Virus record (IMG/VR): IMGVR_UViG_3300046167_000825
Location: 62,001 to 126,000 of that record
Reading direction: 5' to 3' (one strand)
DNA length: 64,000 nucleotides
Shown here: piece by piece, positions 1 through 64,000 of the stretch
How positions within the stretch are numbered: position 1 is the stretch's first letter
Layout of the letters: every line of letters starts with the position of its first letter
Translations under genes and position numbers: made by a program
Notes under the pieces: model-generated
What the model saw: only the letters and a program-made list of their open reading frames with translations
The model's database searches: none
What the model was told of the DNA's origin: nothing

Positions 1-1121
1 AACACTTTTAGGGTTTTGGGGACAGTGGTATTGAGATTGCTGTTATTTAGAGTCATATTGGAAGCACCCACTGTGTTTTTGATGCTCCCCGTTGTGACTG
101 AGTTCGTGATTTTACCATTCCCTAAGATTCTTTGACGGAAAGACCCACCCGTCTTGATTGTTTTGGTTTGTCTCCCAGCGAGAATATTATATTCGTCTAT
201 GTTGGCAGTGGGGGATGGGATAGTTGTCGTGAGAGATGTTTCACGGAGAGGATAGTTGCTCGGCAAACCGTCCTTTGGCCCACTGAAAGAGGTCTGCTCT
301 TGTCCCGTCACAATCTTATTGACGGTCTTCGAGTTGACAGACACTTGGTCAGTGTTCACCTCGAAGGTGTCTTTAGGGGAAACAGCGAACTTGGAGAGTT
401 CAGTGAAGACCACACCATTGGTCGCTGAGAAAACAATGGATTCATTACTAGAAATCCCTACATTTCTAGTGCCTTGTATTAGAACGGACAGTGGCAGATT
501 GTCTGGATCATCGAACTGGGAGGGTTCATTGATAAGCCCCTCGCCTTTAATTTCGATTCCAGAATCTTGTGCAATGAGAGAAACCCCGACATTCTTTTCA
601 CCATTGCCTCCCGCTTGCACTTGGAAAGCACCCTCACTCTTTGAGAGGAAAGACACTTTCTGAGAGTTGCTCCCTAGTTCGATTTGAATACCACTCCCAA
701 AGCGAACTTCAGCAGCGAAGTCTTTATCGCCATTTCTTCGACCAGTGACATTGAGAAAGGCTCTCCCGTTTTTCCCTACTGCAAACATATACGGTGTGGG
801 ATCGATATTGGGTTTTTCGATAGGGGGTGTAATCCTCGTCAAATAAGCGAGATGCTCTGATATATCCTTTTTGGAGGCATCTATAAGTGTGGGTTTCGGA
901 AAGATTTTGGCTGTGAGAGGTTTCCCATAGAGGTCTGGGTCGCTCCTATCATTTGAGATGACCGTCCCCATAACTTGTTCAATGAAGGGCATTTCGGTTT
1001 CGGGATCAACGCCCACATCTGTCTGTTCTGACATTGGGAGTGTGCCATCACTCGTGTGAGTCAATTCAATGCGATGTTCGGTGAGGTTTTCTTCCAGTTC
1101 GTTGTTGATTCGGTAAAAGAT
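1..1121 (-). CDS. C-terminal continuation of the baseplate gene in a shifted frame (partial, runs off the window)
   Basis: Manual translation gives an uninterrupted frame from 1121 to the window edge (IFYRINNELEENLTEHRIELTHTSDG...NTTVPKTLKV). It is not in the ORF track because it has no stop. Confidence 0.7.
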   Translation of the reverse strand, partial: MFYRINNELEENLTEHRIELTHTSDGTLPMSEQTDVGVDPETEMPFIEQVMGTVISNDRSDPDLYGKPLTAKIFPKPTLIDASKKDISEHLAYLTRITPPIEKPNIDPTPYMFAVGKNGRAFLNVTGRRNGDKDFAAEVRFGSGIQIELGSNSQKVSFLSKSEGAFQVQAGGNGEKNVGVSLIAQDSGIEIKGEGLINEPSQFDDPDNLPLSVLIQGTRNVGISSNESIVFSATNGVVFTELSKFAVSPKDTFEVNTDQVSVNSKTVNKIVTGQEQTSFSGPKDGLPSNYPLRETSLTTTIPSPTANIDEYNILAGRQTKTIKTGGSFRQRILGNGKITNSVTTGSIKNTVGASNMTLNNSNLNTTVPKTLKV

Positions 1122-2014
1122 TTACCCCCATACACGGAAGGGTCATTATCGAAGGGATATACTTGGATGTAATCCTCATCAATCATCCCTAGACTTTGAA
1201 GGAACTTGAAGGGATTGAGATCCTCAGAGAACAAATCCGTGTTGAGATTCCCATCCCCATCAACTTCAAAGATGTCATTGGGAGTTAGAATCCCTAGTTC
1301 TGCCTCAGATTCTTGGAGAGCGAGAACTCTGAAGTCTGAGTCAAACAAACTGTACCCCGACCAATCATTACCATCAGAGAACATTTGAGTGGGGAGAGAG
1401 AAGGAATCCCTTTGGACAACACCACTGTAAGACCGAACCCCCGCTTGCACATTGAACAGATTGACACTTTGCGTGACAATACTTTGGTCGGCATCTCTTA
1501 TATGTATTTCATTGCCCCTTCTGTTTGTGAGAAGGACACTTTCGTCTAGGATTAAATCAGAACCAGAAGACGAACTAGCAAGGATATCCCCAGAGTTCAT
1601 AGAGCGTAGTTTATGGCGAACTCTGTTGTATGCCCCCTCAAAGAACTTAGCCCTCTCGTCATTCATGTCATATTGGTCTTGTTCAAAGGGTTGGGACATC
1701 ATCCAATCTTTCCCCATCGACAACCCAGCCCCAATCCAGTTCAGAACTACGGGTCTTTTTGAACCACCCTCCATTGTCCAACCAACGACAGCGAAGTCCC
1801 CAATCTGAGGCATACCCCCCAAAAACATCCTATTACCGATACAAGGGAAGGAGATGGGGATGGGTGTTCGATTAGACTCCGACCCGTTTTTAATACGGAG
1901 GAAGACATTCATATCCTCGTGGTTCACTTCAATCACTTCAGCAATTCGGATAGCCAAATAACCAATCGAATGGGGGTTTTCCGAATCATCTGCCGTTGGA
2001 TCATATTCTGACAT
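1061..2014 (-). CDS. Baseplate hub/spike protein (gp5/VgrG-like N-terminal OB fold), N-terminal part of a frameshifted gene
   Basis: N-terminus IRIAEVIEV...PIPISFPC...GGMPQIGDFAVVGW resembles a gp5/gpV OB fold. The protein-like sequence continues in the -1 frame after YGGK. Confidence 0.55.
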   Translation of the reverse strand: MSEYDPTADDSENPHSIGYLAIRIAEVIEVNHEDMNVFLRIKNGSESNRTPIPISFPCIGNRMFLGGMPQIGDFAVVGWTMEGGSKRPVVLNWIGAGLSMGKDWMMSQPFEQDQYDMNDERAKFFEGAYNRVRHKLRSMNSGDILASSSSGSDLILDESVLLTNRRGNEIHIRDADQSIVTQSVNLFNVQAGVRSYSGVVQRDSFSLPTQMFSDGNDWSGYSLFDSDFRVLALQESEAELGILTPNDIFEVDGDGNLNTDLFSEDLNPFKFLQSLGMIDEDYIQVYPFDNDPSVYGGKSFTESTTNWKKTSPNIALN

Positions 2015-2100
2015 CTTAACACCTCGTTTCGTTTATCCTTTTATTATTGAAAGACTATGACAGTGTATGTCAGCAATCTGAAATAATTAAGGAGTTCATC

Positions 2101-2253
2101 ATGGCTAATTTACCCATTTATCTCACATTACCGAGCAGTCGTAAAGGCAAAAAAACTACTGGAACACCTAAATCGGGCGTTACGGGTGCTGGAAACGGTG
2201 GGGCGAAAGAGTATCCTAATGCGGGAACGAAGATTATTCGTAACCGACTGTAG
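2101..2253 (+). CDS. Small basic G/K-rich protein
   Basis: AAGGAG RBS before ATG 2101 (MANLPIYL...). Confidence 0.5.
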   Translation: MANLPIYLTLPSSRKGKKTTGTPKSGVTGAGNGGAKEYPNAGTKIIRNRL

Positions 2254-2261
2254 GAATAGAT

Positions 2262-2531
2262 ATGTTCAGAAGAAGCATTGATTATCGTGTAGATGGCGAG
2301 GAGGTTCGTCTTTCTATCCGTGTGCATGATTTTATTGTAGAGGAACACTCTCTCAAAAAATCGGACTTCCCACAGTTTGTTGGAAGTGTCCCGACTGTTT
2401 GGGTTGGGGATAAAGTTTCTGTCAAAAAAGTCGGTGCTTCTTCTTTTCTTCGTATTCAGTGTGGGGATATCAGAAAGATATATCTCCTATCAGAACACGA
2501 GATTCTTTCTCTTTGCTACGAAATGAGGTAG
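2262..2531 (+). CDS. Hypothetical protein
   Basis: ORF tiles between its neighbours, with AGGA upstream. Confidence 0.55.
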   Translation: MFRRSIDYRVDGEEVRLSIRVHDFIVEEHSLKKSDFPQFVGSVPTVWVGDKVSVKKVGASSFLRIQCGDIRKIYLLSEHEILSLCYEMR

Positions 2532-2535
2532 TCGG

Positions 2536-3447
2536 ATGTCTTTTTCTAATCAAGATCGGATAAATCTCGTCACGAAATCCCTTGTCGCTGGTGTTTTGGA
2601 TGGGAACTCCCTCAGTCAGTGGTATGAAACCCTTTTCCCCTTCACCTTCATGGTGGAGTCTGGGAAGGTTTTGACCCAACTTGATACCATCAGACAACAC
2701 CCCGCTTCGACTATCCTAGAAGCCCAAAACAATGTAGCCCTCCACTTACAAGGCATAGTCGCAGATTATTCTTCTTTGAATACTGCCATTCGATTGACAG
2801 AGGTGACCGACAGCAACAAGACCACATGGGCTGCTTATTCGGTACATGGTGACACTACTTCTCCTATGCTAGACAACTGGATTCAACCACAGTTAGTTCC
2901 CCAAGCAACTGGAAACCCTTCCAACGGTTATGGGATTCTCTTGTGGGATGGTGACCCATCGGCTGGTGGCGAACTGTTGTCCACGACAATCTATATGACG
3001 GGTGTTGGTGCTTCTCGTAGTGTGGCGTGGTTTTGGAACTACTCCAATGGGTTACTGTTGATATCTGAAATGTTCATAGCAGCACGACCAGCCTTTGACC
3101 CTTACATCACGGGTTTTCGTTATATCGGAACATCCATAGGATCAGTTTCGACTGACATCGACATCCTCACCACAGAGATTGAGCAACTGAAAGCCAGTTT
3201 TGATTTGTTTAAGGTCGAGATAGAAACACAAGTGTTGGCTCTCAAGAACATAGTGGAAGGTATCACGGTCACTTCTCTTGGTTCGGGTGTTGAATTAGGT
3301 CAGATGGGTGGCGTAGGAGAAATCGAACTAAAGACCTTGAAGGGAGGTGACCATGTTTCTATCACAGAAGCCAACGGGGAAGTCACCATCACTGTAGAGG
3401 GTGGTTCAAGGACTGGCATGATAACTCGATTTGTGAGAGGAGGTTGA
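2536..3447 (+). CDS. Putative virion structural protein
   Basis: GAGGT RBS. C-terminal SLGSGVELG...LKTLKGG segment resembles the fibre linker motifs in 51906 and 54315. Confidence 0.45.
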   Translation: MSFSNQDRINLVTKSLVAGVLDGNSLSQWYETLFPFTFMVESGKVLTQLDTIRQHPASTILEAQNNVALHLQGIVADYSSLNTAIRLTEVTDSNKTTWAAYSVHGDTTSPMLDNWIQPQLVPQATGNPSNGYGILLWDGDPSAGGELLSTTIYMTGVGASRSVAWFWNYSNGLLLISEMFIAARPAFDPYITGFRYIGTSIGSVSTDIDILTTEIEQLKASFDLFKVEIETQVLALKNIVEGITVTSLGSGVELGQMGGVGEIELKTLKGGDHVSITEANGEVTITVEGGSRTGMITRFVRGG

Positions 3448-3448
3448 T

Positions 3449-5320
3449 ATGGCTATTGTCACTATCGGTAGACCAGCGTATTTCTTTGTTCTCTTTGTAG
3501 ATGAAGACCAAAACCCCGTTTCTGTTGTGGGGACAACCATCCATCTTTTTACTTTTGATGAAGATGCCGAACTCGTTCTTGAAGATGGAGTTATGACACC
3601 CACCAATGAGGTTGGGAAGTTTATGTATTCCTTCATGATCCCAGAAGACTGGAGTTACGATTCCAATCTCTATGCCCACATGAGAGGGACAGACGATAAG
3701 GGTCTTAAATATCTCACAGAGCAACAGTTCGACTTATGGAATGAAGACGGGACACCTTATCGTAAGCCACCCCCACCACCTCCTATGTCGCATTGGAACA
3801 CAGACGATGGTGGTAACGGTGCTGATGGATTTGCTTCCAATACCGATTTGGCTTTCCAAACAGCACGAGTTCCGACAGCAGACGGTGCTGATGGCAACCT
3901 AGTCCTCTCAGAGGCATGGGGGAATACCACTCAAGACAGAGTGACAAAGACTGGTGTGATCGAAATAGACACAGTCGGACACACGACTGGCTTCGGTGGG
4001 GATTCTCAGTTTGTAGTTCGGATTGAGAGTCTTAATCAAGTTTATGAAGAGGTTGTTTTCCCAGCAACGGGGGACATATCTCAGTTCTCTCCTAGTTCGG
4101 TGATACACTTCACCATCACTGATTTCCAAGATGACAATCAAGACCGCAAGAAAGCCTTCGCTAAAGTAGTCCTTGATTTGGATATGTTGGTGAACTCAGT
4201 GGGGAGATGGGGCAGTGTGTTCCGTGTCACGACAACGCACATCACAGACACGGTTTCAGATGGGGGTGGTTCGTATAGCCACACCATCAATACTTTTTAT
4301 TATGATTCCAATCCCGAAACGCCCTCTTTTGATCAAGTGCTTTTTGAGGAAAACCTCCGTGTAGTTCGTCATCTCTCTGGGATTGCGTATTACACCAATG
4401 ACACAGTGTTCCGAGTGACCGTCAAAGACATCAATCACCTCAATAATGCTTCGGCTAAGGCATCCAAGAATCTTACAGTAGAAGCAGTTAATATCGATCT
4501 ACCGAAGTTGGAACACTCCCCTTTTGGAGTTGGTGCGGGTTATTTTTCGAGTTGGGACTCGAAGGTCAATCGGAACTTCGTGGATTACCAAAAAAACGAT
4601 TGGAAAGTCCAAGAGCCGAACTACCGTGTGATTGATCAGAATATTTATGTGCAAGCACACGCTGATGACACATGGAACAATGGGGTCACAAAGATATCCC
4701 CGTCCCTCCCAGTTCTGATTGACACTTACGAACAGACCTCCACCCCTCAATACGATGGTTTCGATGATGAAATCCACCGAACAGAGAGTGATTATGTCAC
4801 TGTTTGGGATAGCCTCAATCATTTGAACTCTGGTCAAGCGTTGGTGCAAGGGGGCTTCTTACAGATACCTCACACAGATTGGTCGCCTTATCTTCCTCTC
4901 GACCCTTTACCGAATCCCGATTACACGGGGATTGGGCAAGGTGCTTCTTATTATAGGACATTTGAAGCGACAGATGACGGAACAATCTCTCACTCAAACC
5001 TAGAGATGAGTATTTTCGGTCAGTTCGTTAATGGTTTGGAACAAGACCTCATCAATGGTGACCTTCAGATTTTCATCCGTAAGAAAGTTTCTGAGTCGGG
5101 TGCATCTGGTGTGAACTCCCCTCCTTTAATGGTTCATGGCACAGCATATAATCACACTCTTTTTGATGATGGTGTCACCAACGGTCAGATTCGTGAGTTT
5201 GTTGTGGGGAACACCCTCTCTGTCACTTTTGGTGGGTATGCTGTTAAAGAGGGGGTGTATATGGAAATCCGTATCACCAACCCTCTAGTAAAAATAGACT
5301 CAATGTCCGTGAGTTTTTAG
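3449..5320 (+). CDS. Putative virion structural protein (beta-rich, Ig-like N-terminus)
   Basis: 623 aa, T/G/D/N-rich, GAGGAGG RBS, structural context. Confidence 0.45.
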   Translation: MAIVTIGRPAYFFVLFVDEDQNPVSVVGTTIHLFTFDEDAELVLEDGVMTPTNEVGKFMYSFMIPEDWSYDSNLYAHMRGTDDKGLKYLTEQQFDLWNEDGTPYRKPPPPPPMSHWNTDDGGNGADGFASNTDLAFQTARVPTADGADGNLVLSEAWGNTTQDRVTKTGVIEIDTVGHTTGFGGDSQFVVRIESLNQVYEEVVFPATGDISQFSPSSVIHFTITDFQDDNQDRKKAFAKVVLDLDMLVNSVGRWGSVFRVTTTHITDTVSDGGGSYSHTINTFYYDSNPETPSFDQVLFEENLRVVRHLSGIAYYTNDTVFRVTVKDINHLNNASAKASKNLTVEAVNIDLPKLEHSPFGVGAGYFSSWDSKVNRNFVDYQKNDWKVQEPNYRVIDQNIYVQAHADDTWNNGVTKISPSLPVLIDTYEQTSTPQYDGFDDEIHRTESDYVTVWDSLNHLNSGQALVQGGFLQIPHTDWSPYLPLDPLPNPDYTGIGQGASYYRTFEATDDGTISHSNLEMSIFGQFVNGLEQDLINGDLQIFIRKKVSESGASGVNSPPLMVHGTAYNHTLFDDGVTNGQIREFVVGNTLSVTFGGYAVKEGVYMEIRITNPLVKIDSMSVSF

Positions 5321-5330
5321 AGGAGGCTGC

Positions 5331-6341
5331 ATGTCTTTAGACGAGAAGATTAAAACGATTTTGAAAGAGTTGGGTGTGGATGTTTTTTTCCACACAGATC
5401 CTAAAACAAATACCACCGTTGGCAGTTTCGTATTGCCAAAGGAAAAAGCGAAAAAACAAACAAAGGATAACTTAATGTATGACTTAAAACTGAATGACAA
5501 ATATCTCATCCCTATCGAGAAGGGTCAAGCCGTAGGAAAGGGTTGGAAATCACGTTCTGGTTATAAACCAATGGGTGTCACATGGCATTGGACTGCTGGA
5601 TGGGATTTAGAACGAGGTTGTTCTAAGATTCTTGGTGGTGCTAACGCTTCTCGGAAAGGAAAGGCATCTGCTCACTTTGGTGTGGGTCGTTCTTTTGATG
5701 AAGGGATTGATAGATATGTCACCATCGAAAACCGTTCGTGGCACGCTGGTGCGAATCAGACACTTCGTTGGGATGGCAAGCCTTGTGTTATCAATGGTGT
5801 TCGATACAGTGGTGCTTCCTACTGTATTGGAATCGAAACTGTGAATGTAGGCTATGCTCGTAAAGGTGTGAAAGCCAAAGAGGATTGGAGTGAGTGTGCT
5901 TCAGCCAATGGGACAGAGTACAAGATACAGCCTTGGACAGAAGAACAGATTGAAATGATGATTGCTCTAGGGAAACATATCCAAGAGAAATGGAGTCATC
6001 TCACTTGGGAAGACCACCATGATCATCAAGATTTATGTGCTGGTTATAAGACAGACAGTATTGGTTTTCCTTTCGCTCGTGTTCTCAGAGGTGTTTATAA
6101 CGACCCTTCCATCCCAGATGTGTGGTCACCCTTCCTCACAAATGAACAACGCCAACAAGCCCTCATCGATCTAGGTTATGACTTGGGTAAATGGGGTGCA
6201 GATGGCGATTGGGGTCGTATGTCCGACTCGGCTCTACGGGATTTCCAAGAGTTACACGGAATGGTTGAAAACGGTATGTGGACGACTTTCGTGTCCAAAA
6301 AAGTTTATACTGCACTAGAGGAAAAGGGGTTGAAGAAGTAG
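5331..6341 (+). CDS. Endolysin: N-acetylmuramoyl-L-alanine amidase (Amidase_2) with C-terminal peptidoglycan-binding domain
   Basis: TWHWTAG, ASAHFGV, RSWHAG, IGIETVN and HDH motifs. C-terminal LGYDLGKWGADGDWG...ALRDFQELHG is PG_binding_1-like. Confidence 0.85.
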   Translation: MSLDEKIKTILKELGVDVFFHTDPKTNTTVGSFVLPKEKAKKQTKDNLMYDLKLNDKYLIPIEKGQAVGKGWKSRSGYKPMGVTWHWTAGWDLERGCSKILGGANASRKGKASAHFGVGRSFDEGIDRYVTIENRSWHAGANQTLRWDGKPCVINGVRYSGASYCIGIETVNVGYARKGVKAKEDWSECASANGTEYKIQPWTEEQIEMMIALGKHIQEKWSHLTWEDHHDHQDLCAGYKTDSIGFPFARVLRGVYNDPSIPDVWSPFLTNEQRQQALIDLGYDLGKWGADGDWGRMSDSALRDFQELHGMVENGMWTTFVSKKVYTALEEKGLKK

Positions 6342-6355
6342 GGTCTTTTCGTATA
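6327..6355 (+). promoter_or_regulatory. Variant of the bipartite promoter motif (GGGTTG-N15-TTCGTATA)
   Basis: Same spacing as the consensus, about 32 nt before ATG 6388. Confidence 0.45.
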
Positions 6356-6387
6356 TATAAAAAGGCACATATAATAGGAGAATACAA

Positions 6388-7107
6388 ATGACAAAAAAAG
6401 CCTCAAAATTAGAACCAGACCTTCAAAAGGATTTGCTAGACAAGCCTCTTCATTGTTTGGAGGGGGTTGACCTCGTGGGTCTAACAATGAATGACGGTAT
6501 TCATTTAATAGAGCAGATTGTAGGAGAGATCAACGGCTACCTTCATGGGTCAAGTCTAGCGAAAAACCTCGCTCGTCAAAAGATCAACCGTCAGAAGAAG
6601 TTGGCTAATCTTTCGATAATCTTCGATAAACAACTTGAAGTAGTTATTTTTGAAGATCCCTCTCAAGAAGAAAATACTCAAAAAGAAACTATTCAAAAAA
6701 AGACACCCAAACCCAAGAAACCCAAGAAGAAAAAAACCCCAACTCCAGCCCCAACTCTCATTGTAACTGAAGGCTTTGAAATAGAAGAAACCCCCGATTT
6801 GGATTCTTTGATTGTAGAAGCCACGAAAAGGAACATCCCTTTGAAGGGTATCCCCAAAACAGTAGATGCCATTCGGGATCACATTAAGAAAGTTGTATTG
6901 GAAAGGGACGCAGAGTTACCCATAATTAAACCATCAAAACCCAGACCAACTCGTGTGGTTTCCATGACCCCCAACAAAGAAAAGAAACAATCTCGATTGT
7001 CTAAGTTGGTGGATTTGGCAAAAACAAGAGACTTAGAGGAACTTGAACAGTATGCCTCAAAGACACTGGGAGTAGAGGACACCGATGACAGCCAAGACAG
7101 ATTTTGA
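6388..7107 (+). CDS. Hypothetical protein with K/P-rich linker
   Basis: AGGAG RBS, 239 aa ORF. Confidence 0.65.
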   Translation: MTKKASKLEPDLQKDLLDKPLHCLEGVDLVGLTMNDGIHLIEQIVGEINGYLHGSSLAKNLARQKINRQKKLANLSIIFDKQLEVVIFEDPSQEENTQKETIQKKTPKPKKPKKKKTPTPAPTLIVTEGFEIEETPDLDSLIVEATKRNIPLKGIPKTVDAIRDHIKKVVLERDAELPIIKPSKPRPTRVVSMTPNKEKKQSRLSKLVDLAKTRDLEELEQYASKTLGVEDTDDSQDRF

Positions 7108-7339
7108 AAACTTTTTGAATACCGTACTCGGTGTTCTATGTGAATATCCAGAGCGATGTGTAATTGATATCCATTCCTCTTCCCAATCCTCTTTTCTAGT
7201 GTCTATTAAAGTAGACCCCTCAGATTATGGGAAAGTGATAGGGCAAGGTGGTGAGATAGCGAAAGCAATACGAACCATCATTCGAGCGTATGCTGGGAAG
7301 CACCGTGTCAAGTTTCTATTTGAAATAGGTTCATTATGA
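7085..7339 (+). CDS. khpA: Single-KH-domain RNA-binding protein (KhpA/YlqC-like)
   Basis: VDPSDYGKVIGQGGEIAKAIRTII matches the KhpA GxVIGxxG...IRT signature, and 84 aa is typical. Confidence 0.8.
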   Translation: MTAKTDFENFLNTVLGVLCEYPERCVIDIHSSSQSSFLVSIKVDPSDYGKVIGQGGEIAKAIRTIIRAYAGKHRVKFLFEIGSL

Positions 7340-7629
7340 ACTGGTGGTATTCGGGAACAAAAACCAAACGAAATGCTCTTCAAACATTGTCAGATCAGCA
7401 CATCCTAGAGTTCATCCAACAACATGAACTTGCTCGGAAAGACTTTGACGAGGCTTTCGCTGCTTGTTCCCTTGAGCGACAGTACTACCTCCAAGAGTTA
7501 TTGGATATCACTTCCAAGAGGGATAAAAGTCCCGTTATGGATGCCGTTCAAAAAGCAGATAAGATTCAAAAGAGGGGCAATCGTTTGGCGTACTTTCATG
7601 GGAAACCTCGAAAGAAAAGGAGTTCGTAA
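7336..7629 (+). CDS. Hypothetical protein
   Basis: Overlaps neighbours at ATGA and TAATG junctions. Confidence 0.6.
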   Translation: MNWWYSGTKTKRNALQTLSDQHILEFIQQHELARKDFDEAFAACSLERQYYLQELLDITSKRDKSPVMDAVQKADKIQKRGNRLAYFHGKPRKKRSS

Positions 7630-7955
7630 TGGAAAAGTTGCCCTTATCCTCAAAAAAGTTTTTAGCCTATCTTCTAGCAGACATCGGCTGGAAGATGATT
7701 ATCGGTGTCTTAATTTACAAGAATTGTGAAGGCAATAATCAAGTGCTATTATTATCAATAGTGGGTATATCGGGTTTCGTACAAACTGGGTATATTCTAG
7801 GGCAAGCCGCATTAGATCGGTATGTTCGTATCGCTCAAATAACTGCAAAATCTATACAAGGAGAGAATCATGTATCTACCAAAAATAACCAACAATCAGA
7901 ACAAGAACAAAGCCACGAAAACTCTGCCGAAATTGGCTCAACCGAGCAAGAGTAG
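7629..7955 (+). CDS. Small two-TM membrane protein (holin candidate)
   Basis: Two hydrophobic segments and a charged C-terminus, 1.3 kb from the endolysin. Confidence 0.4.
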   Translation: MEKLPLSSKKFLAYLLADIGWKMIIGVLIYKNCEGNNQVLLLSIVGISGFVQTGYILGQAALDRYVRIAQITAKSIQGENHVSTKNNQQSEQEQSHENSAEIGSTEQE

Positions 7956-8325
7956 GGAGATTCTTGAGACAAACAGTATCCCAGCCTTCTCTGAAAGACG
8001 TTTGAACGCCAAACATCGTAAAGGTATTTTGGTGAAGACCCCAGCCACACAAAAAACGACCACAGAGACCGTTGTGGTGGATAAGCCTAGAACACCCGTA
8101 AAGAGTGTGGAAGAAGCCCTAGAACTCACCACAGCCCCCACAGAAGTTGTAGAAGAAGTTGTAGAAGAAGTTGTTGCTGTTGAGACCGAGGCTAGTGAAG
8201 AAACCGTAGATTTGGAGTCTTTGACGAAGAAGCAACTAATTGAAGTGGCGAAGGTAGAAAAGGTGACTTACAAGAATCTGACCAAAGCCGAGTTGTTGGA
8301 AGCACTTTATATTGTAATGGCATAA
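7870..8325 (+). CDS. Protein with C-terminal Rho_N/HeH-like nucleic-acid-binding domain
   Basis: DLESLTKKQLIEVAK...NLTKAELLEAL. Confidence 0.6.
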   Translation: MYLPKITNNQNKNKATKTLPKLAQPSKSREILETNSIPAFSERRLNAKHRKGILVKTPATQKTTTETVVVDKPRTPVKSVEEALELTTAPTEVVEEVVEEVVAVETEASEETVDLESLTKKQLIEVAKVEKVTYKNLTKAELLEALYIVMA

Positions 8326-8336
8326 GGGGGGCGACT

Positions 8337-8900
8337 ATGAGTGATAAGAATAGATTTGGTGGTTTGAACCCAAAGGGCTTATATGTTCCTATGTCAGATG
8401 TTGAGCAAGAAACCTTAATGGTGCTTTCCCAACGTCAAGCCTTCCGTGTTCATATCGTGGATTGGGGTTGGCACAACGCCCCCCAGATTATTGTGGGTGA
8501 TCATCGTCTTTCGATCCAGTTCACGATGACCTTCAATAAGCCCGAAGTCCCACAGCCGTGCTATTACTTTGATTTACAGTTGTATGCTGCGGGCATTAAA
8601 GTATTTCAAGAGAGGCAAGCATTGGTGTATGGAGGGCAACCTCAAATGATAGGGGCTGGCTTACAAATAACACTCGCTTGGGATATTGCTATTGCACATA
8701 TTGATCCTAAACTTGTGAAAGCAGTCACGGGTGCGACTGGTCTGACTTCTCGATTGCAAGATAAAGACACGGGTGCTATGACACTATTCGGGAATATGTC
8801 CTTGTCAAACTCCGACCGAGAAGCGATGGTGAAGATGCGTCACTCTGAAAGCCTCATCCGTTTGGATAATCAGAACTCCGTGAAAAAGTTTAAGAAATAA
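8337..8900 (+). CDS. Hypothetical protein
   Basis: 187 aa ORF with purine-rich RBS. Confidence 0.65.
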   Translation: MSDKNRFGGLNPKGLYVPMSDVEQETLMVLSQRQAFRVHIVDWGWHNAPQIIVGDHRLSIQFTMTFNKPEVPQPCYYFDLQLYAAGIKVFQERQALVYGGQPQMIGAGLQITLAWDIAIAHIDPKLVKAVTGATGLTSRLQDKDTGAMTLFGNMSLSNSDREAMVKMRHSESLIRLDNQNSVKKFKK

Positions 8901-8913
8901 ACTTTGCCATTTG

Positions 8914-8942
8914 GGATCGTTTCCAAACTCAACCTCCGTATA
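8914..8942 (+). promoter_or_regulatory. Bipartite promoter motif GGATCG-N15-TCCGTATA
   Basis: Exact consensus, 33 nt before ATG 8976. Confidence 0.75.
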
Positions 8943-8975
8943 TAAAACAGACCAGTTATATACGGAGGTTTTTTT
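8931..8975 (+). terminator. 15-bp perfect inverted repeat plus U-tract that contains the promoter -10 element and the downstream RBS
   Basis: aacctccgtatataa (8931-8945) / ttatatacggaggtt (8956-8970), followed by T-run. Confidence 0.75.
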
Positions 8976-9851
8976 ATGTCAAATGTTTTGCACACCCCAG
9001 AGTCACACTCTGAACACCCCGACTTTGAGGAGTATCTCTCCATTCTTTTGTTGGAAGAGGAGATATCAGTAAATAATGTTTCTGAGAGAATCCAAGAACT
9101 TATAAAGCCAGCAACCCTATCCAAATCAATGGAACAAACAATCACAACACAAGTTAACAGAAGGCTAATTGAACTAGCCATACCAACCCCCCCACCAAAG
9201 GAACAAAGCACTATGCCTACAACCCAATTTTTGAACCAAATGGATAAAGGATGTTTATATGCCACCGAACTCTTGGATAACAATGAGAACGCTGTCTATG
9301 ATATTTTAACCTTCGTGAAAAGGGTTTCCAACCGAAAACGAGGAGGCAAAATCCGAGTCCCCTCAAAGGTTCGTGAAACTCTATTGCCGATTTCAAACTC
9401 CCCCACCACCTTCAGTTCTTTCCTTGTATCTCTTTTAACTCATTGCTTATGTCAGATAACGGCAGAAGACCTCAATGCGACTTACCAGTTTGTGACGGGT
9501 CGAAAACACAACTATTCTAAGCCTCGTCAAGTCCTAGAACATGCAGAGAAAACACACTGGAAGGACACAGAGATTATCTTTCGTGGCGATTTGGATGAGA
9601 TGGCAGCAGAGGTCGGGGTATTCTTTGATGAACCTACGGATCTCACTGAACCTACGGATCTCCACCAAACCGTCCGAGACTTGTTGGGTATGGTGGAGAA
9701 ACAATCCAAACAAATACAATACTTGTCAAGCATTGTATTGGCTAACCAACAAGCCCCCAATGAGGACAACAAGGTTTCTTTCTCTATGGATAAAGAGGAA
9801 CTCCTTCAATATCTCATTCAAAACAACAAACTCAATTTAACCATCAACTAG
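8976..9851 (+). CDS. Hypothetical protein
   Basis: GGAGG RBS, 291 aa. Confidence 0.65.
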   Translation: MSNVLHTPESHSEHPDFEEYLSILLLEEEISVNNVSERIQELIKPATLSKSMEQTITTQVNRRLIELAIPTPPPKEQSTMPTTQFLNQMDKGCLYATELLDNNENAVYDILTFVKRVSNRKRGGKIRVPSKVRETLLPISNSPTTFSSFLVSLLTHCLCQITAEDLNATYQFVTGRKHNYSKPRQVLEHAEKTHWKDTEIIFRGDLDEMAAEVGVFFDEPTDLTEPTDLHQTVRDLLGMVEKQSKQIQYLSSIVLANQQAPNEDNKVSFSMDKEELLQYLIQNNKLNLTIN

Positions 9852-9860
9852 GAGTACAAC

Positions 9861-10598
9861 ATGTCTAAGTACATTCCATCCATCAGCCCCTTAACCGAAA
9901 GCAAACTTCCCCACACAAAATGGGTTGCTGAGGTGCTTCCTTTCCTTACTGAGTCCGAAGAAGAAATCTGTTTTTCAAAGAAGCAAGAGCAAGTTCTCCT
10001 CTCAGCAGTCACGGGTGATAAAGATAATCTCCCTCAAGCCCAAAGTTTATTCAAAGGGTTGGGATTAAGTAAAAAATATAGAGGATACCTCTTTTCTTAT
10101 CTCACACTCAAAGCCTCAAAGACACTCGGACACCTTGTATCGATCCGTGACATCATGTTGGCATACAAGGCTATCTGTGGTAATGCTTGTCACCCCGACT
10201 ACCCCTTACTGGTGGCGAACTATGGTGGCTTCTATGTCATGCCAACGAATGCTTCCACAGTGTATGAAGCCAACAGCACAAGCCTTGCAGAAGACCATGT
10301 GCAGAATGTGACGGAGTTGCTTATGTCTGTCACGAAGTCAAAAAGAAAATCTTATGACACCAGCAATCTCCAAACACTTGAAGAGTTGGAAGTGACAAAC
10401 AAGACATTGGAAAAGAAGGACATGGAGTTTGTGTTCCAGTTCGCTCATAACAATGATCTTCTGAGAGAATTAATGACCGAACTTCAAGATTCCACTCCCG
10501 ATGTAGACCTTCAACGGTCGGTGGATTTATTCGCTCAGAACTCTATGATGTACGATTTCTTTTCTTTCATGCGAGAGAAGGGTATCTCTATTGCATAA
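9861..10598 (+). CDS. Hypothetical protein
   Basis: AGGAG RBS, 245 aa. Confidence 0.65.
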   Translation: MSKYIPSISPLTESKLPHTKWVAEVLPFLTESEEEICFSKKQEQVLLSAVTGDKDNLPQAQSLFKGLGLSKKYRGYLFSYLTLKASKTLGHLVSIRDIMLAYKAICGNACHPDYPLLVANYGGFYVMPTNASTVYEANSTSLAEDHVQNVTELLMSVTKSKRKSYDTSNLQTLEELEVTNKTLEKKDMEFVFQFAHNNDLLRELMTELQDSTPDVDLQRSVDLFAQNSMMYDFFSFMREKGISIA

Positions 10599-10622
10599 AC
10601 ATTGACTAGACGATTTTCCAAC

Positions 10623-10656
10623 AGCCTCCCGTCAATTCTGTGGGAGGCTTTTTTTT
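10623..10656 (+). terminator. Intrinsic terminator
   Basis: agcctccc / gggaggct stem followed by T-run. Confidence 0.7.
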
Positions 10657-10667
10657 AGAGGTATGAA

Positions 10668-11249
10668 ATGAAGATATTGTGGTTTGACCTAGAAACAACT
10701 GGCTTAGACAAAGACACCAACACCATCCTTGAGATAGGGATTGTCGTTACGGACATGGAGGGGAATGTTTTGAGTGCTTGGGACACCAAGATTAAACCCA
10801 CACCCAACGACATAGCACGGGCATCAAAACGAGCCTTGGAGATTAACGGCTACACCACAAAAGGGTGGGAGGATGCTCCAACTCCAGAGGAAATTGCCCC
10901 CATCATTCGTGAGAAGTTCAATGGGAAATATATTCTCGGTGGTCATAATGTCGCTCACTTTGACGTACCCTTTCTGAAAGCGTGGTTGAAGAAACACAAC
11001 CAAGACCCCAACATTGGATATAGATTTTTAGACACCATGAGTACGGCAGTCGAACATCTTTTCCCTTGTGGGCTGAAATCAGCCTCCCTTGTCAATATCC
11101 GAAAGGCATTGAATATTGAAACGGGGAAAGCACACACTGCTCTTGCTGACACACTCGCTTGTGCTGAGGCATACCGTCAAATGGCTCGTTCCTCTCTTAT
11201 CAAACGACTATGGTGGTCGTATGTCATCCCCAAGAGGATGAAGCAATAA
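10668..11249 (+). CDS. DEDDh 3'-5' exonuclease (DnaQ-like)
   Basis: FDLETTGL (ExoI), GHNVAHFDVPFL (ExoII), HTALADT (ExoIII). Confidence 0.9.
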   Translation: MKILWFDLETTGLDKDTNTILEIGIVVTDMEGNVLSAWDTKIKPTPNDIARASKRALEINGYTTKGWEDAPTPEEIAPIIREKFNGKYILGGHNVAHFDVPFLKAWLKKHNQDPNIGYRFLDTMSTAVEHLFPCGLKSASLVNIRKALNIETGKAHTALADTLACAEAYRQMARSSLIKRLWWSYVIPKRMKQ

Positions 11250-11289
11250 ACTGTCTATTCTCAACTATCATTGAACTGGATTGTATTCA

Positions 11290-12732
11290 ATGAAACTTAA
11301 TTTTATCTACCCCATAAAGGCTTCTGATTTACCCAAAGTCGTTGCGATTTCCATGAAGATGGGGGTTAAGGCTTTTTTGTCCAAAGCCCCCTTCTTGAAA
11401 GAGAAGGTAAAACCCTCCTTAAAGAAGTTACGCATTGAAACAGAAGAGGGACTGCCCGTGAGAGTTTCATATTCTCCCCTCACGGGATTGATAAAAGTCA
11501 ATCCCGAAATGCGACAAATCCGAGATAACCGAAAGGGAATCGTACCCAATCTTCTGTTGGCGTTGGGTATGGGCTATTATGACTTTGGTTTGAGTAAGTC
11601 CGACCAGTTGTATTGGAGAAACCTCACAAGGCGAGAAAAGGTGGACTTGACCCTTCTGAAGCGTTCATCCTTTTCAGTGAGCCAAGTGGGGAAACCTCGT
11701 GTTCTGTTTGCCACCGAGTTATTGAAACACACTATCTTTCAAACACCCTCTGCTCTTTTAGAAACCTTTTTTGATGTGGGGACATCCGATATCATCGAAT
11801 TATCTCCCACGAGATTCAGAGGGCTAGGTCTTACGAGGGGCGAACGGAAGGAACAAATTGAAACTTCCAGTTCTCTGATCGACAGAAAAACAGTGTCTTT
11901 AGAAGATGCTTTGGATATCGCTGGAATCACTGGGTTGACTGACGACATGCGAGAGGCTGGTTACCGAACTGAACTAGATTATGACCAATCGGGGATTATG
12001 GAGTTCAGAGCCTATTCTGGTTCAAGAGTCGTCCTACAAATGAAGCGTTACTTCTTTGATGATATCATCAAAAATGAATATTTCACCCTCAGTGAAGACT
12101 TGCAAAGACAAGGGTTAGGGATGAAAGCCTTCGCCACACAATTGACCTCAGCCATCAAACATGGTGTTGAAAAGATACAGTTGGTGGCAGAGAGGGAGGA
12201 TGCCTCTGGGTTGTTTGGATACAATGTTTGGTGGAGATTCGGTTTTGATGGTCACCTCGATAGTGGGAGATATGGGTCTTCCCTCGAAGCAAAAGCATGG
12301 TGGAAGCAAGCCGTTGTAGAAAAGATTCTTGGTGCATCCGATATGACTGCCCAGAAACAGTTCTACGGTATGGTCGAGAGGTTGAGACGAAAAACAGAGG
12401 AAGGCTCTTTCTCCAACTCAGCCTTCCAATATTTTATGGATGTCACCCTTGATGGTGAATACAGCAACTTAAAAGCCTTTCAAGCACCTAGTCGCAAAGA
12501 CTTCTTAGCCCTCGTGGATTTCTTTAATAAAGTTTCCCCCGAATCACCTTTTTTGAAAACAGAAGATTTGTCCTACAAGTCCCAGAGAATCCAGCGATTG
12601 ATGGAACTAGAAGGTTTTGAAGATTGGTGGCAACAATACGGGGATAAGTGGAACGCTTCATTGGATTTATCCTCTGGGGTAGAAAGCCCCTCAGTAGGTC
12701 TAGTTCGCAATTATATACGAGGACGGCAATGA
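11290..12732 (+). CDS. GNAT-like domain protein, paralogue 1
   Basis: FTLSEDLQRQGLG (acetyl-CoA motif A-like), GYNVWWRFGFDG, C-terminal LMELEGFEDWW...ASLDLS shared with paralogues 2 and 3. Confidence 0.6.
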   Translation: MKLNFIYPIKASDLPKVVAISMKMGVKAFLSKAPFLKEKVKPSLKKLRIETEEGLPVRVSYSPLTGLIKVNPEMRQIRDNRKGIVPNLLLALGMGYYDFGLSKSDQLYWRNLTRREKVDLTLLKRSSFSVSQVGKPRVLFATELLKHTIFQTPSALLETFFDVGTSDIIELSPTRFRGLGLTRGERKEQIETSSSLIDRKTVSLEDALDIAGITGLTDDMREAGYRTELDYDQSGIMEFRAYSGSRVVLQMKRYFFDDIIKNEYFTLSEDLQRQGLGMKAFATQLTSAIKHGVEKIQLVAEREDASGLFGYNVWWRFGFDGHLDSGRYGSSLEAKAWWKQAVVEKILGASDMTAQKQFYGMVERLRRKTEEGSFSNSAFQYFMDVTLDGEYSNLKAFQAPSRKDFLALVDFFNKVSPESPFLKTEDLSYKSQRIQRLMELEGFEDWWQQYGDKWNASLDLSSGVESPSVGLVRNYIRGRQ

Positions 12733-14771
12733 TATATGAAACAACCCCCAGACCCCCTTCGGATAGAAAAGGGTTTACGATAACATCCTTGAAAGACCTC
12801 TTTCATTTGGTTGATAAATACCCAACCAAAGAACCGTATATCATTGCTTGGGAATATGTTTTCATGGACTATTCTTGGGTTTGGATACATCCGAGAGTGT
12901 TGAAAGAAAGTAAACACATGCCAGAGTTCTGGATTCAGTTGGAGGACTGGAGAACAAAGGGCAATCTAGTTCGGTCAGATAACAAAAGTTGGGGTGATAA
13001 AAAGAAAAAATATGCCAAATTAACACAGCCCGTTGATGCAAAGAACTCGGAGGCACTTCGTTTTCCGAAGATTCTTGGAAGGGGTGTTCTTTCAATTGCT
13101 TATGGGACTTCACCAGAGAAAGCAGAACTCTTTAAGAAAAAATGTCTTGCTATCATAAAACGCTTTCAAGGGGATGATTCCCTCGCAGATATTAACGATC
13201 TGTACCCCCGAAAGATGAAGGTCACGGTTAGCGTTATCGAAACCTCTGAGAAATGGGTTATCAACTACGCAGAAGGAGTCCTAGAGATCAATGCTAGTGC
13301 GTTCTTGGGGCAGAGCCTTTCAAGGCAACAGATGCTGTTGTTGAGAGGATTCGGTTTGGCTTATTTCTCTTTGAAACTACGCCCGTCTGATATGAAGAAA
13401 TGGTTCAAGTATTACCGAGTCAAAAAACCCATTGCCAACCGTAAGTTCTATCACCCAGACATCACAAAACTTCAGATAAGTTGGGCAAGTGGTTTGGCTG
13501 ACTTCGTGTTGGGTGAAGAAACCTCTGTGATGAAGACCTTCAGAGAGTACTTCCAGAGAACCTCCGTTGGGGCTAGTCGGGTTGACCTCTCTCAGTTCCC
13601 AACTGAAATGGCTAGTTCGGTGATGGCATCTAGTATTGAACTAGCCGAACCCTTCAAAAACACTCCGTTTCAGAACCTTGAAACCAATGATATCCTAGAT
13701 ATTATGGGTTTGAGCGATGCTGCCGTTGCCACTCCCACTTTACTGGGAGGTTTGACGGGTGCTAATAAAGTGGTTGCCACTGACAACACCTTCAGAGATA
13801 TTGTGGCATACTCCATAGAAACCGATGAGGGGGGTAATGCTGAATGGGATCTTGGTGAGGGTAAAGCCGTATCAATTGCTAGAACCATTTGGTACAACAA
13901 GAAGACGGGTGTGTCTGCCATAGAGAATGACCTTTTTGAACTAGATGAGTCTTTTCAAGGGAAAGGTATTGGGGTTCGGATGGTTTCAAATCAGATAGAT
14001 ATGTGTCTAGCGAAGGGCATTCAAAAAATCATGTGCTATGCCGCAAGAGGTGATGATGAATATGTGGGCTACAAGGTGTGGCACAAAATGGGTTATGATG
14101 CCCTCCTAACTCCCAAGAATCTTGATGAGCACTCCGATGATGAAGATGGTTTCTATTGGTGGGTCTTGAAATCCCTAGAAAAGAAAATAAATGAATACCC
14201 CGAAGATATCTTGCACCGAGAAGTGGATCTTCTCTTACAAAAAGCCGTGGGGTCAAAGAAACCCAGTTATTTCAGAAGCCTCCCCACCCCATTCTTTTCT
14301 CGTTATATGAACATTCGCTTTGAAGAACCACCCTTTGCCAATGATTGGTCAGACCTCGTGCCGACTTTATCCAGAGCAGAGATTTTTCAATACTATTCTT
14401 TCTTGAGTGCTCAAATGAGTAAAGGTGACATCGTCAGTTTCAATCTGTTCAAAGACTTAGAACTCAGTATCACGAAAGACACCATACAAAATCTTATGGA
14501 TGTTGAAGGTTTTGAGGATTGGTGGGGTGAGAACGGTGGTGGATATAAAGCCACTCTTGATTTGAGTGAGGGTGTCAATAGCCCCGCTTATATGATTCTC
14601 TCTTTATACCGTCAAAAGAAGGGCTTGACAAAGATGTCCTCAGACGATCTATTGACTAAGGCAATGGGGTATCTTTCATCGAAAGACATCGCCCTCTTTG
14701 ATGAGGCTCGGAGAGAACTCCGTGTGGCTTCAAAATCTGTTTCTCGCATCGCCACTCTTTGGCTTGCATAA
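12729..14771 (+). CDS. GNAT-like domain protein, paralogue 2
   Basis: FELDESFQGKGIG, GYKVWHKMGYDA, LMDVEGFEDWW...ATLDLS. ATG 12729 overlaps the upstream TGA. Confidence 0.6.
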   Translation: MIYETTPRPPSDRKGFTITSLKDLFHLVDKYPTKEPYIIAWEYVFMDYSWVWIHPRVLKESKHMPEFWIQLEDWRTKGNLVRSDNKSWGDKKKKYAKLTQPVDAKNSEALRFPKILGRGVLSIAYGTSPEKAELFKKKCLAIIKRFQGDDSLADINDLYPRKMKVTVSVIETSEKWVINYAEGVLEINASAFLGQSLSRQQMLLLRGFGLAYFSLKLRPSDMKKWFKYYRVKKPIANRKFYHPDITKLQISWASGLADFVLGEETSVMKTFREYFQRTSVGASRVDLSQFPTEMASSVMASSIELAEPFKNTPFQNLETNDILDIMGLSDAAVATPTLLGGLTGANKVVATDNTFRDIVAYSIETDEGGNAEWDLGEGKAVSIARTIWYNKKTGVSAIENDLFELDESFQGKGIGVRMVSNQIDMCLAKGIQKIMCYAARGDDEYVGYKVWHKMGYDALLTPKNLDEHSDDEDGFYWWVLKSLEKKINEYPEDILHREVDLLLQKAVGSKKPSYFRSLPTPFFSRYMNIRFEEPPFANDWSDLVPTLSRAEIFQYYSFLSAQMSKGDIVSFNLFKDLELSITKDTIQNLMDVEGFEDWWGENGGGYKATLDLSEGVNSPAYMILSLYRQKKGLTKMSSDDLLTKAMGYLSSKDIALFDEARRELRVASKSVSRIATLWLA

Positions 14772-14818
14772 TTTATCTATATCTCTATTTATGTGATGAC
14801 TTTTATTAGGAGTATTCT

Positions 14819-17140
14819 ATGAAAAAACAAGCAAAACTCTCTCGGATTCCAGCAGAGGATGAAACTTCAATCGGTGTCCCTATGAAGTTTTTGGGGAAGC
14901 CTTACACAGTTACAGCCCCAGAAAGCCAAATGGATGAGATATCTATGTTGTGGGCGAACTGGAAACCCTCCATGACAATGTTGAATAAAAATAGTCTTTC
15001 ATACAAGACAGTCCCGAAGTTCAAACGGGGTGTTCGGAACTTGATGAGTAAGAACAGTTTTATGCTCTCTATGTCAGATGAGAAATGGGTTTTCAACTGG
15101 TCATTGGCTCAACAGACTCTCGAAATCAATGTCCAAGCGAAAATGTCGAAAGCGAAAATCAGACGATTGGCTGCCTTTGCTTTTGGGATTATGATGTATG
15201 ACACGGGCCTCAAGCCAAAATCTCGAATCTTTTTCAAGCGTAAAATCAAGAGAGAGAAGCCCCCATTACAAGGTATCCAAAAATATCTCGGTTTCTTGAA
15301 AGACGGTATGGCGTTGGGTCGTGCAAGAGCCGCTTTCGCTTTCGGCTTTATGATGCACTTGGAACAAGTCAGTAAAAAGTTTTTTGGTCATCCCCTCCAT
15401 GCAATGGTGGGAGAGGTCTTCTTCGACAAAAACAACTTTGTTGTTGATGAAGAAACACAATACACCCGCTTTGAGATAGATGAAGAAAGTCCTCTTGGTT
15501 ATGAGTTTGACTCAGAGCGTTTTGACCTTGTTTATAAAGGGAAATCAGAAAGTCAGATTGCTGCAATGAAACGGGTTACTGTTGCTGGGATGGATTATGA
15601 AACAGCCCTAGATTCTACTGGGATTGCCCCCTTCACAAACGCTTTGAAAAAATATATCACCAATGCCGTGAATGACCCTCAGAGCCGAAAACACTCTGAA
15701 GTTCTTAGGGGTTTAGGATTAGGTCAGTCTTCTCAGTTTGATCCCAACAAGTTCGAGTTACGGCTTAATGTTGGTTCAAGTAGTATAGGCTTTCGTCTTA
15801 CTTATAATGGCAGACATTGTTGTAACGGGTCTCGTAGTCAAATGACAAAAAACACACACTACAACGCTTTGTGTGAAGTGTCTAGTTCTTTTCAAGGATT
15901 GGGTGCTGGGATGCACATGTCGGCTTCTCAGATTGAACACGCAATGAAAACGGGTAAGAAGAAGATTAAGGTTTCTGCCGCTTTGGATGGTGGTTGGAGA
16001 ACTTGGAACAAGTTCGGTTTTGAGTCCAATAACCCAGTTATGGGTATAGTCAATGGTGCAAAAAGTTGGTGTGAGAAGTCTGTCGATGCCAAAATCTACG
16101 AGATGGGTTATGTAGATCGTCAACAAGTGATGACGGATCTCATGGTGGGTATGGTTCAACAACTCGGGGGGGCTTCTGCCTTCAGTGGTGCAAGCACGAC
16201 TCAAACTGGCCCCGTTACTCCAGTATTACCTTCAGATTCAAATGCAGATATTGCAGAAATCTTGAAGGAAGTGATTGATACCTCTGGTTCGTATTCGGGA
16301 GCGATGAAAAGGATGCTTCAAGCCGCTGGACTCCCACCAACGGCAAACAAAAGACATATAACCACTTGGTTTGCTGGTAATACCGTCACAGTGGCTCAAC
16401 AACAGAAAGTACATGATTATTTCACTTCGGGTAGTTCTGGCTTTGAAGATAAGTTCCGTAGATTGCGTGGTTATCCTCCTCGTGCGGGGCAATCAAGATC
16501 AAATGTTAATACCTCTCAAATGAACTCAGATATCAAAGGGTTAATAGAGTCTTTTGGTTGGTTTGGTGGTGAAGCCTTTAACGGCACATCCGTTCTTAAC
16601 CTCATCAAATCTCCTCAGTTCGATGTTGTTTTTGGTTATGATAACTTGCCTAAAATTGTGGCGTTCTTCCGTTCTAAAAACTATGAGGATCAAGTTCCAG
16701 CACTCACGAAAGCAAAACTCACTCCTAGAACACAGTACATGCAAGATTGTATGGAACTAGAGGGTTTCTCAAAGTGGTGGTCAGAGGGTGGTGGTCGCAA
16801 TTGGAGTGGAACACTTGACCTCACAGACGGGAAATACTCTATTGCTGTTTTGGCGATGGATCATTATCGAAAAATGAAAGTTCAAAACAAGCCCGATGTT
16901 TATGCAGAGGATTCAGCCTTTCAGCGTGCTCGTGTTGCAAGTGACATGACTTCTATTATTGATGCTGATATCCTTGAGAACTTTGTCAATATACCAGAAT
17001 CTGAAGAATGTGGTGGTGGTCTTCTTCGTATGGATATTGCTTTGATGGAACAAGCAACTCGTAATGCTCGTCTTGAAAAGAAGGACTTGGAAAAAGGTGG
17101 TCTTGTTCGTGTTGCTTCTCGTTGGTTGGGTGGAGAGTAA
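14819..17140 (+). CDS. GNAT-like domain protein, paralogue 3
   Basis: CEVSSSFQGLGAG, GGWRTWNKFGFES, CMELEGFSKWW...GTLDLT. AGGAG RBS. Confidence 0.6.
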   Translation: MKKQAKLSRIPAEDETSIGVPMKFLGKPYTVTAPESQMDEISMLWANWKPSMTMLNKNSLSYKTVPKFKRGVRNLMSKNSFMLSMSDEKWVFNWSLAQQTLEINVQAKMSKAKIRRLAAFAFGIMMYDTGLKPKSRIFFKRKIKREKPPLQGIQKYLGFLKDGMALGRARAAFAFGFMMHLEQVSKKFFGHPLHAMVGEVFFDKNNFVVDEETQYTRFEIDEESPLGYEFDSERFDLVYKGKSESQIAAMKRVTVAGMDYETALDSTGIAPFTNALKKYITNAVNDPQSRKHSEVLRGLGLGQSSQFDPNKFELRLNVGSSSIGFRLTYNGRHCCNGSRSQMTKNTHYNALCEVSSSFQGLGAGMHMSASQIEHAMKTGKKKIKVSAALDGGWRTWNKFGFESNNPVMGIVNGAKSWCEKSVDAKIYEMGYVDRQQVMTDLMVGMVQQLGGASAFSGASTTQTGPVTPVLPSDSNADIAEILKEVIDTSGSYSGAMKRMLQAAGLPPTANKRHITTWFAGNTVTVAQQQKVHDYFTSGSSGFEDKFRRLRGYPPRAGQSRSNVNTSQMNSDIKGLIESFGWFGGEAFNGTSVLNLIKSPQFDVVFGYDNLPKIVAFFRSKNYEDQVPALTKAKLTPRTQYMQDCMELEGFSKWWSEGGGRNWSGTLDLTDGKYSIAVLAMDHYRKMKVQNKPDVYAEDSAFQRARVASDMTSIIDADILENFVNIPESEECGGGLLRMDIALMEQATRNARLEKKDLEKGGLVRVASRWLGGE

Positions 17141-17188
17141 TGAAGAGCCTCGTTTCTCGCATTGCTTCTCGGCACATGGGTGATGAAG

Positions 17189-17217
17189 GGATCGCTTTCA
17201 ATAGGACTTTCCGTATA
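17189..17217 (+). promoter_or_regulatory. Bipartite promoter motif GGATCG-N15-TCCGTATA
   Basis: Exact consensus, 30 nt before ATG 17248. Confidence 0.75.
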
Positions 17218-17247
17218 AGAGTTGCACACCAACTTGAGGAGAGAACT

Positions 17248-17724
17248 ATGACAGCATCCTTCACCCCCGTGACTGAGTTACAACCGAGAAAGAAATGGCG
17301 TAAGAAAATCATTTACGCTGGGTTGTTCCTTGATGACACCACTAGAGCCAACTTGGTTCGGTGGTGGAATCAACAAGAAGGGACAGAAGCACTCCACGAA
17401 AAACAGATTGTCCACCACCTCACTATGGTTTTTAAGCCCTCTCAAGAAGATGTTGAGAATATGCCATTGGGTAAGATCGTGAAGATGTCCGTCATTGGCT
17501 ATGGTCAAGACGATAAAGCCCAAGCCCTTTTCGTTAAAATTGAGGGAGGGGTTCGGTCACAGAACACTAAACCTCATATCACGATGGCTATCTCTTCAAG
17601 TGGTTCTGCAAAGAACTCCAATGACTTGGACATTATCCCTTTAACGGGGCCGACCTTTGAGGGTATCTTTGGATACAGTGGTAAAGGGAAGGATTATCAA
17701 CAAATTGCTTGGGAATCCGAATAA
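17248..17724 (+). CDS. 2H phosphoesterase (a longer in-frame start at 17140 is possible)
   Basis: Two HxT motifs (HHLTMVF, PHITMA). GAGGAG RBS before 17248. Confidence 0.7.
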   Translation: MTASFTPVTELQPRKKWRKKIIYAGLFLDDTTRANLVRWWNQQEGTEALHEKQIVHHLTMVFKPSQEDVENMPLGKIVKMSVIGYGQDDKAQALFVKIEGGVRSQNTKPHITMAISSSGSAKNSNDLDIIPLTGPTFEGIFGYSGKGKDYQQIAWESE

Positions 17725-17741
17725 ATATTGAGAGGATAGGT

Positions 17742-18053
17742 ATGATGGAACAGACTTTACAAGGAGTTTCTATCATGCTTCCCCCTTCTTCGGTATCCAC
17801 TACCATCGACAATTACATCTGGGATCTCGCCCAGCACCAACCACTCATAGACGACTTGGAGAAAAACCTTCAAGTGATCTGTTTGTTTCACCCCGAAAGA
17901 GAAATCCTTTATCTGATAGATGATTATTACCATCTACCCGTAGCAATAAAGAAAATCACAACTAACCCTAGAGAAGACATCCAAGAACTAGCGTATCTTT
18001 GGTTCTCTCTCATACAACTAGCACGAGGACGATATGCCACAATCACTGCTTGA
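17742..18053 (+). CDS. Hypothetical protein
   Basis: GAGG RBS, tiles with neighbours. Confidence 0.55.
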   Translation: MMEQTLQGVSIMLPPSSVSTTIDNYIWDLAQHQPLIDDLEKNLQVICLFHPEREILYLIDDYYHLPVAIKKITTNPREDIQELAYLWFSLIQLARGRYATITA

Positions 18054-18321
18054 CAGAATGGATTACACACAACTTAAAAGCCTTGCTGAGTCACGAGGGT
18101 GCTTACCCGAAGAACCTCATAACAGTGAAGAGATACGAAAAGCCATCCACGATTGGGAGATGGATCGTGGCTTACCCTTCAAGGGTTTGAGAGAGATTGC
18201 CACGAAAAATACCGAGAACACTACCAACTTGAGTGAGGTCTTACAAGCCCTTTCTGAGTTACAGACAACGGTCAATGAAGTCAATGACCGATTGAAACGA
18301 TTAGAGAACAAACATGCGTAG
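18034..18321 (+). CDS. Hypothetical protein with C-terminal coiled coil
   Basis: LSEVLQALSELQTTVNEVNDRLKRLE heptads. Confidence 0.55.
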   Translation: MPQSLLDRMDYTQLKSLAESRGCLPEEPHNSEEIRKAIHDWEMDRGLPFKGLREIATKNTENTTNLSEVLQALSELQTTVNEVNDRLKRLENKHA

Positions 18322-18430
18322 ATTTCTGAAACACAAAATGAAGTACGTTTTCTTAGGGGTTGTCATCACGACAGTCATCGGTGCTTCAATGATAAAGGTG
18401 ACTCTCAAGCCTACTCGGAGTTATGTATGA
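18314..18430 (+). CDS. Small single-TM protein (38 aa, not in the ORF track)
   Basis: MRRFLKHKMKYVFLGVVITTVIGASMIKVTLKPTRSYV fills the gap and overlaps the next ATG. Confidence 0.4.
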   Translation: MRRFLKHKMKYVFLGVVITTVIGASMIKVTLKPTRSYV

Positions 18431-19152
18431 AACTTATCTCTTTTAGGGGTGTGCGAACTACAAGTGATTTGAAGCAAGCCCTAGATTCTTTAGAGGCTCG
18501 TCTAGCGAAAGTCGGGGGAGTCCATTTGAAGATATCCTCTAGTGATGTTTCTCCTTTAGGTGGGTTGGGTCGTGAGATTCGTATGAACCTTGAGGGTGAC
18601 CACACCAAAGAGGAATTGATGTGCCTCTTATGGGGGAACGCCATACCTTGTGGGTTCACACCCATCGACCGTTATCCCAACTTGAACACCGACACGAAAA
18701 ATGTATTTCATTTTTATGGTGCTTGGCAGATATTGCTGGATAATCATTTGAAAGAAGGGCAAGGAGAGTTTGCTTTTTCATCCCTCGTCTGTGCTTGTCA
18801 GTGCGAACTAGGTGTGTGGGAGGGTGGTCGTGCCATAGAGAGAGCGATACAAGCCCATCTACACCGTCTTGGTTATTCTGTGGGTGCTATCACTGGTTCT
18901 ATCTCTGAACTAGACTTGAGGGCTTTCAATGCGTTGGGTTTGTCTAGCCTCCCTCTCGAAACCATTTTGAAAAGACTCACTTCATTTGAGAAGCCGAAGC
19001 CTAGCCCACAAGAAACCCAGACGGGACATCTTGTTTTACCCGATATTGAACATCAAGTGTATTCGTATGGTAATGTGGCAACGACTCAGACCACGAATGG
19101 TGCTTTGATTACAAAACGAGGCTACGGTAGGATAATTATAGATTTTCCTTGA
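18427..19152 (+). CDS. Hypothetical protein
   Basis: 241 aa ORF with ATGA coupling. Confidence 0.6.
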   Translation: MKLISFRGVRTTSDLKQALDSLEARLAKVGGVHLKISSSDVSPLGGLGREIRMNLEGDHTKEELMCLLWGNAIPCGFTPIDRYPNLNTDTKNVFHFYGAWQILLDNHLKEGQGEFAFSSLVCACQCELGVWEGGRAIERAIQAHLHRLGYSVGAITGSISELDLRAFNALGLSSLPLETILKRLTSFEKPKPSPQETQTGHLVLPDIEHQVYSYGNVATTQTTNGALITKRGYGRIIIDFP

Positions 19153-19155
19153 AAG

Positions 19156-19184
19156 GGATCGTGTCCTAGATTCTTTTCCGTATA
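19156..19184 (+). promoter_or_regulatory. Bipartite promoter motif GGATCG-N15-TCCGTATA
   Basis: Exact consensus, 32 nt before ATG 19217. Confidence 0.75.
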
Positions 19185-19216
19185 TGCCTCTGAAACTATT
19201 TAACCCAGAGGTATTT

Positions 19217-20821
19217 ATGGATGAGATATTGAAGAAAGCCTATACGAAGTTGCAGAAGGTTCGTGAGGACACAGAGTTGGAGATACGGAACTCCACTTAC
19301 ATAAAAGACAAGATTGTTCTGTTGGATGGTCGAGAAATCGACTTCAAGTTGAGGTATTATCAAGCCCAGATGGTGGTACATCTTCTGACAATGAGAAGAT
19401 TCGTGGTAGGGGATGACACGGGTTTGGGTAAAACTCTTGAGGCAATTGCTTCCCTTTGTTATTTGTGGGAGAAGAATCCAGCCAAAAAAGTGATTGTGAT
19501 GACAAACAAATCGGTGGTGGGTCAGTGGGCATCCGAGTTTGAGAAGTTCACGGAAGGTGTCACCACATATCAAATTAAAGGCACGAAGAAGAAGCGACAG
19601 AAGCAGTTGGATGAGTTTTGGTCACACGAGGACACCCCTTCAGTTGCTATTATGGGATATCGCAGTGCTTGCTCGGACTTTGAGATTCTCCAGCATTGGA
19701 CAGATTACAATATTGTGTTTGATGAAGCAACGGCATTTAAGACACCTACCACACAAGTACATCAAGTTTGTAAGCATCTTGCTAGTAATGCTGACCGTGC
19801 TTTCGGACTCACAGCAACCCTAATCAAGAACAATTTATTGGAGGGGTGGGGTATTTATAAGGTGATTGTCCCCGACCTCTTCACACCCCATAAGAACGCT
19901 TTCGTGAAGCAGTTCTGTGTGACTCGCTTACAGAAGATTAAAGGTGGTCGGAAGATACCTATTATTGTGGGTTATCGGAAACGGGATATCATGCGTTTCC
20001 GTGATATGATTGACCCCTTCTATCTCGGTCGACCCAAGCACTCTGTGGCATCTGAACTCCCCGTCTTAACCACAAAGAAACTTCGTGTTGGTATGACGAC
20101 ATTCCAACATCAGAAATACCAAGAAGCCTTGACGGGATTGCTAGAACTAGGGACTGGTGAGGAAAAGGAAGTCACGAAACTAACGGCTATTATCTACTGT
20201 CAAGAGATAGCCAATCACCCTTGTTTGATTGAGTGTGATGGTGCATCTGAGAAGTACAACACTTTGGAACAAATGCTGACAGAGGGTGGTGACCTTTATG
20301 GAGAGAAGGTCATTGTCTACACTCGTTTTCGCAAGTTGGTGGATCACTGCATCCCCCTACTTGAGAAGAAGAAGATTAAATGTGTTCGTGTGACTGGTTC
20401 AGAGAATGAGGATCAACGGAAGGACTCCCAAGACATATTCCAAAATCTGGAATCTGGAACGAATGTCATTTGGTTGACGGCTGCTGGTGGGGAAGCGATC
20501 AATCTCCAAAGTGCGAAGGCGATTATTTTCTATGATAGTCCTTGGAGTGCTGGAGATTACTTGCAAATACTCGGTCGCATGATCCGTATTGGTTCGCCCA
20601 ATGACCGTTGTTACGCCATCCATCTAGTCTGTGAAGACACAGTCGATGAGAGAGTGATGGATGTCTTGAGCCGAAAGATGAAACTCATTGAAAGTATCAT
20701 CGGAAAGCGATTAAAAGGTGAAGAGGGATCGGAAAATGATGAGAATACCGTAATAAAACAGACGAGTGAACTCGGAGATATTTTCTCAGCCCTCCAACAA
20801 GACGCAAGGAAGAAAAAATGA
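19217..20821 (+). CDS. SNF2-family (SF2) helicase/ATPase
   Basis: GDDTGLGKT, FDEAT, LTATLIKN, GGEAINLQ, QILGRMIRIG. GAGGT RBS before 19217. Confidence 0.9.
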   Translation: MDEILKKAYTKLQKVREDTELEIRNSTYIKDKIVLLDGREIDFKLRYYQAQMVVHLLTMRRFVVGDDTGLGKTLEAIASLCYLWEKNPAKKVIVMTNKSVVGQWASEFEKFTEGVTTYQIKGTKKKRQKQLDEFWSHEDTPSVAIMGYRSACSDFEILQHWTDYNIVFDEATAFKTPTTQVHQVCKHLASNADRAFGLTATLIKNNLLEGWGIYKVIVPDLFTPHKNAFVKQFCVTRLQKIKGGRKIPIIVGYRKRDIMRFRDMIDPFYLGRPKHSVASELPVLTTKKLRVGMTTFQHQKYQEALTGLLELGTGEEKEVTKLTAIIYCQEIANHPCLIECDGASEKYNTLEQMLTEGGDLYGEKVIVYTRFRKLVDHCIPLLEKKKIKCVRVTGSENEDQRKDSQDIFQNLESGTNVIWLTAAGGEAINLQSAKAIIFYDSPWSAGDYLQILGRMIRIGSPNDRCYAIHLVCEDTVDERVMDVLSRKMKLIESIIGKRLKGEEGSENDENTVIKQTSELGDIFSALQQDARKKK

Positions 20822-21579
20822 AACACCCCCACGCCAACCCAAAATGCAAGGCTTGTAAAGGAGAAGGCAAAATCCGTATCCAAACCAAGAATGCCCCTCC
20901 CAAAGAAAAGTTGTGTGACTGCACCATAGCCTCTCGTCTGCTGAAAAATGCTGACAATGGGTGGTACGGGGTATCCTCTGCACCAAAAGTGTCAGAAAGT
21001 CCTTTGTCGGAAGTTTTAGATAGCAATGTGTGGATGACTGCACCCATTGATTGGATGAAAGCCCATGTTCGTCACATTGCTATACGGAAACCGTTATCGT
21101 GGCGATACAAGGTCATCACCGATAAAGAGTTGATGGCTTCTTGGTTGGCGACTGCTGCTCTCGCTGGAGTTGATATCCTAGACAAAGAAGCGTACTCGGT
21201 CACGACTGCCAAACTGTCAATTGAGGATTTGGTTCAGCCGTATGATCTTGTTATTATTCGATTGGGTGTCAAAGCGGCAAGGAACTCGGCTATGCCAGAG
21301 GTATTATTGGAAGCCCTTGCTTTGAGAGATCACTTAGAACTCCCCACATGGGTGTGGGATCAGCCGAGCAGACCTTTACATGAGGGGCATCGGTGTTGGT
21401 CTATGCAAGTGCAAGTGGAACTCAATGCGTGGGCGAGAGTGAAGCACAATGGGATTGCGAGGGTATCCTCCCCATTGGTTGAGGATTTATCCGACACTTT
21501 GACCCCGAATAGACATCGCACCCAATCTTCAAATCGACCAAAAATAAGAACCTTATCATCATCTACGAGAAAGAAATGA
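20818..21579 (+). CDS. Degenerate DnaC/DnaI-like helicase loader with N-terminal Cys motif
   Basis: CKACKGEG...CDC. DLVIIRLG resembles Walker B DLLIIDDLG, and there is no Walker A. Lies directly upstream of dnaB. Confidence 0.5.
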   Translation: MKHPHANPKCKACKGEGKIRIQTKNAPPKEKLCDCTIASRLLKNADNGWYGVSSAPKVSESPLSEVLDSNVWMTAPIDWMKAHVRHIAIRKPLSWRYKVITDKELMASWLATAALAGVDILDKEAYSVTTAKLSIEDLVQPYDLVIIRLGVKAARNSAMPEVLLEALALRDHLELPTWVWDQPSRPLHEGHRCWSMQVQVELNAWARVKHNGIARVSSPLVEDLSDTLTPNRHRTQSSNRPKIRTLSSSTRKK

Positions 21580-23090
21580 AAACACTCTTACGATCAGCCT
21601 TTCAAGTACAATCCTCTGAATCCCTTGATTTCGCCTTACAGAACTACAACCTCATTCGGGGCTCTGGATTATCCTTTGACCTCCCCGAAGACACCACGAT
21701 ATGGAAGTACATTGTTGACTTTGTTCGTGACCACCAACATGTCCCCAATATAGGAACATTGCGAACACACTTTGACCGTATCCAAGAACATACCGTGGCA
21801 GATAGGCTTGAAATGTTGTCGATGGAGAAACCCAAAGTTCAAGGGGATTTCCGTGTTCACCTCAATGTGTTGGTGGAGGATAAACGCCTCAGAAAAATGA
21901 ATCAAATCCTAGCCGATGCCAAATCTATCTTGACAACGGGTATTCAAATCAAAGAGGGGAAAAAGACTAGAGTGATGAAAGGCCCAGTCGACTCAGTTCG
22001 CTTTATCCTTGACAACTCTCAAGAGGTTGTTGCACCCGTAACGGGAGAACGCTTATCGGGGGATGTCACAAGTGACGGTGTTGACTTTTGGGATGAGTAT
22101 GAACGAGTGGAGAGTGACCCTTTGGCTGGAATGGGGCAGTTCTGTGGGATTGAACAAATCGACACGGCTATTCGTGGTGCGAAGAAACAAGAGTTGTGGC
22201 TTCATGCCGCTTTCACGGGAGGGTTGAAGAGTACCTTCACTCTGAACTGGGCATACAACCAAGCCGTCTATTATAAGTTCAGTTCGTGCTTCTTCTCATT
22301 GGAAATGCCTTACAAACAAGTACGAAGAATCTTGTATGCCATGCACAGTGGTCACGAGAAGTTCGATAAAGTTCGCCCCAAAGGAAAAGGGGATGGTGTA
22401 ACGGTTCAAGGGATACAGTTCGGGGAACTCTCAGCCAAAGCAAGGAAGTTCGTGAAAGAGTATGTAGTTCCCGATTTCAATGACCCAGAGAACAACTATG
22501 GTTCAATATACATCGAAGTGGCTGACCCCGACAAGGAAGCCATTAAAGTCGCTGACATTCGTTCCCGTGCCGAAACCATATTCGCCAAGAACCCCTTCAA
22601 AATACTCTTTGTCGACCACGCTCTATTGGTTGCCCCCCGTAAGTGGGTGTCAAGCACCACAGAACGATTAAACGAGGTTCTGAGGGACTGTAAGCGAATG
22701 GCTATGAACTTCAATCGTGGTGAAGGTATGGCAGTGTTGTGTTTGTTTCAGATATCTCGTGAGGGATTTAAGAGTGCCATGAAGAAAGGGGAGAAAGACC
22801 CAGAGAAAAGAGGGGAGTATGATCTCACGATGTTGTCGTATGCAAATGAAGCCGAGCGAAGTTCGGATATTGTGACAGCGACTTGGGTGGATGATGACCT
22901 CCGAAAAGAGTCTTTGGTGAAGTTCCAGTGTTTGAAGACTCGTGATCACGCCCCCTTTGAGCGTTTCACGGCTAGTGTTCATTGGGAAACTAGGCGAGTG
23001 AAAACCCTTGACCCCAACGAACACGGGCTGAATGTTGAGGAAGTGGGTCAGAGTATAGACGATCAAATCGAAGCCGTTCTCCCCGTTTGA
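21576..23090 (+). CDS. dnaB: DnaB-like replicative helicase
   Basis: AFTGGLKS (H1), FSLEMP (H1a), ILFVDH (H2), FQISR (H3), EAERSSDIV (H4), KTRD. Confidence 0.88.
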   Translation: MKTLLRSAFQVQSSESLDFALQNYNLIRGSGLSFDLPEDTTIWKYIVDFVRDHQHVPNIGTLRTHFDRIQEHTVADRLEMLSMEKPKVQGDFRVHLNVLVEDKRLRKMNQILADAKSILTTGIQIKEGKKTRVMKGPVDSVRFILDNSQEVVAPVTGERLSGDVTSDGVDFWDEYERVESDPLAGMGQFCGIEQIDTAIRGAKKQELWLHAAFTGGLKSTFTLNWAYNQAVYYKFSSCFFSLEMPYKQVRRILYAMHSGHEKFDKVRPKGKGDGVTVQGIQFGELSAKARKFVKEYVVPDFNDPENNYGSIYIEVADPDKEAIKVADIRSRAETIFAKNPFKILFVDHALLVAPRKWVSSTTERLNEVLRDCKRMAMNFNRGEGMAVLCLFQISREGFKSAMKKGEKDPEKRGEYDLTMLSYANEAERSSDIVTATWVDDDLRKESLVKFQCLKTRDHAPFERFTASVHWETRRVKTLDPNEHGLNVEEVGQSIDDQIEAVLPV

Positions 23091-23118
23091 GGTCGTTCTG
23101 AGTGTGTGTTTCCGTATA
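23090..23118 (+). promoter_or_regulatory. Variant promoter motif AGGTCG-N15-TCCGTATA
   Basis: Exact -10 element, 30 nt before ATG 23149. Confidence 0.65.
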
Positions 23119-23148
23119 AGGTTCACACACTCAAACTTGGAGAGCACA

Positions 23149-23535
23149 ATGAGAGTAACATCATTCAAAAGTGGTAGTAAGCGTAAATCCAGTATGGAAT
23201 ATTACAAGGATATTTACCTCAATATAAATGGCACTGACACGAAAGTGGGGCTGATTGGTAAAACGGGGTGGGGGGAGTATCTGGAATACCGAGTGTACTT
23301 CTTCAAAAATGACTTTGATGTTGCAAGCAGATCGATGCGTTTGCTCCACCATAATATCAGCCACAATCTCACTCAAAACACATCCCCCAATAAAGATGAA
23401 TCTGTGATCTTGATGCAAACCTACGACAATCTTAAAGAAGCAAATGGCTATGCCAAACGAGTCTTCAAGGACACTAAGACATTAAAGACAGAAATGTTCA
23501 ATGTCTATCTTAAACTACTACAAGCACTTGGGTGA
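23149..23535 (+). CDS. Hypothetical protein, tandem paralogue A
   Basis: LEYRVYF...TLKTEMFNVYLKLLQALG. GGAG RBS. Confidence 0.65.
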   Translation: MRVTSFKSGSKRKSSMEYYKDIYLNINGTDTKVGLIGKTGWGEYLEYRVYFFKNDFDVASRSMRLLHHNISHNLTQNTSPNKDESVILMQTYDNLKEANGYAKRVFKDTKTLKTEMFNVYLKLLQALG

Positions 23536-23590
23536 GTCATGTTCCGAAAACACCCAGATCATATACTACAAACGGCAACGATAGGTCAAG

Positions 23591-23926
23591 TTGACCGACA
23601 TAGATTCGCAAATGCTGGGATCGATGGTGATATACCGAAAATGCCTAGATATCCAATGGCACACCAAAGACAAGAAATACCTCAAACTAGGTGCGTTGAC
23701 TCCCATCAAAATGGGGAAGGGACTCATTGAGTACCGTGTGTTTTATGTATGTCCCAATTATAAGATGGGGAGTTCCAATAACTCTCACGATGGTTGGATT
23801 CTCATGGATATCTTCCCTAGCGAAGAAGAAGCCAAGGAATACATACACAGTGTGTTTCACAGCAAAGAAACCTTAAAAGAAGAAATGTTTAATATATACA
23901 TCAAACTCCTACAACCAATTGGGTAA
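23591..23926 (+). CDS. Hypothetical protein, tandem paralogue B
   Basis: IEYRVFY...TLKEEMFNIYIKLLQPIG. Start uncertain. Confidence 0.6.
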   Translation: MTDIDSQMLGSMVIYRKCLDIQWHTKDKKYLKLGALTPIKMGKGLIEYRVFYVCPNYKMGSSNNSHDGWILMDIFPSEEEAKEYIHSVFHSKETLKEEMFNIYIKLLQPIG

Positions 23927-23934
23927 AGTGAAAA

Positions 23935-24177
23935 ATGCAACGATCTGAACACGAAATCAAGTTTATTAAAGAGTACTGCAAAAGGATGATGACGGTGGTG
24001 TGTGCTAACTACGCAAGAGAGCAAGCATATCCCCCCATCACCGAGCCGTACTTTTCTATGATGAAAGAGATGGGTTTATTGGGTAAGAAAGACCCCAATG
24101 CACCGACCGCAAAGGGTTGGAAGACTGCCACAACACAACTACGCAAAGGGGGTTCTATGCCCTACAGAGCCAAATAA
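23935..24177 (+). CDS. Hypothetical protein
   Basis: 80 aa, tiles with neighbours. Confidence 0.55.
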   Translation: MQRSEHEIKFIKEYCKRMMTVVCANYAREQAYPPITEPYFSMMKEMGLLGKKDPNAPTAKGWKTATTQLRKGGSMPYRAK

Positions 24178-24188
24178 GGAGAACTATT

Positions 24189-24758
24189 ATGGGTGGAAAC
24201 GGTTATTCAAGCGATGACAATCGCTCTATGCAACTCAACGACAATAACGACAGATACTATTCCTCACGAGGCATTGATCGTGACGATGATTATGACGATG
24301 ATGGAGATTATGGGGATTCTCTTTATGGTTCAAAGCCCGTAGCCGAGTTTAAGGGGTACATAGAGATTACTGAGTTCCTCCCCTACTTTGAGAGATGGAT
24401 TGAGAACCTAAAAATCAATACGGGTAAAGCATACGAAACCACAACTGTGTTCAAGGGTTTCACCACCAAAGGCTATGTTCCCTACTTTATCGGTTTCAAC
24501 TATTTCGATAAAGAGCAAGCCGTTACTTGGGGCTACTACCGAACTCGTGCTTTGATTGATTACTTGGCAGACAAGAACTTGGGCTGGACAATGTATCGGA
24601 GTGAGATCATTGAGTACAAGGTTGGGGATTGGAATAACTTTAATTATTCAGCCGAAAGGGTTTTGTGGGCGAACCACTTGATCTATAAGAAGAACGGATT
24701 GGATTTCCCAAACCTTGAAGAAGCCAAGAACATGTTCCTCACAGTACAAGAAGATTAA
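24189..24758 (+). CDS. Hypothetical protein with acidic N-terminal low-complexity region
   Basis: AAGGAG RBS before 24189. Confidence 0.6.
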   Translation: MGGNGYSSDDNRSMQLNDNNDRYYSSRGIDRDDDYDDDGDYGDSLYGSKPVAEFKGYIEITEFLPYFERWIENLKINTGKAYETTTVFKGFTTKGYVPYFIGFNYFDKEQAVTWGYYRTRALIDYLADKNLGWTMYRSEIIEYKVGDWNNFNYSAERVLWANHLIYKKNGLDFPNLEEAKNMFLTVQED

Positions 24759-24760
24759 AG

Positions 24761-25354
24761 ATGACTATACTATCCATAAATCAAGGGGATTGCTTGGAGC
24801 ATTTGACAACGATGCCAGACGGTTCTGTTGACAGTGTATTGTGTGATCCACCCTATGGGTTGAAGTTCTTCTCACACAACGGTGGGTTTGATAACATAGG
24901 GAACGCCACCCAACAGAAAGAATGGCATCGTGAATGGGTGACACACGCATATCGGCTGTTGAAACCCAACGGTGTTATCAAAGCCTTTTCTAGTCCACGA
25001 ACTCTGCACCATCTGTTGGCGATAATGGTGGAGATCGGCTTTGAGGTGTCCGTAGATTCTTGGTTGTATGTGTCTGGGCGACCAAAGACCATTGATGTGG
25101 CAAAGAGTATTACGGCTTACGAACTAACGGGTTCTTCCTATCAAGGGAAGTTCCACGAACTATCCAAAGGACACAAGAGGTCGAAACTAGACATAGACGA
25201 CTATGTGAATCGAGGGAAGTTCTTCACAAAGGGGCATCAAGAAACCCTAGATTTTGAACTAACCGAGAACGGTCAGAAATGGGATGGATGGCAGTACGGA
25301 TTGAAACCAGCATTTGAACCAATAATTATGGGCTATAAAGGAGCAAAACAATGA
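24761..25354 (+). CDS. N4/N6 DNA methyltransferase, N-terminal catalytic module only (N1)
   Basis: GDCLE, CDPPY, RLLKPNG, YVSGRPK, LKPAFEP. Stops without an FxGxG motif. Confidence 0.8.
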   Translation: MTILSINQGDCLEHLTTMPDGSVDSVLCDPPYGLKFFSHNGGFDNIGNATQQKEWHREWVTHAYRLLKPNGVIKAFSSPRTLHHLLAIMVEIGFEVSVDSWLYVSGRPKTIDVAKSITAYELTGSSYQGKFHELSKGHKRSKLDIDDYVNRGKFFTKGHQETLDFELTENGQKWDGWQYGLKPAFEPIIMGYKGAKQ

Positions 25355-27261
25355 CAACATTAACACTAATGAATGGCGATTGTGTCGCCAAGATGAAAGA
25401 GATGGCAGACGAATCTGTGGATGCTGTTCTGTGTGACCCCCCGTACGGACTGAAGTTCATGAACAAGGATTTCGATGATTTGGGTGAGGGGAAACAACAG
25501 AGAGAGTGGCATGTCCAATGGGTGAAAGAAGCCTTTCGAGTTCTGAAACCGAATGGGGTTATGAAAGCCTTTGGGGGAACTAGAACCTACCAACATCTTC
25601 TTGCAGCAATGGCAGAAGTGGGATTCTCTGTTGACCTTTCTGTCTGGGCATACGGATGTCTATCGGAAGACACCGAAATACTTACGGGCGAAGGGTGGGT
25701 TGAACAATCAAAACTCAATAATGGTTCTATGGTTGTGTCCTATTGTATAGACAAGGACACTTATCAAGTGCAAGCCGTTGAGGAGGTAGTTCGATATGAA
25801 TACAAGGATACCGCTTACAGAATACAATCAGATCATACAGACCAAATCGTGTCCCGAAACCATCGTTGCATTGTTGAACGAGAGGGAGAAAGAACTTTTC
25901 TTTTCGCAGAACACTTGCAAGCAAACGAAGTCGTACCCTTTGTGGAGAGTGTGTCGATACGAGGGTTGCGAAACGATCTTTCAAACGGATACAACACGGC
26001 ACGGGCTAAGAAAGAAACTCTGTTCGACCATTCGAGCACACTATCCGACAAAGACTTGCAAGGGGTGTCACAAGGAGTTTCAAACCAGAGAGAAAACAAC
26101 AAAGTATTGTTCGAGGGCATGTCGACCACCTACATGGGTGACGAAAGTATGCAAGGGGTGCAACAAAGAGTTTCAAACAAAGAGATCCTCACAGACTTGG
26201 TGCAAGCGAGAATGTATGACACTGCCGAAGATCACAAAAGAGTGTCAAGGTTGTGGGAAAGAGTTTCAAGTACCAGATGGGAAAGTGGGGCGAGCAAGGT
26301 TGTATTGCAAGCAAGAATGTCAGAGGAAACCAAAGGTGGAATTGACTTGTTATGTCTGCCAAAAGGTGATCCTAGTGAGAGCAAGAAGATTAGAGCGAGC
26401 AAAAAATCCAACTTGTTCAAGGCAGTGCAACGGAGTTCTGAGGGGCGAGGAATGGAAAGCACACGCTCACAAGGGGCGGGCGAACTGGTCACAAGAGAGC
26501 GAACAAGCCTTAGTGGAGAGAATGACGGGAAGCACCAACCCAGCGTGGAAGGGTGGGGTGACCTATCGCAATCGCAAGGGGAACTACATAACTCAGAGTA
26601 TCGCTTATGTGAGATGCCCAACCGAGTACACCTCAATGGCGAGGAAAGACGGGTATGTGATGGAACATCGTTTGAAAGTGGCACAAGCAGTTGGCAGACC
26701 ACTGACGAGAACCGAATGTGTTCATCACATCAATCACAACGCAGAGGACAATCGGTTGGAGAACTTGATGTTGTTCAAGAACAATCGGGATCACAAACTG
26801 TACGAAGCACATGGGAAACCCGAACCACTTTGGCAACCGTCACCCCAATAGAGTACGAGGGCATTGTATGGTGTGTGAAAGTACCAACGGGTGCTTTTGT
26901 CGCTAGACGGAATGGCAAGGTCTTTGTTACGGGGAACTCTGGCTTCCCAAAATCCCTGAATATAAGTAAGAAACTGGACTCAAGACATAAAGCCCGAACG
27001 GGTGAGGAAGGGGCTATCATTGGTTTCACGAAAGGAGTTGGTGGCGAGAACATCAATGATATCGTGGCTGGTAAAGAAGTGCGAACCACAGATGAAGAAG
27101 GTGGCAAAGGTGTGGGTGCTTACGGTACGGGTGCGAAGCAAGTAGCCGTTGATGTTCCCGTCAGAGAGTGGGTCACAGACGAAGCGAAGACTTGGGAAGG
27201 CTGGGGCACGTCTTTGAAGCCAGCCTTTGAGCCAGTGTGTGTAGGATACAAAAGAGTATGA
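25351..27261 (+). CDS. N4/N6 DNA methyltransferase N-terminal module (N2) containing an intein
   Basis: GDCVA, CDPPY, RVLKPNG, AYG|CLSEDTEILT...VFVTGN|SGFPKS, LKPAFEP. No FxGxG motif. Confidence 0.85.
   Translation: MTTLTLMNGDCVAKMKEMADESVDAVLCDPPYGLKFMNKDFDDLGEGKQQREWHVQWVKEAFRVLKPNGVMKAFGGTRTYQHLLAAMAEVGFSVDLSVWAYGCLSEDTEILTGEGWVEQSKLNNGSMVVSYCIDKDTYQVQAVEEVVRYEYKDTAYRIQSDHTDQIVSRNHRCIVEREGERTFLFAEHLQANEVVPFVESVSIRGLRNDLSNGYNTARAKKETLFDHSSTLSDKDLQGVSQGVSNQRENNKVLFEGMSTTYMGDESMQGVQQRVSNKEILTDLVQARMYDTAEDHKRVSRLWERVSSTRWESGASKVVLQARMSEETKGGIDLLCLPKGDPSESKKIRASKKSNLFKAVQRSSEGRGMESTRSQGAGELVTRERTSLSGENDGKHQPSVEGWGDLSQSQGELHNSEYRLCEMPNRVHLNGEERRVCDGTSFESGTSSWQTTDENRMCSSHQSQRRGQSVGELDVVQEQSGSQTVRSTWETRTTLATVTPIEYEGIVWCVKVPTGAFVARRNGKVFVTGNSGFPKSLNISKKLDSRHKARTGEEGAIIGFTKGVGGENINDIVAGKEVRTTDEEGGKGVGAYGTGAKQVAVDVPVREWVTDEAKTWEGWGTSLKPAFEPVCVGYKRV
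25781..25787 (+). promoter_or_regulatory. Internal Shine-Dalgarno AGGAGGT for the nested HNH ORF
   Basis: 8 nt before ATG 25796, encoded within intein codons. Confidence 0.7.
25796..26851 (+). CDS. HNH homing endonuclease with four CxxC...CxxxC Zn repeats, overprinted inside the intein in a different frame
   Basis: GYVMEHRL...VHHINHNAEDNRLENL (HNH_3-like), NPAWKGG, repeated CKGC.KEFQ...CSRAC, own RBS. Confidence 0.88.
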   Translation: MNTRIPLTEYNQIIQTKSCPETIVALLNEREKELFFSQNTCKQTKSYPLWRVCRYEGCETIFQTDTTRHGLRKKLCSTIRAHYPTKTCKGCHKEFQTREKTTKYCSRACRPPTWVTKVCKGCNKEFQTKRSSQTWCKRECMTLPKITKECQGCGKEFQVPDGKVGRARLYCKQECQRKPKVELTCYVCQKVILVRARRLERAKNPTCSRQCNGVLRGEEWKAHAHKGRANWSQESEQALVERMTGSTNPAWKGGVTYRNRKGNYITQSIAYVRCPTEYTSMARKDGYVMEHRLKVAQAVGRPLTRTECVHHINHNAEDNRLENLMLFKNNRDHKLYEAHGKPEPLWQPSPQ

Positions 27262-27329
27262 CTTTTCTTGCGAACCACTATTTTGTCTGCTACCCTAATA
27301 CAACCAACCAACAGCGAAAGGAGTTTGTT

Positions 27330-27941
27330 ATGGATTGTGTGTGTAAGGGCTGTGGGAAAGACTTTCGTGTTTCTCCCAGTGTTATCCGAAAGGGTGGTGG
27401 TAAGTATTGTTCAAGGGCTTGCACGAAAAAAGGTGAGAACCGAGAGTGTCCTACATGTGGTTCGCAGTTTTATGTCAAGAACGCAGAAATCAAGAGGGGC
27501 TATGGCACATACTGTTCGAGAGAGTGTGCCAACCCAGCACGAGGATTGAGTGGTGAAAACCATCCTCAATGGAAGGGTGGTAAGTACAAGCATGGTGACG
27601 GTTATATAATGGTGCGTGTAGGCACGGATAAATACGAACTAGAGCATCGTGTAGTGATGGCGAACCATTTGGGTCGGGAACTGAAAACCCACGAGCATGT
27701 TCATCACATCAATGGTGTGAAGGATGACAACCGTATAGAGAATCTTGAACTGACTACGGCAAGCCAGCACACGAAAGAGCATCACGCTCCCAAGAAGGAT
27801 TTATCGACTTGGATGGCAGTCGCTTGTTTGAGTTGTGGGAATGTCTTCGCTGAACGGAAGAAAAAGGTAGAGAGAAACCCGAACTGTTTTTGCAACAGAG
27901 ATTGTTATATCGCTGGCAAGAAAAAGAGAGTTGTGCAATGA
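27330..27941 (+). CDS. Free-standing HNH endonuclease with Zn-ribbon repeats
   Basis: AAGGAG RBS before ATG 27330. HPQWKGG, LEHRVVM...HVHHINGVKDDNRIENL. Confidence 0.88.
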   Translation: MDCVCKGCGKDFRVSPSVIRKGGGKYCSRACTKKGENRECPTCGSQFYVKNAEIKRGYGTYCSRECANPARGLSGENHPQWKGGKYKHGDGYIMVRVGTDKYELEHRVVMANHLGRELKTHEHVHHINGVKDDNRIENLELTTASQHTKEHHAPKKDLSTWMAVACLSCGNVFAERKKKVERNPNCFCNRDCYIAGKKKRVVQ

Positions 27942-28225
27942 ACAAGTGTAATAAATGTGGGAAAGAATTGAGTATGTATTATGTGACGGTGGGCGTGATG
28001 GGGAACTTCTGTGGAACAGAGTGCCTAGAAGCCTACCGAACTTATTTACAGAAACAAACTGAACAGAATGCCTACAAGAATCTTTGCAAACTGATTTATG
28101 CAATGAATAGAGTGATGCTCTCCCAAGACCCTTCCGAAAAGGATGTCATCTTCATAAAGAGGGTAGAAGCAGAGGTTTTGAATATGAAAGACTGGATCAC
28201 ACAACTAGCAAAAGTAGAGCAATGA
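27938..28225 (+). CDS. Small Zn-finger protein
   Basis: CNKC...FCGTEC, ATGA coupling. Confidence 0.55.
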   Translation: MNKCNKCGKELSMYYVTVGVMGNFCGTECLEAYRTYLQKQTEQNAYKNLCKLIYAMNRVMLSQDPSEKDVIFIKRVEAEVLNMKDWITQLAKVEQ

Positions 28226-28285
28226 CAGATTTTTGGAAAAAACTAGATGAGGCTTTCGCCTATATCTTTCAAACAAAGAAGAAAA

Positions 28286-29980
28286 ATGACAATACTAAAA
28301 TTAATGAAAGGCGATTGCCTCGAAAAAATGAAGAACCTTGAAAGTTCTTCTGTCCCCTCTATCTTATGCGACCCACCTTACGGCTTGGAGTTCATCACTG
28401 AACTAGAAGGGAAATCACGGAACTTGATGAACCCCACTAGCGAAGCAGATATCAAACGGAAAGAAGACTATGGGAACTCGTACGCTGGGCGTGCCTCCAA
28501 CCTTCCCGATTTGGGTAAGTTCGGACAGTATGGGAAAGGGGTACAAGAGTGGCACAAGGGTTGGGTTGGGGCTTGTCATAGGGTATTGTCAGAAGACGGC
28601 TCGTTGATGGCTTTCAATTCCAGCAAGACCTCTCACCGAATGATAGCCGCTATGGTCGAACTAGGGTTTCACATTTCTATTGATGCTTGGGTATATCTGT
28701 CTGGGATGCCCAAAGCACGAGACTTAGGGGCTGGTGTAGGTTGGTATACAAACTTGAAGCCCTCTTATGAACCTATCATTGTGTGCCGAAAACAAAAAGG
28801 AGAAACTATGCACAAATCACATTTAATTTATATCGGACGGAAGCCTTTGAGCGAGAGGAACATCGCAGAGAATGTTTTGAAGCACGGGACGGGTGCGATG
28901 AACATTGATGCTTGTCGAATAGGTGACGAGGAGCGAACTTACACGGGAAGTGGTGAATCTCAAATGAGATACAATGACGACCGTGCTGGTTTGGCAGATG
29001 GGAGAGGAAAAGAACTTGAGTTCACGGTAAAAGGTCGATGGCCCGCAAACTCTATCTTCTCTAGTTCATGTGCCAAGATTCTTACAAAGCAGATTGGGGC
29101 AGAGGCTTCCACTTATTTTTTCATTTCTGAGGATCGTTTTGATAACCACAATTCGTATAACAACAACAAGGAGAACACTATGAATGTACCATCAGATTTA
29201 TTAGACTATTTACACACGATGATTACCCCCACACATGTGGGAGGGGAAAGTCTCATCATCCAAGAGGGCTTGAACGATCACGACTTCAGCCAATACACCG
29301 ACAATCAATGGCACGGTTGTATCGCTGTTGGAACACCGACAGAGGAAACAAGCAAGGAACTTATGAGAGTCATGAAGGCTGGTGCTCATTTGATGTTGAT
29401 AGCCCCCGAAGAAGAACCCACTGGTTATAAGGGTGCTTGTCAGATTGAGGACACGGGATTTGAAATCAGAGATTCTATATTTTGGGCGAGAGAAACCGAC
29501 CCAGAGAATCCCAACTTCATGTACATGCCAAAGGCTTCACGGAGTGAGAGAGAACTAGGCACAGAGCATTTGAAAAAAGTCAGTGGTGCTGAAGCCGTTG
29601 ATCGGAAAGAAGGTTCTGCTGGGATGGACAACCCCCGTGCTGGTGCTGGTAGAACAGCCACAGAGATTGGTAATTTTCATCCGACTGTCAAGCCCATTGG
29701 GATTATGGAATGGTTGGCTCGTGATGTACCAAAAGGTGCGACAGTTCTAGACCCATTTATGGGTTCTGGCACTATGGGTATCGCTTGTGTGAAGACGGGA
29801 CACTCTTATATAGGCACAGAGATTGACGAGAGTTACTTCCCTATTGCAGATGCTCGTATCCGTCATTGGAATGAAACCTATTGTGCTTGGGATAGTGCTG
29901 AGGTCATTTCTGACCTAGATGAGGAAGAGACAGAGGATGTCCTAGCCCCTATCGACTTGAACAGTTTCTTGGGTTTTTAG
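28286..29980 (+). CDS. Beta-class N4/N6 DNA methyltransferase: N module (N3) + middle module + C module
   Basis: CDPPY, YLSGMPK, IGRKPL...NIDACRI...GRWPAN, HPTVKP, DPFMGSG. In-frame AAGGAG+ATG at 28808 and 29180. Confidence 0.85.
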   Translation: MTILKLMKGDCLEKMKNLESSSVPSILCDPPYGLEFITELEGKSRNLMNPTSEADIKRKEDYGNSYAGRASNLPDLGKFGQYGKGVQEWHKGWVGACHRVLSEDGSLMAFNSSKTSHRMIAAMVELGFHISIDAWVYLSGMPKARDLGAGVGWYTNLKPSYEPIIVCRKQKGETMHKSHLIYIGRKPLSERNIAENVLKHGTGAMNIDACRIGDEERTYTGSGESQMRYNDDRAGLADGRGKELEFTVKGRWPANSIFSSSCAKILTKQIGAEASTYFFISEDRFDNHNSYNNNKENTMNVPSDLLDYLHTMITPTHVGGESLIIQEGLNDHDFSQYTDNQWHGCIAVGTPTEETSKELMRVMKAGAHLMLIAPEEEPTGYKGACQIEDTGFEIRDSIFWARETDPENPNFMYMPKASRSERELGTEHLKKVSGAEAVDRKEGSAGMDNPRAGAGRTATEIGNFHPTVKPIGIMEWLARDVPKGATVLDPFMGSGTMGIACVKTGHSYIGTEIDESYFPIADARIRHWNETYCAWDSAEVISDLDEEETEDVLAPIDLNSFLGF

Positions 29981-30352
29981 ATGGGATATAGCAGAAAAAT
30001 AGGGCGTTATTCGTATGAATGGTCTTCGGAAACATTGGAGTCTTTTAAGGGGGAGATCACTTTGGTTTCTATCAATAGAGTTTCCACAGACACAGTCATT
30101 GGGTTTATCCGTGACACATTAGATTATCGACTAGCCTTGTTCAAGGAAATCCCATCAAGGGGTGGCAAGGATTACCCCATTGTACTTCTCACACTTGAGG
30201 GGGATTATGAGGTCATTAGAGGACATAATACTGTTGTGTGGCATATCCACAATGGTTCAAATGGACTTGCTTGTCATGTTTTCACAGAGGAAGACCTAGT
30301 TCGATTGCCTCATTTGAAAACGCAAGACTGGCAATGTATAACGGTGACCTAG
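29981..30352 (+). CDS. Hypothetical protein, weakly ParB-like
   Basis: YPIVLL...YEVIRGHN resembles ParB PIVV...IDGHHR. Confidence 0.45.
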   Translation: MGYSRKIGRYSYEWSSETLESFKGEITLVSINRVSTDTVIGFIRDTLDYRLALFKEIPSRGGKDYPIVLLTLEGDYEVIRGHNTVVWHIHNGSNGLACHVFTEEDLVRLPHLKTQDWQCITVT

Positions 30353-30353
30353 A

Positions 30354-30908
30354 ATGTCAAAACGAGCAAAAAGAATACAAGACAATATTTCCATCGAGTT
30401 GGTGCTTCAAGATATTGGATATCCCGTTCGTGGTGGTGGTATGCGTGAGGAACAATTTCCTTGTGATTTACACGGGGATGGTCAAGACGGTGCATTTTCA
30501 GCACGAGTTTATCCAGAGAGTTCCTCGTGGTATTGTTTTGCTTGTGGGAAAAGTCGGGATGCCATCGAAACCTACCGAGATAAGTTTGGGTTGGAGTTCG
30601 GAGAGGCATGTGAAGTAATAGAGAAGAAGTATGGGTTGTCTGTTTGGAAATGGACAGCGAGAGAAGAAACACAACAAGAAGAAACAATAGAAGACACATC
30701 GGATCAAGATTTTGAAAGTATGCGACAGAGAGTAGAAAGAGTGTTGTATATGGTTCAGAGAGAAAAACCCATGCAAGAGGTTCTTGCCTTTTGGGAAGGG
30801 TATGATTGTGTCTTATGGCATTTGGAGAAAGATTTATGGGATTATCAACGAGCAACTGCTGGATTAAAAAGAATCCATACCAGTTTAATAGGGAGGAAGC
30901 CCTCATGA
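30354..30908 (+). CDS. DNA primase zinc-binding (CHC2) domain protein without TOPRIM
   Basis: FPCDLH...SARVY...WYCFACGKSRDAI. Confidence 0.75.
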   Translation: MSKRAKRIQDNISIELVLQDIGYPVRGGGMREEQFPCDLHGDGQDGAFSARVYPESSSWYCFACGKSRDAIETYRDKFGLEFGEACEVIEKKYGLSVWKWTAREETQQEETIEDTSDQDFESMRQRVERVLYMVQREKPMQEVLAFWEGYDCVLWHLEKDLWDYQRATAGLKRIHTSLIGRKPS

Positions 30909-31060
30909 CGAAGCACTTTGATATGTTGCCGAGCCTCCTTCAAATAGAGGTGAGGGCTTTACACGACAGAAGGTTATCACTCACACCTATCGAACGCAGA
31001 AGGTATCTTTGGTTGGCTAAGAAAGCCCTTTATCTCTATGCCTTGAAAGCCTCGTTATGA
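30905..31060 (+). CDS. Small hypothetical protein
   Basis: GGAGG upstream, ATGA coupling on both sides. Confidence 0.45.
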   Translation: MTKHFDMLPSLLQIEVRALHDRRLSLTPIERRRYLWLAKKALYLYALKASL

Positions 31061-31227
31061 CAGAGAAGCACCACCGACATTTGGCTTGGTTACGAGAAGC
31101 CGAACACCGTATTTTATCGTATTTATCTCTTATGGAATACAATGAGCGAACTGAGGGTGAAGCCCACGAACTTGTGAAGCATCTCTTGCAAGTTTCCAAT
31201 CAGATATTGCAACTGGAGAATCTGTGA
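31057..31227 (+). CDS. Small hypothetical protein (56 aa, not in the ORF track)
   Basis: MTEKHHRHLAWLREAEHR...QLENL, with ATGA and GTGA coupling. Confidence 0.45.
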   Translation: MTEKHHRHLAWLREAEHRILSYLSLMEYNERTEGEAHELVKHLLQVSNQILQLENL

Positions 31228-31649
31228 GGGGTGTTCGAGAAGCAAAAATATCTTGTCCAGAACAAGGGGATTTTTTGTTGTTGTGGGCTATCCCAAAAGA
31301 GAACAATCCGAGAGGTGTCTTTTCAGTTTTGGAGAACACGGCATGGGATTGTCTAGTTGGTAAGGTGAGTGGTGAAGTGTTGTCCCACGCTTTTCATGGT
31401 TGGGCGACACCTTTAGTTCGAGAACTCCCCCCACCACCCAAACAGATTCTTAGAAAGATGAAGGGGGAGGAATGTTGGATGCAGAAAGAGTGTGTAATGC
31501 ACAACAAGAAATGTTATCCCCACATGGATGTTCCAAATTGTTTTGAACCAGAGGAAGAATCCATCAGACACATTGTGAATTATATACTAGCAATGATGAA
31601 GCATGGTTATCGGGTAGTTTGGGTTGAGGGAAAAGAGTTTCAGATTTAG
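31224..31649 (+). CDS. Hypothetical Cys-containing protein
   Basis: 141 aa ORF with CWMQKEC...CYPH...CFEP. Confidence 0.55.
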   Translation: MRGVREAKISCPEQGDFLLLWAIPKENNPRGVFSVLENTAWDCLVGKVSGEVLSHAFHGWATPLVRELPPPPKQILRKMKGEECWMQKECVMHNKKCYPHMDVPNCFEPEEESIRHIVNYILAMMKHGYRVVWVEGKEFQI

Positions 31650-31677
31650 GATCGTTTCCCGTTTGGTTCTCCGTATA
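31649..31677 (+). promoter_or_regulatory. Bipartite promoter motif GGATCG-N15-TCCGTATA
   Basis: Exact consensus, 25 nt before the polymerase ATG. Confidence 0.75.
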
Positions 31678-31702
31678 ATAAAAAACAAACAAGGAGAAGA
31701 AG

Positions 31703-34399
31703 ATGAACCTCAATGACTTTCTATTCGACAAACATGGCAGAAGTAAAGCGTCTGCCCCCACAGCCACAATGAAAGAGTGGATGAGAGATTATCGCTTTGA
31801 ATTAGTGACAAATGACACCATCGCAAAAGTGGTGGATGAATGTATTGAGGCTGGTTTGTACGGGATAGACTTGGAAACAACGGGTCTTGATAACCGAGTT
31901 TACAACAACAGAACAGTCGATCAAATTGTTGGTATATGCCTCGCTCCGAAAGCCCATGTGGGCTATTACATTCCCGTTCGTCATCGGGAGGATGGGGCAG
32001 AGAGAAATGTGTCAATATCGTTGGTTGAGAGTGAAATCAAACGATTGTCTGAAGCAGACTCAGTGGGCATTTTCCACAATGCGAAGTTCGATCTCGTGTT
32101 CCTTGAAAACAGTGGGATGGGGATGTGGGATTCACACAAGGGCTTTGAGGATACTTTCATCCTTGCTTACTTATCCGACACGAGGATGCGTAGGAAAGGT
32201 TTGAAATACCTCACCAACAACTTGTTGGGGTTAGAGATGATCGAACTCAAAGAGTTGTTCCCACAAGACCATAAAGGGAAACTAGATTACTCTTTGCTTG
32301 ACCCCTCTCTCCCAGAGGTGTTGGCGTATGCTGCGAGTGATGCCGTTTGTACTTATATGTTATTCAAGGAGTTCCACCCGAAAGTCATTGGTGACAAAGC
32401 CGAGCCAGATCAGTCTGTTGTGTATGCTATGGAGAAGGGGTGTCTAGCAGCAACAAGATGGATGGAGAAGAATAAGATGCCCACTGACCGAGAGGTCATT
32501 AAAGAATTGATTAAACTTGGTCAGCAAGAAATGTTCGACTCATTGGAAGAAGTCTATCTCACTGCCAAAGATATTCTCGGTAGAGAAGTCGCACCGAGTT
32601 GGTTCTATTATTTGAAAGAGAACTTTGACCCCTCACCCACCCAGCCGATCAAAGACCAAATTGACAACGCAAAGAACCACGAGAAGCGAATGGGCGTGGT
32701 TGAAGTAGACACCGTGCATAAAGAGGTCAAGAGCCTCCTAGACGGTCGTAAAACGGAGATACGGGAGTTTCCCTTTGTCTATGACATTCTCTCAGCCAAA
32801 CAGTTGGGGACAATGATGTGGGAGATGGGTATTGGAGGTTTGAAAGTCACAGACAAGAGCCGAGAGAAGCATGAAGCCGACCCTAAGAAAGACTTACAGA
32901 TTAAGACCACCAAAGATGAGATGGATCGTTTGATGAACACGATGGGTGATAAGTTCCCTTTCATGAATAAAATCAAACGGTTTCGTGAAACACAGAAGGC
33001 TTTGTCTACCAATCTCCTCCCTATGTATGAGGATGCAGACGAGAATGGCGACCTCAGAATTAATTTCAAGCAACAAGGAACTGACACGGGGAGATTTACT
33101 ACGCCAGGGACTAAGGATCGTGGTGAGGGATTACACGGAGGCACAAGGTTCAATCTTCATTCTCTACCCTCCACTTATGACCCAAGTCGTCCAGAGTGTA
33201 TGAGAAGACTCCGAGAGTGTATAAAAGCCCGTGAGGGTATGTTCCTAGCAGCCATTGACTTCAGTGGTGAGGAATTGCGTATTGTAACCAATCTATCGGG
33301 AGAGCCTTTGTGGTTGGAGCAATTTTTCCGATGTTCTGATTGCGATACCCACTTTGATAGGAAAGAACGTCCACCCAAGTTTTGTCCGAATTGTGGTTCT
33401 GATAAAATCGGTGACTTGCACTCATTGACGGCTCTCTCTATCTTTGGTAAAGAAGCCAAGAAAGACCCCCGATGGAAAGCCCTTCGTGGTCAAGGGAAAG
33501 CCACGAACTTCGCTCTTTGTTATGGTGGTGGTCGTGGGGCAGTAATGCGTGCCGTTGGTGTTGATGAGAATGAAGGTGCGAGGATTAAAGCCCAGTTCGA
33601 TAAGACCTACAAGGGTCTATCTACTTGGTGGGGTCAGCAGAAAGAAAAAGCAGTGCAGAAAGGGTGGGTGCAGACCTCTTTCGGTCGGAAATACCCCGTG
33701 CCAGATGCTCTCTTGCCGAAGAAAGGTATGACACATGGTATTCCCAACAGTGGTTTGATTGCGAAAGCCCAACGGAACTCTATCAATGGCCCCATTCAAG
33801 GCACTGGTGCAGATATCTTGAAGATCGCTATGTGGCACATTTATCACGAAGCAAAGAAACGAGATTGGTTAGACCGAGCGAGAATACTTGCTTGTATGCA
33901 CGATGAAATCTTGTTTGAGATTGAAGGGGAAATCCTTGAAGAAGCCATTGATGTCTACACCGAAATTATGGCACAGAAGACAGTCGCCTCAAGACGGTGG
34001 CGAGTTCCCTTGACGGTCGATGTTGAGATAGGGAAGAACTGGAAAGTTCCGTATGACCTCTATGCTATCCGAAACGGTGAAGAAGCCATGCCAGAGGAAC
34101 TAGCCCCTTACCTCAATCAAGAACGAATAAAAGAATCCGTGAAAGACAAAACCCCCGAAGAAGATAAACCCGAAGAGATCCAACTCAAGGGGGGTGTCTT
34201 TGAGTTCGTGATTACGAAGGACAAGTCTTACGGGCTAGGCGACTGTCTTGCCAAAGTGCTGTTCAAAGCCAATAACAGTGGTACGAAACCTCTCCGTGTC
34301 CTCACAAGAGGGGGTGGGGTCATACTAGATGTTGAGGATGGCTTCCTCGTTAATCCATATATTTTCACAGAAGAAGCAACCGTTGAGGGATTGGTATGA
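31703..34399 (+). CDS. polA: Family A DNA polymerase with 3'-5' exonuclease (no 5'-3' exo)
   Basis: IDLETTGL, HNAKFD, YAASDA. Motif A DFSGEELR, motif B RGQGKATNFALCYG (Phe at the 762-equivalent), motif C MHDE. Confidence 0.93.
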   Translation: MNLNDFLFDKHGRSKASAPTATMKEWMRDYRFELVTNDTIAKVVDECIEAGLYGIDLETTGLDNRVYNNRTVDQIVGICLAPKAHVGYYIPVRHREDGAERNVSISLVESEIKRLSEADSVGIFHNAKFDLVFLENSGMGMWDSHKGFEDTFILAYLSDTRMRRKGLKYLTNNLLGLEMIELKELFPQDHKGKLDYSLLDPSLPEVLAYAASDAVCTYMLFKEFHPKVIGDKAEPDQSVVYAMEKGCLAATRWMEKNKMPTDREVIKELIKLGQQEMFDSLEEVYLTAKDILGREVAPSWFYYLKENFDPSPTQPIKDQIDNAKNHEKRMGVVEVDTVHKEVKSLLDGRKTEIREFPFVYDILSAKQLGTMMWEMGIGGLKVTDKSREKHEADPKKDLQIKTTKDEMDRLMNTMGDKFPFMNKIKRFRETQKALSTNLLPMYEDADENGDLRINFKQQGTDTGRFTTPGTKDRGEGLHGGTRFNLHSLPSTYDPSRPECMRRLRECIKAREGMFLAAIDFSGEELRIVTNLSGEPLWLEQFFRCSDCDTHFDRKERPPKFCPNCGSDKIGDLHSLTALSIFGKEAKKDPRWKALRGQGKATNFALCYGGGRGAVMRAVGVDENEGARIKAQFDKTYKGLSTWWGQQKEKAVQKGWVQTSFGRKYPVPDALLPKKGMTHGIPNSGLIAKAQRNSINGPIQGTGADILKIAMWHIYHEAKKRDWLDRARILACMHDEILFEIEGEILEEAIDVYTEIMAQKTVASRRWRVPLTVDVEIGKNWKVPYDLYAIRNGEEAMPEELAPYLNQERIKESVKDKTPEEDKPEEIQLKGGVFEFVITKDKSYGLGDCLAKVLFKANNSGTKPLRVLTRGGGVILDVEDGFLVNPYIFTEEATVEGLV

Positions 34400-34548
34400 A
34401 ATACAAAATCGTCAGACATTATCGAGATATAAATAAACGCTCACGAACCATCAAGAGGGGTTTTTCTCTTGAGGAAGCCCAAGCACATTGCCGTGACCCT
34501 AAAACCAGCACTGAAACCTATTTTGATGGCTATACGGAGGACACATGA
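34396..34548 (+). CDS. Small hypothetical protein (50 aa, not in the ORF track)
   Basis: MKYKIVRHY...RTIKRGFSLEEAQAHCRDP...YFDGY, with ATGA coupling. Confidence 0.55.
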   Translation: MKYKIVRHYRDINKRSRTIKRGFSLEEAQAHCRDPKTSTETYFDGYTEDT

Positions 34549-34763
34549 TAGACGAACATAAAAGAGCAAACGAGCAGTACTTCCGAAAGGTGCTTTCATT
34601 GGTGGCTGAGAACGGTGTTTACACCTACCCACACATTGCAGAAGCCTACACTGTCAGAGGGGGGGTCTTTTATGGAACTAAGAATGGTGTGAAAAGAATG
34701 AGAGAGGTCACCCCCAAAGGCTTCCACAAGCATATAAAGTTAAAGGGCAAAAAAAATGACTGA
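34545..34763 (+). CDS. Hypothetical protein
   Basis: GGAGG RBS. Confidence 0.55.
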   Translation: MIDEHKRANEQYFRKVLSLVAENGVYTYPHIAEAYTVRGGVFYGTKNGVKRMREVTPKGFHKHIKLKGKKND

Positions 34764-34965
34764 GGATGAGATCAAGATGAACGCAGTGGCTATCGCTGAG
34801 GGTTGGTACGACAAAGAACCCTCCGAAAAAGAATGGGTGTCGGCTTTCCAACATCTCATTGACACGGGGATGTGTTGGCAATTACAAGGGTGGTTTGGTC
34901 GTACCGCTATGTCTTTAATAGAACAAGGGGTTTGTCACCCACCAAAAGGAAACACCAATGAATAG
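34756..34965 (+). CDS. Small hypothetical protein
   Basis: AFQHLIDTGMCWQLQGWFGRTA, tiles with neighbours. Confidence 0.6.
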   Translation: MTEDEIKMNAVAIAEGWYDKEPSEKEWVSAFQHLIDTGMCWQLQGWFGRTAMSLIEQGVCHPPKGNTNE

Positions 34966-35755
34966 CCATGCCACAGAAGACTTCCTATCCGAGTGTATGA
35001 TAGGACAGAAAAAGATATCCGAGAAAGACTTCGGGCAGCAGTTCTGTCGTGTCTGTAAAAACCAAGAATGTCATCGTGCTGGTTGGGGGGAATCCCAATG
35101 GGTGCAGAGAATGACGACTCAAGTTGATAGATTATTGGATAACCCCACTTTCGCTGACCCCCGTGACCCCCAGTATCGTCAAATCCGAGAACATGATTTC
35201 CCAGACTTGTTGAAAGAAGCCATCCGTGTCGAAATCATAGAGCAGAAAGGGGACTGGAGTATTCCGAGTGAAGTCGATGTTATGACGAGCGTGGGAGCAA
35301 AGGGTGTCCAAGTCCTACCCGAACTAGCCCCTAGTTCAACTACACAAGAGGAAAAGACACCCCAAAACGGACACCCAGAGAAACCCGCCCCAATCATACA
35401 TTCGGAACTAAATGTACCCCAAAATAATCCGAGTGATAGTCTGACATCTGAACAAGCCCAATCAAATCCTCAGATAAATCCTCAAGAAAAAAAGGGTGTG
35501 TCTATCTATACCAATACCCCTTTCCCGAAAGAGGGTTTAATGATTGACGGGTCAAGCCCAGTGCAGAAAACTAACGCAGATCAGCCTCCTACGAACCCTA
35601 TGGGGAGTTCCCCAGTTCGACAACCTAGCAGATTTACTCTGGATAGTTGGTCAGCCCCCGAACTATCTAAGCCGAAAAATCTAGTCAAAAAAGGTGCGAG
35701 AATCCAAATGGGTGGCACACCTTCTCCTAATAAAGGCAATCCCGATGACAAATAA
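34958..35755 (+). CDS. Hypothetical protein (Cys cluster, P/Q/S-rich C-terminal half)
   Basis: FCRVCKNQEC, AAGGA RBS. Confidence 0.6.
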   Translation: MNSHATEDFLSECMIGQKKISEKDFGQQFCRVCKNQECHRAGWGESQWVQRMTTQVDRLLDNPTFADPRDPQYRQIREHDFPDLLKEAIRVEIIEQKGDWSIPSEVDVMTSVGAKGVQVLPELAPSSTTQEEKTPQNGHPEKPAPIIHSELNVPQNNPSDSLTSEQAQSNPQINPQEKKGVSIYTNTPFPKEGLMIDGSSPVQKTNADQPPTNPMGSSPVRQPSRFTLDSWSAPELSKPKNLVKKGARIQMGGTPSPNKGNPDDK

Positions 35756-35987
35756 GGATTATGTTTATACGATTGATCACGAGGCGAAGCATGTTTGTTT
35801 ACCTCCTCCTAGATTGGCGGGTGATATTGGTTCTCCCCCTAGTTGGGCGTGCTATGCTCGAAGTCATAGATTCAAGGTTTATTTCAAGGGGTATTCTAAT
35901 GGGATACTCACTCAAGAATCTTGGGAAAAGCACATTCAAAAAAACGAAACATTTATAATCAATTCAAACGATATGGAGAAAGAATGA
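35745..35987 (+). CDS. Hypothetical protein
   Basis: ATG 35745 overlaps the upstream gene end. Confidence 0.5.
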   Translation: MTNKDYVYTIDHEAKHVCLPPPRLAGDIGSPPSWACYARSHRFKVYFKGYSNGILTQESWEKHIQKNETFIINSNDMEKE

Positions 35988-36490
35988 ACATACACGAAAA
36001 ATTGTGGGAGAACTACAAGCAGAACACCACAAAAGACATATATGACCAAGAGGGGTCATATAACATTATGTACCAAGCCGAGATTCTTGGTGATGGTGGG
36101 CAGACGATTTCATTTAAGGCTTTAGATCGTCATCATGAGTATGACTTTGAATCTGTGTATGGGCAAGTTGATGTTGCTTTATATGAGCAAGATGCTCTCT
36201 TTGTACGGAACTTTGAGAGGGCAGTTGGAGAGAAATCTTTGGAAGGTATTGTTGACGAGATGTTCCCCCAGTGGAAAGAAGATTGGGATATACCCAACAA
36301 TGACCTTTATTCAAACTTGAACATGGAAGATTTACTAGAGGACATCTGTTGGCATAAAGATGGGATGCAGAGATTCATGACTTTCTTCGGCTATGCCCGA
36401 TTGCTCAATAGTGATATTTGGTTCGACACTAATTATGTCGCACCCTTCCATGAAGATCCGAACCAGTTGAAACTTGACTTTGGTGTATAA
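35984..36490 (+). CDS. Hypothetical acidic protein
   Basis: GGAG RBS, ATGA coupling. Confidence 0.6.
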   Translation: MNIHEKLWENYKQNTTKDIYDQEGSYNIMYQAEILGDGGQTISFKALDRHHEYDFESVYGQVDVALYEQDALFVRNFERAVGEKSLEGIVDEMFPQWKEDWDIPNNDLYSNLNMEDLLEDICWHKDGMQRFMTFFGYARLLNSDIWFDTNYVAPFHEDPNQLKLDFGV

Positions 36491-36909
36491 TGAAAACCTT
36501 CACTATGAAATATTGTGGGTGTGAATACACTTGGGACGTGGAAGTCATTTGGGAGGCGACCTCCTCATTTGAGGGCGAGGCTTTACCTCTCACCGAACTA
36601 GAACACACTCTCGATTGGGATTGCTGGAGTGGTGAGATGTATCCGAGCAACCTTCTCTATCACTATCAAAGGGTGATTGATGCTGATCTTCATTTCCCTA
36701 TAATAGTGACAAGAAACCAGTGGGGGAACATCGATCATGTTGTGGATGGTATGCACCGTATCGTTAAAGCCTTTGCTCATAGTCACGAGAAAATAATGGC
36801 TAAAGAGATAGGGGTAGATTGGCTCACGGGGTTGCCTACTATATCAAAGAATTGTTATTGTGGTGTGTGTGGCTGTGACCCATGTGATTGCAATTGGGGC
36901 AACGAATAA
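36490..36909 (+). CDS. ParB/Srx-like domain protein
   Basis: ADLHFPIIV...VVDGMHRIVKA. Confidence 0.7.
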   Translation: MKTFTMKYCGCEYTWDVEVIWEATSSFEGEALPLTELEHTLDWDCWSGEMYPSNLLYHYQRVIDADLHFPIIVTRNQWGNIDHVVDGMHRIVKAFAHSHEKIMAKEIGVDWLTGLPTISKNCYCGVCGCDPCDCNWGNE

Positions 36910-37112
36910 TGAAAATCACAGAGGGAAATAGACGGATAAGAGATGCAAGAATATCTTATAAAGGGAGAGGGGGTGTGATTCTACGAGCGAGAGTCGGGAG
37001 AAAGCCCACACCCATAATGGCAGAGATACAGTTCCAGTTTGGGGATAGAGAAACGCACGATATCTCTGAGGCTTATTGGGACACAGAGAAAAAACTTTGG
37101 GTGGTGGGATGA
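36909..37112 (+). CDS. Hypothetical protein
   Basis: TAATG coupling. Confidence 0.5.
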   Translation: MKITEGNRRIRDARISYKGRGGVILRARVGRKPTPIMAEIQFQFGDRETHDISEAYWDTEKKLWVVG

Positions 37113-37537
37113 TTATTACAATAGGAAGAAAGCCTTTTAAGGGTGCAGTCATAGACAATGTCATGAAGAATCACTGTGGGGGGATCAACATAGACCCTTG
37201 TCGGATTACCTTTCAGACAGACGGGGTGCGAAAAGAAACCAAGCGAACCCCAAGAGATGACACAGCCGTATGGACTGACAAGAACAGTGGTATGAAGAAA
37301 GAGAACTCTTTGTATGCCGATGCCGACCCACGAGGTCGCTTCCCCGCCAATGTTCTGTTCTCAGAGAGTGTTACCCACCACTTACCCAAAGCGACACAAG
37401 GTCACTGGGCTAATGCGAAGGTCACGGGCTATGGTGATCGTATCGGTTCGGGGACAGTTGAATATCCTGATGTTGGTGAAAAAGATCAAAGTGGTGGCTC
37501 GGTAGCAAAATACTTCTTCATTTTGCGAGGTGTTTGA
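37109..37537 (+). CDS. Stand-alone methyltransferase middle module (M2)
   Basis: MIITIGRKPF...NV...GGINIDPCRI...GRFPANV...SVAKYF aligns with the middle of the 28286 ORF. No DPPY or FxGxG motif. Confidence 0.75.
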   Translation: MIITIGRKPFKGAVIDNVMKNHCGGINIDPCRITFQTDGVRKETKRTPRDDTAVWTDKNSGMKKENSLYADADPRGRFPANVLFSESVTHHLPKATQGHWANAKVTGYGDRIGSGTVEYPDVGEKDQSGGSVAKYFFILRGV

Positions 37538-37713
37538 TGCTTATTATAGGTTTCTTTCTACTGGGGTGTCACCACAGAACGGTTGGAGTGATAGACATTA
37601 TTGATAATGGTGTCTGTGCTGTCCAGATTGATGAGGCTACCACAATACTAGTCAATGGGTCGAAATGTAAAGGACTTAAAGAGGGCGACAGCCTTTTAAT
37701 GGAGATGAAATGA
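37537..37713 (+). CDS. Small putative lipoprotein (58 aa, not in the ORF track)
   Basis: MLIIGFFLLGC lipobox-like, TGATG coupling. Confidence 0.45.
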   Translation: MLIIGFFLLGCHHRTVGVIDIIDNGVCAVQIDEATTILVNGSKCKGLKEGDSLLMEMK

Positions 37714-37754
37714 TTATTACGATTGGGAGAAAACCTTATTTCAAAAAAGTCTAG
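37710..37754 (+). pseudogene. 14-codon remnant of a methyltransferase middle module (MIITIGRKPYFKKV)
   Basis: First 9 aa are identical to the starts of 37109 and 40575, and YFKKV matches the end of 40575. Confidence 0.6.
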
Positions 37755-37759
37755 TATTG

Positions 37760-37788
37760 GGATCGCTGCTCTGATTGATTTCCGTATA
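37760..37788 (+). promoter_or_regulatory. Bipartite promoter motif GGATCG-N15-TCCGTATA
   Basis: Exact consensus, 32 nt before ATG 37821. Confidence 0.75.
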
Positions 37789-37820
37789 GAAAAGGAACAA
37801 TTAAAAGACGAGGTGGTCGC

Positions 37821-38153
37821 ATGAGTAGAACGGGAACTTGGGTACTAGCCCAACAATGGGAAAATGAGAATTGGTCACCACACGAAGGTGATTACATGGA
37901 TTATTCCCCACACGATTTTGCGATCTCTCAACCAGAATGGCATGCAGTGTTCGGTGAATGTGTGGGGTTGCTCTTTCAAGCCCTCACGGAGCAAGGTGGT
38001 GGGGAAACACCCGCACGGATTCTGTATAGTAAGGCAGAGAATATGGCTGTCGATATCATTGCTATACAGAGAGAGAAGAGCATAGCCGAAGCCTATAAAG
38101 AACTTGGATATGAAATGGCTAACACCGAGTCATCAGATGAACTACCCTTTTAA
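37821..38153 (+). CDS. Hypothetical protein with SSB-like C-terminal tail (SSDELPF)
   Basis: GAGG RBS, acidic tail ending in PF. Confidence 0.6.
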   Translation: MSRTGTWVLAQQWENENWSPHEGDYMDYSPHDFAISQPEWHAVFGECVGLLFQALTEQGGGETPARILYSKAENMAVDIIAIQREKSIAEAYKELGYEMANTESSDELPF

Positions 38154-38163
38154 GGAGGATACG

Positions 38164-38610
38164 ATGAAAGTTAAAATCAAAAAACTACACGAAGATGCAG
38201 TCATACCGAAATACGCACATGAGAGTGATGCTGGAATGGATTTACACTGTGTTCGGAGAGGTTGGGATGACTATGGGAATGTTGTTTATTTCACTGGGCT
38301 TGCCTTTGAGATACCGAGTGGGTATGTGGGGTTGCTATTCCCCCGTAGTTCGGTCTGTAAGAAGGAACTCTCGCTCACGAACTCAGTGGGTGTCATAGAT
38401 TCTGGTTATCGGGGTGAAGTCATGATGAAGTTCAGCAACACCGAGAACCCAAAAGAACCGTATCTCTACACAGAAGGGAAAATCTATGAGGTAGGGGAAC
38501 GAATCGGTCAGTTGATTATCATGCCCTACCCCAAGATTGAGTTCGTCTTATCAGACGAGTTGGGGGATTCTGAGAGAGGATCTGGTGGTTATGGTTCAAC
38601 GGGACAATGA
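38164..38610 (+). CDS. dut: Trimeric dUTPase
   Basis: AGMDL, PRSS, GVIDSGYRGE, RIGQLI, RGSGGYGSTG. AAGGAGG RBS. Confidence 0.95.
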   Translation: MKVKIKKLHEDAVIPKYAHESDAGMDLHCVRRGWDDYGNVVYFTGLAFEIPSGYVGLLFPRSSVCKKELSLTNSVGVIDSGYRGEVMMKFSNTENPKEPYLYTEGKIYEVGERIGQLIIMPYPKIEFVLSDELGDSERGSGGYGSTGQ

Positions 38611-38629
38611 TAAACAAAAAGGAGGTCTT

Positions 38630-39163
38630 ATGGATTATGTGAAGCAAACCCTAGTTTCTTCAATACAGAGTATTATCGGAACGTCTGAGGGCAACATGCA
38701 CTACATTGCGACTCATGTGCGTGATGGTAAGCGAGTACCACTTCGCTTGCTTGACATCCAAGGGGCAAGGGGTCGGAGAGCCTTTGAGTTGGAAACGCTA
38801 CGGAGATACACGACTCTTTGTGTTCAAAGGGGTGAAACCCACAGTTATTTCCTCATGGAGGTCTTTATGTTGATGGCTGTGGAGAGGGGTTTGAAGGAAG
38901 TGGGCGTGGTTTTACATCAGAGGCTAACTCCCACTCAAATTGTTGCTTCGGCAGAACAAGTTTTCCCTCTGAAAGATTGGCTTGCTGCATCGAAGATGTC
39001 AGATGAGATGCTGTTATCTGACGAGAAGCATGCCCCGAAAGTGATGGAAACTGTCATTGAGGTGGAAGACGAGGAAGACGAGGAAGATGTACTAGAAGAG
39101 GACAAGGGGAAAGAGGGGGATAGCGATGATGACGATGACGATGACTGGGGAGGTTGGTTATGA
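38630..39163 (+). CDS. Hypothetical protein with a long D/E tail
   Basis: AAGGAGG RBS, ends EDEEDEED...DDDDDDDWGGWL. Confidence 0.65.
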   Translation: MDYVKQTLVSSIQSIIGTSEGNMHYIATHVRDGKRVPLRLLDIQGARGRRAFELETLRRYTTLCVQRGETHSYFLMEVFMLMAVERGLKEVGVVLHQRLTPTQIVASAEQVFPLKDWLAASKMSDEMLLSDEKHAPKVMETVIEVEDEEDEEDVLEEDKGKEGDSDDDDDDDWGGWL

Positions 39164-39369
39164 AAGTGACTGTAAAGATTGTGGGGGATAAAGGGTATAT
39201 CGAGAAGGGTGTGATAGGTGTTGGTTTTGGGGCTTGGGGGAGGGCTGGGAGTATAAAAGTACAACTTGGTCTGCCCGATTTCCCGAAGTCTTTACCACAA
39301 GAAGAATGGCGAAGCATCACGGCAGATAGGATTGTTGATGTTGAAACCAACACCCCACGAAAGACATGA
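39160..39369 (+). CDS. Hypothetical protein
   Basis: GGAGG RBS. Confidence 0.5.
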   Translation: MKVTVKIVGDKGYIEKGVIGVGFGAWGRAGSIKVQLGLPDFPKSLPQEEWRSITADRIVDVETNTPRKT

Positions 39370-39575
39370 GTGGGTATGATGTACGAGTGAAGGTGAAAGA
39401 CGGTGTTCCCTATGTCATTAAAAAGACAATAGGGGAAACTTATGCTTCTTGGGCACATAGCGAGAAGTCCTTAATACCGAGAACACTGGGGCTAAATGAA
39501 AGACCCGTTGCAGTGTCACAAACACAATGGAATAAGATCAAGGCAGACCGAAAGGTCACAATACGACTGACATAA
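39366..39575 (+). CDS. Hypothetical protein
   Basis: ATGA coupling. Confidence 0.5.
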   Translation: MSGYDVRVKVKDGVPYVIKKTIGETYASWAHSEKSLIPRTLGLNERPVAVSQTQWNKIKADRKVTIRLT

Positions 39576-39590
39576 AAAGGGAGCGAGGAA

Positions 39591-39800
39591 ATGACAGAAG
39601 AAATTACAGTGGAAAGCACAGTCCAGAAGTTTTTGGTGTTGAAGATGTTTTCCGAAACTATGTATGTGGGAAACATCAATCAGTTCGTGGGCATCATAAA
39701 TGGTGATGATCACGACAATATCCGAGAGTTTTACCCCAATAAAGACATCCAGTTTTTCAAGGATGTCCTTGATAAATTAAATGAAAGTTACGAAGTATAA
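39591..39800 (+). CDS. Hypothetical protein
   Basis: GAGG RBS. Confidence 0.55.
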   Translation: MTEEITVESTVQKFLVLKMFSETMYVGNINQFVGIINGDDHDNIREFYPNKDIQFFKDVLDKLNESYEV

Positions 39801-39808
39801 AGGAGCAA

Positions 39809-40117
39809 ATGATGAACCTAGAATTATCAGACAGAGAGCAAATGTTGTTGGAAAGTGTCTTACGGATGGTATTGAGTGACCTATTAGATGGCGACCCAAT
39901 GGTAGTTGAGGATTACACAGCCGTTCTCACAAATCTGAACAATGGGGTTTTTGGGGAGAAGCAATATAAGTTTGATGACCCCAATGATTGGATGACGACC
40001 CTCCTTGATTTACGCACTCTCTTAGATCGCCTCAATCCAGAGTGGGTTGAGATATGTAAAGAACGAGGTGTTGAATCATACATCGAAGAAGATTCTGATT
40101 ACGAGCCTCTTGATTAA
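39809..40117 (+). CDS. Hypothetical acidic protein
   Basis: AAGGAG RBS. Confidence 0.6.
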   Translation: MMNLELSDREQMLLESVLRMVLSDLLDGDPMVVEDYTAVLTNLNNGVFGEKQYKFDDPNDWMTTLLDLRTLLDRLNPEWVEICKERGVESYIEEDSDYEPLD

Positions 40118-40129
40118 GGTTGTGCTGAT

Positions 40130-40321
40130 ATGTTGAAAAAGTTTTTAGAGAGAATCGGTTTTGTTATAGGTCACCCTAGAACCTTGTCCCACAAAGAGAA
40201 TAACCTCTTGAGGGAAGAGGGCTTGATGTCATCATGTGAGGTCGCTTGGGAATCTTTCGACTGCAAACATTGGTTTATACGGAACAACAAAACCAGTGAA
40301 ATGCGAGTGGTGACCAAATGA
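40130..40321 (+). CDS. Hypothetical protein
   Basis: AAGGT RBS. Confidence 0.5.
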   Translation: MLKKFLERIGFVIGHPRTLSHKENNLLREEGLMSSCEVAWESFDCKHWFIRNNKTSEMRVVTK

Positions 40322-40560
40322 TTATCAATATATTTCTGACATTGATAGCGATGGTGTTTCTGACGACAGTTTTCTTTGAGGCATTGACCCCTTTGTTTGA
40401 GATGTTTTTCCCAAAAACAGTCACTCAATGGGGGCTGAGGAAGAAACGGATAGAACTGAACAAGATAGAGCAAGAGAACTTGCTTCTAGGACAGAAGAAA
40501 GAAGCCATCCAGAAACAGAAAGCCTTAGAAGATTTTCTTCGGGAACATAACCTTTCATAA
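40318..40560 (+). CDS. Single-TM protein with coiled coil
   Basis: Hydrophobic N-terminus, ATGA coupling. Confidence 0.55.
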   Translation: MIINIFLTLIAMVFLTTVFFEALTPLFEMFFPKTVTQWGLRKKRIELNKIEQENLLLGQKKEAIQKQKALEDFLREHNLS

Positions 40561-40574
40561 CATACGGACAGATA

Positions 40575-40886
40575 ATGATTATCACAATAGGTAGGAAGCC
40601 TTTCAAGGGTGCAGTAGTGGACAATGTGAAAGACAACGCTTGTGGTGGGTTAAACATCAATGAAACCCGTATTGGAACAGAGGGAGGTCGAACCAACAAA
40701 GGGGGCTATCAAGATTCTTTTGTGGGAGGCACAGTGGATTACAAAACCTCTGGGGTTGAAACCGATCTCACACCGAAAGGGAGATGGGCTGCGAATGTGA
40801 TAATCAATACTGCTTCTTCTCGGGCTTTAGATGAACAAAGTGGGGGTACTGTTGCAAGCAGATATTTCAAAAAGGTGGGCAAATGA
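40575..40886 (+). CDS. Stand-alone methyltransferase middle module (M3)
   Basis: MIITIGRKPFKGAVVDNV...GGLNINETRI...GRWAANV...VASRYFKKV. Confidence 0.75.
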   Translation: MIITIGRKPFKGAVVDNVKDNACGGLNINETRIGTEGGRTNKGGYQDSFVGGTVDYKTSGVETDLTPKGRWAANVIINTASSRALDEQSGGTVASRYFKKVGK

Positions 40887-41656
40887 AGAATCTTAATGAG
40901 GGTTTGTTGTCTGGACATGCGAGTCGGTCATTCCAGTGTGAAGTGGAAGCCCATTTTCGTGACTTGGAAGAAGTTTTGGTCAATGAGATACAGCAACACG
41001 ATATCATCTTAGGTTGTGTCGCTTGGGTTAGTTCGCCAAAGGTCGTGGAAGCACTTGCTGGTAAAACCACTTGCTTGATTGTCGATAGGAAGTTCCCCCG
41101 ATTGAATAAGAACATGAAAGAGATGTACCAGTTGCTTCAAATGAATGACAAATCACCGATTTATCGGATGTTGAAAAACGGACATGGGTGGGATGAATAC
41201 TTCTGTTATTCCAATGGGGGTAAGACATTGCCGTACACGATGTATGGAGATTGGAACTTTGAGTCGGGCATGTACTATGTCGATGGAGGACACTTCCGAT
41301 ATATGCACCACAAGTTCCTCTTGATGCTCAAAGAAAAGGGTCAGTGTTCTTGTGGGAAAATCCTTTATGAACCGACAGTGTGGACGGGGTCATATAACTT
41401 CACGAAGAACGCCAAGACTGGATTGGAGAACGCTATGATTATCCGAAACAACGGAGTGGGTGCTTCCTATCTAGGGGAGTTCCTTGAAGTTTTCCACAAC
41501 CACGCTCTCCAATTGAATATCCTCGATTGGGAAACTATGGAAAAAACGGGTTGGAAGGAAACAGATAGTGGGTATCCTATGCCATTATGTCGTCTTCATA
41601 ACTATTTCCCATTGGGTTGGTTCGATAGTTGTGGGTACGAATCAGAGGAGATTTAG
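40883..41656 (+). CDS. Phospholipase D-like (HKD) nuclease-domain protein
   Basis: GCVAWVSS, MHHKFLL, VWTGSYNFTKNA...ENAMII. Confidence 0.8.
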   Translation: MKNLNEGLLSGHASRSFQCEVEAHFRDLEEVLVNEIQQHDIILGCVAWVSSPKVVEALAGKTTCLIVDRKFPRLNKNMKEMYQLLQMNDKSPIYRMLKNGHGWDEYFCYSNGGKTLPYTMYGDWNFESGMYYVDGGHFRYMHHKFLLMLKEKGQCSCGKILYEPTVWTGSYNFTKNAKTGLENAMIIRNNGVGASYLGEFLEVFHNHALQLNILDWETMEKTGWKETDSGYPMPLCRLHNYFPLGWFDSCGYESEEI

Positions 41657-41657
41657 T

Positions 41658-41834
41658 ATGCCGATTTATGAATATAAATGTAAAGAGTGTAAGGTCAAAA
41701 AAGAAGAACTACAAGGTTTTGATGACCCAGCCCCAAAGTGTGAGAAGTGTGAGAAAGAAATGGTGCGACTTATCTCTCAGACCTCTTTTCAGTTGAAAGG
41801 GGGTGGTTGGTACAAGGATGGATATCAAAAATGA
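41658..41834 (+). CDS. FmdB-family zinc-ribbon protein
   Basis: MPIYEYKCKEC...CEKC...RLISQTSFQLKGGGWYKDGY. Confidence 0.85.
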   Translation: MPIYEYKCKECKVKKEELQGFDDPAPKCEKCEKEMVRLISQTSFQLKGGGWYKDGYQK

Positions 41835-42445
41835 TCACAGTTGCTCGCAAACCCGTAGAAACCTACCGCACTCTCCTCATTGATCCTCCTTGGAAGATGT
41901 GTTCGGGGGGGAGTACAACCATCAACCCTAAGTTTAAGTATCCTTTACAGAAACAAAAAGATATCGTGGCTACGGTCAAGGGTTGGTTAAAAGAGTATCC
42001 AGTGGCAGAAGAAGCCCATTGTTATATTTGGGGGATAAACTCTTTTTCAACTGGGGGTTCAAGAGGCTTGCTTGATACGATTGACCTCTGTGAACAGATT
42101 GGGTTCAAACCCGTCACTTTCTTGGTTTGGACTAAACCACAAGGGAATCCAACCCCTTATGGGCTAAGGAATACCGAACTGTGCTTGTTTGGGGCGAAAT
42201 GGCGAAATGGTCAGAGTGATAGAGTTATGTACAAGGCAAAGAAAGATTCTGAGAGTGTTGTCGGTCGGGGCTTAACCTCTTCTGTTGATTTCATTCATGC
42301 TTCTCGGAGAGAACATAGCCGAAAGCCTCTTGAGTTCTATGACTTGATTGAGCAACGCTCCAATGGCCCCTATCTTGAATTGTATTCAAGGTCTAAAAGA
42401 TTTAATTGGACATGTGTTGGTAATGAAGTGGGGAAATATGTTTGA
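41831..42445 (+). CDS. MT-A70-family adenine methyltransferase
   Basis: LIDPPW, AHCYIW, FLVWTK, NTELCLFG, HSRKP, YLELYSR. Confidence 0.88.
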   Translation: MITVARKPVETYRTLLIDPPWKMCSGGSTTINPKFKYPLQKQKDIVATVKGWLKEYPVAEEAHCYIWGINSFSTGGSRGLLDTIDLCEQIGFKPVTFLVWTKPQGNPTPYGLRNTELCLFGAKWRNGQSDRVMYKAKKDSESVVGRGLTSSVDFIHASRREHSRKPLEFYDLIEQRSNGPYLELYSRSKRFNWTCVGNEVGKYV

Positions 42446-42935
42446 GGGTTTATTAAAGGGTTCGATGGCAATGTCTGTCGGCTGTACAAAGAGTGGTAAG
42501 ACCAAATATCTTTCTGAGTTACACTCTCGGATGGTGTTGAAGAAGCAAGTGTGTGGTTATTTCCAAGCGAAGAAGGGTGAGAAGGGTTTCTATGTGTCTG
42601 AACCTTCTCAGATATTTGAACGAGGGAAGAATCTCCCAATTTTGTTGATTGATAACATCCACTTGATGTCACCAGAGGTCACAGAAATCCTAACCATTCT
42701 GAAGATATCCAAACAGTTGTATGTCACCAGTGAGGAGATCACCCCTTATGGGTTGGCTTATCCTCATGTGGGGAAACTCCTTTGTCACGCAGACCAAGTG
42801 ACAAAACTTTCTGCCGTTTGTACGAAATGTGGAGCAGATGCTCGGTACACTTATGTGAAGGCAAAGAAAGATAACGAAAAGCAAATCAAAGTAGAGCCAA
42901 GATGCTTCACCCATTGGCAAAAGAGGACATTATGA
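42438..42935 (+). CDS. Thymidine kinase-like protein (type II), degenerate
   Basis: GCTKSGKT, LIDNIHL (consensus DEAQF), ADQVTKLSAVCTKC, EPRC. Confidence 0.65.
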   Translation: MFEGLLKGSMAMSVGCTKSGKTKYLSELHSRMVLKKQVCGYFQAKKGEKGFYVSEPSQIFERGKNLPILLIDNIHLMSPEVTEILTILKISKQLYVTSEEITPYGLAYPHVGKLLCHADQVTKLSAVCTKCGADARYTYVKAKKDNEKQIKVEPRCFTHWQKRTL

Positions 42936-43126
42936 GAAACATACTTTTGTGGGGGGCGATTCCAATGTTGTACCTTCTTATACAGAGTGCTAGGATTGGG
43001 TCAGTCCATTACACCGCGAATATAGATTGTGACAGTCTGAAAGGCGACCGTCAATCCTTTATTGTGTGTTCTAGGAAAAAAAGAGTGGCACAACGAAATA
43101 TGAAGAGGTTCTGGGATGGATATTGA
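42932..43126 (+). CDS. Small exported or membrane protein
   Basis: GAGG RBS, hydrophobic N-terminus. Confidence 0.45.
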   Translation: MRNILLWGAIPMLYLLIQSARIGSVHYTANIDCDSLKGDRQSFIVCSRKKRVAQRNMKRFWDGY

Positions 43127-43985
43127 ATCTAAAATGAAAAATCTCACCCAACAGTTGGTGGCACAAAATCCCGAACTAGGTGCAGTTCTTAAACAAGTTG
43201 AGGGGAAGGGCTTCGAGGAACAAGTCGAGGCGTTAGTTCCAGTGCTCATGGGGATATCCAAGAATCTTGATTTGGCTTCACTGATGGATGCCAATGATAT
43301 CATTTACACCAATGAACAAGGCACGGAAAGGTTGAATCCCAAATACGAAGCCTATCTTGCAGAGAGACTTCAATTCGATGGGGATATTCCCGAACTCCGA
43401 ACTGAGAATCTTCCGAGAGGGAATAAACCAGCCGTTCCCGTGAGTACTCAATCGAAGAATCCCACGATGATTGGGTCGCAGTTGGAACAAGCCTCTGAGA
43501 AAATACTAGATCAGTTTCGGTCGAGCAGTTCAACGGCTTTAACAAAGACGGATGACCCAGAAGATTATCAAAGGGGTCAATTGCCAGTCGCTCAAACAGT
43601 TGAAGGTTTGTCTGCAAAGGAGTACTTCGCTTTGACTCCCGTTGAGAAAAAAGAACACACTTGGAGGTTCATCTCCACCACGCAAGGGAGAGTGTCTGCT
43701 GTCCCCGTCATTGCTGATGTTCTATTAGAGATGTTTGCGAAGAAGAAACATGCGATTTATTACGGGAAGGGGTCAGAGATGGTTCGGGAACACACTTGGA
43801 CATTGAGTCTAGTGGATGGAGCGAACTCCACACAGAGCAACTTCTCTTACATTGATATCGTGGCGAGGTCATTCGTCCGTGACTTTGAGGCTGGTGTGAA
43901 AGGGAAATCCTTCACGATTGACCCAATAAATAGAGTGGCTGATCGGCTATTCGGTTGGAAGATAACCATTTGGGATCGATCATAG
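43116..43985 (+). CDS. Hypothetical protein
   Basis: 289 aa ORF. Confidence 0.65.
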   Translation: MDIESKMKNLTQQLVAQNPELGAVLKQVEGKGFEEQVEALVPVLMGISKNLDLASLMDANDIIYTNEQGTERLNPKYEAYLAERLQFDGDIPELRTENLPRGNKPAVPVSTQSKNPTMIGSQLEQASEKILDQFRSSSSTALTKTDDPEDYQRGQLPVAQTVEGLSAKEYFALTPVEKKEHTWRFISTTQGRVSAVPVIADVLLEMFAKKKHAIYYGKGSEMVREHTWTLSLVDGANSTQSNFSYIDIVARSFVRDFEAGVKGKSFTIDPINRVADRLFGWKITIWDRS

Positions 43986-44001
43986 ATTCTTTATTCGTAT
44001 A
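43973..44001 (+). promoter_or_regulatory. Bipartite promoter motif GGATCG-N15-TTCGTATA
   Basis: Exact -35, 37 nt before ATG 44039. Confidence 0.7.
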
Positions 44002-44038
44002 GAAAGTGTCAGTAACAACAAACACATTGGAGAACTAA

Positions 44039-44350
44039 ATGACACAAATCTACGAAATACTTGAAGCAATAAAAGCAAACACGAATCACATTGTCGTGAT
44101 GACCCCCTCAGAAGATGAGAGTCGCATTATCGTCAATGAATTGCGAACTGCCCAAACTTTTGCTGGACACGGTCGAGTGTTCTTCAAGGACAATACAAGA
44201 ATCTCTATCATCACCGCGGGGGATACCTACGATGAAGGTGTCACGGACTATTCTCTTTTGCACTGGGCTTGGTATAATCAACCAGAAGCAAACAAAATGA
44301 AAAAGGCACAACAATGGGAAGCGAAGGCGAAGGAAATCCTCACGAAGTAA
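44039..44350 (+). CDS. Hypothetical protein
   Basis: GGAG RBS. Confidence 0.55.
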   Translation: MTQIYEILEAIKANTNHIVVMTPSEDESRIIVNELRTAQTFAGHGRVFFKDNTRISIITAGDTYDEGVTDYSLLHWAWYNQPEANKMKKAQQWEAKAKEILTK

Positions 44351-44751
44351 AAAGACTTTACACTGTGATATTGAAGGGAGGCACTTCTTTTGAAGTTGGT
44401 ATTCCTTATTCGGGGGCTGTGGCACATGATGGTGTTCACAGCCTTCATCATATCTACTGCACGAGTGAAACACTGGATATGATTTTATCTCTAGGGGCTA
44501 CCTCCTCTACGGTATATCACGAGAGTGAGAATGAAGAACAGCGAGCCGAGAGGAAGTTGCTCCACCGAGAAGACTTACAGAAGGTGTTCCCAACATCCGA
44601 GTGTGGTTCTTGTTTTTGGTTCGACCTCTCCACCAAGAATCTGTGTGGGGCTATCGACTGGGAGGATGAACGAAAAAAAGCCTCTTTGGAGTTTCACAAA
44701 GAGGCTATCGGTTCTCTACACAAGTGTCCTATTAGGTCAGAGGCACTGTGA
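44314..44751 (+). CDS. Hypothetical protein with Cys cluster
   Basis: CGSCFWF...CG...C. Start uncertain. Confidence 0.5.
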   Translation: MGSEGEGNPHEVKRLYTVILKGGTSFEVGIPYSGAVAHDGVHSLHHIYCTSETLDMILSLGATSSTVYHESENEEQRAERKLLHREDLQKVFPTSECGSCFWFDLSTKNLCGAIDWEDERKKASLEFHKEAIGSLHKCPIRSEAL

Positions 44752-45526
44752 GGATACCATCGTCAATGACAAGTCTGAGGGTTTTATTCTCATCGAGGTA
44801 AAACTCTAGTTCGTCACTGAGGTGAGCATGGACATCATATTCAGAGGCATACCACCAATGAACAGCGTGTCGTGAGGAAACTTTATCCCATGCCTTATGG
44901 TAGGGCGTGAAATCTTTCTTTTCAAGATAAGCAAAGACAAAGAGTAAATCAATCCAATAGAACTGTTCTGCCATTTCGGGTTCAAGTTCCCAAACACCAG
45001 CGTTGTGTTGTTCCATACGATAGAGGGCTGCATCAATCTCAGCCATAGAGGAACGCAAACGAAAGAGGGTTTCCCAATCAATATCAAGGAACATTGCCCC
45101 CCTCGCCATGAGCCGAGCGTACTCCTTACTCTTATTCACGAGATACCAACCGATAGTAGCGTATGCCAATTGGAATTGTTTATACACTGTCGGTTTCTCG
45201 AACCAACGGAACATCTTCTTCCCAAAGGTCGTGACAAGGTCACCCTCTGGAGGTTGACTCTCTTTCCATTCAGCGAACAACTTAAACAACTTGAGTGGGT
45301 CTGTTTGTCTAGTGATTGAAGGGTTTGCGGCATGGAACGCAGACATTGTGTACTGAGAATCCTTTCGGATGGTTTCCGAGAGGATTCTCCGAGACCAAAA
45401 GATGATCTCAGAAAAGGGTAGATGCTCAATGCCTTCAGCCAACCAAATGGGGTCGGGTTTTTGACCCGAAAAAACAGCCATAAAATCGGTAGTGTTCTGT
45501 GGGGGTGGTGGGTAAATATCAAACAT
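44732..45526 (-). CDS. Hypothetical aromatic-rich protein
   Basis: AGGAG RBS and promoter motif upstream. Confidence 0.65.
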   Translation of the reverse strand: MFDIYPPPPQNTTDFMAVFSGQKPDPIWLAEGIEHLPFSEIIFWSRRILSETIRKDSQYTMSAFHAANPSITRQTDPLKLFKLFAEWKESQPPEGDLVTTFGKKMFRWFEKPTVYKQFQLAYATIGWYLVNKSKEYARLMARGAMFLDIDWETLFRLRSSMAEIDAALYRMEQHNAGVWELEPEMAEQFYWIDLLFVFAYLEKKDFTPYHKAWDKVSSRHAVHWWYASEYDVHAHLSDELEFYLDENKTLRLVIDDGILTVPLT

Positions 45527-45554
45527 TTGTGTCTCCTTTTATGATTTCATCTTA

Positions 45555-45583
45555 TATACGGAAAGAGAACACGTTCACGATCC
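45555..45583 (-). promoter_or_regulatory. Bipartite promoter motif GGATCG-N15-TCCGTATA
   Basis: Exact consensus on the minus strand, 28 nt before ATG 45526. Confidence 0.75.
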
Positions 45584-46378
45584 CACTCTCTTTGCCCACT
45601 TCTTATTGGGGCAAGAGGCACAAGGTTGGACACAAGCCTTTTTCACACGATCCTTCTCCTCAGAAACCATAATCCCAGCACCATAATTAGCAGACATCAC
45701 GGCACAATTGAATAATCCTCCCGTGTAACGACCATCGGAGTTATGACAGTAACCAAAGATTTGACCGTCATCCCTAACCCGTAAACGAGCACCCACTGCC
45801 AAAGGTTGATCATGAACCAAAGCCCAACGGTGTGCATCGTAGAAAGTCGGCTTGGAGGTGTGATCATATACCGTGTGACCACGCAAGAAAGCCATATTCA
45901 AAATGTCTATGACCTCCAGTTCATCTTCTGTGAAACCAACCCAACCTTCGGAAAGGGTTTCTTCTGGCTCAGAATCGGGGTTGTGCGACCAATCAACGAC
46001 TTCTGACTCCTCCTCTAGTTCTAGTTCAGTGGGTTCTACACAAAGGGTCTTATCGTCCGATTCTGAGGCTTCTTGTACTTCTAGTTCTAGTTCAGAGGGC
46101 TTCCAGTATTCTCTACCACCCTCCGATTTCTGAAGTGTCAGCAAGCCCATTTCTTGGACTCTCTCACAGACGGCATCCCACTTGTCGCTTGAAAGACGGG
46201 AAATACCGTAGTACTTCGTGACGACTCTTTTCCACTCTGAGTTGTCTTTGCTCTTACGACCGAGACCACTTTTCAGTGTTCCTACATATTGGGAAACAAC
46301 ATTGAAAAGGGCTTGGCACGCTCCATCGAGGGTTTTTTCTTCTGAGGGTTGTATGAAAGTTGATAGTATGTCACTCAT
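45575..46378 (-). CDS. Hypothetical protein with acidic linker
   Basis: AGGAG RBS, 267 aa. Confidence 0.6.
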   Translation of the reverse strand: MSDILSTFIQPSEEKTLDGACQALFNVVSQYVGTLKSGLGRKSKDNSEWKRVVTKYYGISRLSSDKWDAVCERVQEMGLLTLQKSEGGREYWKPSELELEVQEASESDDKTLCVEPTELELEEESEVVDWSHNPDSEPEETLSEGWVGFTEDELEVIDILNMAFLRGHTVYDHTSKPTFYDAHRWALVHDQPLAVGARLRVRDDGQIFGYCHNSDGRYTGGLFNCAVMSANYGAGIMVSEEKDRVKKACVQPCASCPNKKWAKRVGS

Positions 46379-46863
46379 TGTGCATTCTCCTTATATTGAT
46401 CAAACCATTTGGGTGTGGGGGTGTGTTTCCAAGTGGGTATCAACCCATTCTTAAAAATCTTATTTGCTATATAATATTGATAGGAAGCGTGGGGGTTGTC
46501 TAGTTTCCATTTCACATCCATTGCCAGAACGAAAGGAGTCCTATCACCCAACAAAGGCACGAGAGCCTTCGCACACTCTTTAATTACAAGATGCGACTTG
46601 TGAATCTTACCATACCGTCTAGTGTATTCTTCACCAAGACCGTTGCCGTAAGCGATAACCCACTCCCAGTTCCCCAAACTCTCTCTTGCCCACTTGGTAC
46701 AAGGGTGGTTCTTGTGGGTGGGTTTATAAGGTGCTTCAAGCCCCCAGAGGTGAAGGTTGGTGCAAAGTATTTGAGCAACTTCTAGTGGCATTTTGATTGC
46801 GTGTGCCTCACATGACTCCCGTGCTGAGATTAAGGGGTCTTCATTGACAGCAAATAAGTTCAT
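46375..46863 (-). CDS. Pyrimidine-dimer DNA glycosylase / endonuclease V family (Pyr_excise-like)
   Basis: MNLF...HAIKMPLEVAQIL...YKPTHKNHPCTKWAR...EYTRRYGKIHKS. AGGAG RBS. Confidence 0.8.
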   Translation of the reverse strand: MNLFAVNEDPLISARESCEAHAIKMPLEVAQILCTNLHLWGLEAPYKPTHKNHPCTKWARESLGNWEWVIAYGNGLGEEYTRRYGKIHKSHLVIKECAKALVPLLGDRTPFVLAMDVKWKLDNPHASYQYYIANKIFKNGLIPTWKHTPTPKWFDQYKENAQ

Positions 46864-46891
46864 TGTTCTCTCCTTGTTTATTGGAAACATT

Positions 46892-46920
46892 GATACGGAG
46901 AAATCTATTGTGAGCGATCC
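46892..46920 (-). promoter_or_regulatory. Bipartite promoter motif GGATCG-N15-TCCGTATC
   Basis: Exact -35, 28 nt before ATG 46863. Confidence 0.7.
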
Positions 46921-46943
46921 CACACCTCTTTCTTATTTAAGTG

Positions 46944-46972
46944 CGGTTGCATTTCCGTTTGACTTCCGTATA
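46944..46972 (+). promoter_or_regulatory. Variant promoter motif CGGTTG-N15-TCCGTATA
   Basis: Exact -10, 30 nt before ATG 47003. Confidence 0.6.
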
Positions 46973-47002
46973 GAGAGTGTCACTAAAACACGAGGTATTA
47001 CA

Positions 47003-47695
47003 ATGACTACTAAAACCACTAAAACCACTACTAAACCACGCACTACTAAACCACGCACTAGAAAAACACCAACAAAAGACCTTTTCGCAAACCTAGACCG
47101 ACCATTCTCTGACCAAGATGTCAAGTGGCGTGTCGGTCGTCAATCCCGTGATGGCAAGAAAGCGGCTTTGCTCGCTTATGTAGATGCACGCTCCGTTCAA
47201 GCCCGTTTTGATGGGGCAGTCGGAAAAGAAAACTGGTCTGTGACCTATGTTCCATTTGGCGATACGGGTGCAGTTATGGCTACTGTGTCAGTCCGTATCA
47301 ATGGTGAGTGGGTGTCCAAGTCTGACATTGGTTCTCCATCCAATGTAGAGAGAGAAAAAGGGGCTGTGTCTGATGCCTTTAAGCGTGCTTCTGTCGCTTG
47401 GGGTGTGGGAAGACACCTCTATGACCTCCCCGAAACTTGGCGACCAATCATTGCCGCTAAGCCTTCTGACCCCCGTGCCTTTTGGGTTAAGGGTGGTTAT
47501 ATCACCCCACCTCGTATGGCTGATTTCAAACCAAAGGTCACAGAGGACGAAGAACTGAAGCGATTTGAAGAAGCAATCAAAGGTGAGTTCAACATCTCCC
47601 TTGCAGAAGCGATTGCTCTGGCTGGTAACGATCTAGATACACGCCAACTCCGTGTGGCTTTCTATACAACCCAAAAGGAAGCGAAAGCCTCCTAG
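47003..47695 (+). CDS. Rad52/Rad22-family (Sak-like) single-strand annealing protein
   Basis: LAYVDARSVQARFDGAVGKENW...SKSDIG...EKGAVSDAFKRASVAWGVGRHLY. GAGGT RBS. Confidence 0.85.
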   Translation: MTTKTTKTTTKPRTTKPRTRKTPTKDLFANLDRPFSDQDVKWRVGRQSRDGKKAALLAYVDARSVQARFDGAVGKENWSVTYVPFGDTGAVMATVSVRINGEWVSKSDIGSPSNVEREKGAVSDAFKRASVAWGVGRHLYDLPETWRPIIAAKPSDPRAFWVKGGYITPPRMADFKPKVTEDEELKRFEEAIKGEFNISLAEAIALAGNDLDTRQLRVAFYTTQKEAKAS

Positions 47696-47706
47696 TCTTC
47701 CCCACT

Positions 47707-47740
47707 CCATCACTTGCCCTTTTGGGTGAGTGGTGGTTTT
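47707..47740 (+). terminator. Intrinsic terminator
   Basis: 13-bp stem with G-U pairs (ccatcacttgccc / gggtgagtggtgg), UUUU loop, T-run. Confidence 0.7.
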
Positions 47741-47779
47741 ATTCACCCCCATTAGATTCTTGAAATCTCTGGAGAACAC

Positions 47780-48313
47780 ATGACATCATTAAACAATGAC
47801 GAACTAAAGCGAACTTTAATCACGAAACTCTTTGAAAAAATGATCGAGAAAGACGATATCAACACAGATGAAGCCGTTCTCTTGATGCGAGCCCTTGGGC
47901 GATATGCCGAAGAACATTATGAAATCCCACCCACAATCAAAAAACAGATGACGAAGTTCATTGAAACAAACGAAGACACCGTGACTATGATTTTCAATAG
48001 CGACATCGAAACCATCATGGCTTTTCTCCGTCAAAAGTATATCAACTGGGAGAGTCAAGAAACCTTTGAGAGCCTAGCCACAATCAATGAGTTCTATGTG
48101 GCATTGATGGGCTTGTGGATGATAGACGAGTATGACCCCACCGAGGGGAAAGCGTGGTCTCTCCTCACAGAAACAACCTCGTATGTCGAGAACAATATGA
48201 ATCGCTTCACACCCTCAAAGAAGATGGTCAGTCATTTTCACAACCCATCAAGTATGAACCCAATCCAAGACTTGTGGAAGGCGATGAAAGGTCACCCCAC
48301 AATCTCCGTCTGA
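47780..48313 (+). CDS. Hypothetical protein
   Basis: GGAG RBS, 177 aa. Confidence 0.6.
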   Translation: MTSLNNDELKRTLITKLFEKMIEKDDINTDEAVLLMRALGRYAEEHYEIPPTIKKQMTKFIETNEDTVTMIFNSDIETIMAFLRQKYINWESQETFESLATINEFYVALMGLWMIDEYDPTEGKAWSLLTETTSYVENNMNRFTPSKKMVSHFHNPSSMNPIQDLWKAMKGHPTISV

Positions 48314-48566
48314 AACAATCAGCGATGGAATACATTATGGCACTGAAATAAATGTTCTCTTTATAGGGGGCATCTATCTCTAAAACCAAAAGGCGATAAC
48401 CAATGATGGTATCGCCTTTTTTGTTTTCACCTACAAGAACTCGTGTTTTTGCTTTCCACTCGGGGTGGTAAGACACTTCAAGAATCTCGTGGCCCTTAAT
48501 GCACCAATCTCCTTGTAAGTCTTCTTTCCAAACATGAATGATATCGTTTTCAATTTCCAGTGACAT
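48228..48566 (-). CDS. Hypothetical protein (3' end doubtful)
   Basis: GAGGAG RBS before ATG 48566. Runs through the hairpin and overlaps the convergent gene. Confidence 0.35.
   Translation of the reverse strand: MSLEIENDIIHVWKEDLQGDWCIKGHEILEVSYHPEWKAKTRVLVGENKKGDTIIGYRLLVLEIDAPYKENIYFSAIMYSIADCFRRRLWGDLSSPSTSLGLGSYLMGCEND
48388..48422. terminator. Bidirectional terminator-like hairpin between convergent genes
   Basis: aaaaggcgataacca / tggtatcgcctttt with A- and T-runs. Confidence 0.6.
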
Positions 48567-48936
48567 GGATGTGAATCTCCTCTCCTCTGTTGATGGTAGT
48601 GGTAGCAACAATCTTCCCCTTCCCTCCAAACAAAAGAATACGAACATTGGGTGTGTCTGTCCTTTTATAGAACGGAGCAAACCCAGAAATAAGATGACCA
48701 TCAACACAATGTTGGTGGTTGAACTTCCCGTATACAATCACATCTTCAACAATAGCACCCTTCTCCAAATATCTCGAAGCAACCACAACACCCTCTTTCA
48801 ATCGAATATGGGCTTTGGGGTTAGTCTGTTTCGGGACTAGCAAAGGACGGTCACAAGACACACAAAGAACATAAGAAGCATAAACTTTCTGCTTCAAACC
48901 ACAACGGCAAGTGATTTCCTCTGCGTGTTTCAACAT
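48550..48936 (-). CDS. Degenerate SET-domain-like protein with N-terminal Zn ribbon
   Basis: CRC...CVSC, GVVVASRYLEKGAIVE, DTPNV, IVATTTINRGEEIHI. Lacks the NHS motif and terminal Tyr. Confidence 0.55.
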   Translation of the reverse strand: MLKHAEEITCRCGLKQKVYASYVLCVSCDRPLLVPKQTNPKAHIRLKEGVVVASRYLEKGAIVEDVIVYGKFNHQHCVDGHLISGFAPFYKRTDTPNVRILLFGGKGKIVATTTINRGEEIHIHVTGN

Positions 48937-49205
48937 GTTTTTTTCCTTTTGAAAAAAGTTAGTTATTTTTTATATGTTTCATAGTTATTATACACGGTGT
49001 AGTTCTAGTTCGTACATCTTATCTGGCATATTGGAGAACTACCGAAAGAGTGCTTCCCATATAAAACATTTATATTTGATTTGATTTATTTATAACTCTC
49101 ACCAAAACCCTAGAGTTTATCTTGTGTTTCGTTCGCTGAACAGTGTTTGGGCGAGTTAATAAATGTTTCTCTAGGAGGTCTGAGTTGTAGTTCGGTGAGT
49201 AGATC

Positions 49206-49238
49206 AAAAAAAAGGCTTGGAGTTTCCCCCAAGCCTTT
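49206..49238 (-). terminator. Intrinsic terminator of the fibre gene
   Basis: aaaggcttgg / ccaagccttt stem with an A-run (U-tract on the minus strand). Confidence 0.75.
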
Positions 49239-49259
49239 CAAGCATAAACCAGAAAGAGG

Positions 49260-51746
49260 CTAGTCTTTCAAGCCCATGTAATCAACAGTGATGATATCTT
49301 GGGTGTTCAGAACACCACCGAACTCAACCTTGTAATAACGAATCAGTCCAGCATTTGGATGAACGGTGTTCGCCAAAGGGTGAGCAGTTGTGGGAGTAAC
49401 ATCAGTGTTTGTCTGTCCAGCCAAATTGTGACTGTCACCAGCATTGGTATCGGTCTGTCCAATAGTTAAAGACAACACTTGTGCTCGCCAAGCCGATTCA
49501 ACTTTTGATCCGTACTTGATAGGATAACGAACGAACTCGTCACTGGTATCATAATCACCGTATGTGGCGGGGTAATTGACTGGATTAACCACTGCAACAA
49601 CTTTGTATTCGTCTGCACTTTGAAGTGTCGCACTTGAGTTTCGTTGGATTAAACGGACACCGTTTTTATACACACGAACACTTGACCAATAGGTGTTGTT
49701 ATTGAGATGAGAACTATTCCCACTGTTCGCTGGATTAGTCGGATTAGGAGCATTGGCTAACAAAGAACCCAAGACAAGAATCTGATTATTCCCAGCCACT
49801 GTTGGAATACGGAACTCATGTAAGTCACCGAAACCACCCCCGTTTGTGCCACTTGTGTTGGTCGCATCAGCGTCATAGACCTCAGAAGCGTAGGCTTGAA
49901 GATCGTTAGCATCATCCAAACGGGCAAAGTCGGCATACTGATGACTCATAGGAGCGACAGTCAAACGACCAGTGTCTACGGGAGCAGTGCTAGATTGTTC
50001 GAGAGCAGCATCCAGTTCTTGGATAGCATCTTTGAATGAACCCGTCTTCGTGATGATGTGTGTAGAACCCGAACCAGTAGAATCAAAGTCAGTCTTCGTT
50101 CCGTCATTCTCTAAACCAACAGCCGTTTCAATGCTATCCATCTCTGTGTTGATATCACCAATGTCAGAAGTATTGGTAGCAATGTCAGAAGTATTGGTCG
50201 CAATATTTCCAGCATTCGTTCCAATGTCTGTGGCATTTTGAGTAATGTCACCTTCATTGGTTGTGACACGACCTTCAAGAGCCGTGAGGTCAGTGTTGAG
50301 TTGAGCGATGTCACCTTCGTTGGTAGCAACTTTTCCGTCAATAACACTGGAATCAACCGTCCAACCAGAATCGGCAGAACCCGATACAACGATATTACCG
50401 CTGTCTTGAATATTAGCATTGGTGTTGTCGATGATGTCAATTGTGTTGTTTGGCGAAGCGTTGTTCCAAACCAAACCGTCATTCTGATTGGCATAAAAGG
50501 TATTCACACCGTCAGAGAAATAACCAGCACTAGCGACCTTGTAATAATCACCAGCCTCTTTTTGCGTGAGAGTGGTCGAAAGGTCGGTAGCAGAGGTATT
50601 ATTTGCACCACCCGAAACTGTTCCAACATACTCAAAAGCAGAACCGAGATTGGAGATGCTCGTTGCGTTCGCTTGAACGGCAGTATCAAGAGCAGAAATG
50701 TCAGCCGTTACGGTTGATCCAGAGATGTAAGTCCCACTATTGGAATAAGCCGTGTTGATAAAACCAAGAGAGGTTTGAGTGGCATCAAGTTCAGTTTGAA
50801 GACCACCGATATTTGTTGCGTTGGTGGAAATATCCCCTTCGGCAGTCGTCAAACGAAGATCGAGATTGGTAATGTCTGTGGCATTTGTTCCAATACTTGC
50901 TAGATTGGCAGCGATATCTCCGTCATTACTTACAATCGCAGCATCCAAAAGACTCAAAGCATTTGAAACATCGGTTGCACTTTGCAGATAGGTGCTTGAA
51001 CCCAAATTGAAAGCCGTAGCACTTGTAATGTTGGTGATACCAAGTCGATTTTCTACATTTGACTCAAGAGTGTCAATGTTTGCTTGCAAGCCTTGATCAG
51101 CAGAAATCAGTGCTTGTTCGATAGTATCCAATGCACTATCAAGTCCTTCGATAGCACCGAAGACACTAGTGATAGTGGCGGCAGTAAGATAGTTCGTTCC
51201 AGCGAAGCCAGCAATACCACTTGGATTTGCGACATTCAGACCGAGAGTAGCATTTACATCACCACGAAGGGTTGTAATATCCCCAGCATTTGTTCCAATG
51301 CCAGCCGTGTTGGTGGCAATATTGGATGTGTTGGTGGCGATGTTTCCAGCATTTGTAGAAATGCCCGTTTCAGCCGTTTTGAGAGCAGTGTCAATCGCTT
51401 CAATAACACTTGTCCAGTCAGTTAAAATGGCTGGAGCAACGGGTGCAGCACTTGAAGTGAGGTTTATTGTTCCGAAAGTGAAGGTGTCGTTAGCGGTATC
51501 ATAAGTGATTCCAGCACCAAGAACGGTAGCCAAAGAACCCAAACGAGCATCAAGGTCTGAGTCAATTGCCGTTTCAATAGTGGCTTCCAAAGCATTCAAG
51601 TCAGCGATATTGGCTACGGCAGCATTGCCATTCGTTAAGGAAGAATCGACAAGGAAACTAGCATATTGTGTGGTGCTTGAAAAGTGATCGGAGGTCAGTT
51701 GATCGTCCCCGAACTGTCCAGACCGAATAGAGATATTAAGAGCCAT
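49260..51746 (-). CDS. Long coiled-coil fibre-like virion protein
   Basis: 828 aa, T/N/A/D/G-rich, with heptads such as IATNTSN/IATNTSD/IGTNAGD. AAGGAG RBS. Confidence 0.6.
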   Translation of the reverse strand: MALNISIRSGQFGDDQLTSDHFSSTTQYASFLVDSSLTNGNAAVANIADLNALEATIETAIDSDLDARLGSLATVLGAGITYDTANDTFTFGTINLTSSAAPVAPAILTDWTSVIEAIDTALKTAETGISTNAGNIATNTSNIATNTAGIGTNAGDITTLRGDVNATLGLNVANPSGIAGFAGTNYLTAATITSVFGAIEGLDSALDTIEQALISADQGLQANIDTLESNVENRLGITNITSATAFNLGSSTYLQSATDVSNALSLLDAAIVSNDGDIAANLASIGTNATDITNLDLRLTTAEGDISTNATNIGGLQTELDATQTSLGFINTAYSNSGTYISGSTVTADISALDTAVQANATSISNLGSAFEYVGTVSGGANNTSATDLSTTLTQKEAGDYYKVASAGYFSDGVNTFYANQNDGLVWNNASPNNTIDIIDNTNANIQDSGNIVVSGSADSGWTVDSSVIDGKVATNEGDIAQLNTDLTALEGRVTTNEGDITQNATDIGTNAGNIATNTSDIATNTSDIGDINTEMDSIETAVGLENDGTKTDFDSTGSGSTHIITKTGSFKDAIQELDAALEQSSTAPVDTGRLTVAPMSHQYADFARLDDANDLQAYASEVYDADATNTSGTNGGGFGDLHEFRIPTVAGNNQILVLGSLLANAPNPTNPANSGNSSHLNNNTYWSSVRVYKNGVRLIQRNSSATLQSADEYKVVAVVNPVNYPATYGDYDTSDEFVRYPIKYGSKVESAWRAQVLSLTIGQTDTNAGDSHNLAGQTNTDVTPTTAHPLANTVHPNAGLIRYYKVEFGGVLNTQDIITVDYMGLKD
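50160..50201 (-). repeat. Two 21-bp tandem units encoding a heptad repeat
   Basis: aatgtcagaagtattggtagc / aatgtcagaagtattggtcgc. Confidence 0.8.
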
Positions 51747-51905
51747 AATGGTTCTCCTTTTTTAGATTAAGAGGGTGTTTCAAAAAATGGGTTTTGAGCA
51801 CACCCATCTTCAGATAAGGGTTTGAAATAAAGTAATTATTGGTCTGAGATAATCTGTCTATATAAGTCGGACGGTAGAATGTGAAGATTATGGAGATGTG
51901 ATACT

Positions 51906-54302
51906 ATGGCTCAAGCATTGATACAATCTCTCCTCAATGGTGACCCCAATACCGTTGTTGAGGGTCAGTCAAGAAATGACTTATCCTTTGGGGATAAGGT
52001 CTATCTGAAAAGTGTGAGTGATGGTGCGAACACCTATTCTTGGAATCTTTTGTATAAACCCGAAGATTCAACAGCAAGTCTCTCTGGGAATCCGACATCA
52101 GTGGCGGTTGGTTTTTTTGAGGTAGATAAAGAGGGGTCATATCTAGTTCGCTTGATTGTTAATGCGGGTGCTTCGGGAGAATCCACGCAGTATCTTCGTC
52201 TGAGAGCCTTGACTCAATTTGGGAACTTGCATCTTGTGTCAGCGGGAGAGCGTAAAACCTTCCAAGAATCTATCCCGTCAGATATTGATATATCGGGTTG
52301 GACGAACGACCAAAATCGTAATCTCCTCACTTTATTGGATTTCATCAAGCCTTTGGTTTCATCTGGGCGTGTTTTATATGTCGATGCCAATGACGGCACA
52401 AAGGAATACGGCAATCATTCTTCCATTCAAGAAGCCATTGACTACGCTTCAGCAACAAGTCCGAGCGAGAACGCACCCTACACCATAATGATACGGGCTG
52501 GTGTTTACACGGGTGACATCACCTTAAAGCCTCATGTCCATCTCGTTGGTTTTTCGGGTGATAGTTCAGTGGAGGATAGACGAGTTGTCATAGATGGTTT
52601 AATCACGACTGACCTCCCGAATATAGGCGATCAATCTTTCGTCACCAATCTCTATATTAAAGGGGATGTCGCAACGACCAACCCCCTCGTGACCAAAAGT
52701 GGAAATGGGACATTAAGTTTTGTTCGTACTCATATCATGCAAACATCTTCTAGTGTCGGTCAAGGTGCGACTCTTTCTGTCGAAGATGGTGTAGTCAATT
52801 TGGATAACTGTAAGGTGACAGCCAATGATGGGGGGTTAGACGATCAGTTCGCTCTAGTTCAGAAAGGTGCTTCCGTCATCAATGCTCGGAGAACGGAGTT
52901 CGTTGCCCCTTCTTGTATCCATCTCAATGTAGATCGAGAACCAGCCAACACAATGAAAGCCAACTTCGTGAGTTGTGAGATTTCCTCAACGGGTGGCGTG
53001 ACCAGTTCGGCTGTGAGTGGTCAATCCCAAGCAAACTTCGACCATTGTTTGTTTGATGTGAACAGTGGGAAAGCCTTTGATATAAACTCTGGTGGGGGTT
53101 CATTGGTCACGGGTGATATCGTCATACAATTAAGATGGTCGTTCATCCCCACAGAAGTTTATTGGGATGTGAATGACACTGACGGTTTGAATGAAATCCG
53201 TGTCGGGGCAATTCAGTGGAGTGGTCTCCAAGAATCTGGAATTGTTGGTTTGCCACCCCATGCCGTGAAGATAACACCTCTTGTTGGGGGTGACACCATT
53301 GGTTATGACGGTGCTGCTTCTGCTGATAACATTCAAGATGCCATTGATGAAACATATTCTCTCACAAATATAACGGGTGGGAATGTCGGAACGGGAACGA
53401 GAGTCTTCAAGCAGAAGAACTCCAATGTCCTAGAGTTCAAAACACTTGTGGGAGATGGAACTGTCAGTGTCAGTTCGACCACAAACGAGATTCAGTTGGG
53501 CTTCAGTGGGGCAGTCAGTTCGATATACCAAGACAATACCTCCATCACTATCGTGGACGAGGGTGGGTTAGCCGATGGGAGTATCCTCATCAATATAGAT
53601 GGTGTGGATTATTGGATGTTCGACACCAATGGTTCTTTCCTCCCTATGAATACGGGAACACAAGACATCGGCTCACCGACCAATAGAGTTCAGAGTATCT
53701 ATGTCGATGCCATTTCCTCAGTACATTTCGTCTATGACGATGGGGCTTCTCAGTTTGATTACCCTCTCAATATAGATGTCACTGACACTTCCAAACCAGA
53801 GTTGTTGTTCAATGGTGTCCCCATCGCCACTCCTTTTGAGGAGAAGTTCTATGAGGTGAAGGGTACAGACATTGGGTGGTACAACGATGTCAAACTGTTG
53901 GCTTCTCCTCTCAAATATGACAGTGGTTACACGGGTGTACCCGTCCTATTAATTGAAGACACCACAATGGCTGGGACAAGTGCCACCAATGACAAAGGAC
54001 AAGCCATAAATCTCAAGAACCTCACAGTGGTATTGCGATTGAGTGGGGAGAATGGCACAATTGACGACACCATTCTGACAGAGATTGTTGTGGATGTTTA
54101 TGTGGGCAGTGAAGAAGCCAGTTTCTCAGTGACTGGCTATTCTTTCGATACACTACAAGAGATAGAGTTGCCTTTGGATATCCCGAATATCCCCCCCGAA
54201 GAAAAAATCCGAGTGGAGATATTTTTTATACGAAACCCTAACAGTAGTGTTGAGATTCCAGTTTTACCTCTAGGGGTGAAGTTTGGTTATGTCCTACAAT
54301 AA
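51906..54302 (+). CDS. Tail fibre/tailspike-like protein: PKD/Ig-like domain + pectin-lyase-like beta-helix
   Basis: YSWNL...DKEGSYLVRLIV, then SSIQEAIDYA...PYTIMIRAGVY. Confidence 0.6.
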   Translation: MAQALIQSLLNGDPNTVVEGQSRNDLSFGDKVYLKSVSDGANTYSWNLLYKPEDSTASLSGNPTSVAVGFFEVDKEGSYLVRLIVNAGASGESTQYLRLRALTQFGNLHLVSAGERKTFQESIPSDIDISGWTNDQNRNLLTLLDFIKPLVSSGRVLYVDANDGTKEYGNHSSIQEAIDYASATSPSENAPYTIMIRAGVYTGDITLKPHVHLVGFSGDSSVEDRRVVIDGLITTDLPNIGDQSFVTNLYIKGDVATTNPLVTKSGNGTLSFVRTHIMQTSSSVGQGATLSVEDGVVNLDNCKVTANDGGLDDQFALVQKGASVINARRTEFVAPSCIHLNVDREPANTMKANFVSCEISSTGGVTSSAVSGQSQANFDHCLFDVNSGKAFDINSGGGSLVTGDIVIQLRWSFIPTEVYWDVNDTDGLNEIRVGAIQWSGLQESGIVGLPPHAVKITPLVGGDTIGYDGAASADNIQDAIDETYSLTNITGGNVGTGTRVFKQKNSNVLEFKTLVGDGTVSVSSTTNEIQLGFSGAVSSIYQDNTSITIVDEGGLADGSILINIDGVDYWMFDTNGSFLPMNTGTQDIGSPTNRVQSIYVDAISSVHFVYDDGASQFDYPLNIDVTDTSKPELLFNGVPIATPFEEKFYEVKGTDIGWYNDVKLLASPLKYDSGYTGVPVLLIEDTTMAGTSATNDKGQAINLKNLTVVLRLSGENGTIDDTILTEIVVDVYVGSEEASFSVTGYSFDTLQEIELPLDIPNIPPEEKIRVEIFFIRNPNSSVEIPVLPLGVKFGYVLQ

Positions 54303-54314
54303 TGGAGATTAAAA

Positions 54315-57300
54315 ATGGCTATTGCTTCAATTAAATCAACAAGAAACTCAGACCCAGCAACCTCTCTCGTTGATTCCAGTCGAGAGGATGTTCTTAGTGG
54401 GGATGTCATCACTTTAGAAAGTATTGGAGTGGGTGTCACCACCCATTCGTGGAGCATTATGTTCTCCCCCGATGGTTCTAGTGCCTCTCTCACTTCCACC
54501 AACGCTGCTGTCACTCAGTTCGCTATTGATGAGGAAGGTTCATATCTATTAAGGCTGATTGTCGATGCGGGATTACCCACAGAACATTCTATGTATGTTC
54601 GCCACCGAGTTTTGACTCAGTTCGCTGGATTGCAATTGGTTGCCGCTGGTGAAAGACGGGATGAAGAAGCGATAATACCAAATGACATCGGGATTTATGG
54701 TTGGGCATACGAGCAGAATGGTAACCTCCGTAAGATTCTTGAAATCCTAAAGCCGATTGCTATGAGTGGTCGAGTTGTTCATGTCGATTCAAATCTAGGA
54801 ACACAAGGTTATGGTGATTTCGCCACCATCCAAGAAGCCATTGATTTCTCTGTTCTGGATGGAGCAAGTGAAAGCCAGCCTTATGTCGTGTTAATCAATG
54901 AAGGTGTCTACGAAGAGACTCTGACTCTCCAACCTTTCGTGCATTTGGTGGGAACTCAACATAAAAGCACCCAAGATGTGCCAGACCTCACAGCCAAGCC
55001 GAAGTTGTCACCACGAGTGGTTGTGAAATCGGAAGTGTCACACGATGCTACTCTCACAGCCAATAGTGAATTGGCTATCCTTGTCGGGCTTCATTTCTTA
55101 TGTGAGGTAACGACTGCCAACCCCATGTTTGCTAAGACGGGTGAGGGTGTCCTCCAAGCAAATGCTTGTACATTCGAGGGTACTGCCATCACTGTCGGAC
55201 AAGGGGCATTGATTGATCTCCAAGAGGGTCGCTTTGTCGGGATGGACTGTCGCTTCCGAATGGATGAAACTGGGGATATCGGGAACTTCGCTTTCTTACA
55301 GAGTGGGGAAGACACCACATCTCTCTTAGATTCTTGTGTTTTCACAGCACCCTCTTGTTTGGCAATCAACCCGAATCAACATAATGTCGGTGGGGTCATC
55401 AATGTCCTCCGTGATTGTATTGTTAGTTCGGCCCAGTATGGACTCGCCACCAACGGAACATCGACTGTCATCAATTCATCTCTGAGAGATGGGGTAGAGA
55501 ATATATCTATCAACTGGTTGGGGTCGTCTTACGGTGTGTCGAACTCTGGGAATAGCGAGCAGACTATCCTTTTCTCTGAAATTGAAGGGGATATCTATTG
55601 GAACAAAGACAACACAAACCACAATAATACCTTGAAAGTGGGGGCAGTCGTTTTTGAAACCCTCAACGAAAGTGGTACGGGGAGTGCTATTTCGGTAGAG
55701 GCTCTCGCTAATGCTCTTTCTATCAGTTTTGATAACACCCTCAGTTCTTTGGTCAGCACAAATGTCCAAGATGCCCTCTCCGAACTAGAGAGTTTACTCG
55801 CCAACAAAGTCGAATCTGCCGTCAATATAGGGACTGGCTCTGAGGTTTTCAAACAGAAGACGGGGACAGACCTAGAACTGAGAACAGTTCTAGGAACGGG
55901 TGGTATCAATGTCGCTCTCAGTGGTACTGGTGATGAACTAGAAATCTCCTACACGGGTGCGGGTGTTTCTAATCAAATCAATCAAGATGACTCTTCTGTC
56001 GTTGTGACAGACACGGGTGTCCTCGCCACAATAGACTTCACCATCAATGCCACAAATGAATGGCGTATAGACGGTGTGGGTGACCTTTTATCTATGAATG
56101 GTGGTGCGTTGGGGGCTAGTACTTCTTATATCCCTAGTCTTTATTTAGAAGCCCTCCAATGGGATGTGACTACGGGTGTGACGGTATCAGAAGGGCAGAT
56201 GGCTTGGAATGACACTGCTGGCACAATGGACATTGGTTTGAAAGGTGGGAATGTAACCCTTCAAGTCGGTCAAGAGGAGGTGTTCCACGCTGTTAATGAC
56301 GACACCACCCAGATAAACGATGGGCAAGCCGTTTTTATCAGTGGAGCGAACGGGGCTTCGGGGCAACTTAAAGTCCAACGGGCTTCTTATGACACAGCCA
56401 ATGCTCACAGTTGTGTGGGACTTGCTACCGAGAATCTTATATACCCCAATGGTCAAGGCTTTGTCACGACCTTTGGTTTGGTGCGAGGGATTGATACGAG
56501 TGGTTTGGCTGGGGCTGTTGGTGACCCCGTTTATTTGGAGGTGGATGGTGATTTAACAACTGTCAAACCAGATGCAGCCACGAATATAAACCACCGAACT
56601 GTGGAGATTGGTTACCTCGTGAAGAAAGGCAACAATGGTCAGATTTTTGTGCGAGTCCGTGATGTTCATTTGGAGAATTGGCAAGAAGATGCAAGTGGGA
56701 ACTTACTCCCCCTCCAAAACAATGCTTTCAACATTGGTTCTCCCTCTTACATTGTGAATAGTATCTACGCCAATGCTTACAATTCAATCCGATTTATAGA
56801 TCCCAGCACAACAGAAGAGTTCCATTTCCGAGTGGATACAACCTCATCAATGCCTCGAATGAAAATCGGTGACATGTTCGTGGCGGGTGTTCCCGACACA
56901 GAGAATATGGAGAATATGCCCCCTCTAGCACTTGCAGAGATAACCACTATGAAGGCAGAGGGTTTTCGTCCTCTTTTATGGGATGTTTCTGGGAACGGGC
57001 AACACATACTAATTAAAGATGCAGTTCAGAATGTGACTCCTTCCGTCCTTAAACTAGGGGATAAAGAAATTGTAACATTATCAGAGGATGATTTTTTGAT
57101 TTCTGACGATGCTCATGACACCTTTATGGTGTATAGCACCACTGAACATACTTGGAGAACGCAGAGTAAGGCTTCGATGACAGTACCCTACAACAATCTA
57201 ACGGGGAAGCCGACACTTTTGAGTGATTTCACGAATGATGTTGGATTCCTTACAACCGTAGGAAACATAGACTACAATCAGATTTCAAACACTCCCTCTG

Positions 57301-57833
57301 ATCTATCGGATTTCAATAACGATCTCACGATTGCGTACGACACCTTGACTGGCAGACCGACTCTGTTCGATGGTCAGTACAGTTCTTTGACGGGAACTCC
57401 GAGTATCCCTTCTGCTATCAATGACCTCTCAATGCCAAATGGTGGCTCAAATGGCGATGTTCTCACAAGGAATGGGAATGATGTTGAGTACACTGACACT
57501 AAAGATATCCACTTGGACAGTATTTACGCCCATTCGATGTTGGCACAAGGCAACCCCACCAAACCAGTCGTAGCAGAGTTCGGGAAACTCCACTTCATCT
57601 CGTTGGTTGACCAGCATGTCACGCTGAATCTCCCAGCCGCTTCAAGTGTCGGGAACTTCAAGACAATCAAAATCAAACTCATAGAAAGATCGGGTGAATG
57701 GACATTGACTATCAAACCCGATGGGACAGACGAGATAGATAAAGCCAATGCCGATATCGTGTGGAATAACAACACCTTCTTGATGAAATCAATCACGCTA
57801 TATTCAGACGGCTCTAACTGGTGGTTAATCTAA
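54315..57833 (+). CDS. Tail fibre/tailspike-like protein, paralogue of 51906 with a longer C-terminus
   Basis: HSWSI...DEEGSYLLRLIV, then ATIQEAIDFS...PYVVLINEGVY. C-terminal LNLPAASS...TIKPDGTDEID fibre end. Confidence 0.6.
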   Translation: MAIASIKSTRNSDPATSLVDSSREDVLSGDVITLESIGVGVTTHSWSIMFSPDGSSASLTSTNAAVTQFAIDEEGSYLLRLIVDAGLPTEHSMYVRHRVLTQFAGLQLVAAGERRDEEAIIPNDIGIYGWAYEQNGNLRKILEILKPIAMSGRVVHVDSNLGTQGYGDFATIQEAIDFSVLDGASESQPYVVLINEGVYEETLTLQPFVHLVGTQHKSTQDVPDLTAKPKLSPRVVVKSEVSHDATLTANSELAILVGLHFLCEVTTANPMFAKTGEGVLQANACTFEGTAITVGQGALIDLQEGRFVGMDCRFRMDETGDIGNFAFLQSGEDTTSLLDSCVFTAPSCLAINPNQHNVGGVINVLRDCIVSSAQYGLATNGTSTVINSSLRDGVENISINWLGSSYGVSNSGNSEQTILFSEIEGDIYWNKDNTNHNNTLKVGAVVFETLNESGTGSAISVEALANALSISFDNTLSSLVSTNVQDALSELESLLANKVESAVNIGTGSEVFKQKTGTDLELRTVLGTGGINVALSGTGDELEISYTGAGVSNQINQDDSSVVVTDTGVLATIDFTINATNEWRIDGVGDLLSMNGGALGASTSYIPSLYLEALQWDVTTGVTVSEGQMAWNDTAGTMDIGLKGGNVTLQVGQEEVFHAVNDDTTQINDGQAVFISGANGASGQLKVQRASYDTANAHSCVGLATENLIYPNGQGFVTTFGLVRGIDTSGLAGAVGDPVYLEVDGDLTTVKPDAATNINHRTVEIGYLVKKGNNGQIFVRVRDVHLENWQEDASGNLLPLQNNAFNIGSPSYIVNSIYANAYNSIRFIDPSTTEEFHFRVDTTSSMPRMKIGDMFVAGVPDTENMENMPPLALAEITTMKAEGFRPLLWDVSGNGQHILIKDAVQNVTPSVLKLGDKEIVTLSEDDFLISDDAHDTFMVYSTTEHTWRTQSKASMTVPYNNLTGKPTLLSDFTNDVGFLTTVGNIDYNQISNTPSDLSDFNNDLTIAYDTLTGRPTLFDGQYSSLTGTPSIPSAINDLSMPNGGSNGDVLTRNGNDVEYTDTKDIHLDSIYAHSMLAQGNPTKPVVAEFGKLHFISLVDQHVTLNLPAASSVGNFKTIKIKLIERSGEWTLTIKPDGTDEIDKANADIVWNNNTFLMKSITLYSDGSNWWLI

Positions 57834-60800
57834 TGGGATTATTCTTACCCTCAAATGGTATCTCAACCTACGGCTACGGTGGTTATGGTGTTGCTCCTTT
57901 CGGGGCGACAAATCCACCCACACAGCAAAGCCTTATTTCGGGTTTCGGTCAAAGTCTTATCTTTGGTGGAGTCAGCACCTTCCCAGCACCACCCATTGCT
58001 TCAGTCGATGGCTTCGGTGGGCATTTCGGTCTTGGGGTTTATGGTACAAGAGGAACAAGTCTCACGAGAGTCAGTTCAGCGAGAGCAGTGGATGGGAACA
58101 CCCTCGAAATCTTCTTTTCGGCTGATGTCCTAGAGGATGCTTCTTATTATGCTGTGGCTTCTTACAAGATTCTTGAAACACTTGGTGCGGCATGTGATAT
58201 CACTAGCGTGGAAAAGGGTCGGGTCGGAGAACTAGGGCTTAGTTCTGTCATTGTCAAACACAACGGAACGACAATGGGAGGCTATTACCAAGTCCTCGTA
58301 GAGAATCTCACAGACACCTCCCATAATCCAATACTCCCAGAAGAAGGTTCAAAAGCCTTCTTCTGTGGATTAAGACCTACCACAGAAGTTTCTGCCGAAT
58401 CTATTGACGGCAATGTCATTATCACTTTCAATGAAGGAATCGAAAGTGGAGGAGATGACACCTCTAATTACTTGTGGGAATATGATTATCCAGTAAATGT
58501 CACCGTGACAAATATCTCCCAACCCCAAGAAAATAAGGTCGAACTAGAACTACAAGGTTTGACACATACTGACTATTTACTCACGCTGGGAAGACTTCCC
58601 AGCATCCTATTCTCTGATAATGTGGGTTCAAACTATGTTTTTACGGGATTAGGGGAGGCTTCGAGAGTTCCTTCTGGGTTATTAATTTCTAAAGAACAGA
58701 ATGATGCTTTCCTAGTTCGCTTTCCCGATGAGCATGGGGATATCCAACCCAACTCGGCTTACACCGTAGAACTCTCCTTTGATTTGAGCACACCTCACAT
58801 CCGACCTTATTATCTGACAGAACCCGTCATGGAGATATTTGTTTCGGATGGTTTGGTTGAGATTGGTTTGGTGTTCAAAGAGATAGATGGTGTTGGTGTC
58901 ATTGAGATGAACAGTGGTCTTTATTCAACTCAAGTCATCTCTGATTGGAGAAGAACTCGTCAAGATTTGAAACTCATTCGGAATGAGAGATATGGTTTTT
59001 ATGCCCTTGAGGTAAATGGGGCATGTTTGCTTTCTATTCCATTGGGTTCTTTGACGGGGATTGATGTACATGGAGTGGGAGTTTCCTTTAACTTCAATCC
59101 GTATTATCGGTTGTTACACTTCCTTATAGAAAAGGTTATCTTCACGGCTTCTCAGACGATATATACCACCTCTGGGAACTTTATCCATAACAGTGTCTTG
59201 AACATACGAGGGAACTCCACCTCCGTCCAAGAGATACTCCTAACCCAACACGGCCCCCTCACTAAAGGATGGGGAGATGCAACGCCCGCCACTGATCAAG
59301 ATGTGGCTGTGTTTGTTAATGGTGTGGCAGTTGAAGTTGAGGCTGTCAATCCTTACGAGGGTGCAATCCAGCCTCTCATTCCTATCCCTTTAATGCCTAG
59401 TGGTCTGATTGATGTGCGTGTTGATTACAAGTGGCACAAAAGCCCTATTATGCAGATGGCTGGATTGAATACGGAGGGTTTGACACTGAATAAATGGGAC
59501 AGAGCAAATCATCTCCATGACACCAGACCCAACAACTCCTCAAGAGGGAAAGAGAACATAGGGAGATTCCCCTTCGGTGTGGTGTTGCCATTCGGAGAAC
59601 GCAAACAACCAAAACTGGTTTCCCACAGATACATTGGTTTTGAGCGAGATTACAGTGCTGTTCTGAACTCACCCACCACAATGATGTTGAACCAAGACCC
59701 ACATAGAGTGGCTATCCCCGAACTACACGAGATGGTGAATGGGGAGGTACATTCTCTCGATGGGAACTCCACGCCCAGCGACAATGGTTGGGGCGTGTCT
59801 GAGATAAGTGCGAATATCAATGGTGACGGGACATTCACGACAAATGGGAAGGGTCAGTTCTATAAAGAGATAGACTTCGCTTTCCCTAAGAGTGTGGTGT
59901 TTGCCTCTCGATTCCAAGTGAAAGAATATGAACTGACGGGTGTCTTCACCAATGTCGCCTTCGGTGTGAAAACAAATCATTTTTTACACATGGTGGGGAT
60001 GCTAGAAATAAATGGTGTGCAGCACATTGGACTTTGCACGAACTTCGATGAACCCCATCTGCAAGATTCTTGGAATATCGGACTCGAACAGACAGTCGAT
60101 CTCATCTCGCAAAATCAATTCAAGATCGCCACAGAGGATTACCCCCTCGTTTCGTCATTGGCAACCCTTCGCTTCCAAGTCTTTAATGGCACGCAAGTCG
60201 GAACATACACTGTGATTGAAGCGACACCCCTAACTACTGGGGAAACAATCGTGGAGTTCAGCCCTCCAATGTCAGCCCCATACACCGAATGGGAAAATAG
60301 CCCCGTCACGCTGAACTTTGAGCATCTGTTCTCGGATTTCAATCAGACTTATCGGTTGGTGTCTAACACCGAAAGCCGTGAGGTGCAGTTGTTTATTGGT
60401 GGGGCAGTCAGTGGATTGGCGTTTGAAGACGTGGTTGAAACCACCGTTGTGCGAACTAGAGATGCCTTCAACTTCACAGAAGGTGTTTTCTCTGGAGGAC
60501 TACTAAGCAACGGCTACAAAAACACGACAATTGATTATTCATTGATTCAATTCGGAACGACACCCAAGAACGCTCTCTTGTACTCAAGGGGACATGTCAT
60601 CTCTGAGCATTTCTCCCAAGTTCCAAGTGATTGGTTCGTGCTAGGGGATTACGGACAAGCAATCATAGATGTCGACCGTATGGATTTGAGAGGGCAAGGG
60701 GGATACACTTTCCACCGTATTGAGCCTTTCTTCCAAAAGAAAGTCATTTCCGATACAGATTTATTCTTCCAAGTGGATGAAGGCGATATCGAAGTTCGAG

Positions 60801-62998
60801 TGGATGACGGAGTGCGGCTCATCTTATTCAAGAATCTTCTATTTGATACAGATGTCTCTGGGAAGAAACACCTCGTCAATCTCACGAAGGAAGTTCTGAA
60901 TGGGAGTTTAAGTTTTGAGGAGGCTGACTGGGAAACAACGGCTCTCTACTCTCAACTGAATGACATATATCATATAGCACATGGAACAATTGCCCCTAGT
61001 CCTATCCCTTGTGATTATCAACCCCCCAAGTTTGAAGCCAAGAAAGATATCACACCGAATGGTCAAGGGTTGTCCATTGAGTTCCGACTCCAACAAGTGA
61101 AGTGGGATGGGGGTCTTAGCGGGACTTCGCTGCTGTTCCAGCAAGGCGATTATTCCGTGCTAGTTCAGTTCGGAAATAATGAGTTCACAGTAGGTTTGCC
61201 AACGGGCGTGGTAAATACATACCCTTTCATGCACATAGGGGAATACCACACCTACCGATTGGTTCTCGATGTCATAACATCAACCTTAAATATCCTTGCA
61301 GACGACACCCTTGTAGATTCATTAGCCCTCCCTCTGTTCGCTGACATCTCTGACCCAAGTGTTGTTATCACCAGTGAGGAAGAGTGCTTGCTAGACTATC
61401 TCACGGTTCTCCAAAGACCCAACGCCACAGCCCAACGAACAATCGGTGTGTGGAAACAAGGAGTTCAGACAGACTTAGACTCGTGGGAAGTGCCAAGAAC
61501 AGATTCCCATTTCCTCCCCAACAGTTCAAGCATTTCCGTGATAGAAGAAATGGACTGGCGAGAGATGATGGATGTACGCCTCCACCGAGATGCTGGGTGG
61601 GGTTTGACCTTGTATCGGACAGACTTAGCCCCACCACCTTATTTTGATGGTGTGTGGGCAACCGAAACGACCGACCCCTCTGCTGGTTGGATTAACATCG
61701 AATATGATGATTTACCCCCGTCAGAAAGTCCAGTGGGAATGATTTCTTTTGGGGCTGACATTGGGTACTCCGTGTGGCGACTGTTCCGTTATCGTATGTA
61801 CCTCACAGCGAAGGAAGATTGGAGTTCGCCCCACCACATGATTCTCAACCAAGCAAATGTGCTGACCTCCGATGAGATACACAAGGACATCACAATTGAG
61901 TTGTGTGAAGTGGAGAGTCTTTCCAACCAAGTGATTAGTTTAATCCCGACTGATTTGTTTGCAGAGAATATCTTTGTGGTGCGAGTGGAAGACATCGTTC
62001 TCCCTAGTTCGATGTGGGAGTTCGATGAACAATCTCAGAGTATCTTCGTGAAACAGCCATTGGGTTTCACGGAGGGTAAGCCCTACATTGGATTGGTTCA
62101 TAGCCATGAGGGAATCTTGATGGTGGGGGAGTATCACATTGAGGATGCGAACCAAGAGATTCTTGAGATACGGGAACATTACACAGCCCACATCTCTTAC
62201 GCCCCCTCTAGGACAACTCGGACAAAGACTTATCTGAAAAACCAAGAGGTTCTTTCTTCCATCACTTTATTGAATGAAGGAACACCTCCCGTACCCAAGT
62301 CGCAGATTGCAGATGCCATCAGAGAAGTCGTCTTTGGTTCGGGTGTTAATATAGTTCAAGATGTCTTGAACAATGACCCCGACTTCTTCTTAAATGACCC
62401 TTCCAAGTCTGTCCAGTTCAGAGATCCCAATGAAAGATATGAAAACTTAGAGTTCATTGAGAAGGAACTCGGTTCAGATGAACCCATCACGATTGCTTGC
62501 GATGACTTCAACGAGATCGATATCAGAGGCTCAAAGTTCTCAGAGAATGTGGAGGTCGTGAAGCAAACCCCTCAACAAATCGGTCATGTCATGCACTTAT
62601 CTGGTGGGGCATATCTAGGGAAGACACTCGGGGGGACAAATGCCGTTCTGTACCCCAATGCTCCCGCCACACAAGTAGGGAAAGGATCAGTCCAACGACA
62701 ATGTCTTATTAAACTTAGTGTGAAATCTATTCTGAGAGGGAACACGGAAGAAGCCCTAGAAGAAACAATCCCAACCCCAAATGACGGGGGGTCTTGTGAT
62801 ATGGTTCTCACAGATTATGCCAACCTACACACGCACATCGCTCCTTGGGGTACTATGATAGCGTTAGGTCAGAACTCATTGTTGTACGGTGCTAGTTCTG
62901 TTCAACCAACTGGCGTGCCAAGTTCTGGCACGGGGGTGACCCTTGAAGGAGGACTCCCTTTACCTCAACCAACCACAACTACAATAACTGTTCCATAA
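57833..62998 (+). CDS. Very large beta-rich virion protein (baseplate wedge/tail-associated)
   Basis: About 1720 aa, ATG 57833 overlaps the upstream TAA, lies between fibre and baseplate genes. Confidence 0.5.
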   Translation: MGLFLPSNGISTYGYGGYGVAPFGATNPPTQQSLISGFGQSLIFGGVSTFPAPPIASVDGFGGHFGLGVYGTRGTSLTRVSSARAVDGNTLEIFFSADVLEDASYYAVASYKILETLGAACDITSVEKGRVGELGLSSVIVKHNGTTMGGYYQVLVENLTDTSHNPILPEEGSKAFFCGLRPTTEVSAESIDGNVIITFNEGIESGGDDTSNYLWEYDYPVNVTVTNISQPQENKVELELQGLTHTDYLLTLGRLPSILFSDNVGSNYVFTGLGEASRVPSGLLISKEQNDAFLVRFPDEHGDIQPNSAYTVELSFDLSTPHIRPYYLTEPVMEIFVSDGLVEIGLVFKEIDGVGVIEMNSGLYSTQVISDWRRTRQDLKLIRNERYGFYALEVNGACLLSIPLGSLTGIDVHGVGVSFNFNPYYRLLHFLIEKVIFTASQTIYTTSGNFIHNSVLNIRGNSTSVQEILLTQHGPLTKGWGDATPATDQDVAVFVNGVAVEVEAVNPYEGAIQPLIPIPLMPSGLIDVRVDYKWHKSPIMQMAGLNTEGLTLNKWDRANHLHDTRPNNSSRGKENIGRFPFGVVLPFGERKQPKLVSHRYIGFERDYSAVLNSPTTMMLNQDPHRVAIPELHEMVNGEVHSLDGNSTPSDNGWGVSEISANINGDGTFTTNGKGQFYKEIDFAFPKSVVFASRFQVKEYELTGVFTNVAFGVKTNHFLHMVGMLEINGVQHIGLCTNFDEPHLQDSWNIGLEQTVDLISQNQFKIATEDYPLVSSLATLRFQVFNGTQVGTYTVIEATPLTTGETIVEFSPPMSAPYTEWENSPVTLNFEHLFSDFNQTYRLVSNTESREVQLFIGGAVSGLAFEDVVETTVVRTRDAFNFTEGVFSGGLLSNGYKNTTIDYSLIQFGTTPKNALLYSRGHVISEHFSQVPSDWFVLGDYGQAIIDVDRMDLRGQGGYTFHRIEPFFQKKVISDTDLFFQVDEGDIEVRVDDGVRLILFKNLLFDTDVSGKKHLVNLTKEVLNGSLSFEEADWETTALYSQLNDIYHIAHGTIAPSPIPCDYQPPKFEAKKDITPNGQGLSIEFRLQQVKWDGGLSGTSLLFQQGDYSVLVQFGNNEFTVGLPTGVVNTYPFMHIGEYHTYRLVLDVITSTLNILADDTLVDSLALPLFADISDPSVVITSEEECLLDYLTVLQRPNATAQRTIGVWKQGVQTDLDSWEVPRTDSHFLPNSSSISVIEEMDWREMMDVRLHRDAGWGLTLYRTDLAPPPYFDGVWATETTDPSAGWINIEYDDLPPSESPVGMISFGADIGYSVWRLFRYRMYLTAKEDWSSPHHMILNQANVLTSDEIHKDITIELCEVESLSNQVISLIPTDLFAENIFVVRVEDIVLPSSMWEFDEQSQSIFVKQPLGFTEGKPYIGLVHSHEGILMVGEYHIEDANQEILEIREHYTAHISYAPSRTTRTKTYLKNQEVLSSITLLNEGTPPVPKSQIADAIREVVFGSGVNIVQDVLNNDPDFFLNDPSKSVQFRDPNERYENLEFIEKELGSDEPITIACDDFNEIDIRGSKFSENVEVVKQTPQQIGHVMHLSGGAYLGKTLGGTNAVLYPNAPATQVGKGSVQRQCLIKLSVKSILRGNTEEALEETIPTPNDGGSCDMVLTDYANLHTHIAPWGTMIALGQNSLLYGASSVQPTGVPSSGTGVTLEGGLPLPQPTTTTITVP

Positions 62999-63047
62999 TT
63001 CTTCTATTGAAAGAAATAGATAACCCCAACACATTGGTGGAGATAAA

Positions 63048-63677
63048 ATGAAAAAAGATAAAATGAATCCTATGCGTGAAAATCTGAATGTCGGTTTCCA
63101 ACTAGCCCCTAGTGAAATTGGACAGTTTGTTAAGAAGGGGAGCATCATATTTGATATGTATGATCACGCAACGGGCGAGAGAACGTACTTCGAGAAAGAC
63201 AATGTCATTACATTGGATGCTGGTATCCACGCTGCTCGTTTATTCAAAGACAATGCCGAACCGAACTTCGGGATGTTTATGTTAGCGTGTGGGACGGGTG
63301 CAACTGGTGCGTTGTTATCCCCCGATGCTCCAGACCCCCGTCAGAGAAAACTCAACAACGAAATTGAAAGAAAAGGTTTCTCAGCAACAACTTTCAGAGA
63401 CTCTTTAGGGAACGCTGTGGCTTACCCCACCAACATTGTGGATTTCACATGCACTTACGGTGAAGCAGAAGCAGTGGGGCCTCTCAACGAAATGGGTTTA
63501 TTATCACCCCTTTCAGAGAACCCAGCCCAAAAGACACCGAACCCAAATAACTTCCCAACTAGAGATACAACAGTGGATGTCACGCAATATGATGTTCTTC
63601 TGAACTATCTCACTTTTGGTGTGATCACCAAGCCCTCAACGGCTACCCTAAGCATTTCCTGGCGAATTACGTTTTAA
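63048..63677 (+). CDS. Baseplate/tail-fibre attachment protein
   Basis: NVITLDAG...MLACGTG...LNNEIER...FTCTYGEAEAVGPLNEMGL. Confidence 0.6.
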   Translation: MKKDKMNPMRENLNVGFQLAPSEIGQFVKKGSIIFDMYDHATGERTYFEKDNVITLDAGIHAARLFKDNAEPNFGMFMLACGTGATGALLSPDAPDPRQRKLNNEIERKGFSATTFRDSLGNAVAYPTNIVDFTCTYGEAEAVGPLNEMGLLSPLSENPAQKTPNPNNFPTRDTTVDVTQYDVLLNYLTFGVITKPSTATLSISWRITF

Positions 63678-63727
63678 GAGATGTTTGGGATTTTGGGTTT
63701 TTTATAGATTTATGGAGATAGGATAAC

Positions 63728-64000
63728 ATGGCAATACATAAGAAATATTATACGGGTTCGACAGTATCAAGGGATTTGCCCACTGGCGAGCATTCGTTTT
63801 CTCAAGTGGTGTATCAGAGTGGTAAGCCCATTCTCGATGCTGAACTCAACCACGATCAAGATATCAAGCAAGAGATTCAGAAACTCTTAGGAGATGTCCA
63901 TCTTCCCTCTGGGTTCTTCCGTCATCAAACTAGACGGGACAACGAGGCTCAAGATTTTGAGTATGTGGCTGACACCAATACCTTCTTGATAAATAAACTT
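63728..64000 (+). CDS. Baseplate/tail-associated protein, N-terminus only (partial)
   Basis: Manual translation MAIHKKYY...VVYQSGKPILDAELN, resembling the QQG..LD.ELNE starts of phage baseplate proteins. Confidence 0.55.
   Translation, partial: MAIHKKYYTGSTVSRDLPTGEHSFSQVVYQSGKPILDAELNHDQDIKQEIQKLLGDVHLPSGFFRHQTRRDNEAQDFEYVADTNTFLINKL

What the first reader, a model, noticed from the sequence alone, without database searches (positions are those of the whole stretch)
17140..17724. 2H phosphoesterase with two plausible isoforms (anti-defence candidate)
Seen: an in-frame ATG at 17140 overlaps the stop of paralogue 3 and adds 36 aa containing the SRIASR motif. The bipartite promoter lies inside this extension and would drive a short form from 17248, which has its own RBS. 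Established: T4 Acb1 is a 2H phosphoesterase that degrades CBASS signals, and other 2H enzymes act in RNA repair. Inference: a packaged long form and a middle-expressed short form.
Basis: partly seen in the sequence, partly recalled or inferred. Interest (0 to 1): 0.6.

Follow-up and report, generated by a model that had tools for sequence, protein, structure and literature searches.

The report
Nested two-form phage RNA-end phosphodiesterase
A marine jumbo phage gene encodes a small CNPase-like "two-histidine" phosphodiesterase that probably opens 2',3'-cyclic phosphate RNA ends, and a conserved promoter and second start inside the gene probably let it be made with or without a short N-terminal tag helix.

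Summary
ORF 17140-17724 (194 aa) starts with an ATG that shares one base with the stop of the upstream gene. A full copy of the genome's bipartite promoter (GGGATCG-15 nt-TCCGTATA, 17188-17217) lies inside its first 36 codons. A Shine-Dalgarno sequence and an ATG at 17248 follow at the usual distance.

The protein is a 2H phosphoesterase with two invariant HxT motifs. Its model matches the CNPase catalytic domain far better than any other fold, Acb1 included. Relatives are fused to CCA-adding or poly(A) polymerase heads, to topoisomerase IB plus a HAD "Swiss-army-knife" RNA-repair phosphatase, and to LigT. The best reading is therefore an RNA 2',3'-cyclic phosphodiesterase that heals RNA ends, not an Acb1-type signal nuclease.

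Both forms have comparative support:
- Codons 2-13 evolve under protein-level constraint as strong as the core.
- The long frame is open in nine lineages, down to 43% identity.
- The promoter boxes are conserved at the DNA level.
- One syntenic relative has only the short form.

The N-terminal helix motif recurs next to this 2H domain in distant proteins. It also recurs on the phage's GNAT-like paralogues and on its topoisomerase-IB-like protein, so it looks like a shared tag. Virion packaging and "middle" timing are untested.

The parts
17140..17724 (+). Long-form ORF, 194 aa (P0001)
   Evidence: The frame is open from an ATG at or next to the upstream stop in all 8 close relatives and in L019 at 43% identity.
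17248..17724 (+). Short-form ORF, 158 aa (P0002). It holds the complete 2H domain.
   Evidence: Model residues 40-194 are confident. The structural match covers residues 48-183. Many family members start at the position that aligns with residue 55-59. A short-form-only gene with its own RBS exists in the syntenic relative L027.
17140..17178 (+). Codons 1-13: N-terminal amphipathic helix motif (M K x L x S R I/V A S R H/Y)
   Evidence: pS 0.775, pN 0.233, ratio 0.30 in this frame. The other two frames give ratios of 1.0 and 2.1 and contain stops. Ser TCN/AGY and Arg CGN/AGR codon switches are seen. The motif recurs at N-termini of distant family members.
17188..17194 (+). Upstream promoter box, class A (GGGATCG)
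   Evidence: In relatives this box is either GGGATCG or GCGGTT(G/C), and the encoded dipeptide changes between GI and AV.
17210..17217 (+). Downstream promoter box (TCCGTATA), -10-like
   Evidence: It is invariant in 7 of 8 relatives and degenerate in L006.
17236..17241 (+). Shine-Dalgarno sequence (GAGGAG) of the short form, 6 nt before the ATG at 17248
   Evidence: AAGGAG or GAGGAG is kept in 6 of 8 relatives and AGGAG in L019.
17132..17137 (+). Shine-Dalgarno-like GGAGAG for the long form, inside the last codons (GGE) of paralogue 3
   Evidence: This layout suggests translational coupling (TAATG); that is inference.
17413..17424 (+). 2H motif 1 (H92-H93-L94-T95)
   Evidence: H93 is invariant and T95 is at least 90% conserved in 104 sequences.
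17575..17583 (+). 2H motif 2 (H146-I147-T148)
   Evidence: H146 and T148 are invariant in 104 sequences.
14819..17140 (+). Paralogue 3 (773 aa). Its C-terminus carries the same motif (VRVASRWLGGE, from 17105).
   Evidence: The C-terminal motif is conserved in relatives including L019 and L027.
12728..14771 (+). Paralogue 2 (weakly GNAT-like). Its C-terminus carries the motif (VSRIATLWLA, from 14742).
8913..8942 (+). Nearest upstream promoter (class A). It is the only promoter site from which a transcript carrying the long-form start could come.
   Evidence: No other site with 3 or fewer mismatches lies between 8913 and 17188.

Best explanation
The gene encodes a compact 2H phosphoesterase of the CNPase / tRNA-ligase-CPD branch. 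Its most likely activity is hydrolysis of 2',3'-cyclic phosphate ends on RNA, or on ribonucleotide-containing nucleic acid. That would be an end-healing step serving repair of cleaved tRNA or RNA, and possibly working with the phage's topoisomerase-IB-like protein.

The gene is nested. A long polycistronic transcript from the promoter at 8913 would allow translation, coupled to the stop of paralogue 3, of a 194-aa form. This form carries an N-terminal amphipathic helix, a tag shared with the neighbouring GNAT-like paralogues and the TopoIB-like protein. A promoter embedded in codons 17-26 would start a transcript at about 17223-17227. That transcript cannot encode the tag and yields the 158-aa core enzyme from the ATG at 17248.

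Shown here:
- the fold class and the catalytic motifs;
- the promoter motif and its canonical geometry;
- protein-level constraint on the tag;
- DNA-level constraint on the promoter boxes;
- natural short-only and tag-directly-fused variants.

Inferred, not shown:
- enzymatic activity and substrate;
- activity of the promoter;
- existence and ratio of the two proteins;
- what the tag binds.
For: Fold:
- AlphaFold model from 104 sequences, pLDDT 86.8.
- Mouse CNPase catalytic domain matches at Z 11.9, rmsd 2.6 A over 132 residues. The next hits are all 2H proteins at Z below 7.
- The Foldseek top list is all CNPase, Trl1 KIN-CPD and LigT.

Sequence:
- Pfam tRNA_lig_CPD is the weak best hit in 8 of 9 close members. 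It is above its cut-off in some distant members: P0034 33.7 bits, P0020 28.4 bits.
- The best PDB sequence hit is fungal tRNA ligase, aligned at both HxT motifs, E 0.44.

Family and fusions:
- 1112 representatives at E of 0.001 or better, with the core matching query residues 55-185.
- Fusions to PolyA_pol/CCA head, Topoisom_I + HAD_SAK_1, LigT and Peptidase_C39_2.
- The phage's own TopoIB-like ORF is 46% identical over 400 aa to a protein that continues directly into this 2H domain and HAD_SAK_1.

Isoforms:
- pN/pS is 0.30 in codons 2-13 against 0.28 in the core. In codons 14-36 it is 0.70, with lowered pS.
- 25 of 25 promoters are followed by an RBS and ATG.
- TCCGTATA is invariant. An in-frame deletion is seen in L006, where the -10-like box has decayed but the long ORF persists.
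- L019 keeps the long form and the internal AGGAG-ATG.
- L027 has the short form only.
- the motif is enriched next to the 2H domain, 14 hits against 0.76 in shuffles.
Against: - No RNA or protein data. The two RNA-labelled runs gave only tiny contigs, one of them chimeric, and say nothing about 5' ends.
- The window's protein is below the Pfam cut-off for tRNA_lig_CPD (14.5 against 23 bits).
- No RNA ligase (PF09414, PF09511), RtcB, CCA enzyme or HAD_SAK was found in the 289-kb record. The record is only about 66% complete, and two of the control searches could not ring. Only one tRNA gene is present.
- A repair pathway therefore cannot be assembled from this record.
- Fold does not fix substrate. 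2H enzymes also cleave 2'-5' oligoadenylate and cyclic dinucleotides.
- The N-terminal helix has low model confidence (pLDDT about 64; residues 17-38 are below 50).
Confidence: 0.6

Rival explanations
1. Only the short form is made. The 108 nt upstream are promoter DNA that merely happens to be an open frame continuous with the gene.
For: The promoter, RBS and ATG geometry is the same as at all 25 strict promoter sites. Gene callers chose the internal start in L006 and L007. L027 has only a short form. Codons 14-36 are poorly constrained as protein.
Against: Codons 2-13 show pN/pS 0.30 with saturated synonymous change and Ser/Arg codon-family switches, while the other frames have stops. The frame is open with an ATG at the upstream stop in 9 lineages down to 43% identity. 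An in-frame indel is seen in L006. The same helix motif heads distant homologues that have no spacer.
Confidence: 0.12
2. Only the long form matters. The internal promoter mainly serves to boost transcription of the gene's 3' part and of the downstream small genes, and Met37 is an ordinary internal methionine.
For: Most gene calls in relatives are the long form. The long ORF persists in L006, where the -10-like box has decayed.
Against: A transcript that starts after 17217 cannot encode the long form, yet it carries a strong, conserved SD and ATG. Met37 and its SD are conserved even in L019. The short form equals the complete confidently folded domain. Stand-alone family members of 130-160 aa are the majority. 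L027 is short-only.
Confidence: 0.13
3. It is an Acb1-like anti-CBASS or anti-cyclic-oligonucleotide nuclease that destroys immune second messengers.
For: It has the same superfamily and the same HxT chemistry. Acb1 (7t27) is among the structural hits at Z 6.7-7.4. One of 9 members touches Pfam Acb1 at E 0.1. Phage 2H enzymes are proposed to act on cyclic phosphates in conflicts (PMC7824862).
Against: CNPase scores almost twice as high as Acb1. Pfam Acb1 is not matched by the window's protein. The fusion partners (CCA/poly(A) polymerase head, HAD_SAK_1, LigT, TopoIB) point to polynucleotide ends rather than free signals.
Confidence: 0.1
4. The long form is a virion-packaged, injected enzyme, with the N-terminal motif acting as a capsid-targeting signal.
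For: A short terminal motif is shared by several enzymes. This recalls the N-terminal capsid-targeting sequences of T4 (own knowledge). Relatives of the domain occur in very large multi-domain phage proteins (1421-2547 aa).
Against: No structural context: the neighbours are a DnaQ-like exonuclease, an SNF2 helicase and a DnaB helicase. The motif sits at N-terminal, C-terminal or internal positions. No protease-site pattern was recognised. There are no proteomic data.
Confidence: 0.08

Closest known systems
CNPase catalytic domain and the CPD domain of fungal/plant tRNA ligase Trl1 (2H superfamily; Pfam PF05881, PF08302)
   Same: Two HxT motifs. It is the best structural match by a wide margin (Z 11.9-12.5, rmsd 2.6-2.7 A over 132 residues). 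It also gives the only recurring Pfam and PDB sequence signal. The expected chemistry is opening of a 2',3'-cyclic phosphate.
   Different: It is much smaller (about 140 aa core against about 215-250) and about 17% identical. The window's protein is below the Pfam cut-off. It is not fused to a kinase or ligase. It is viral and carries an N-terminal tag helix.
Phage anti-CBASS nuclease Acb1 (T4 57B / FBB1; PDB 7t27; Pfam PF23474)
   Same: A small phage-encoded 2H enzyme of similar size with the same catalytic motifs.
   Different: The structural score is no better than for any 2H family (Z 6.7-7.4). There is no Pfam match. The family's domain fusions point to RNA ends, not free cyclic oligonucleotides.
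Nested in-frame phage genes with an internal promoter or start (for example T4 gene 49 endonuclease VII long/short forms, T7 gene 4A/4B; own knowledge)
   Same: An internal in-frame start with its own SD. The two products differ by an N-terminal segment. A promoter inside the longer reading frame, as in T4 gene 49.
   Different: Here the promoter boxes are read as codons of the long form and switch class between relatives, changing the encoded dipeptide. The products have not been observed.
'Swiss-army-knife' RNA-repair proteins with a HAD_SAK_1 phosphatase, and CCA-adding enzymes with a cyclic-phosphodiesterase module
   Same: The same 2H domain is fused to HAD_SAK_1 + Topoisom_I and to PolyA_pol/CCA heads in other metagenomic proteins.
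   Different: In this phage the modules are separate genes. HAD_SAK, a CCA enzyme and an RNA ligase were not found in the incomplete record.

Membership tests
2H phosphoesterase superfamily | Two H-x-T/S motifs, one in each lobe | tested here: met
   H93-L-T95 and H146-I-T148. H93, H146 and T148 are invariant and T95 is at least 90% conserved in 104 sequences.
2H phosphoesterase superfamily | Bilobed alpha+beta fold shared with solved 2H enzymes | tested here: met
   Model pLDDT 86.8. The top 14 VIA hits and the whole Foldseek top list are 2H proteins.
2H phosphoesterase superfamily | Phosphoesterase activity on cyclic or 2'-5' phosphodiesters | not testable with these tools
   Needs an enzyme assay.
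CNPase / tRNA-ligase CPD branch (PF05881, PF08302) | Pfam model matched above the gathering score | tested here: not met
   tRNA_lig_CPD scores 14.5 bits against a cut-off of 23 for the window's protein. 8 of 9 close members hit weakly. Some distant family members pass: 24.9-33.7 bits.
CNPase / tRNA-ligase CPD branch (PF05881, PF08302) | Closest structural neighbour is CNPase or Trl1-CPD rather than another 2H branch | tested here: met
   2xmi scores Z 11.9-12.5 against 7.4 or less for all other branches.
CNPase / tRNA-ligase CPD branch (PF05881, PF08302) | Product is a 2'-phosphate from a 2',3'-cyclic phosphate | not testable with these tools
   Needs product analysis.
Acb1 anti-CBASS nuclease (PF23474) | Pfam Acb1 model matched | tested here: not met
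   No hit for the window's protein at E up to 1. 1 of 9 relatives hits at E 0.1.
Acb1 anti-CBASS nuclease (PF23474) | Specific structural similarity above the generic 2H level | tested here: not met
   7t27 scores Z 6.7-7.4, tied with plant CPDase, LigT and drCPDase.
Acb1 anti-CBASS nuclease (PF23474) | Cleaves 3'3'-cGAMP or cA3 | not testable with these tools
   Needs an enzyme assay.
LigT / 2'-5' RNA ligase-like (PF02834, PF13563) | Pfam model matched | tested here: not met
   No hit. Structural Z is about 6.
Nested two-product gene with an internal promoter | In-frame internal ATG with its own SD, downstream of a promoter inside the long ORF | tested here: met
   Conserved in relatives.
Nested two-product gene with an internal promoter | N-terminal extension under protein-level selection | tested here: met
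   pN/pS 0.30 in codons 2-13. The control frames give 1.0 and 2.1 with stops.
Nested two-product gene with an internal promoter | Two transcripts and two proteins observed | tested here: inconclusive
   The RNA runs hold only fragments as contigs. No proteomics.

The most novel reading that the evidence does not exclude
The short helix [K/R]-[I/V]-A-[S/A]-R-[W/H/Y/F] may be a portable docking tag. It would bring otherwise separate phage enzymes to one partner or one complex: the 2H cyclic phosphodiesterase, two GNAT-like paralogues and a topoisomerase-IB-like protein. This would be a split, non-covalent version of the fused TopoIB-2H-HAD 'Swiss-army-knife' proteins. The promoter written into the linker codons would let the phage switch the phosphodiesterase between a tagged (recruited) and an untagged (free) state, and evolution re-times this by swapping the upstream promoter box class.
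Probability: 0.2. Interest if true: 0.7.

Novelty: new variant of a known kind. Interest (0 to 1): 0.5.

Why it matters
2H enzymes in jumbo phages have been noted as probable handlers of 2',3'-cyclic phosphates (PMC7824862). This family has more than 1000 representative clusters and is mostly below the cut-off of every Pfam model it touches. It therefore marks a widespread, uncharacterised end-healing module of marine viruses.

The locus is also a clean natural example of dual coding. The promoter boxes are read as codons, and the encoded dipeptide flips (GI to AV) whenever the promoter class flips.

If the shared terminal helix proves to be a recruitment tag, it would give a handle on how large phages assemble nucleic-acid repair or counter-defence enzymes. 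It would also link topoisomerase IB, which can leave 2',3'-cyclic phosphate ends at ribonucleotides, with a cyclic phosphodiesterase.

Tried and rejected
- Megablast and tblastn of the locus and the protein against the phage collection: no match. The SNF2 neighbour's best hit is a 485-kb uncultured phage at 56%.
- Viral-contig scan: no relatives. Metagenome scan: only two loci, one identical.
- PDB sequence search with the 9-sequence profile: nothing. With the 104-sequence profile: only E about 0.4 to fungal tRNA ligase.
- Sigma-70 consensus scan: no site in the extension, and fewer sites than in shuffles. The phage promoters are not sigma-70-like.
- RNA evidence: two runs with 5-7% of words. 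When laid, they gave two 150-nt contigs inside paralogue 3 and one chimeric 219-nt contig. There is no information on transcript ends.
- Search of the record for partners (RNA ligases PF09414 and PF09511, RtcB, CCA enzyme, HAD_SAK_1): none found. For PF09511 and PF10307 the controls did not ring either, so absence is not shown. Two AAA_33 kinases exist. One tRNA gene.
- Temporal class of the two promoter classes: genes behind both are non-structural or unknown, so 'middle' can be neither supported nor rejected.
- ESM Atlas for paralogue 3: only a sub-threshold GNAT lead.
No verdict.
- A promoter motif for the more distant L019 phage could not be defined.
- No alternative genetic code was needed or used.
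Full report
**Where the window lies.** The window is bases 62001-126000 of a 289-kb IMG/VR virus record judged about 66% complete. Homologues come from marine metagenomes. The neighbouring SNF2 helicase is closest (56%) to a 485-kb uncultured phage. This is an uncultured marine jumbo phage.

**The observation.** ORF 17140-17724 (194 aa) begins with an ATG that shares its A with the TAA stop of the upstream 773-aa ORF.
- The first 36 codons end at an in-frame ATG at 17248, preceded by GAGGAG with a 6-nt spacer.
- Inside the extension lie GGGATCG (17188-17194) and TCCGTATA (17210-17217).
- TCCGTATA is strongly over-represented: 12 in the window against 0.67 expected, and 40 in the record.
- A strict search for G[GC]G[AG]T[CT]G, 13-17 nt, TCCGTATA finds 25 sites in the record. 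All have exactly 15 nt of spacing, and each is followed by an RBS and ATG 16-44 nt downstream.
- There are two upstream-box classes: GGGATCG (11 sites) and GCGGTTG (12 sites).
- The site in this gene is a perfect class-A copy with its ATG at +30.

These promoters are not sigma-70-like.

**Is the extension translated?** Eight distinct relatives (62-95% identical) are syntenic: three paralogues, this gene, small ORFs, SNF2, DnaB. In all of them the 36-codon frame is open and starts with an ATG at or 1-3 nt after the upstream stop. This holds even in the two contigs where gene callers picked the internal start.

Nei-Gojobori counts over all pairs:

| Region | pS | pN | pN/pS |
|---|---|---|---|
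| Codons 2-13 | 0.775 | 0.233 | 0.30 |
| Core | – | – | 0.28 |
| Codons 14-36 | 0.50 | 0.35 | 0.70 |

- For codons 2-13 the other two frames give ratios of 1.0 and 2.1 and contain stops. Serine switches between TCN and AGY codons, and arginine between CGN and AGR.
- Codons 14-36 hold the promoter. This is the pattern expected when DNA-level constraint replaces protein-level constraint.
- TCCGTATA is invariant in 7 of 8 sequences.
- The upstream box is either GGGATCG or GCGGTT(G/C), and the encoded dipeptide changes with it (GI or AV). On a weakly supported tree this needs at least two class switches.
- In L006 the downstream box has decayed and an in-frame deletion has occurred, yet the long ORF persists.
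- A relative at 43% identity (L019) keeps the same layout: tag helix, spacer, AGGAG-ATG, core. Its long-form start comes right after an intrinsic terminator.
- Another syntenic relative at 41% (L027) has an extra gene inserted upstream and only a short form with its own strong RBS.

Both products are therefore plausible proteins, and the short form is sufficient as an enzyme.

**How each form would be expressed (inference).** No other promoter site with 3 or fewer mismatches lies between 8913 and 17188. The long form must therefore be the last cistron of a transcript of about 9 kb. That transcript also passes a terminator-like hairpin near 10.6 kb. The long form would be initiated by coupling to the stop of paralogue 3, whose final GGE codons supply a GGAGAG Shine-Dalgarno sequence. 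The internal promoter would start a transcript a few bases after 17217 that can encode only the short form. RNA runs gave no usable information.

**What the protein is.**
- Pfam gives only a sub-threshold hit to the fungal tRNA-ligase CPD domain, repeated in 8 of 9 relatives.
- PHROGs gives an unannotated family.
- An exhaustive profile search found 1112 representative proteins (251 at E of 1e-10 or better). Most are 130-160 aa and align to residues 55-185.
- In an alignment of 104 of them, H93, H146 and T148 are invariant and T95 nearly so.
- The AlphaFold model built on that alignment has pLDDT 86.8. Residues 40-194 are confident and residues 17-38 are below 50.
- The model matches the mouse CNPase catalytic domain at Z 11.9, rmsd 2.6 A over 132 residues. 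Every other 2H branch scores below 7: plant CPDase, Acb1 7t27 (Z 6.7), drCPDase, LigT, Usb1, viral 2'-5' PDEs. An earlier shallow model gave the same ranking, and Foldseek agrees.

The protein is thus a minimal member of the CNPase / Trl1-CPD branch, not an Acb1 relative.

**Functional context.** Larger proteins containing this domain combine it with several partners:
- PolyA_pol/CCA-adding heads (P0032, P0054, P0058);
- Topoisom_I plus HAD_SAK_1, the HAD phosphatase of 'Swiss-army-knife' RNA-repair proteins (P0078, P0101);
- a second LigT-type 2H domain (P0086);
- C39-like peptidases.

These partners act on polynucleotide ends, which favours RNA>p end healing.

The phage itself encodes a 976-aa protein (G000:250134-253064) with a Topoisom_I core. 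It is 46% identical over 400 aa to P0078, and P0078 continues directly into this 2H domain. That is a Rosetta-stone hint that the two proteins work together. From own knowledge, type IB topoisomerases can leave 2',3'-cyclic phosphate ends at ribonucleotides, and the E. coli CCA enzyme carries its own cyclic phosphodiesterase for tRNA 3'-end repair.

Against a complete pathway: no RNA ligase, RtcB, CCA enzyme or HAD_SAK was found in the incomplete record, and it holds only one tRNA gene. Jumbo-phage 2H enzymes have been discussed as specialists for 2',3'-cyclic phosphates in tRNA-cleavage conflicts (PMC7824862). The counter-defence idea therefore survives in that form.

**The tag.** In the record, the motif [S/T/V]R[I/V]A[S/T/R]x[W/H/Y] occurs only in four places:
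- at the C-termini of paralogues 2 and 3;
- at the N-terminus of this gene;
- in the TopoIB-like protein, which has a second looser copy about 70 residues upstream.

The paralogues' C-terminal copies are conserved down to L019 and L027. Among the 2H-family proteins fetched, a related pattern occurs 14 times against 0.76 in shuffles. It always sits at the N-terminus or within about 25 residues of the domain's edge. In some stand-alone members it is joined directly to the core (P0017).

The sequence is an amphipathic helix. It could be a docking peptide for a common partner, a membrane anchor or a packaging signal, and none of these could be tested. The paralogues are only weakly GNAT-like. The surrounding genes are replication-type, which gives no support to virion packaging.

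**Verdict.**
- It is wrong in leaning on Acb1. The packaging and timing claims remain untested.
- The enzyme class is known. The family, its tag and the promoter-in-codons arrangement make it a new variant of a known kind, of moderate interest.

Noticed in passing
whole record; in the window e.g. 8913, 17188, 19155, 31648, 37759, 46943: A genome-wide bipartite promoter with two discrete upstream-box classes, GGGATCG and GCGGTTG, always 15 nt before TCCGTATA. Class-B leaders often contain caatcaatcaa. The system is shared by the related metagenomic phages but not by L019 or L020.
   Followed up: partly
window 8935-8966: TCCGTATA and its reverse complement lie 16 nt apart. They form a hairpin in the leader of ORF 8976 that includes its GGAGG ribosome-binding site, which may be a translational control element.
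   Followed up: no
window about 10610-10667; L019 about 3925-3982: A strong hairpin with a T-run (terminator-like) is followed at once by the RBS and ATG of the next gene: the DnaQ-like exonuclease in the window and the 2H gene in L019. This suggests attenuating terminators inside operons.
   Followed up: no
G000:C1:250134-253064 (outside the window; L025): A 976-aa protein with an N-terminal domain, a Topoisom_I core, two copies of the tag motif and a long charged C-terminal half. It is 46% identical over 400 aa to a metagenomic protein that is fused to this 2H domain and a HAD_SAK_1 phosphatase.
   Followed up: partly
window 11281-17140: Three tandem, diverged paralogues (483, about 681 and 773 aa) with a weak GNAT signature and a shared C-terminal domain. 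Paralogues 2 and 3 end in the tag motif. All are conserved in synteny in every relative.
   Followed up: partly
L027 4413-5000: In a 41%-identical syntenic relative, a terminator, a promoter (GGGATCG-15 nt-ACCGTATA) and a 130-aa gene are inserted between paralogue 3 and a short-form-only 2H gene.
   Followed up: partly
window 19177-19216: The longest ORF of the SNF2 helicase starts at an ATG that overlaps the promoter's TCCGTATA box. The real start is probably the ATG 30 nt further on (19214), which has an RBS.
   Followed up: no

What the first reader, a model, noticed from the sequence alone, without database searches (positions are those of the whole stretch)
24761..40886. Modular split DNA methyltransferase: several catalytic and middle modules share one SAM-binding module
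Seen: three N-modules with DPPY (24761, 25351, 28286) each end just after LKP(A/S)xEP. Three middle modules start (I/L)I(T/Y)IGRKP and end at a (Y/F)F motif (28808 internal, 37109, 40575). Only one FxGxG (DPFMGSG) module exists, at 29180-29980. Established: full-length beta-class MTases of this type run DPPY...KPAxEP..ARKP...NIDxCR...GRWPAN...RFF...HPTVKP...DPFMGSG in one chain, and several beta-class MTases act as dimers. Inference: the repeated breakpoints and retained RBSs suggest deliberate fragmentation. Combinatorial assembly in trans could give several specificities against host restriction.
Basis: partly seen in the sequence, partly recalled or inferred. Interest (0 to 1): 0.8.

Follow-up and report, generated by a model that had tools for sequence, protein, structure and literature searches.

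The report
Three-piece phage DNA methyltransferase system
A large marine phage encodes its DNA methyltransferase as separate catalytic-half, DNA-recognition and cofactor-binding proteins, with several versions of the first two and only one of the third; the same layout recurs in related phages, so it is probably a working multi-subunit enzyme kit, though no biochemistry has tested this.

Summary
The window comes from a 289-kb marine phage contig. It holds three DPPY catalytic-half modules (N), three middle modules (M) plus a 14-aa vestige, and one FxGxG module (C').

The pieces are not debris:
- N1, the N2 exteins and M142 give dN/dS of 0.08-0.12 against a relative that is as diverged as its DNA polymerase.
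- Free N and M proteins form metagenomic families with breakpoints fixed to within a few residues.
- In 157 loci, all 10 with a C' carry free N and free M and exactly one C'. None of the 147 without C' carries both.
- Natural fusions occur in several orders (M-C', M-M-C', C'-N, N-M-C').

New points:
- C' is a pseudo-enzyme: a dead N-like half (GTPT in place of DPPY) joined to the SAM-binding half.
- In AlphaFold models, N plus the SAM-binding half rebuild the canonical beta-class fold. C' alone does not.
- The 577-aa ORF is a re-fusion that keeps AAGGAG sites before both internal starts.
- N2 carries a probable intein with an HNH gene overprinted in the +1 frame.

Trans-assembly, methylation activity and combinatorial specificity remain inferred. 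I judge it a new variant of known split or multi-subunit methyltransferases.

The parts
24761..25354 (+). N1: free-standing catalytic-half module (197 aa; motifs IV-VIII with DPPY; ends 4 residues after the seam lysine; no FxGxG)
   Evidence: Pfam PF01555 positions 1-74, 31.1 bits. Aligned to single-chain homologues. dN/dS 0.11 against L004:2603-3196. Belongs to an N-only family of 28 clusters.
25351..27261 (+). N2: catalytic-half module interrupted by a probable intein. Exteins are 25351-25656 and 26938-27261. Its start overlaps the N1 stop (ATGA), and AAGGAG lies upstream.
   Evidence: The intein-less orthologue L004:3215-3832 reads ..YG|SGFPKS.. across the insertion point. Extein dN/dS is 0.08. 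PF01555 hit.
25657..26937 (+). Probable intein in N2 (427 aa; Cys1 'CLSEDTE', ends '..VTGN' followed by Ser+1). Its middle roughly 280 aa is a hydrophilic read-through of the HNH gene in another frame.
   Evidence: Boundaries set by the intein-less orthologue. Pfam Intein_splicing covers profile positions 18-147 at E 6.6e-4, below the gathering score. No stop codon in this frame.
25796..26851 (+). HNH endonuclease ORF (351 aa) overprinted in the +1 frame inside the intein
   Evidence: Pfam HNH_3, 28.3 bits, above the cut-off. Paralogue of the neighbouring HNH, E 3e-19. Of 106 at-risk codon junctions, none is preceded by a T; 0 of 5000 synonymous shuffles keep the intein frame open. Independent metagenome contigs carry the sequence without indels.
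27330..27941 (+). Free-standing HNH endonuclease gene between N2 and N3 (the mechanical ORF starts at GTG 27237). Context only: a mobile element, not part of the enzyme.
   Evidence: Pfam HNH_3, 46.5 bits. One contig in run X6 joins 27245 to 27928, so it lacks this gene.
28286..28807 (+). N3: catalytic-half module, first part of the 577-aa fused ORF (mechanical ORF start 28247)
   Evidence: DPPY at 28370. Aligned. Ends EPIIVCRKQKGET immediately before the internal Met.
28808..29179 (+). Internal M module of the fused ORF. It has its own ATG with AAGGAG 7 nt upstream, starts MHKSHLIYIGRKP and ends STYFF.
   Evidence: The seam strand is duplicated (EPIIVCRK / LIYIGRKP). The model places these as neighbouring strands, 174-181 and 190-198.
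29180..29980 (+). C': the shared module, with its own ATG and AAGGAG upstream. Ca (29180-29512) is a degenerate N-like half with GTPT in place of DPPY. Cb (29513-29980) carries FMYMPKAS, HPTVKP (motif X), DPFMGSG (motif I) and an acidic tail ending IDLNSFLGF.
   Evidence: PF01555 profile positions 33-219, 94.3 bits. Free-standing orthologue L007:8379-9182. C' family alignments A4 and A5, where the motif IV position is G[TEQ]P and never DPPY.
37109..37537 (+). M142: free-standing middle (target-recognition-like) module, 142 aa
   Evidence: Belongs to a family of 65 free-standing clusters. 75% identical to L004:10001-10429, dN/dS 0.12. Conserved frame MIITIGRKP..GGINID.CRI..GRFPAN..YFF with two hypervariable stretches.
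37710..37754 (+). Vestigial M module: a 14-aa ORF, MIITIGRKPYFKKV*, consisting of start box plus end box only
40575..40886 (+). M103: free-standing middle module, 103 aa. Its stop overlaps the start of a PLD-like ORF (ATGA).
   Evidence: phrog_3008 positions 2-96.

Best explanation
This is a multi-subunit beta-class DNA amino-methyltransferase (N6-adenine/N4-cytosine type, PF01555). The single chain of ordinary relatives (N half with motifs IV-VIII, then recognition domain, then SAM half with motifs X and I-III) is here encoded as three kinds of protein.

- N modules carry the catalytic DPPY half of the Rossmann fold plus variable loops.
- M modules are the recognition domain: a conserved frame with two hypervariable stretches.
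- A single C' module carries the SAM-binding half, fused to a catalytically dead copy of the N half.

Inferred mechanism: an N module docks onto the SAM-binding half of C'. This recreates the beta1/beta4 junction of the fold, so DPPY faces the bound SAM. An M module supplies sequence recognition. It is held by its two terminal strands (IIxIGRKP and YFF), which duplicate the seam strands of N and C'. Several N and M paralogues use the one C', which would let the phage methylate several motifs on its own DNA and escape host restriction.

The 577-aa ORF is a secondary in-frame re-fusion of one N, one M and C'. Because it keeps both internal ribosome-binding sites, it could also yield free M-C' and C'.

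Shown: the anatomy, the conservation, purifying selection, co-occurrence, natural fusions, and model geometry. Inferred: assembly in trans, methylation activity, which N works with which M, and the biological purpose.
For: - Mapping of the pieces on single-chain homologues, with breaks at EPIxxARKP and RFFYxAKAS.
- Purifying selection on N1, N2 exteins and M142, dN/dS 0.08-0.12.
- N-only family: 27 of 28 keep DPPY, none has FxGxG, and they end 1-6 residues after the seam. M-only family: 57 of 65 start at the box.
- Syntenic or independent split sets in L004, L007 (C' free-standing), L011 (6 N, 6 M, 1 C'), and simple N->M->C' operons in L129, L131 and L151.
- Census of 157 loci: 10 of 10 loci with C' have free N and free M and exactly one C'. 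None of 147 loci without C' has both. All 21 free N keep motif IV.
- Fusions in different orders among the top 150 of 32,939 hits: M-C' about 55, C' alone about 28, C'-N 3-4, M-M(-M)-C' 3, N-M-C' 4.
- In C', motifs I and X are invariant, while the motif IV position is always G[TEQ]P.
- AlphaFold model of the fused ORF: pLDDT 85, pTM 0.87. It matches solved beta-class MTases over about 525-555 alignment columns with TM 0.64-0.75 normalised to the target, which requires N and Cb to sit together. The C'-alone model (pLDDT 89) matches the same targets at TM of only 0.26-0.31.
- AAGGAG precedes both internal starts.
- N2 carries a probable intein kept in frame, which fits a protein that is needed.
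Against: - No biochemical or methylome data exist.
The alignment fed to AlphaFold contained single-chain relatives, which could impose their geometry on the model.
- The role of the dead half (Ca) is unexplained. If Ca completed the fold in cis, it would block N.
- Expression evidence is limited to a few 151-nt contigs in RNA libraries, which may be DNA carry-over.
- Only 64 kb of the 289-kb genome was searched for further SAM modules.
- Relatives also carry complete small methyltransferases (L004: 244, 251, 255 and 273 aa), so multi-specificity does not strictly need the split system.
Confidence: 0.7

Rival explanations
1. Fixed cognate sets, not a combinatorial kit. Each N works only with its own M (or M's) on the common C', so the number of specificities equals the number of sets (about 3 here) and not N x M.
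For: - Adjacent N->M pairs with overlapping stop and start, such as L007 7214-7789 and 7786-8193.
- N, M, M, N, M, M, C' order in L133, and equal counts (6:6) in L011.
- N and M paralogues are old orthologous lines kept across genomes, not recent copies.
Against: - M outnumbers N in most sets (1:2, 1:3, 2:4, 3:4).
- In the window and in L004 the free M genes lie kilobases away from the N genes.
- Seam strands are near-identical among paralogues, so no obvious pairing code is visible.
Confidence: 0.35
2. The N and/or M modules have taken on jobs that do not need C'. They might be small DNA-binding proteins, regulators or anti-restriction decoys derived from methyltransferase parts, with only the fused N3-M-C' protein acting as a methyltransferase.
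For: - M103 is translationally coupled to a PLD-like nuclease ORF rather than to a methyltransferase piece.
- The same N-terminal box heads an MT-A70 enzyme, in the window at 41831 and in L004.
- M modules have no Pfam family of their own.
Against: - DPPY is kept in 27 of 28 N-only clusters and in all 21 free N of the census. That is hard to explain without catalysis.
- Free N and free M are found together only where a C' is present (10/10 against 0/147).
- In L007, L129 and L151 there is no fused enzyme at all, only separate N, M and C'.
Confidence: 0.12
3. Silent cassettes for DNA-level switching. The free M (and N) genes would be donors that recombine into the expressed fused gene through the conserved boxes, as in pilin or hsdS cassette systems.
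For: - Conserved box sequences flank a variable core.
- The 14-aa 'empty' ORF at 37710 looks like a cassette whose core was deleted between the boxes.
- Other genes start with the same box.
Against: - DNA identity between copies is low: 77% over 83 nt between the two free M genes, and about 82% over 17 nt to the internal M.
- All copies are in direct orientation, with essential genes such as the DNA polymerase between them.
- Each free module has its own start codon, and they evolve under protein-level purifying selection.
- No recombinase gene or inverted repeats are associated.
- Independent assemblies show no rearranged joints apart from the loss of an HNH gene.
Confidence: 0.05
4. Gene debris. 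The pieces would be remains of methyltransferase genes broken by the homing endonucleases that crowd this region, with no function of their own.
For: - Two HNH genes and an intein lie among the N modules.
- A vestigial M exists at 37710.
Against: - dN/dS is about 0.1, with divergence equal to that of the polymerase.
- Identical breakpoints occur in lineages only about 45% identical and of different G+C content.
- The families number dozens of clusters.
- The numerical pattern is constant, with one C' per set.
Confidence: 0.03

Closest known systems
Single-chain beta-class DNA methyltransferases of the same family (PF01555), e.g. Salmonella phage 9NA gp61, Pseudomonas phage PP9W2 gp055, mycobacteriophage ShiLan gp65. 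Solved relatives: CcrM (6pbd), M.BceJIV (8urk), M.RsrI, M1.HpyAVI.
   Same: Same motifs in the same order: DPPY ... KPxxEPIxxARKP ... NIDxCRI ... GRWPAN ... RFFYxAKAS ... HPTVKP ... DPFxGSG. The fused-ORF model shows the same fold.
   Different: Here the chain is cut at two fixed points into separate genes. The N and M parts are multiplied. The SAM part carries an extra dead N-like half that single-chain enzymes lack.
Type I restriction-modification enzymes (HsdM + HsdS) and Type IIB enzymes such as BcgI, where the recognition domain is a separate subunit (reviews PMC3874165 and PMC4027205, seen as abstracts; the rest is my own knowledge)
   Same: Sequence recognition sits on a separate polypeptide. 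One methylation subunit can serve different specificity subunits.
   Different: Those enzymes are gamma-class with an intact catalytic domain. HsdS has two recognition domains and coiled-coil spacers. They have no split of the Rossmann fold itself and no dead paralogue half. They belong to host defence, not to a phage.
Natural two-polypeptide C5-cytosine methyltransferases M.AquI and M.EcoHK31I (named in PMC3404938 and PMC2836561)
   Same: A DNA methyltransferase catalytic domain naturally divided between two gene products that must associate.
   Different: These are C5 class with two pieces in a one-to-one pairing and a different cut position (inside or next to the variable region). There are no multiple alternative partners and no pseudo-enzyme half.
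Multispecific C5 methyltransferases of Bacillus phages (SPR, phi3T, rho11s), with several recognition domains in tandem in one chain (my own knowledge; the term appears in PMC8936443)
   Same: A phage strategy of one catalytic or cofactor core serving several recognition domains to counter many host restriction systems. Some relatives found here also have tandem M-M(-M) modules in one chain.
   Different: A different methyltransferase class, and all domains sit in one polypeptide.
Active/dead paralogue complexes of beta-class relatives: METTL3-METTL14 and the ciliate MTA1-MTA9-p1-p2 complex. Also the obligate 'division of labour' dimers of M.EcoP15I and CcrM (PMC7544214).
   Same: A catalytically dead paralogous unit is kept as a structural partner. 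DNA recognition and catalysis are assigned to different polypeptides.
   Different: In those complexes each partner has a whole fold and the active one binds its own SAM. Here the live catalytic loop and the SAM pocket are on different polypeptides.
[quoted passage not shown]
   Same: The host is the same methylase family. An HNH gene lies in another frame, while the host frame is kept free of stop codons.
   Different: The ShiLan insertion has no detectable splicing domain. Here the overprinted HNH sits inside an element with intein-like ends (Cys1, terminal Asn, Ser+1, weak Hint match), and it has an ATG start.

Membership tests
Beta-class DNA amino-methyltransferase (PF01555 N6_N4_Mtase) | Significant match to the family profile | tested here: met
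   Scores against the gathering cut-off of 26.7 bits: N1 31.1, N2 38.7, the 577-aa ORF 94.3. Each free N covers only profile positions 1-82. C' covers positions 33-219. The M modules match no Pfam family.
Beta-class DNA amino-methyltransferase (PF01555 N6_N4_Mtase) | Motif order IV (DPPY) -> recognition domain -> X -> I (FxGxG) in one active unit | tested here: inconclusive
   The order holds in the fused ORF and across gene order in N->M->C' operons. For the free pieces it can hold only after assembly, which was not tested.
Beta-class DNA amino-methyltransferase (PF01555 N6_N4_Mtase) | Canonical seven-stranded fold with motif IV next to motif I | tested here: met
   Met for the model of the fused ORF only: TM 0.64-0.75 (normalised to target) against RsrI, MboIIA, M.BceJIV and HpyAVI, over an alignment that spans N and Cb. 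The C'-alone model does not meet it (TM 0.26-0.31).
Beta-class DNA amino-methyltransferase (PF01555 N6_N4_Mtase) | SAM-dependent methylation of adenine N6 or cytosine N4 in DNA | not testable with these tools
   Needs expression and methylome reading.
Split / multi-subunit methyltransferase (functional class) | Pieces are separate, conserved genes under purifying selection | tested here: met
Split / multi-subunit methyltransferase (functional class) | Pieces co-occur and are found fused in other genomes | tested here: met
   10/10 against 0/147 loci. M-C', C'-N and N-M-C' fusions exist.
Split / multi-subunit methyltransferase (functional class) | Pieces bind each other, and activity needs all of them | not testable with these tools
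   No multimer prediction or experiment was available. There is only indirect support from the fused-ORF model.
Intein (Hint domain) in N2 | Precise in-frame insertion absent from an orthologue; N-terminal Cys/Ser; C-terminal Asn followed by Cys/Ser/Thr | tested here: met
   L004 orthologue reads ..YG|SGFPKS... The window element starts CLSEDTE and ends VTGN|S.
Intein (Hint domain) in N2 | Significant match to a Hint/intein splicing profile | tested here: inconclusive
   PF14890 scores 19.9 bits at E 6.6e-4, below the 35.8-bit gathering score, though it spans profile positions 18-147. No sequence match in the PDB. The penultimate residue is Gly, not His.
HNH homing endonuclease (overprinted ORF 25796-26851) | HNH motif profile match | tested here: met
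   PF13392 scores 28.3 bits against a cut-off of 24.8. Paralogue of the free-standing HNH at 27330-27941. Cleavage and homing were not tested.

The most novel reading that the evidence does not exclude
A truly combinatorial enzyme kit. Any N module and any M module could assemble on the single C' hub, giving up to N x M specificities: 9 here and 36 in L011. The M module would act as a bridge: its first strand would complete the dead half of C', and its last strand would complete the N module. The same N-terminal docking strand (MI[IV]T[IV][GA]RKP) would also recruit other enzymes, such as the MT-A70 methyltransferase or a PLD-like nuclease coupled to M103. This would be a natural plug-and-play system that splits a Rossmann fold at its beta1/beta4 switch point.
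Probability: 0.2. Interest if true: 0.9.

Novelty: new variant of a known kind. Interest (0 to 1): 0.75.

Why it matters
Beta-class DNA methyltransferases are treated as single-chain enzymes that act as homodimers. A natural system that puts the catalytic loop, the recognition domain and the cofactor pocket on three exchangeable proteins would be new to the field, especially with a dead paralogous half kept on the shared subunit.

It would show how far a Rossmann-fold enzyme can be taken apart in nature. It would also explain how large phages buy many methylation specificities cheaply: 100-200 codons per new specificity instead of about 400. And it would offer a ready-made scaffold for programmable or split methyltransferases.

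The system is not a one-off. The pieces form families of dozens of clusters in marine and other metagenomes, and databases currently label them only as 'DNA methyltransferase' or leave them unnamed.

Tried and rejected
- Near-identical DNA in cultured phages: none found. The closest phage record is an unannotated 485-kb uncultured phage, with polymerase identity of 46%.
- Free-standing M modules in cultured phages: tblastn hits all lie inside single-chain methylases, including a Microcystis phage ORF that turned out to be 434 aa.
- Introns or ribozymes joining the pieces: no Rfam family and no tRNA in the window.
- Split inteins at the seams: rejected. N ends 1-6 residues after the seam and M starts with the box, which leaves no room for intein halves.
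- Recombination cassettes: DNA repeats between copies are short and diverged, and there are no inverted repeats of note.
- Frameshift or assembly error as the cause of the two open frames in the intein: rejected. The third frame has 24 stops while the intein frame has none, synonymous shuffles never reproduce this, and independent assemblies agree.
- PLD-like ORF: only weak matches (Pfam 24.6 bits, below cut-off; PDB Nuc E 0.45), so no conclusion.
- Literature: six searches found no description of a tripartite beta-class methyltransferase.
- Context of the M-C' protein P0103: gene sizes suggest an array of about 8 M-sized ORFs, but no DNA was available to check.

Full report
**Source and setting.** The window matches IMG/VR contig IMGVR_UViG_3300046167_000825 (289,014 bp) at 100% identity. 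More than twenty seawater and marine metagenome runs hold the sequence. The region lies in the replication block of a large phage: DnaB, a primase-like protein, family A DNA polymerase and dUTPase. All the genes discussed are on the + strand. No cultured phage is close. The best phage record is an unannotated 485-kb uncultured phage with 46% polymerase identity.

**Checking the observation.**
- N1 (24761-25354, 197 aa) and N2 (25351-27261) carry DPPY and stop a few residues after KPAFEP(I/V)xxGYK.
- N3 starts at ATG 28286 inside the 577-aa ORF 28247-29980.
- Middle modules begin (I/L)I(T/Y)IGRKP and end at a (Y/F)F motif. They lie at 28808 (internal), 37109-37537 and 40575-40886.
- A six-frame scan of the whole window finds only one beta-class HPTVKP/DPFMGSG module, at 29180-29980.
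- The DNA pattern for the start box occurs three times against 0.01 expected by chance.
- The third copy, at 37710, heads a 14-aa ORF, MIITIGRKPYFKKV*. This is a start box joined directly to an end box.
- AAGGAG lies 7 nt upstream of the internal ATGs at 28808 and 29180, the same spacing as at the polymerase gene.

**Mapping on single-chain enzymes.** I aligned the pieces with Salmonella phage 9NA gp61, Pseudomonas phage PP9W2 gp055 and an Arthrobacter phage methylase. This places the cuts at EPIxxARKP and at RFFYxAKAS. Both seams are duplicated. N ends with its own copy of the first strand (EPIIMGYK) and M begins with another (MIITIGRKP). M ends with YFF and C' contains its own FMYMPKAS. In the fused ORF the duplicates sit side by side (EPIIVCRKQKGET-MHKSHLIYIGRKP), each following an internal Met. 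The fused ORF therefore reads as three formerly separate genes joined in frame.

**The shared module is a pseudo-enzyme.** Pfam aligns residues 366-534 of the 577-aa protein to profile positions 33-219. The part upstream of HPTVKP is therefore a second, degenerate copy of motifs IV-VIII, with GTPT where DPPY should be. Across the family this position is always G(T/E/Q)P and never DPPY, while motifs X and I are invariant. I call the dead half Ca, the SAM half Cb, and the whole unit C'.

**Relatives.** In the syntenic contig L004 (137.8 kb; proteins 66-86% identical) the same region holds:
- three free N modules, including the N2 orthologue without any insertion;
- a fused N-M-C' of 582 aa;
- four tandem free M modules;
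- four complete small methyltransferases.

In a 299-kb TARA contig (L007) everything is separate: two N, three or four M (three by reading the ORFs, four in the automated census), and a free-standing 267-aa C' with GTPT.

In L011 (125.7 kb, higher G+C, C' only 45% identical) one C' is followed by six N and six M. All are cut at the same residues.

Simple N->M->C' operons occur in L129/L131 and L151. Expanded sets occur in L118, L128 and L133.

**Selection and breakpoint precision.** Against L004, dN/dS is 0.11 for N1, 0.08 for the N2 exteins and 0.12 for M142. Amino-acid identities are 0.73-0.80, against 0.72 for the DNA polymerase. Synonymous sites are near saturation, so these ratios are rough, but they are clearly far below 1.

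A word-indexed search restricted to proteins of similar length found 65 clusters of free M proteins and 28 of free N proteins.
- Among the N proteins, 27 of 28 keep DPPY and none has FxGxG. They end 1-6 residues after the seam lysine.
- Among the M proteins, 57 of 65 start with the box at residue 1. They end 5-10 residues after the (Y/F)(F/Y).
- M modules share a fixed frame (MIITIGRKP..GGINID.CRI, GRFPAN, GGASRYFK) around two stretches that vary from 0 to more than 100 residues. This is the expected look of a recognition domain.

**Co-occurrence and fusions.** In 157 loci gathered from relatives and from two IMG/VR scans, all ten with a C' carry at least one free N and one free M, and exactly one C'. 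N:M counts are 1:1, 1:2, 1:3, 2:4, 3:4 and 6:6; for the window's own contig only 2:1 is seen within the 20.8 kb fetched. None of the 147 loci without C' carries both. All 21 free N keep motif IV.

An exhaustive search of 1.84 billion representatives with the 577-aa protein gave 32,939 hits. Among the best 150 the architectures are:
- M-C', about 55;
- canonical N-M-Cb, about 50;
- C' alone, about 28;
- C'-N, 3-4;
- M-M(-M)-C', 3;
- N-M-C', 4;
- N-M-M(-M)-Cb, 3.

Fusions of the same parts in different orders are the classical sign of proteins that work together. PHROGs already contains families for the pieces: phrog_6025 for N only and phrog_3008 for M + Cb. Both are annotated simply as DNA methyltransferase.

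**Structure models.** AlphaFold2 on the fused ORF with a 137-sequence alignment gave pLDDT 85 and pTM 0.87. The two copies of the first seam strand (residues 174-181 and 190-198) are predicted as neighbouring strands. Foldseek against the PDB returned CcrM, M.BceJIV, M.RsrI, M.MboIIA, TTHA0409 and M1.HpyAVI. The alignments span about 525-555 columns, with TM 0.64-0.75 normalised to the roughly 190-280-residue targets. A score that high over an alignment running from the N part to the far C-terminus is possible only if N and Cb sit together as one canonical domain. That leaves Ca as an extra lobe.

The C'-alone model (pLDDT 89, pTM 0.75) hits the same targets at only TM 0.26-0.31, with rmsd about 22 A. 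In the models, therefore, Ca and Cb do not close into the canonical fold.

Two caveats apply.

**Proposed mechanism.** Beta-class enzymes have a topological switch point between strands beta1 and beta4. They are thought to act only as dimers, with recognition and catalysis divided between the subunits (PMC7544214). The split described here falls at that switch point.

I infer the following:
- N (beta4-beta7, with DPPY) docks on Cb (helix X, beta1-beta3, with SAM) to form the active site.
- M provides recognition and is tethered by its terminal strands.
- Ca is the relic of the second, non-catalytic protomer, or a scaffold for M.
- Multiple N and M paralogues then give several specificities from one cofactor subunit, presumably to protect the phage DNA from host restriction.

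Whether N and M mix freely or work in fixed sets is open. M is at least as numerous as N in most sets, and gene order such as N, M, M, N, M, M, C' can be read either way.

**Rivals.**
- Debris from homing-endonuclease damage is excluded by selection, recurrence and the constant pattern.
- DNA-level cassette switching is unlikely. Repeats are short and diverged, all copies are direct with essential genes between them, and independent assemblies show no rearrangement apart from the loss of one HNH gene.
- Independent functions for N or M cannot be excluded. They fit poorly with the strict retention of DPPY and the exclusive co-occurrence with C'.

**The intein and its hidden endonuclease.** N2 is interrupted between ..AYG and SGFPKS.. 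by 427 residues (25657-26937) that are absent from the L004 orthologue. The element begins with Cys and ends with Asn followed by Ser. It gives a sub-threshold intein-splicing match spanning profile positions 18-147.

Inside it, in the +1 frame, lies a 351-aa HNH endonuclease ORF (25796-26851). It has a Pfam HNH_3 match above cut-off and is a paralogue of the free-standing HNH at 27330-27941.

The intein frame has no stop codon, whereas the third frame has 24. Of the 106 HNH codons that begin with AA, AG or GA, none follows a codon ending in T, against 25% elsewhere. None of 5000 synonymous shuffles keeps the intein frame open; their mean is 19 stops. Independent metagenome contigs confirm the sequence.

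An out-of-frame HNH inside an in-frame-open insertion of a phage methylase of this same family was described in 2025 as the ShiLan domain, which has no splicing domain (PMC11855218). The case here appears to be the same trick inside an intein. It is also a continuous counterpart of the 'fractured genes' with split inteins and free-standing endonucleases (PMC2677866).

**Verdict.** I found no description of a three-part beta-class methyltransferase with one shared pseudo-enzyme subunit. I rate it a new variant of known split or multi-subunit methyltransferases. It is of high interest pending biochemical proof.

Noticed in passing
window 25657-26937 (intein frame) and 25796-26851 (+1 frame): A probable intein in N2 carries a complete HNH endonuclease ORF overprinted in the +1 frame. 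Both frames stay open for 1056 nt (0 stops against 24 in the third frame), and there is a strong synonymous-site signature. It resembles the published 'ShiLan domain' but sits inside an intein.
   Followed up: yes
window 37710-37754: A 14-aa ORF, MIITIGRKPYFKKV*, consists of the M-module start box joined directly to the end box. It has its own GGAG site and an ATGA overlap with the upstream 59-aa ORF. It looks like an M module whose core was deleted.
   Followed up: partly
window 41831-42445 (and L004:20247-); also L004:18941-19573: An MT-A70 family methyltransferase (DPPW) begins MITVARKP, the same N-terminal box as the M modules, and this is conserved in L004. In L004 a TRM-like methyltransferase begins MIVTIATKP. 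In the window the MT-A70 gene follows the FmdB-type zinc-ribbon ORF 41658-41834; in L007 an M module follows the homologous zinc-ribbon ORF.
   Followed up: partly
window 29900-29980; L004 and L007 methyltransferase C-termini: Every FxGxG-bearing methyltransferase of these phages ends with an acidic stretch followed by (I/L)x(L/F)xxF(L/F)G(F/W/L). No other ORF in the loci has this tail. From memory it recalls the C-terminal clamp-binding tails of T4-type replication proteins. This was not tested.
   Followed up: partly
window 40883-41656: A PLD-like ORF (Pfam PLDc_2 at 24.6 bits, below cut-off; weak PDB match to Nuc endonuclease) starts within the stop codon of M103 (ATGA). This suggests translational coupling between a recognition-type module and a possible nuclease.
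   Followed up: partly
window 27245-27928: One contig of an independent marine metagenome (run X6) joins 27245 to 27928, so it lacks the free-standing HNH gene. The gene is therefore a presence/absence polymorphism in the phage population. The same run also shows two 3-nt in-frame deletions in the fused ORF, at 29001 and 29943.
   Followed up: partly
L011:10928-16623: Several N modules of the high-G+C relative carry Cys-rich insertions after DPPY (for example CSVCGG..CPC and CTKCGH..CVCP). These look like zinc ribbons, so N modules may also contribute to DNA recognition.
   Followed up: no
window 31703-34399: The family A DNA polymerase has a CxxC...CxxC insertion (..FFRCSDCDTHFDRKERPPKFCPNCGSD..). 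Its closest phage relative matches in three pieces spread over 4.9 kb, which suggests insertions in that relative's polymerase gene.
   Followed up: no
context of protein P0103 (ENA contig of 122 kb, no DNA available): An M-C' fusion gene is followed about 3 kb downstream by a 204-aa weak PF01555 ORF, and then by a run of about eight ORFs of 133-165 aa. This may be another large array of M modules.
   Followed up: no

What the first reader, a model, noticed from the sequence alone, without database searches (positions are those of the whole stretch)
25657..26937. Intein with an HNH homing endonuclease overprinted in another reading frame
Seen: a 427-aa intein (CLSEDTEILT...SRNH...VTGN|S) whose central region reads as featureless sequence. 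The +1 frame (25796-26851) encodes a coherent 351-aa protein with four Zn repeats and an HNH motif, and has a perfect AGGAGGT RBS 8 nt upstream. The two frames overlap even across intein block B and the start of block F. The intein frame stays free of stops across about 350 codons, whereas the equivalent frame of the free-standing HNH at 27330 is closed (e.g. ggt aag, gct gaa). Established: intein endonucleases are normally in-frame domains. Inference: the endonuclease is translated separately while the intein frame is kept open as a spacer. I recall reports of hidden alternate-frame HNH genes in phage methylase insertions, so the principle may have precedent and needs a literature check.
Basis: partly seen in the sequence, partly recalled or inferred. 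Interest (0 to 1): 0.9.

Follow-up and report, generated by a model that had tools for sequence, protein, structure and literature searches.

The report
Intein with out-of-frame HNH endonuclease
A self-splicing protein insert (intein) in a large phage's DNA methylase gene carries its homing nuclease as a separate gene read one base out of step, and over 130 related metagenomic and MAG sequences keep both reading frames open; the principle was published in 2025-26, but this large family was not.

Summary
Window 25351-27261 encodes an N6/N4 DNA methyltransferase interrupted by a 427-aa class-1 intein (25657-26937). A 351-aa zinc-ribbon HNH endonuclease ORF (25796-26851) lies in the +1 frame, with GAGGAGGT 8 nt upstream of its ATG. 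The intein frame has 0 stops across the HNH ORF, against 19.3±2.9 expected.

It is not a one-off. Among relatives, 69 distinct nested copies have 0 host-frame stops against about 824 expected, always with the same frame offset. With the intein N-domain alone as bait, 71 of 74 complete inteins carry the HNH at +1.

In the HNH core, dN/dS is 0.12 in the HNH frame and 2.4 in the intein frame. Over the intein's N-terminal splicing domain the intein frame dominates. AF2 folds the intein ends as a HINT domain and leaves the middle disordered.

The same HNH family also sits out of frame, without any intein, in a loop of the same methylases (ShiLan-like).

The principle has 2025-26 precedents: the ShiLan hidden HNH, actinophage inteins with out-of-frame EndoVII-like nucleases, and the cyanobacterial dnaX intein. 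I found no report of an out-of-frame HNH inside an intein, so I file it as a new variant of a known kind. Translation, splicing and cleavage are untested.

The parts
25351..25656 (+). N-extein: N-terminal part of an N6/N4 DNA methyltransferase (DPPY motif), ending ..VWAYG
   Evidence: Pfam N6_N4_Mtase E 1.3e-9, residues 23-101. 37% identical to Mycobacterium phage Bobi gp73 methylase across the same junction.
25657..26937 (+). Class-1 intein, 427 aa, C1 ... TGN followed by S+1
   Evidence: Sequence. 61 homologous inteins lie at the same YG|C...TGN|SGFPK site. C1, H69, R70, T425, G426 and N427 are invariant in 54 sequences. HINT fold by AF2 and Foldseek.
25657..25956 (+). Intein N-terminal splicing domain (blocks A and B, SRNH)
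   Evidence: AF2 pLDDT 95-98 for residues 1-100. Codon-position entropy shows the intein frame is the constrained one here.
25780..25787 (+). Shine-Dalgarno-like GAGGAGGT, 8 nt upstream of the HNH ATG
   Evidence: AGGAGG also precedes other long ORFs of the window, at 3449, 5331, 38164 and 38630. SD cores accompany the homologous ATG in 14 of 26 relatives, against 6 of 28 without that ATG.
25796..26851 (+). Nested HNH endonuclease ORF, 351 aa, +1 frame relative to the intein
   Evidence: Pfam HNH_3 above gathering score. phrog_1271 E 2.5e-20. AF2 mean pLDDT 79.5. dN/dS 0.117 in this frame.
25958..26271 (+). Four tandem Zn-ribbon modules (CxGC.KEFQ...), spaced 99/93/93 nt; a fifth ribbon follows
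   Evidence: the repeat finder family D1. All spacings are multiples of 3, so both frames are preserved.
26723..26794 (+). HNH catalytic motif (H310, H311, N323, N330, H333 of the nested ORF)
   Evidence: These residues are invariant in 69 aligned family members. The Pfam HNH_3 match covers residues 291-331.
26809..26937 (+). Intein C-terminal splicing domain (blocks F and G, ..VWCVKVPTGAFVARRNGKVFVTGN)
   Evidence: AF2 pLDDT 96-98 from about residue 385. 60-90% identical across relatives. Nearly identical in Bobi gp73.
26938..27261 (+). C-extein (SGFPKSLNISK ... GWGTSLKPAFEP...), a short form ending after the KPxFEP motif
   Evidence: The short form is shared with the diverged relative L003.
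24761..25354 (+). Intein-less paralogous half-methylase (..WLYV-SGRPK..) immediately upstream
   Evidence: Pfam N6_N4_Mtase. The junction DNA is only 27/60 identical to the intein host's joined flanks.
27330..27941 (+). Free-standing HNH relative (203 aa) just downstream
   Evidence: 30% identical to the nested HNH. Both of its alternative frames are closed, with 10 and 12 stops.

Best explanation
This is a genuine class-1 intein inserted at the conserved YG|SGFPK site of a phage N6/N4 DNA methyltransferase. Its homing-endonuclease module is not an in-frame domain. It is a complete zinc-ribbon HNH gene read in the +1 frame.

Proposed mechanism:
1. Ribosomes translating the methylase read straight through the HNH DNA. 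They produce about 280 residues of disordered spacer between the two halves of the HINT splicing domain.
2. The intein then excises itself and ligates the methylase (inferred).
3. The HNH protein is made separately by internal initiation at the SD-ATG at 25780-25798, which lies inside the intein's N-terminal splicing domain (inferred).
4. The HNH cuts intein-less methylase alleles and so drives homing of the whole element (inferred).

Selection is partitioned:
- The HNH frame is under purifying selection in the centre.
- The intein frame is under purifying selection at both ends.
- Across the centre the intein frame is constrained only to contain no stop codon. This is achieved by never letting an HNH codon ending in T precede a codon starting with AA, AG or GA.
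For: Shown:
- Anatomy and signals are as described.
- Stop avoidance in the window is 0 against 19.3±2.9 expected.
- In 69 distinct nested relatives it is 0 against about 824 expected. T before dangerous codons is 0 of 5,020, against 3,324 of 13,151 elsewhere. Two free-standing relatives have 18 and 20 stops in that frame.
- 78 of 81 HNH-baited loci are nested at the same offset.
- 71 of 74 complete inteins found with the N-domain alone carry the HNH at +1.
- 20 of 24 genome/MAG loci are nested in the same way.
- In the HNH core, codon-position entropy is 0.91/0.73/1.46, so HNH third positions are the most variable. In the N-domain overlap it is 0.59/1.07/0.83, so intein third positions are the most variable.
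- dN/dS is 0.117 in the HNH frame and 2.43 in the host frame, in 12 of 12 pairs.
- AF2 gives intein residues 1-100 and 385-427 pLDDT above 95 and residues 101-385 below 50. Foldseek's top hits are inteins and HINT domains, E 1.5e-5.
- Catalytic H/N residues are invariant in 69 sequences.
- A TAG in the HNH frame two codons before the ATG argues for independent initiation rather than a frameshift fusion.
- The intein is more similar than its flanking exteins in all 9 pairs tested, for example 97% against 83/72% and 89% against 57/50%. This is a mobility signature.
- Decayed alleles exist: internal in-frame HNH deletions and a 145-aa mini-intein. They fit a homing cycle.
- Mycobacteriophage Bobi gp73 has a homologous intein at the same site with an ordinary in-frame endonuclease region.
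- A penultimate Gly is compatible with efficient splicing in a phage intein (PMC5050341).
Against: - No expression, splicing or cleavage data exist.
- Pfam's Intein_splicing model matches only below its gathering score (18.6 against 35.8 bits).
- The start site is not universal. The homologous ATG is present in 26 of 54 distinct relatives, and only 14 of those have an SD core. Others must use upstream ATGs.
- Whole-chain Foldseek of the HNH model found nothing significant (I-HmuI only at E 3.8), and a profile search of PDB sequences found only zinc fingers. The HNH assignment therefore rests on Pfam, PHROGs and conserved residues.
- The window's extein is a short half-methylase lacking the SAM-binding part, so its own function is uncertain.
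- The higher similarity of the intein than of the exteins could partly reflect double coding constraint.
Confidence: 0.78

Rival explanations
1. The insertion does not splice. The whole 427-residue read-through stays in the methylase as a tolerated insertion, as proposed for the ShiLan domain, and only the HNH matters.
For: The same HNH family sits out of frame with no intein at all in a loop of homologous methylases about 10 codons downstream. Read-through peptides of this kind are evidently tolerated there. The Pfam intein model is below threshold.
Against: C1, block-B His, terminal Asn and +1 Ser are invariant or nearly so in 54 sequences. The ends fold as a HINT domain with pLDDT above 95 and match solved inteins. 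The intein frame is the constrained frame over the N-domain. The site interrupts a conserved YG-SGFPK motif rather than a variable loop. The homologous Bobi intein belongs to a recognised mycobacteriophage methylase intein group.
Confidence: 0.07
2. The HNH is not initiated independently. It is produced by programmed +1 ribosomal frameshifting (or another recoding event) from the intein frame, giving a fusion of intein N-domain and HNH.
For: The start codon position is not conserved in about half of the relatives. In several, the HNH frame is open from near the intein start.
Against: In the window and at least 9 relatives, a stop in the HNH frame lies within 15 nt upstream of the conserved ATG. 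A strong SD sits at the optimal distance. The last upstream stop is scattered between offsets 7 and 136, as expected if nothing upstream of the start is constrained. No slippery motif was identified, though none was systematically searched for.
Confidence: 0.06
3. The HNH ORF is a decaying relic of an invasion and no longer functions. Only the intein frame is under selection.
For: Truncated and deleted HNH remnants and a mini-intein exist among relatives.
Against: The ORF is intact in 69 distinct copies, with invariant catalytic residues. dN/dS is 0.117 in the HNH frame. Third-position variability follows the HNH frame. Inteins are more similar than their exteins.
Confidence: 0.03
4. It is an artefact: an ordinary intein with an in-frame HNH domain that appears out of frame because of two compensating assembly or sequencing indels.
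For: The contig is a metagenomic assembly (IMG/VR UViG).
Against: The same offset recurs in more than 130 independent contigs from different samples. An artefact would not explain a stop-free second frame or the partitioned selection.
Confidence: 0.01
5. The insertion is a group I (or other) self-splicing intron carrying an HNH ORF.
For: HNH ORFs are common in phage group I introns (established knowledge).
Against: No Rfam family matches 25300-27400 at E up to 1. The host frame is open throughout and encodes conserved intein blocks.
Confidence: 0.01

Closest known systems
[quoted passage not shown]
   Same: A bona fide intein whose central region is featureless in frame, while an overlapping same-strand frame encodes a free-standing-type nuclease. 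The authors propose origin by invasion of an intein by a free-standing endonuclease gene.
   Different: There the nuclease is EndoVII-like, in frame 3 (+2). [quoted passage not shown] Here the nuclease is a Zn-ribbon HNH_3 protein in frame 2 (+1). The host is an N6/N4 methylase, and the ORF starts inside the N-terminal splicing domain and overlaps block B.
Cyanobacterial dnaX intein with an out-of-frame LAGLIDADG endonuclease (Phillips, DeSimone & Gogarten, bioRxiv 10.64898/2026.09.14.751524; noted earlier by Gorbalenya 1998 as cited there)
   Same: A disordered in-frame centre and a confident fold in the alternative frame. SD motifs precede the nested start. Selection is frame-dependent, with low omega in the nuclease frame and raised omega in the intein frame. 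Mini-intein alleles co-occur.
   Different: LAGLIDADG rather than HNH, +2 rather than +1, and a cellular rather than a phage host gene.
ShiLan domain: hidden out-of-frame HNH in mycobacteriophage DNA methylases (Arsenault, Gosselin & Gogarten, Genes 2025, PMC11855218; also Applejack, PMC12613952)
   Same: It involves the same methylase family and a Zn-finger HNH read out of frame, with no stop in the host frame. The ShiLan-type HNH of phage Mantra is a distant homologue (31% identity). At least 14 relatives of the window's HNH are inserted without an intein in the loop after SGFPKSLN, which is a ShiLan-like arrangement.
   Different: ShiLan has no detectable splicing domain, its HNH is in frame 3 (verified for Mantra gp64), and no RBS was found. 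The window's element is inside a clear intein, in frame 2, with a strong SD.
Mycobacteriophage DNA methylase inteins (DNMT-1/2; Kelley et al., mBio 2016, PMC5050341), e.g. Bobi gp73
   Same: Same insertion site (..YG|C...TGN|SGFPKSL) and homologous splicing blocks. Block F/G and the C-extein start are almost identical.
   Different: In Bobi the region between the splicing blocks is an ordinary in-frame domain. It has LAGLIDADG-like motifs by eye; I did not run it against Pfam. No long nested HNH ORF is present there.
Fractured genes: split inteins separated by a free-standing endonuclease gene (Dassa et al., NAR 2009, PMC2677866)
   Same: A free-standing-type nuclease gene sits between the two halves of an intein splicing domain. 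Both papers discuss the same evolutionary route.
   Different: There the host gene is broken into two ORFs and splicing is in trans. Here one uninterrupted ORF is preserved.

Membership tests
Intein (class 1, HINT domain) | N-terminal Cys/Ser nucleophile, block-B His, C-terminal Asn, and Ser/Thr/Cys at +1 | tested here: met
   The intein has C1..SRNH.. with H69, and ..TGN followed by S. C1, H69, R70, G426 and N427 are invariant in 54 homologues. The penultimate residue is Gly, not His. That is known to be compatible with splicing in a phage intein (PMC5050341).
Intein (class 1, HINT domain) | HINT fold formed by the N- and C-terminal segments | tested here: met
   AF2 pLDDT is above 95 for residues 1-100 and 385-427. 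Foldseek top hits are split inteins, mini-inteins, BIL and hedgehog HINT domains, E from 1.5e-5. The Pfam Intein_splicing match is only sub-threshold.
Intein (class 1, HINT domain) | In-frame insertion in a conserved motif of a host protein, with intein-free alleles | tested here: met
   The insertion lies between YG and SGFPK. Intein-less paralogues occur in the same window, and intein-less methylases with YGSGFPKSL occur among relatives.
Intein (class 1, HINT domain) | Protein splicing activity | not testable with these tools
   Needs an expression or splicing assay.
HNH (His-Me finger) homing endonuclease, Pfam HNH_3 | Profile match above the curated threshold and a conserved H-N-H motif | tested here: met
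   HNH_3 scores 28.3 bits against a 24.8 cut-off. Eleven PHROG HNH families match, best E 2.5e-20. H310, H311, N323, N330 and H333 are invariant in 69 sequences.
HNH (His-Me finger) homing endonuclease, Pfam HNH_3 | Structural match to solved HNH nucleases | tested here: inconclusive
   Whole-chain Foldseek gave I-HmuI only at E 3.8. The PDB sequence profile search found zinc fingers only. The multi-domain beads-on-a-string model probably defeats whole-chain comparison.
HNH (His-Me finger) homing endonuclease, Pfam HNH_3 | Site-specific cleavage of the empty allele, and homing | not testable with these tools
   Evidence is indirect only. Inteins are more similar than flanking exteins in 9 of 9 pairs, and decayed and mini-intein alleles exist.
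Inteins with an out-of-frame, separately translated homing endonuclease (2025-26 reports) | Nuclease ORF overlapping the intein centre in another frame of the same strand, with the intein frame uninterrupted | tested here: met
Inteins with an out-of-frame, separately translated homing endonuclease (2025-26 reports) | Purifying selection on the nuclease frame and relaxed selection on the overlapping intein frame | tested here: met
   dN/dS is 0.117 against 2.43. Codon-position entropy agrees.
Inteins with an out-of-frame, separately translated homing endonuclease (2025-26 reports) | Own translation start signals | tested here: inconclusive
   The window has a strong SD-ATG. Across relatives, the homologous ATG is in 26 of 54 and an SD core in 14 of those.
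ShiLan-domain type hidden HNH (PMC11855218) | Insertion without intein splicing motifs; HNH in frame 3 of the methylase | tested here: not met
   The window's element has intein blocks and a HINT fold and its HNH is in frame 2. Mantra gp64 was verified as frame 3. Related loop-nested copies resemble ShiLan in lacking an intein, but they are also in frame 2.
Group I intron with HNH ORF | Conserved intron RNA structure; host frame normally interrupted | tested here: not met
   No Rfam match at E up to 1. The host frame is open.
Split intein / fractured gene (Dassa 2009) | Host gene divided into two ORFs by the nuclease gene | tested here: not met
   A single 636-aa ORF spans the element.

The most novel reading that the evidence does not exclude
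The unit of mobility may be the HNH gene itself rather than the intein. On this reading it is a 'frame-transparent' cassette that has evolved a permanently stop-free -1 frame. It can therefore be dropped into any tolerant spot of a protein-coding gene without breaking it.

The same cassette, always at the same +1 offset, is found in two contexts of the same methylases: the endonuclease slot of an intein, and a surface loop with no splicing element. The two contexts are interleaved on the HNH tree, with at least 3 switches forced by well-supported branches. Free-standing members inside the clade have lost the open frame, with 18 and 20 stops.

If true, this links the ShiLan-type hidden HNHs and the out-of-frame-endonuclease inteins as two outcomes of one strategy. 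It would also show, in one family, an intein acquiring (or shedding) its nuclease.
Probability: 0.35. Interest if true: 0.75.

Novelty: new variant of a known kind. Interest (0 to 1): 0.6.

Why it matters
Inteins are textbook examples of a splicing domain fused in frame to a homing endonuclease. How the two came together is a long-standing question, often framed as 'splicing first, nuclease invades later'.

This family gives a large natural data set, with more than 130 independent contigs. In it a free-standing-type HNH gene occupies an intein's nuclease slot without being fused to it. The family also includes decayed alleles, mini-intein alleles and intein-less loop alleles. It therefore makes the invasion model directly testable.

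It is also one of the cleanest cases of an absolute 'no stop codon' constraint on an otherwise unselected frame: 0 observed against about 824 expected. That makes it useful as a benchmark for methods that detect overlapping genes.

Practically, standard gene callers will annotate only the methylase ORF and miss the nuclease. Intein surveys will classify such elements as inteins with an 'unknown' or 'degenerate' endonuclease domain.

Tried and rejected
- Group I intron: Rfam with permissive thresholds found nothing.
- Assembly artefact: rejected by recurrence in independent contigs and by the open second frame.
- Structural confirmation of the HNH by whole-chain Foldseek against the PDB gave no significant hit. 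A profile search of PDB sequences returned only C2H2 zinc fingers. I did not have a third structure job to fold the HNH core alone.
- Tandem Repeats Finder missed the Zn-ribbon repeats. The repeat finder found them.
I re-aligned without it.
- dN/dS for the short N-terminal overlap could not be computed, because no pair met the length and identity filters. Codon-position entropy was used there instead.
- A first intein-versus-extein identity script with free end gaps gave spurious 100% values for two pairs. I redid it with MAFFT global alignments.
- blastn and tblastn against GenBank phages found only one close relative, an unannotated 484-kb uncultured phage, and distant ShiLan-type hits.
- I did not use the large protein-database searches. 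The locus scans already gave DNA, which the frame analysis needs.
Full report
**1. What is there**

The window is part of the replication region of a large phage. It carries an SNF2 helicase, a DnaB-like helicase and a family-A DNA polymerase. It comes from a 289-kb IMG/VR contig.

ORF 25351..27261 (636 aa) starts as an N6/N4 DNA methyltransferase (Pfam E 1.3e-9). After ..VWAYG it continues into a 427-residue insertion. The insertion begins with Cys (25657), contains ..SRNH.., and ends ..VTGN (26937). It is followed by SGFPKSLNISK and the rest of the methylase fold up to ..KPAFEP...

A second ORF, 25796..26851 (351 aa), lies entirely inside the insertion, one base out of step (+1). It matches Pfam HNH_3 above the gathering score. 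It also matches eleven PHROG families annotated as HNH endonuclease, best E 2.5e-20.

This ORF has four tandem CxxC...C..C zinc-ribbon modules spaced 99, 93 and 93 nt apart, all multiples of three. A fifth ribbon and the HNH motif follow.

GAGGAGGT lies 8 nt upstream of its ATG. A TAG in the HNH frame sits inside that SD, two codons before the ATG.

**2. Is it more than chance?**

The intein frame has no stop across the 351 HNH codons. Shuffling synonymous codons of the HNH ORF gives 19.3±2.9 stops in that frame, with a minimum of 9 in 20,000 shuffles. Permuting codon order gives 18.4±3.3.

The mechanism is visible. None of the 106 codons preceding an AA-, AG- or GA-initial codon ends in T, whereas 61 of the other 244 do. 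The remaining frame has 20 stops. The free-standing HNH paralogue at 27330-27941 (30% identical) has 10 and 12 stops in its alternative frames.

**3. It is a family, not a curiosity**

Three scans gave the same picture.

- **HNH protein as bait, IMG/VR.** This scan gave 120 confirmed relatives, of which 80 were fetched. With one GenBank huge phage added, 78 of 81 loci have the HNH ORF completely spanned by an open frame at the same relative offset. The other frame is always closed.
  - 61 of these loci have a homologous intein at the same ..YG|C(L)S(E/D)DTE...TGN|SGFPK site, 269-427 aa long.
  - Over 69 distinct nested copies, observed host-frame stops total 0, against about 824 expected.
  - T before dangerous codons is 0 of 5,020, against 3,324 of 13,151 elsewhere.
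  - Two free-standing relatives (L023, L077) have 18 and 20 stops in that frame.
- **Intein N-terminal domain alone as bait.** This bait is independent of the nuclease. 71 of 74 complete inteins carry the HNH core at +1. The exceptions are two inteins with internal in-frame deletions of the HNH (L089, L156) and a 145-aa mini-intein whose +1 frame is closed (L162).
- **GTDB genomes and MAGs.** 20 of 24 hits are nested in the same way.

**4. Which frame is selected where?**

In the HNH core (residues 181-340), nucleotide entropy by HNH codon position is 0.91/0.73/1.46. The HNH third position is the free one, and the intein's third position is the most constrained.

In the first 45 HNH codons, which overlap the intein's N-terminal splicing domain, entropy is 0.59/1.07/0.83. 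There the intein's third position is the free one.

Nei-Gojobori estimates over the core give median dN/dS of 0.117 in the HNH frame and 2.43 in the intein frame, in 12 of 12 pairs.

So each frame rules its own segment. In the centre the intein frame is kept only stop-free.

**5. Is the intein real?**

- C1, the block-B His, Arg70, Thr-Gly-Asn at the end and Ser+1 are invariant or nearly so in 54 homologues.
- AF2 on that alignment gives pLDDT 95-98 for residues 1-100 and about 385-427, and below 50 for almost everything between.
- Foldseek places the confident part among solved inteins, BIL and hedgehog HINT domains, E from 1.5e-5.
- Mycobacteriophage Bobi gp73 has the same insertion site and near-identical block F/G, but an ordinary in-frame domain between the blocks.
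- Such methylase inteins are a recognised mycobacteriophage group. A phage intein with a penultimate Gly splices efficiently (PMC5050341).
- No Rfam family, including introns, matches the region.

**6. Is the HNH real and expressed?**

- The catalytic H/N residues are invariant in 69 sequences, and the AF2 model is confident (mean pLDDT 79.5).
- Whole-chain structure and PDB sequence searches were uninformative.
- The window's SD-ATG is strong, and AGGAGG precedes other long ORFs here.
- The ATG arises from a Tyr codon (TAT) followed by a G-initial codon. It occurs at the homologous position in 26 of 54 distinct relatives.
  - 14 of those have an SD core, against 6 of 28 without the ATG (Fisher p = 0.02).
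  - The SD is encoded by different amino acids in different relatives (VEEV, PERSF, PLRSF, PIRSF, PKRSF). That points to selection on the RNA signal.
- The other relatives have TAC at this position and possess ATGs 40-55 nt further upstream. The start is therefore plausible but not uniform.
- Expression is an inference.

**7. Mobility**

In all nine pairs examined, the intein is more similar than the 270 nt of extein on either side. Examples are L013/L016 at 97% against 83% and 72%, and L008/L016 at 89% against 57% and 50%.

Together with the decayed and mini-intein alleles, this fits an active homing cycle. Double coding may contribute to the slower divergence.

**8. An unexpected link**

At least fourteen viral loci, and several genome loci, carry the same HNH family at the same +1 offset with no intein. 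It lies in the variable loop that follows SGFPKSLN.. and precedes G(T)ALKPxxEP of complete N6/N4 methylases.

This is the arrangement published as the ShiLan domain. However, the ShiLan-type HNH (phage Mantra gp64) is only 31% identical and lies in frame 3.

On a quick maximum-likelihood tree of the HNH proteins, intein-nested and loop-nested copies are interleaved. Well-supported branches force at least three switches.

**9. Comparison with the literature**

- Out-of-frame HNH in phage methylases without an intein: PMC11855218 and PMC12613952.
- Inteins with out-of-frame EndoVII-like, antisense LAGLIDADG or VSR-like nucleases in actinophages: bioRxiv 10.1101/2025.01.02.630785. That survey lists HNH only as an in-frame type, and lists methylases only among canonical hosts.
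- Cyanobacterial dnaX intein with a +2-frame LAGLIDADG, SD motifs and frame-dependent omega: bioRxiv 10.64898/2026.09.14.751524.
- Three full-text searches found no report of an out-of-frame HNH inside an intein. The library is incomplete, so this is not proof of absence.

**10. Verdict**

The principle is already published.

The new points are:
- the nuclease class and frame;
- the overlap with splicing block B;
- the size and uniformity of the family;
- the apparent exchange between intein and intein-less contexts.

I file it as a new variant of a known kind, with interest 0.6.

Noticed in passing
window 24761-25354, 25351-27261 (exteins), 28247-29980: Three tandem paralogous N6/N4 methylase genes. 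The first two are N-terminal 'DPPY halves' that stop right after the KPxFEP motif. Only the third carries the SAM-binding C-terminal part. The short form of the intein host is shared with the diverged relative L003, so it is not a recent truncation. Whether the halves work with a partner is unknown.
   Followed up: partly
window 27330-27941: A free-standing Zn-ribbon HNH gene, 30% identical to the nested one, lies directly downstream of the intein-bearing methylase. Both of its alternative frames are closed. It served as a natural control.
   Followed up: yes
window 25958-26271: Zn-ribbon modules of the nested HNH are tandemly repeated with periods of 99/93/93 nt. This expansion in multiples of three makes the window's intein about 85 aa longer than the typical 340 aa. 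AF2 is least confident for these extra ribbons, residues 92-138.
   Followed up: partly
L089:2221-2817, L156:2501-3034, L162:2029-2463: Decay series of the same intein. There are two alleles with internal in-frame deletions that remove the HNH catalytic core, and one 145-aa mini-intein whose +1 frame is full of stops.
   Followed up: yes
L171:28-1424: In this Verrucomicrobia MAG contig, the shadow frame over the HNH and the intein C-terminus plus extein are in different frames. The host reading frame is therefore broken, either as a pseudogene or through a sequencing error.
   Followed up: no
L177:1781-3043 (Curtobacterium pusillum plasmid pCPAA3): A 420-aa free-standing relative of the HNH on an actinobacterial plasmid, not nested in a methylase.
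   Followed up: no
window 25796-25890 (HNH residues 1-30): AF2 predicts two helices with pLDDT about 90-96 for the HNH N-terminus. This segment is merely the +1 reading of the intein's N-terminal splicing domain, and there the intein frame dominates selection. It could be a real structural element or an artefact of borrowed conservation.
   Followed up: no
window 23104-23535 and 23591-23926: Two adjacent small ORFs (143 and 111 aa) share a similar C-terminal tail (..TLK.EMFN.Y.KLLQ..G) and look like paralogues of unknown function.
   Followed up: no
L001 (LR756508.1, 484-kb uncultured phage) 3247-4302: The only GenBank phage record with a close relative is an unannotated huge-phage genome. It has a 352-aa intein (CITPDTE...TGN|SGFPK) and a nested HNH at the same offset.
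   Followed up: partly
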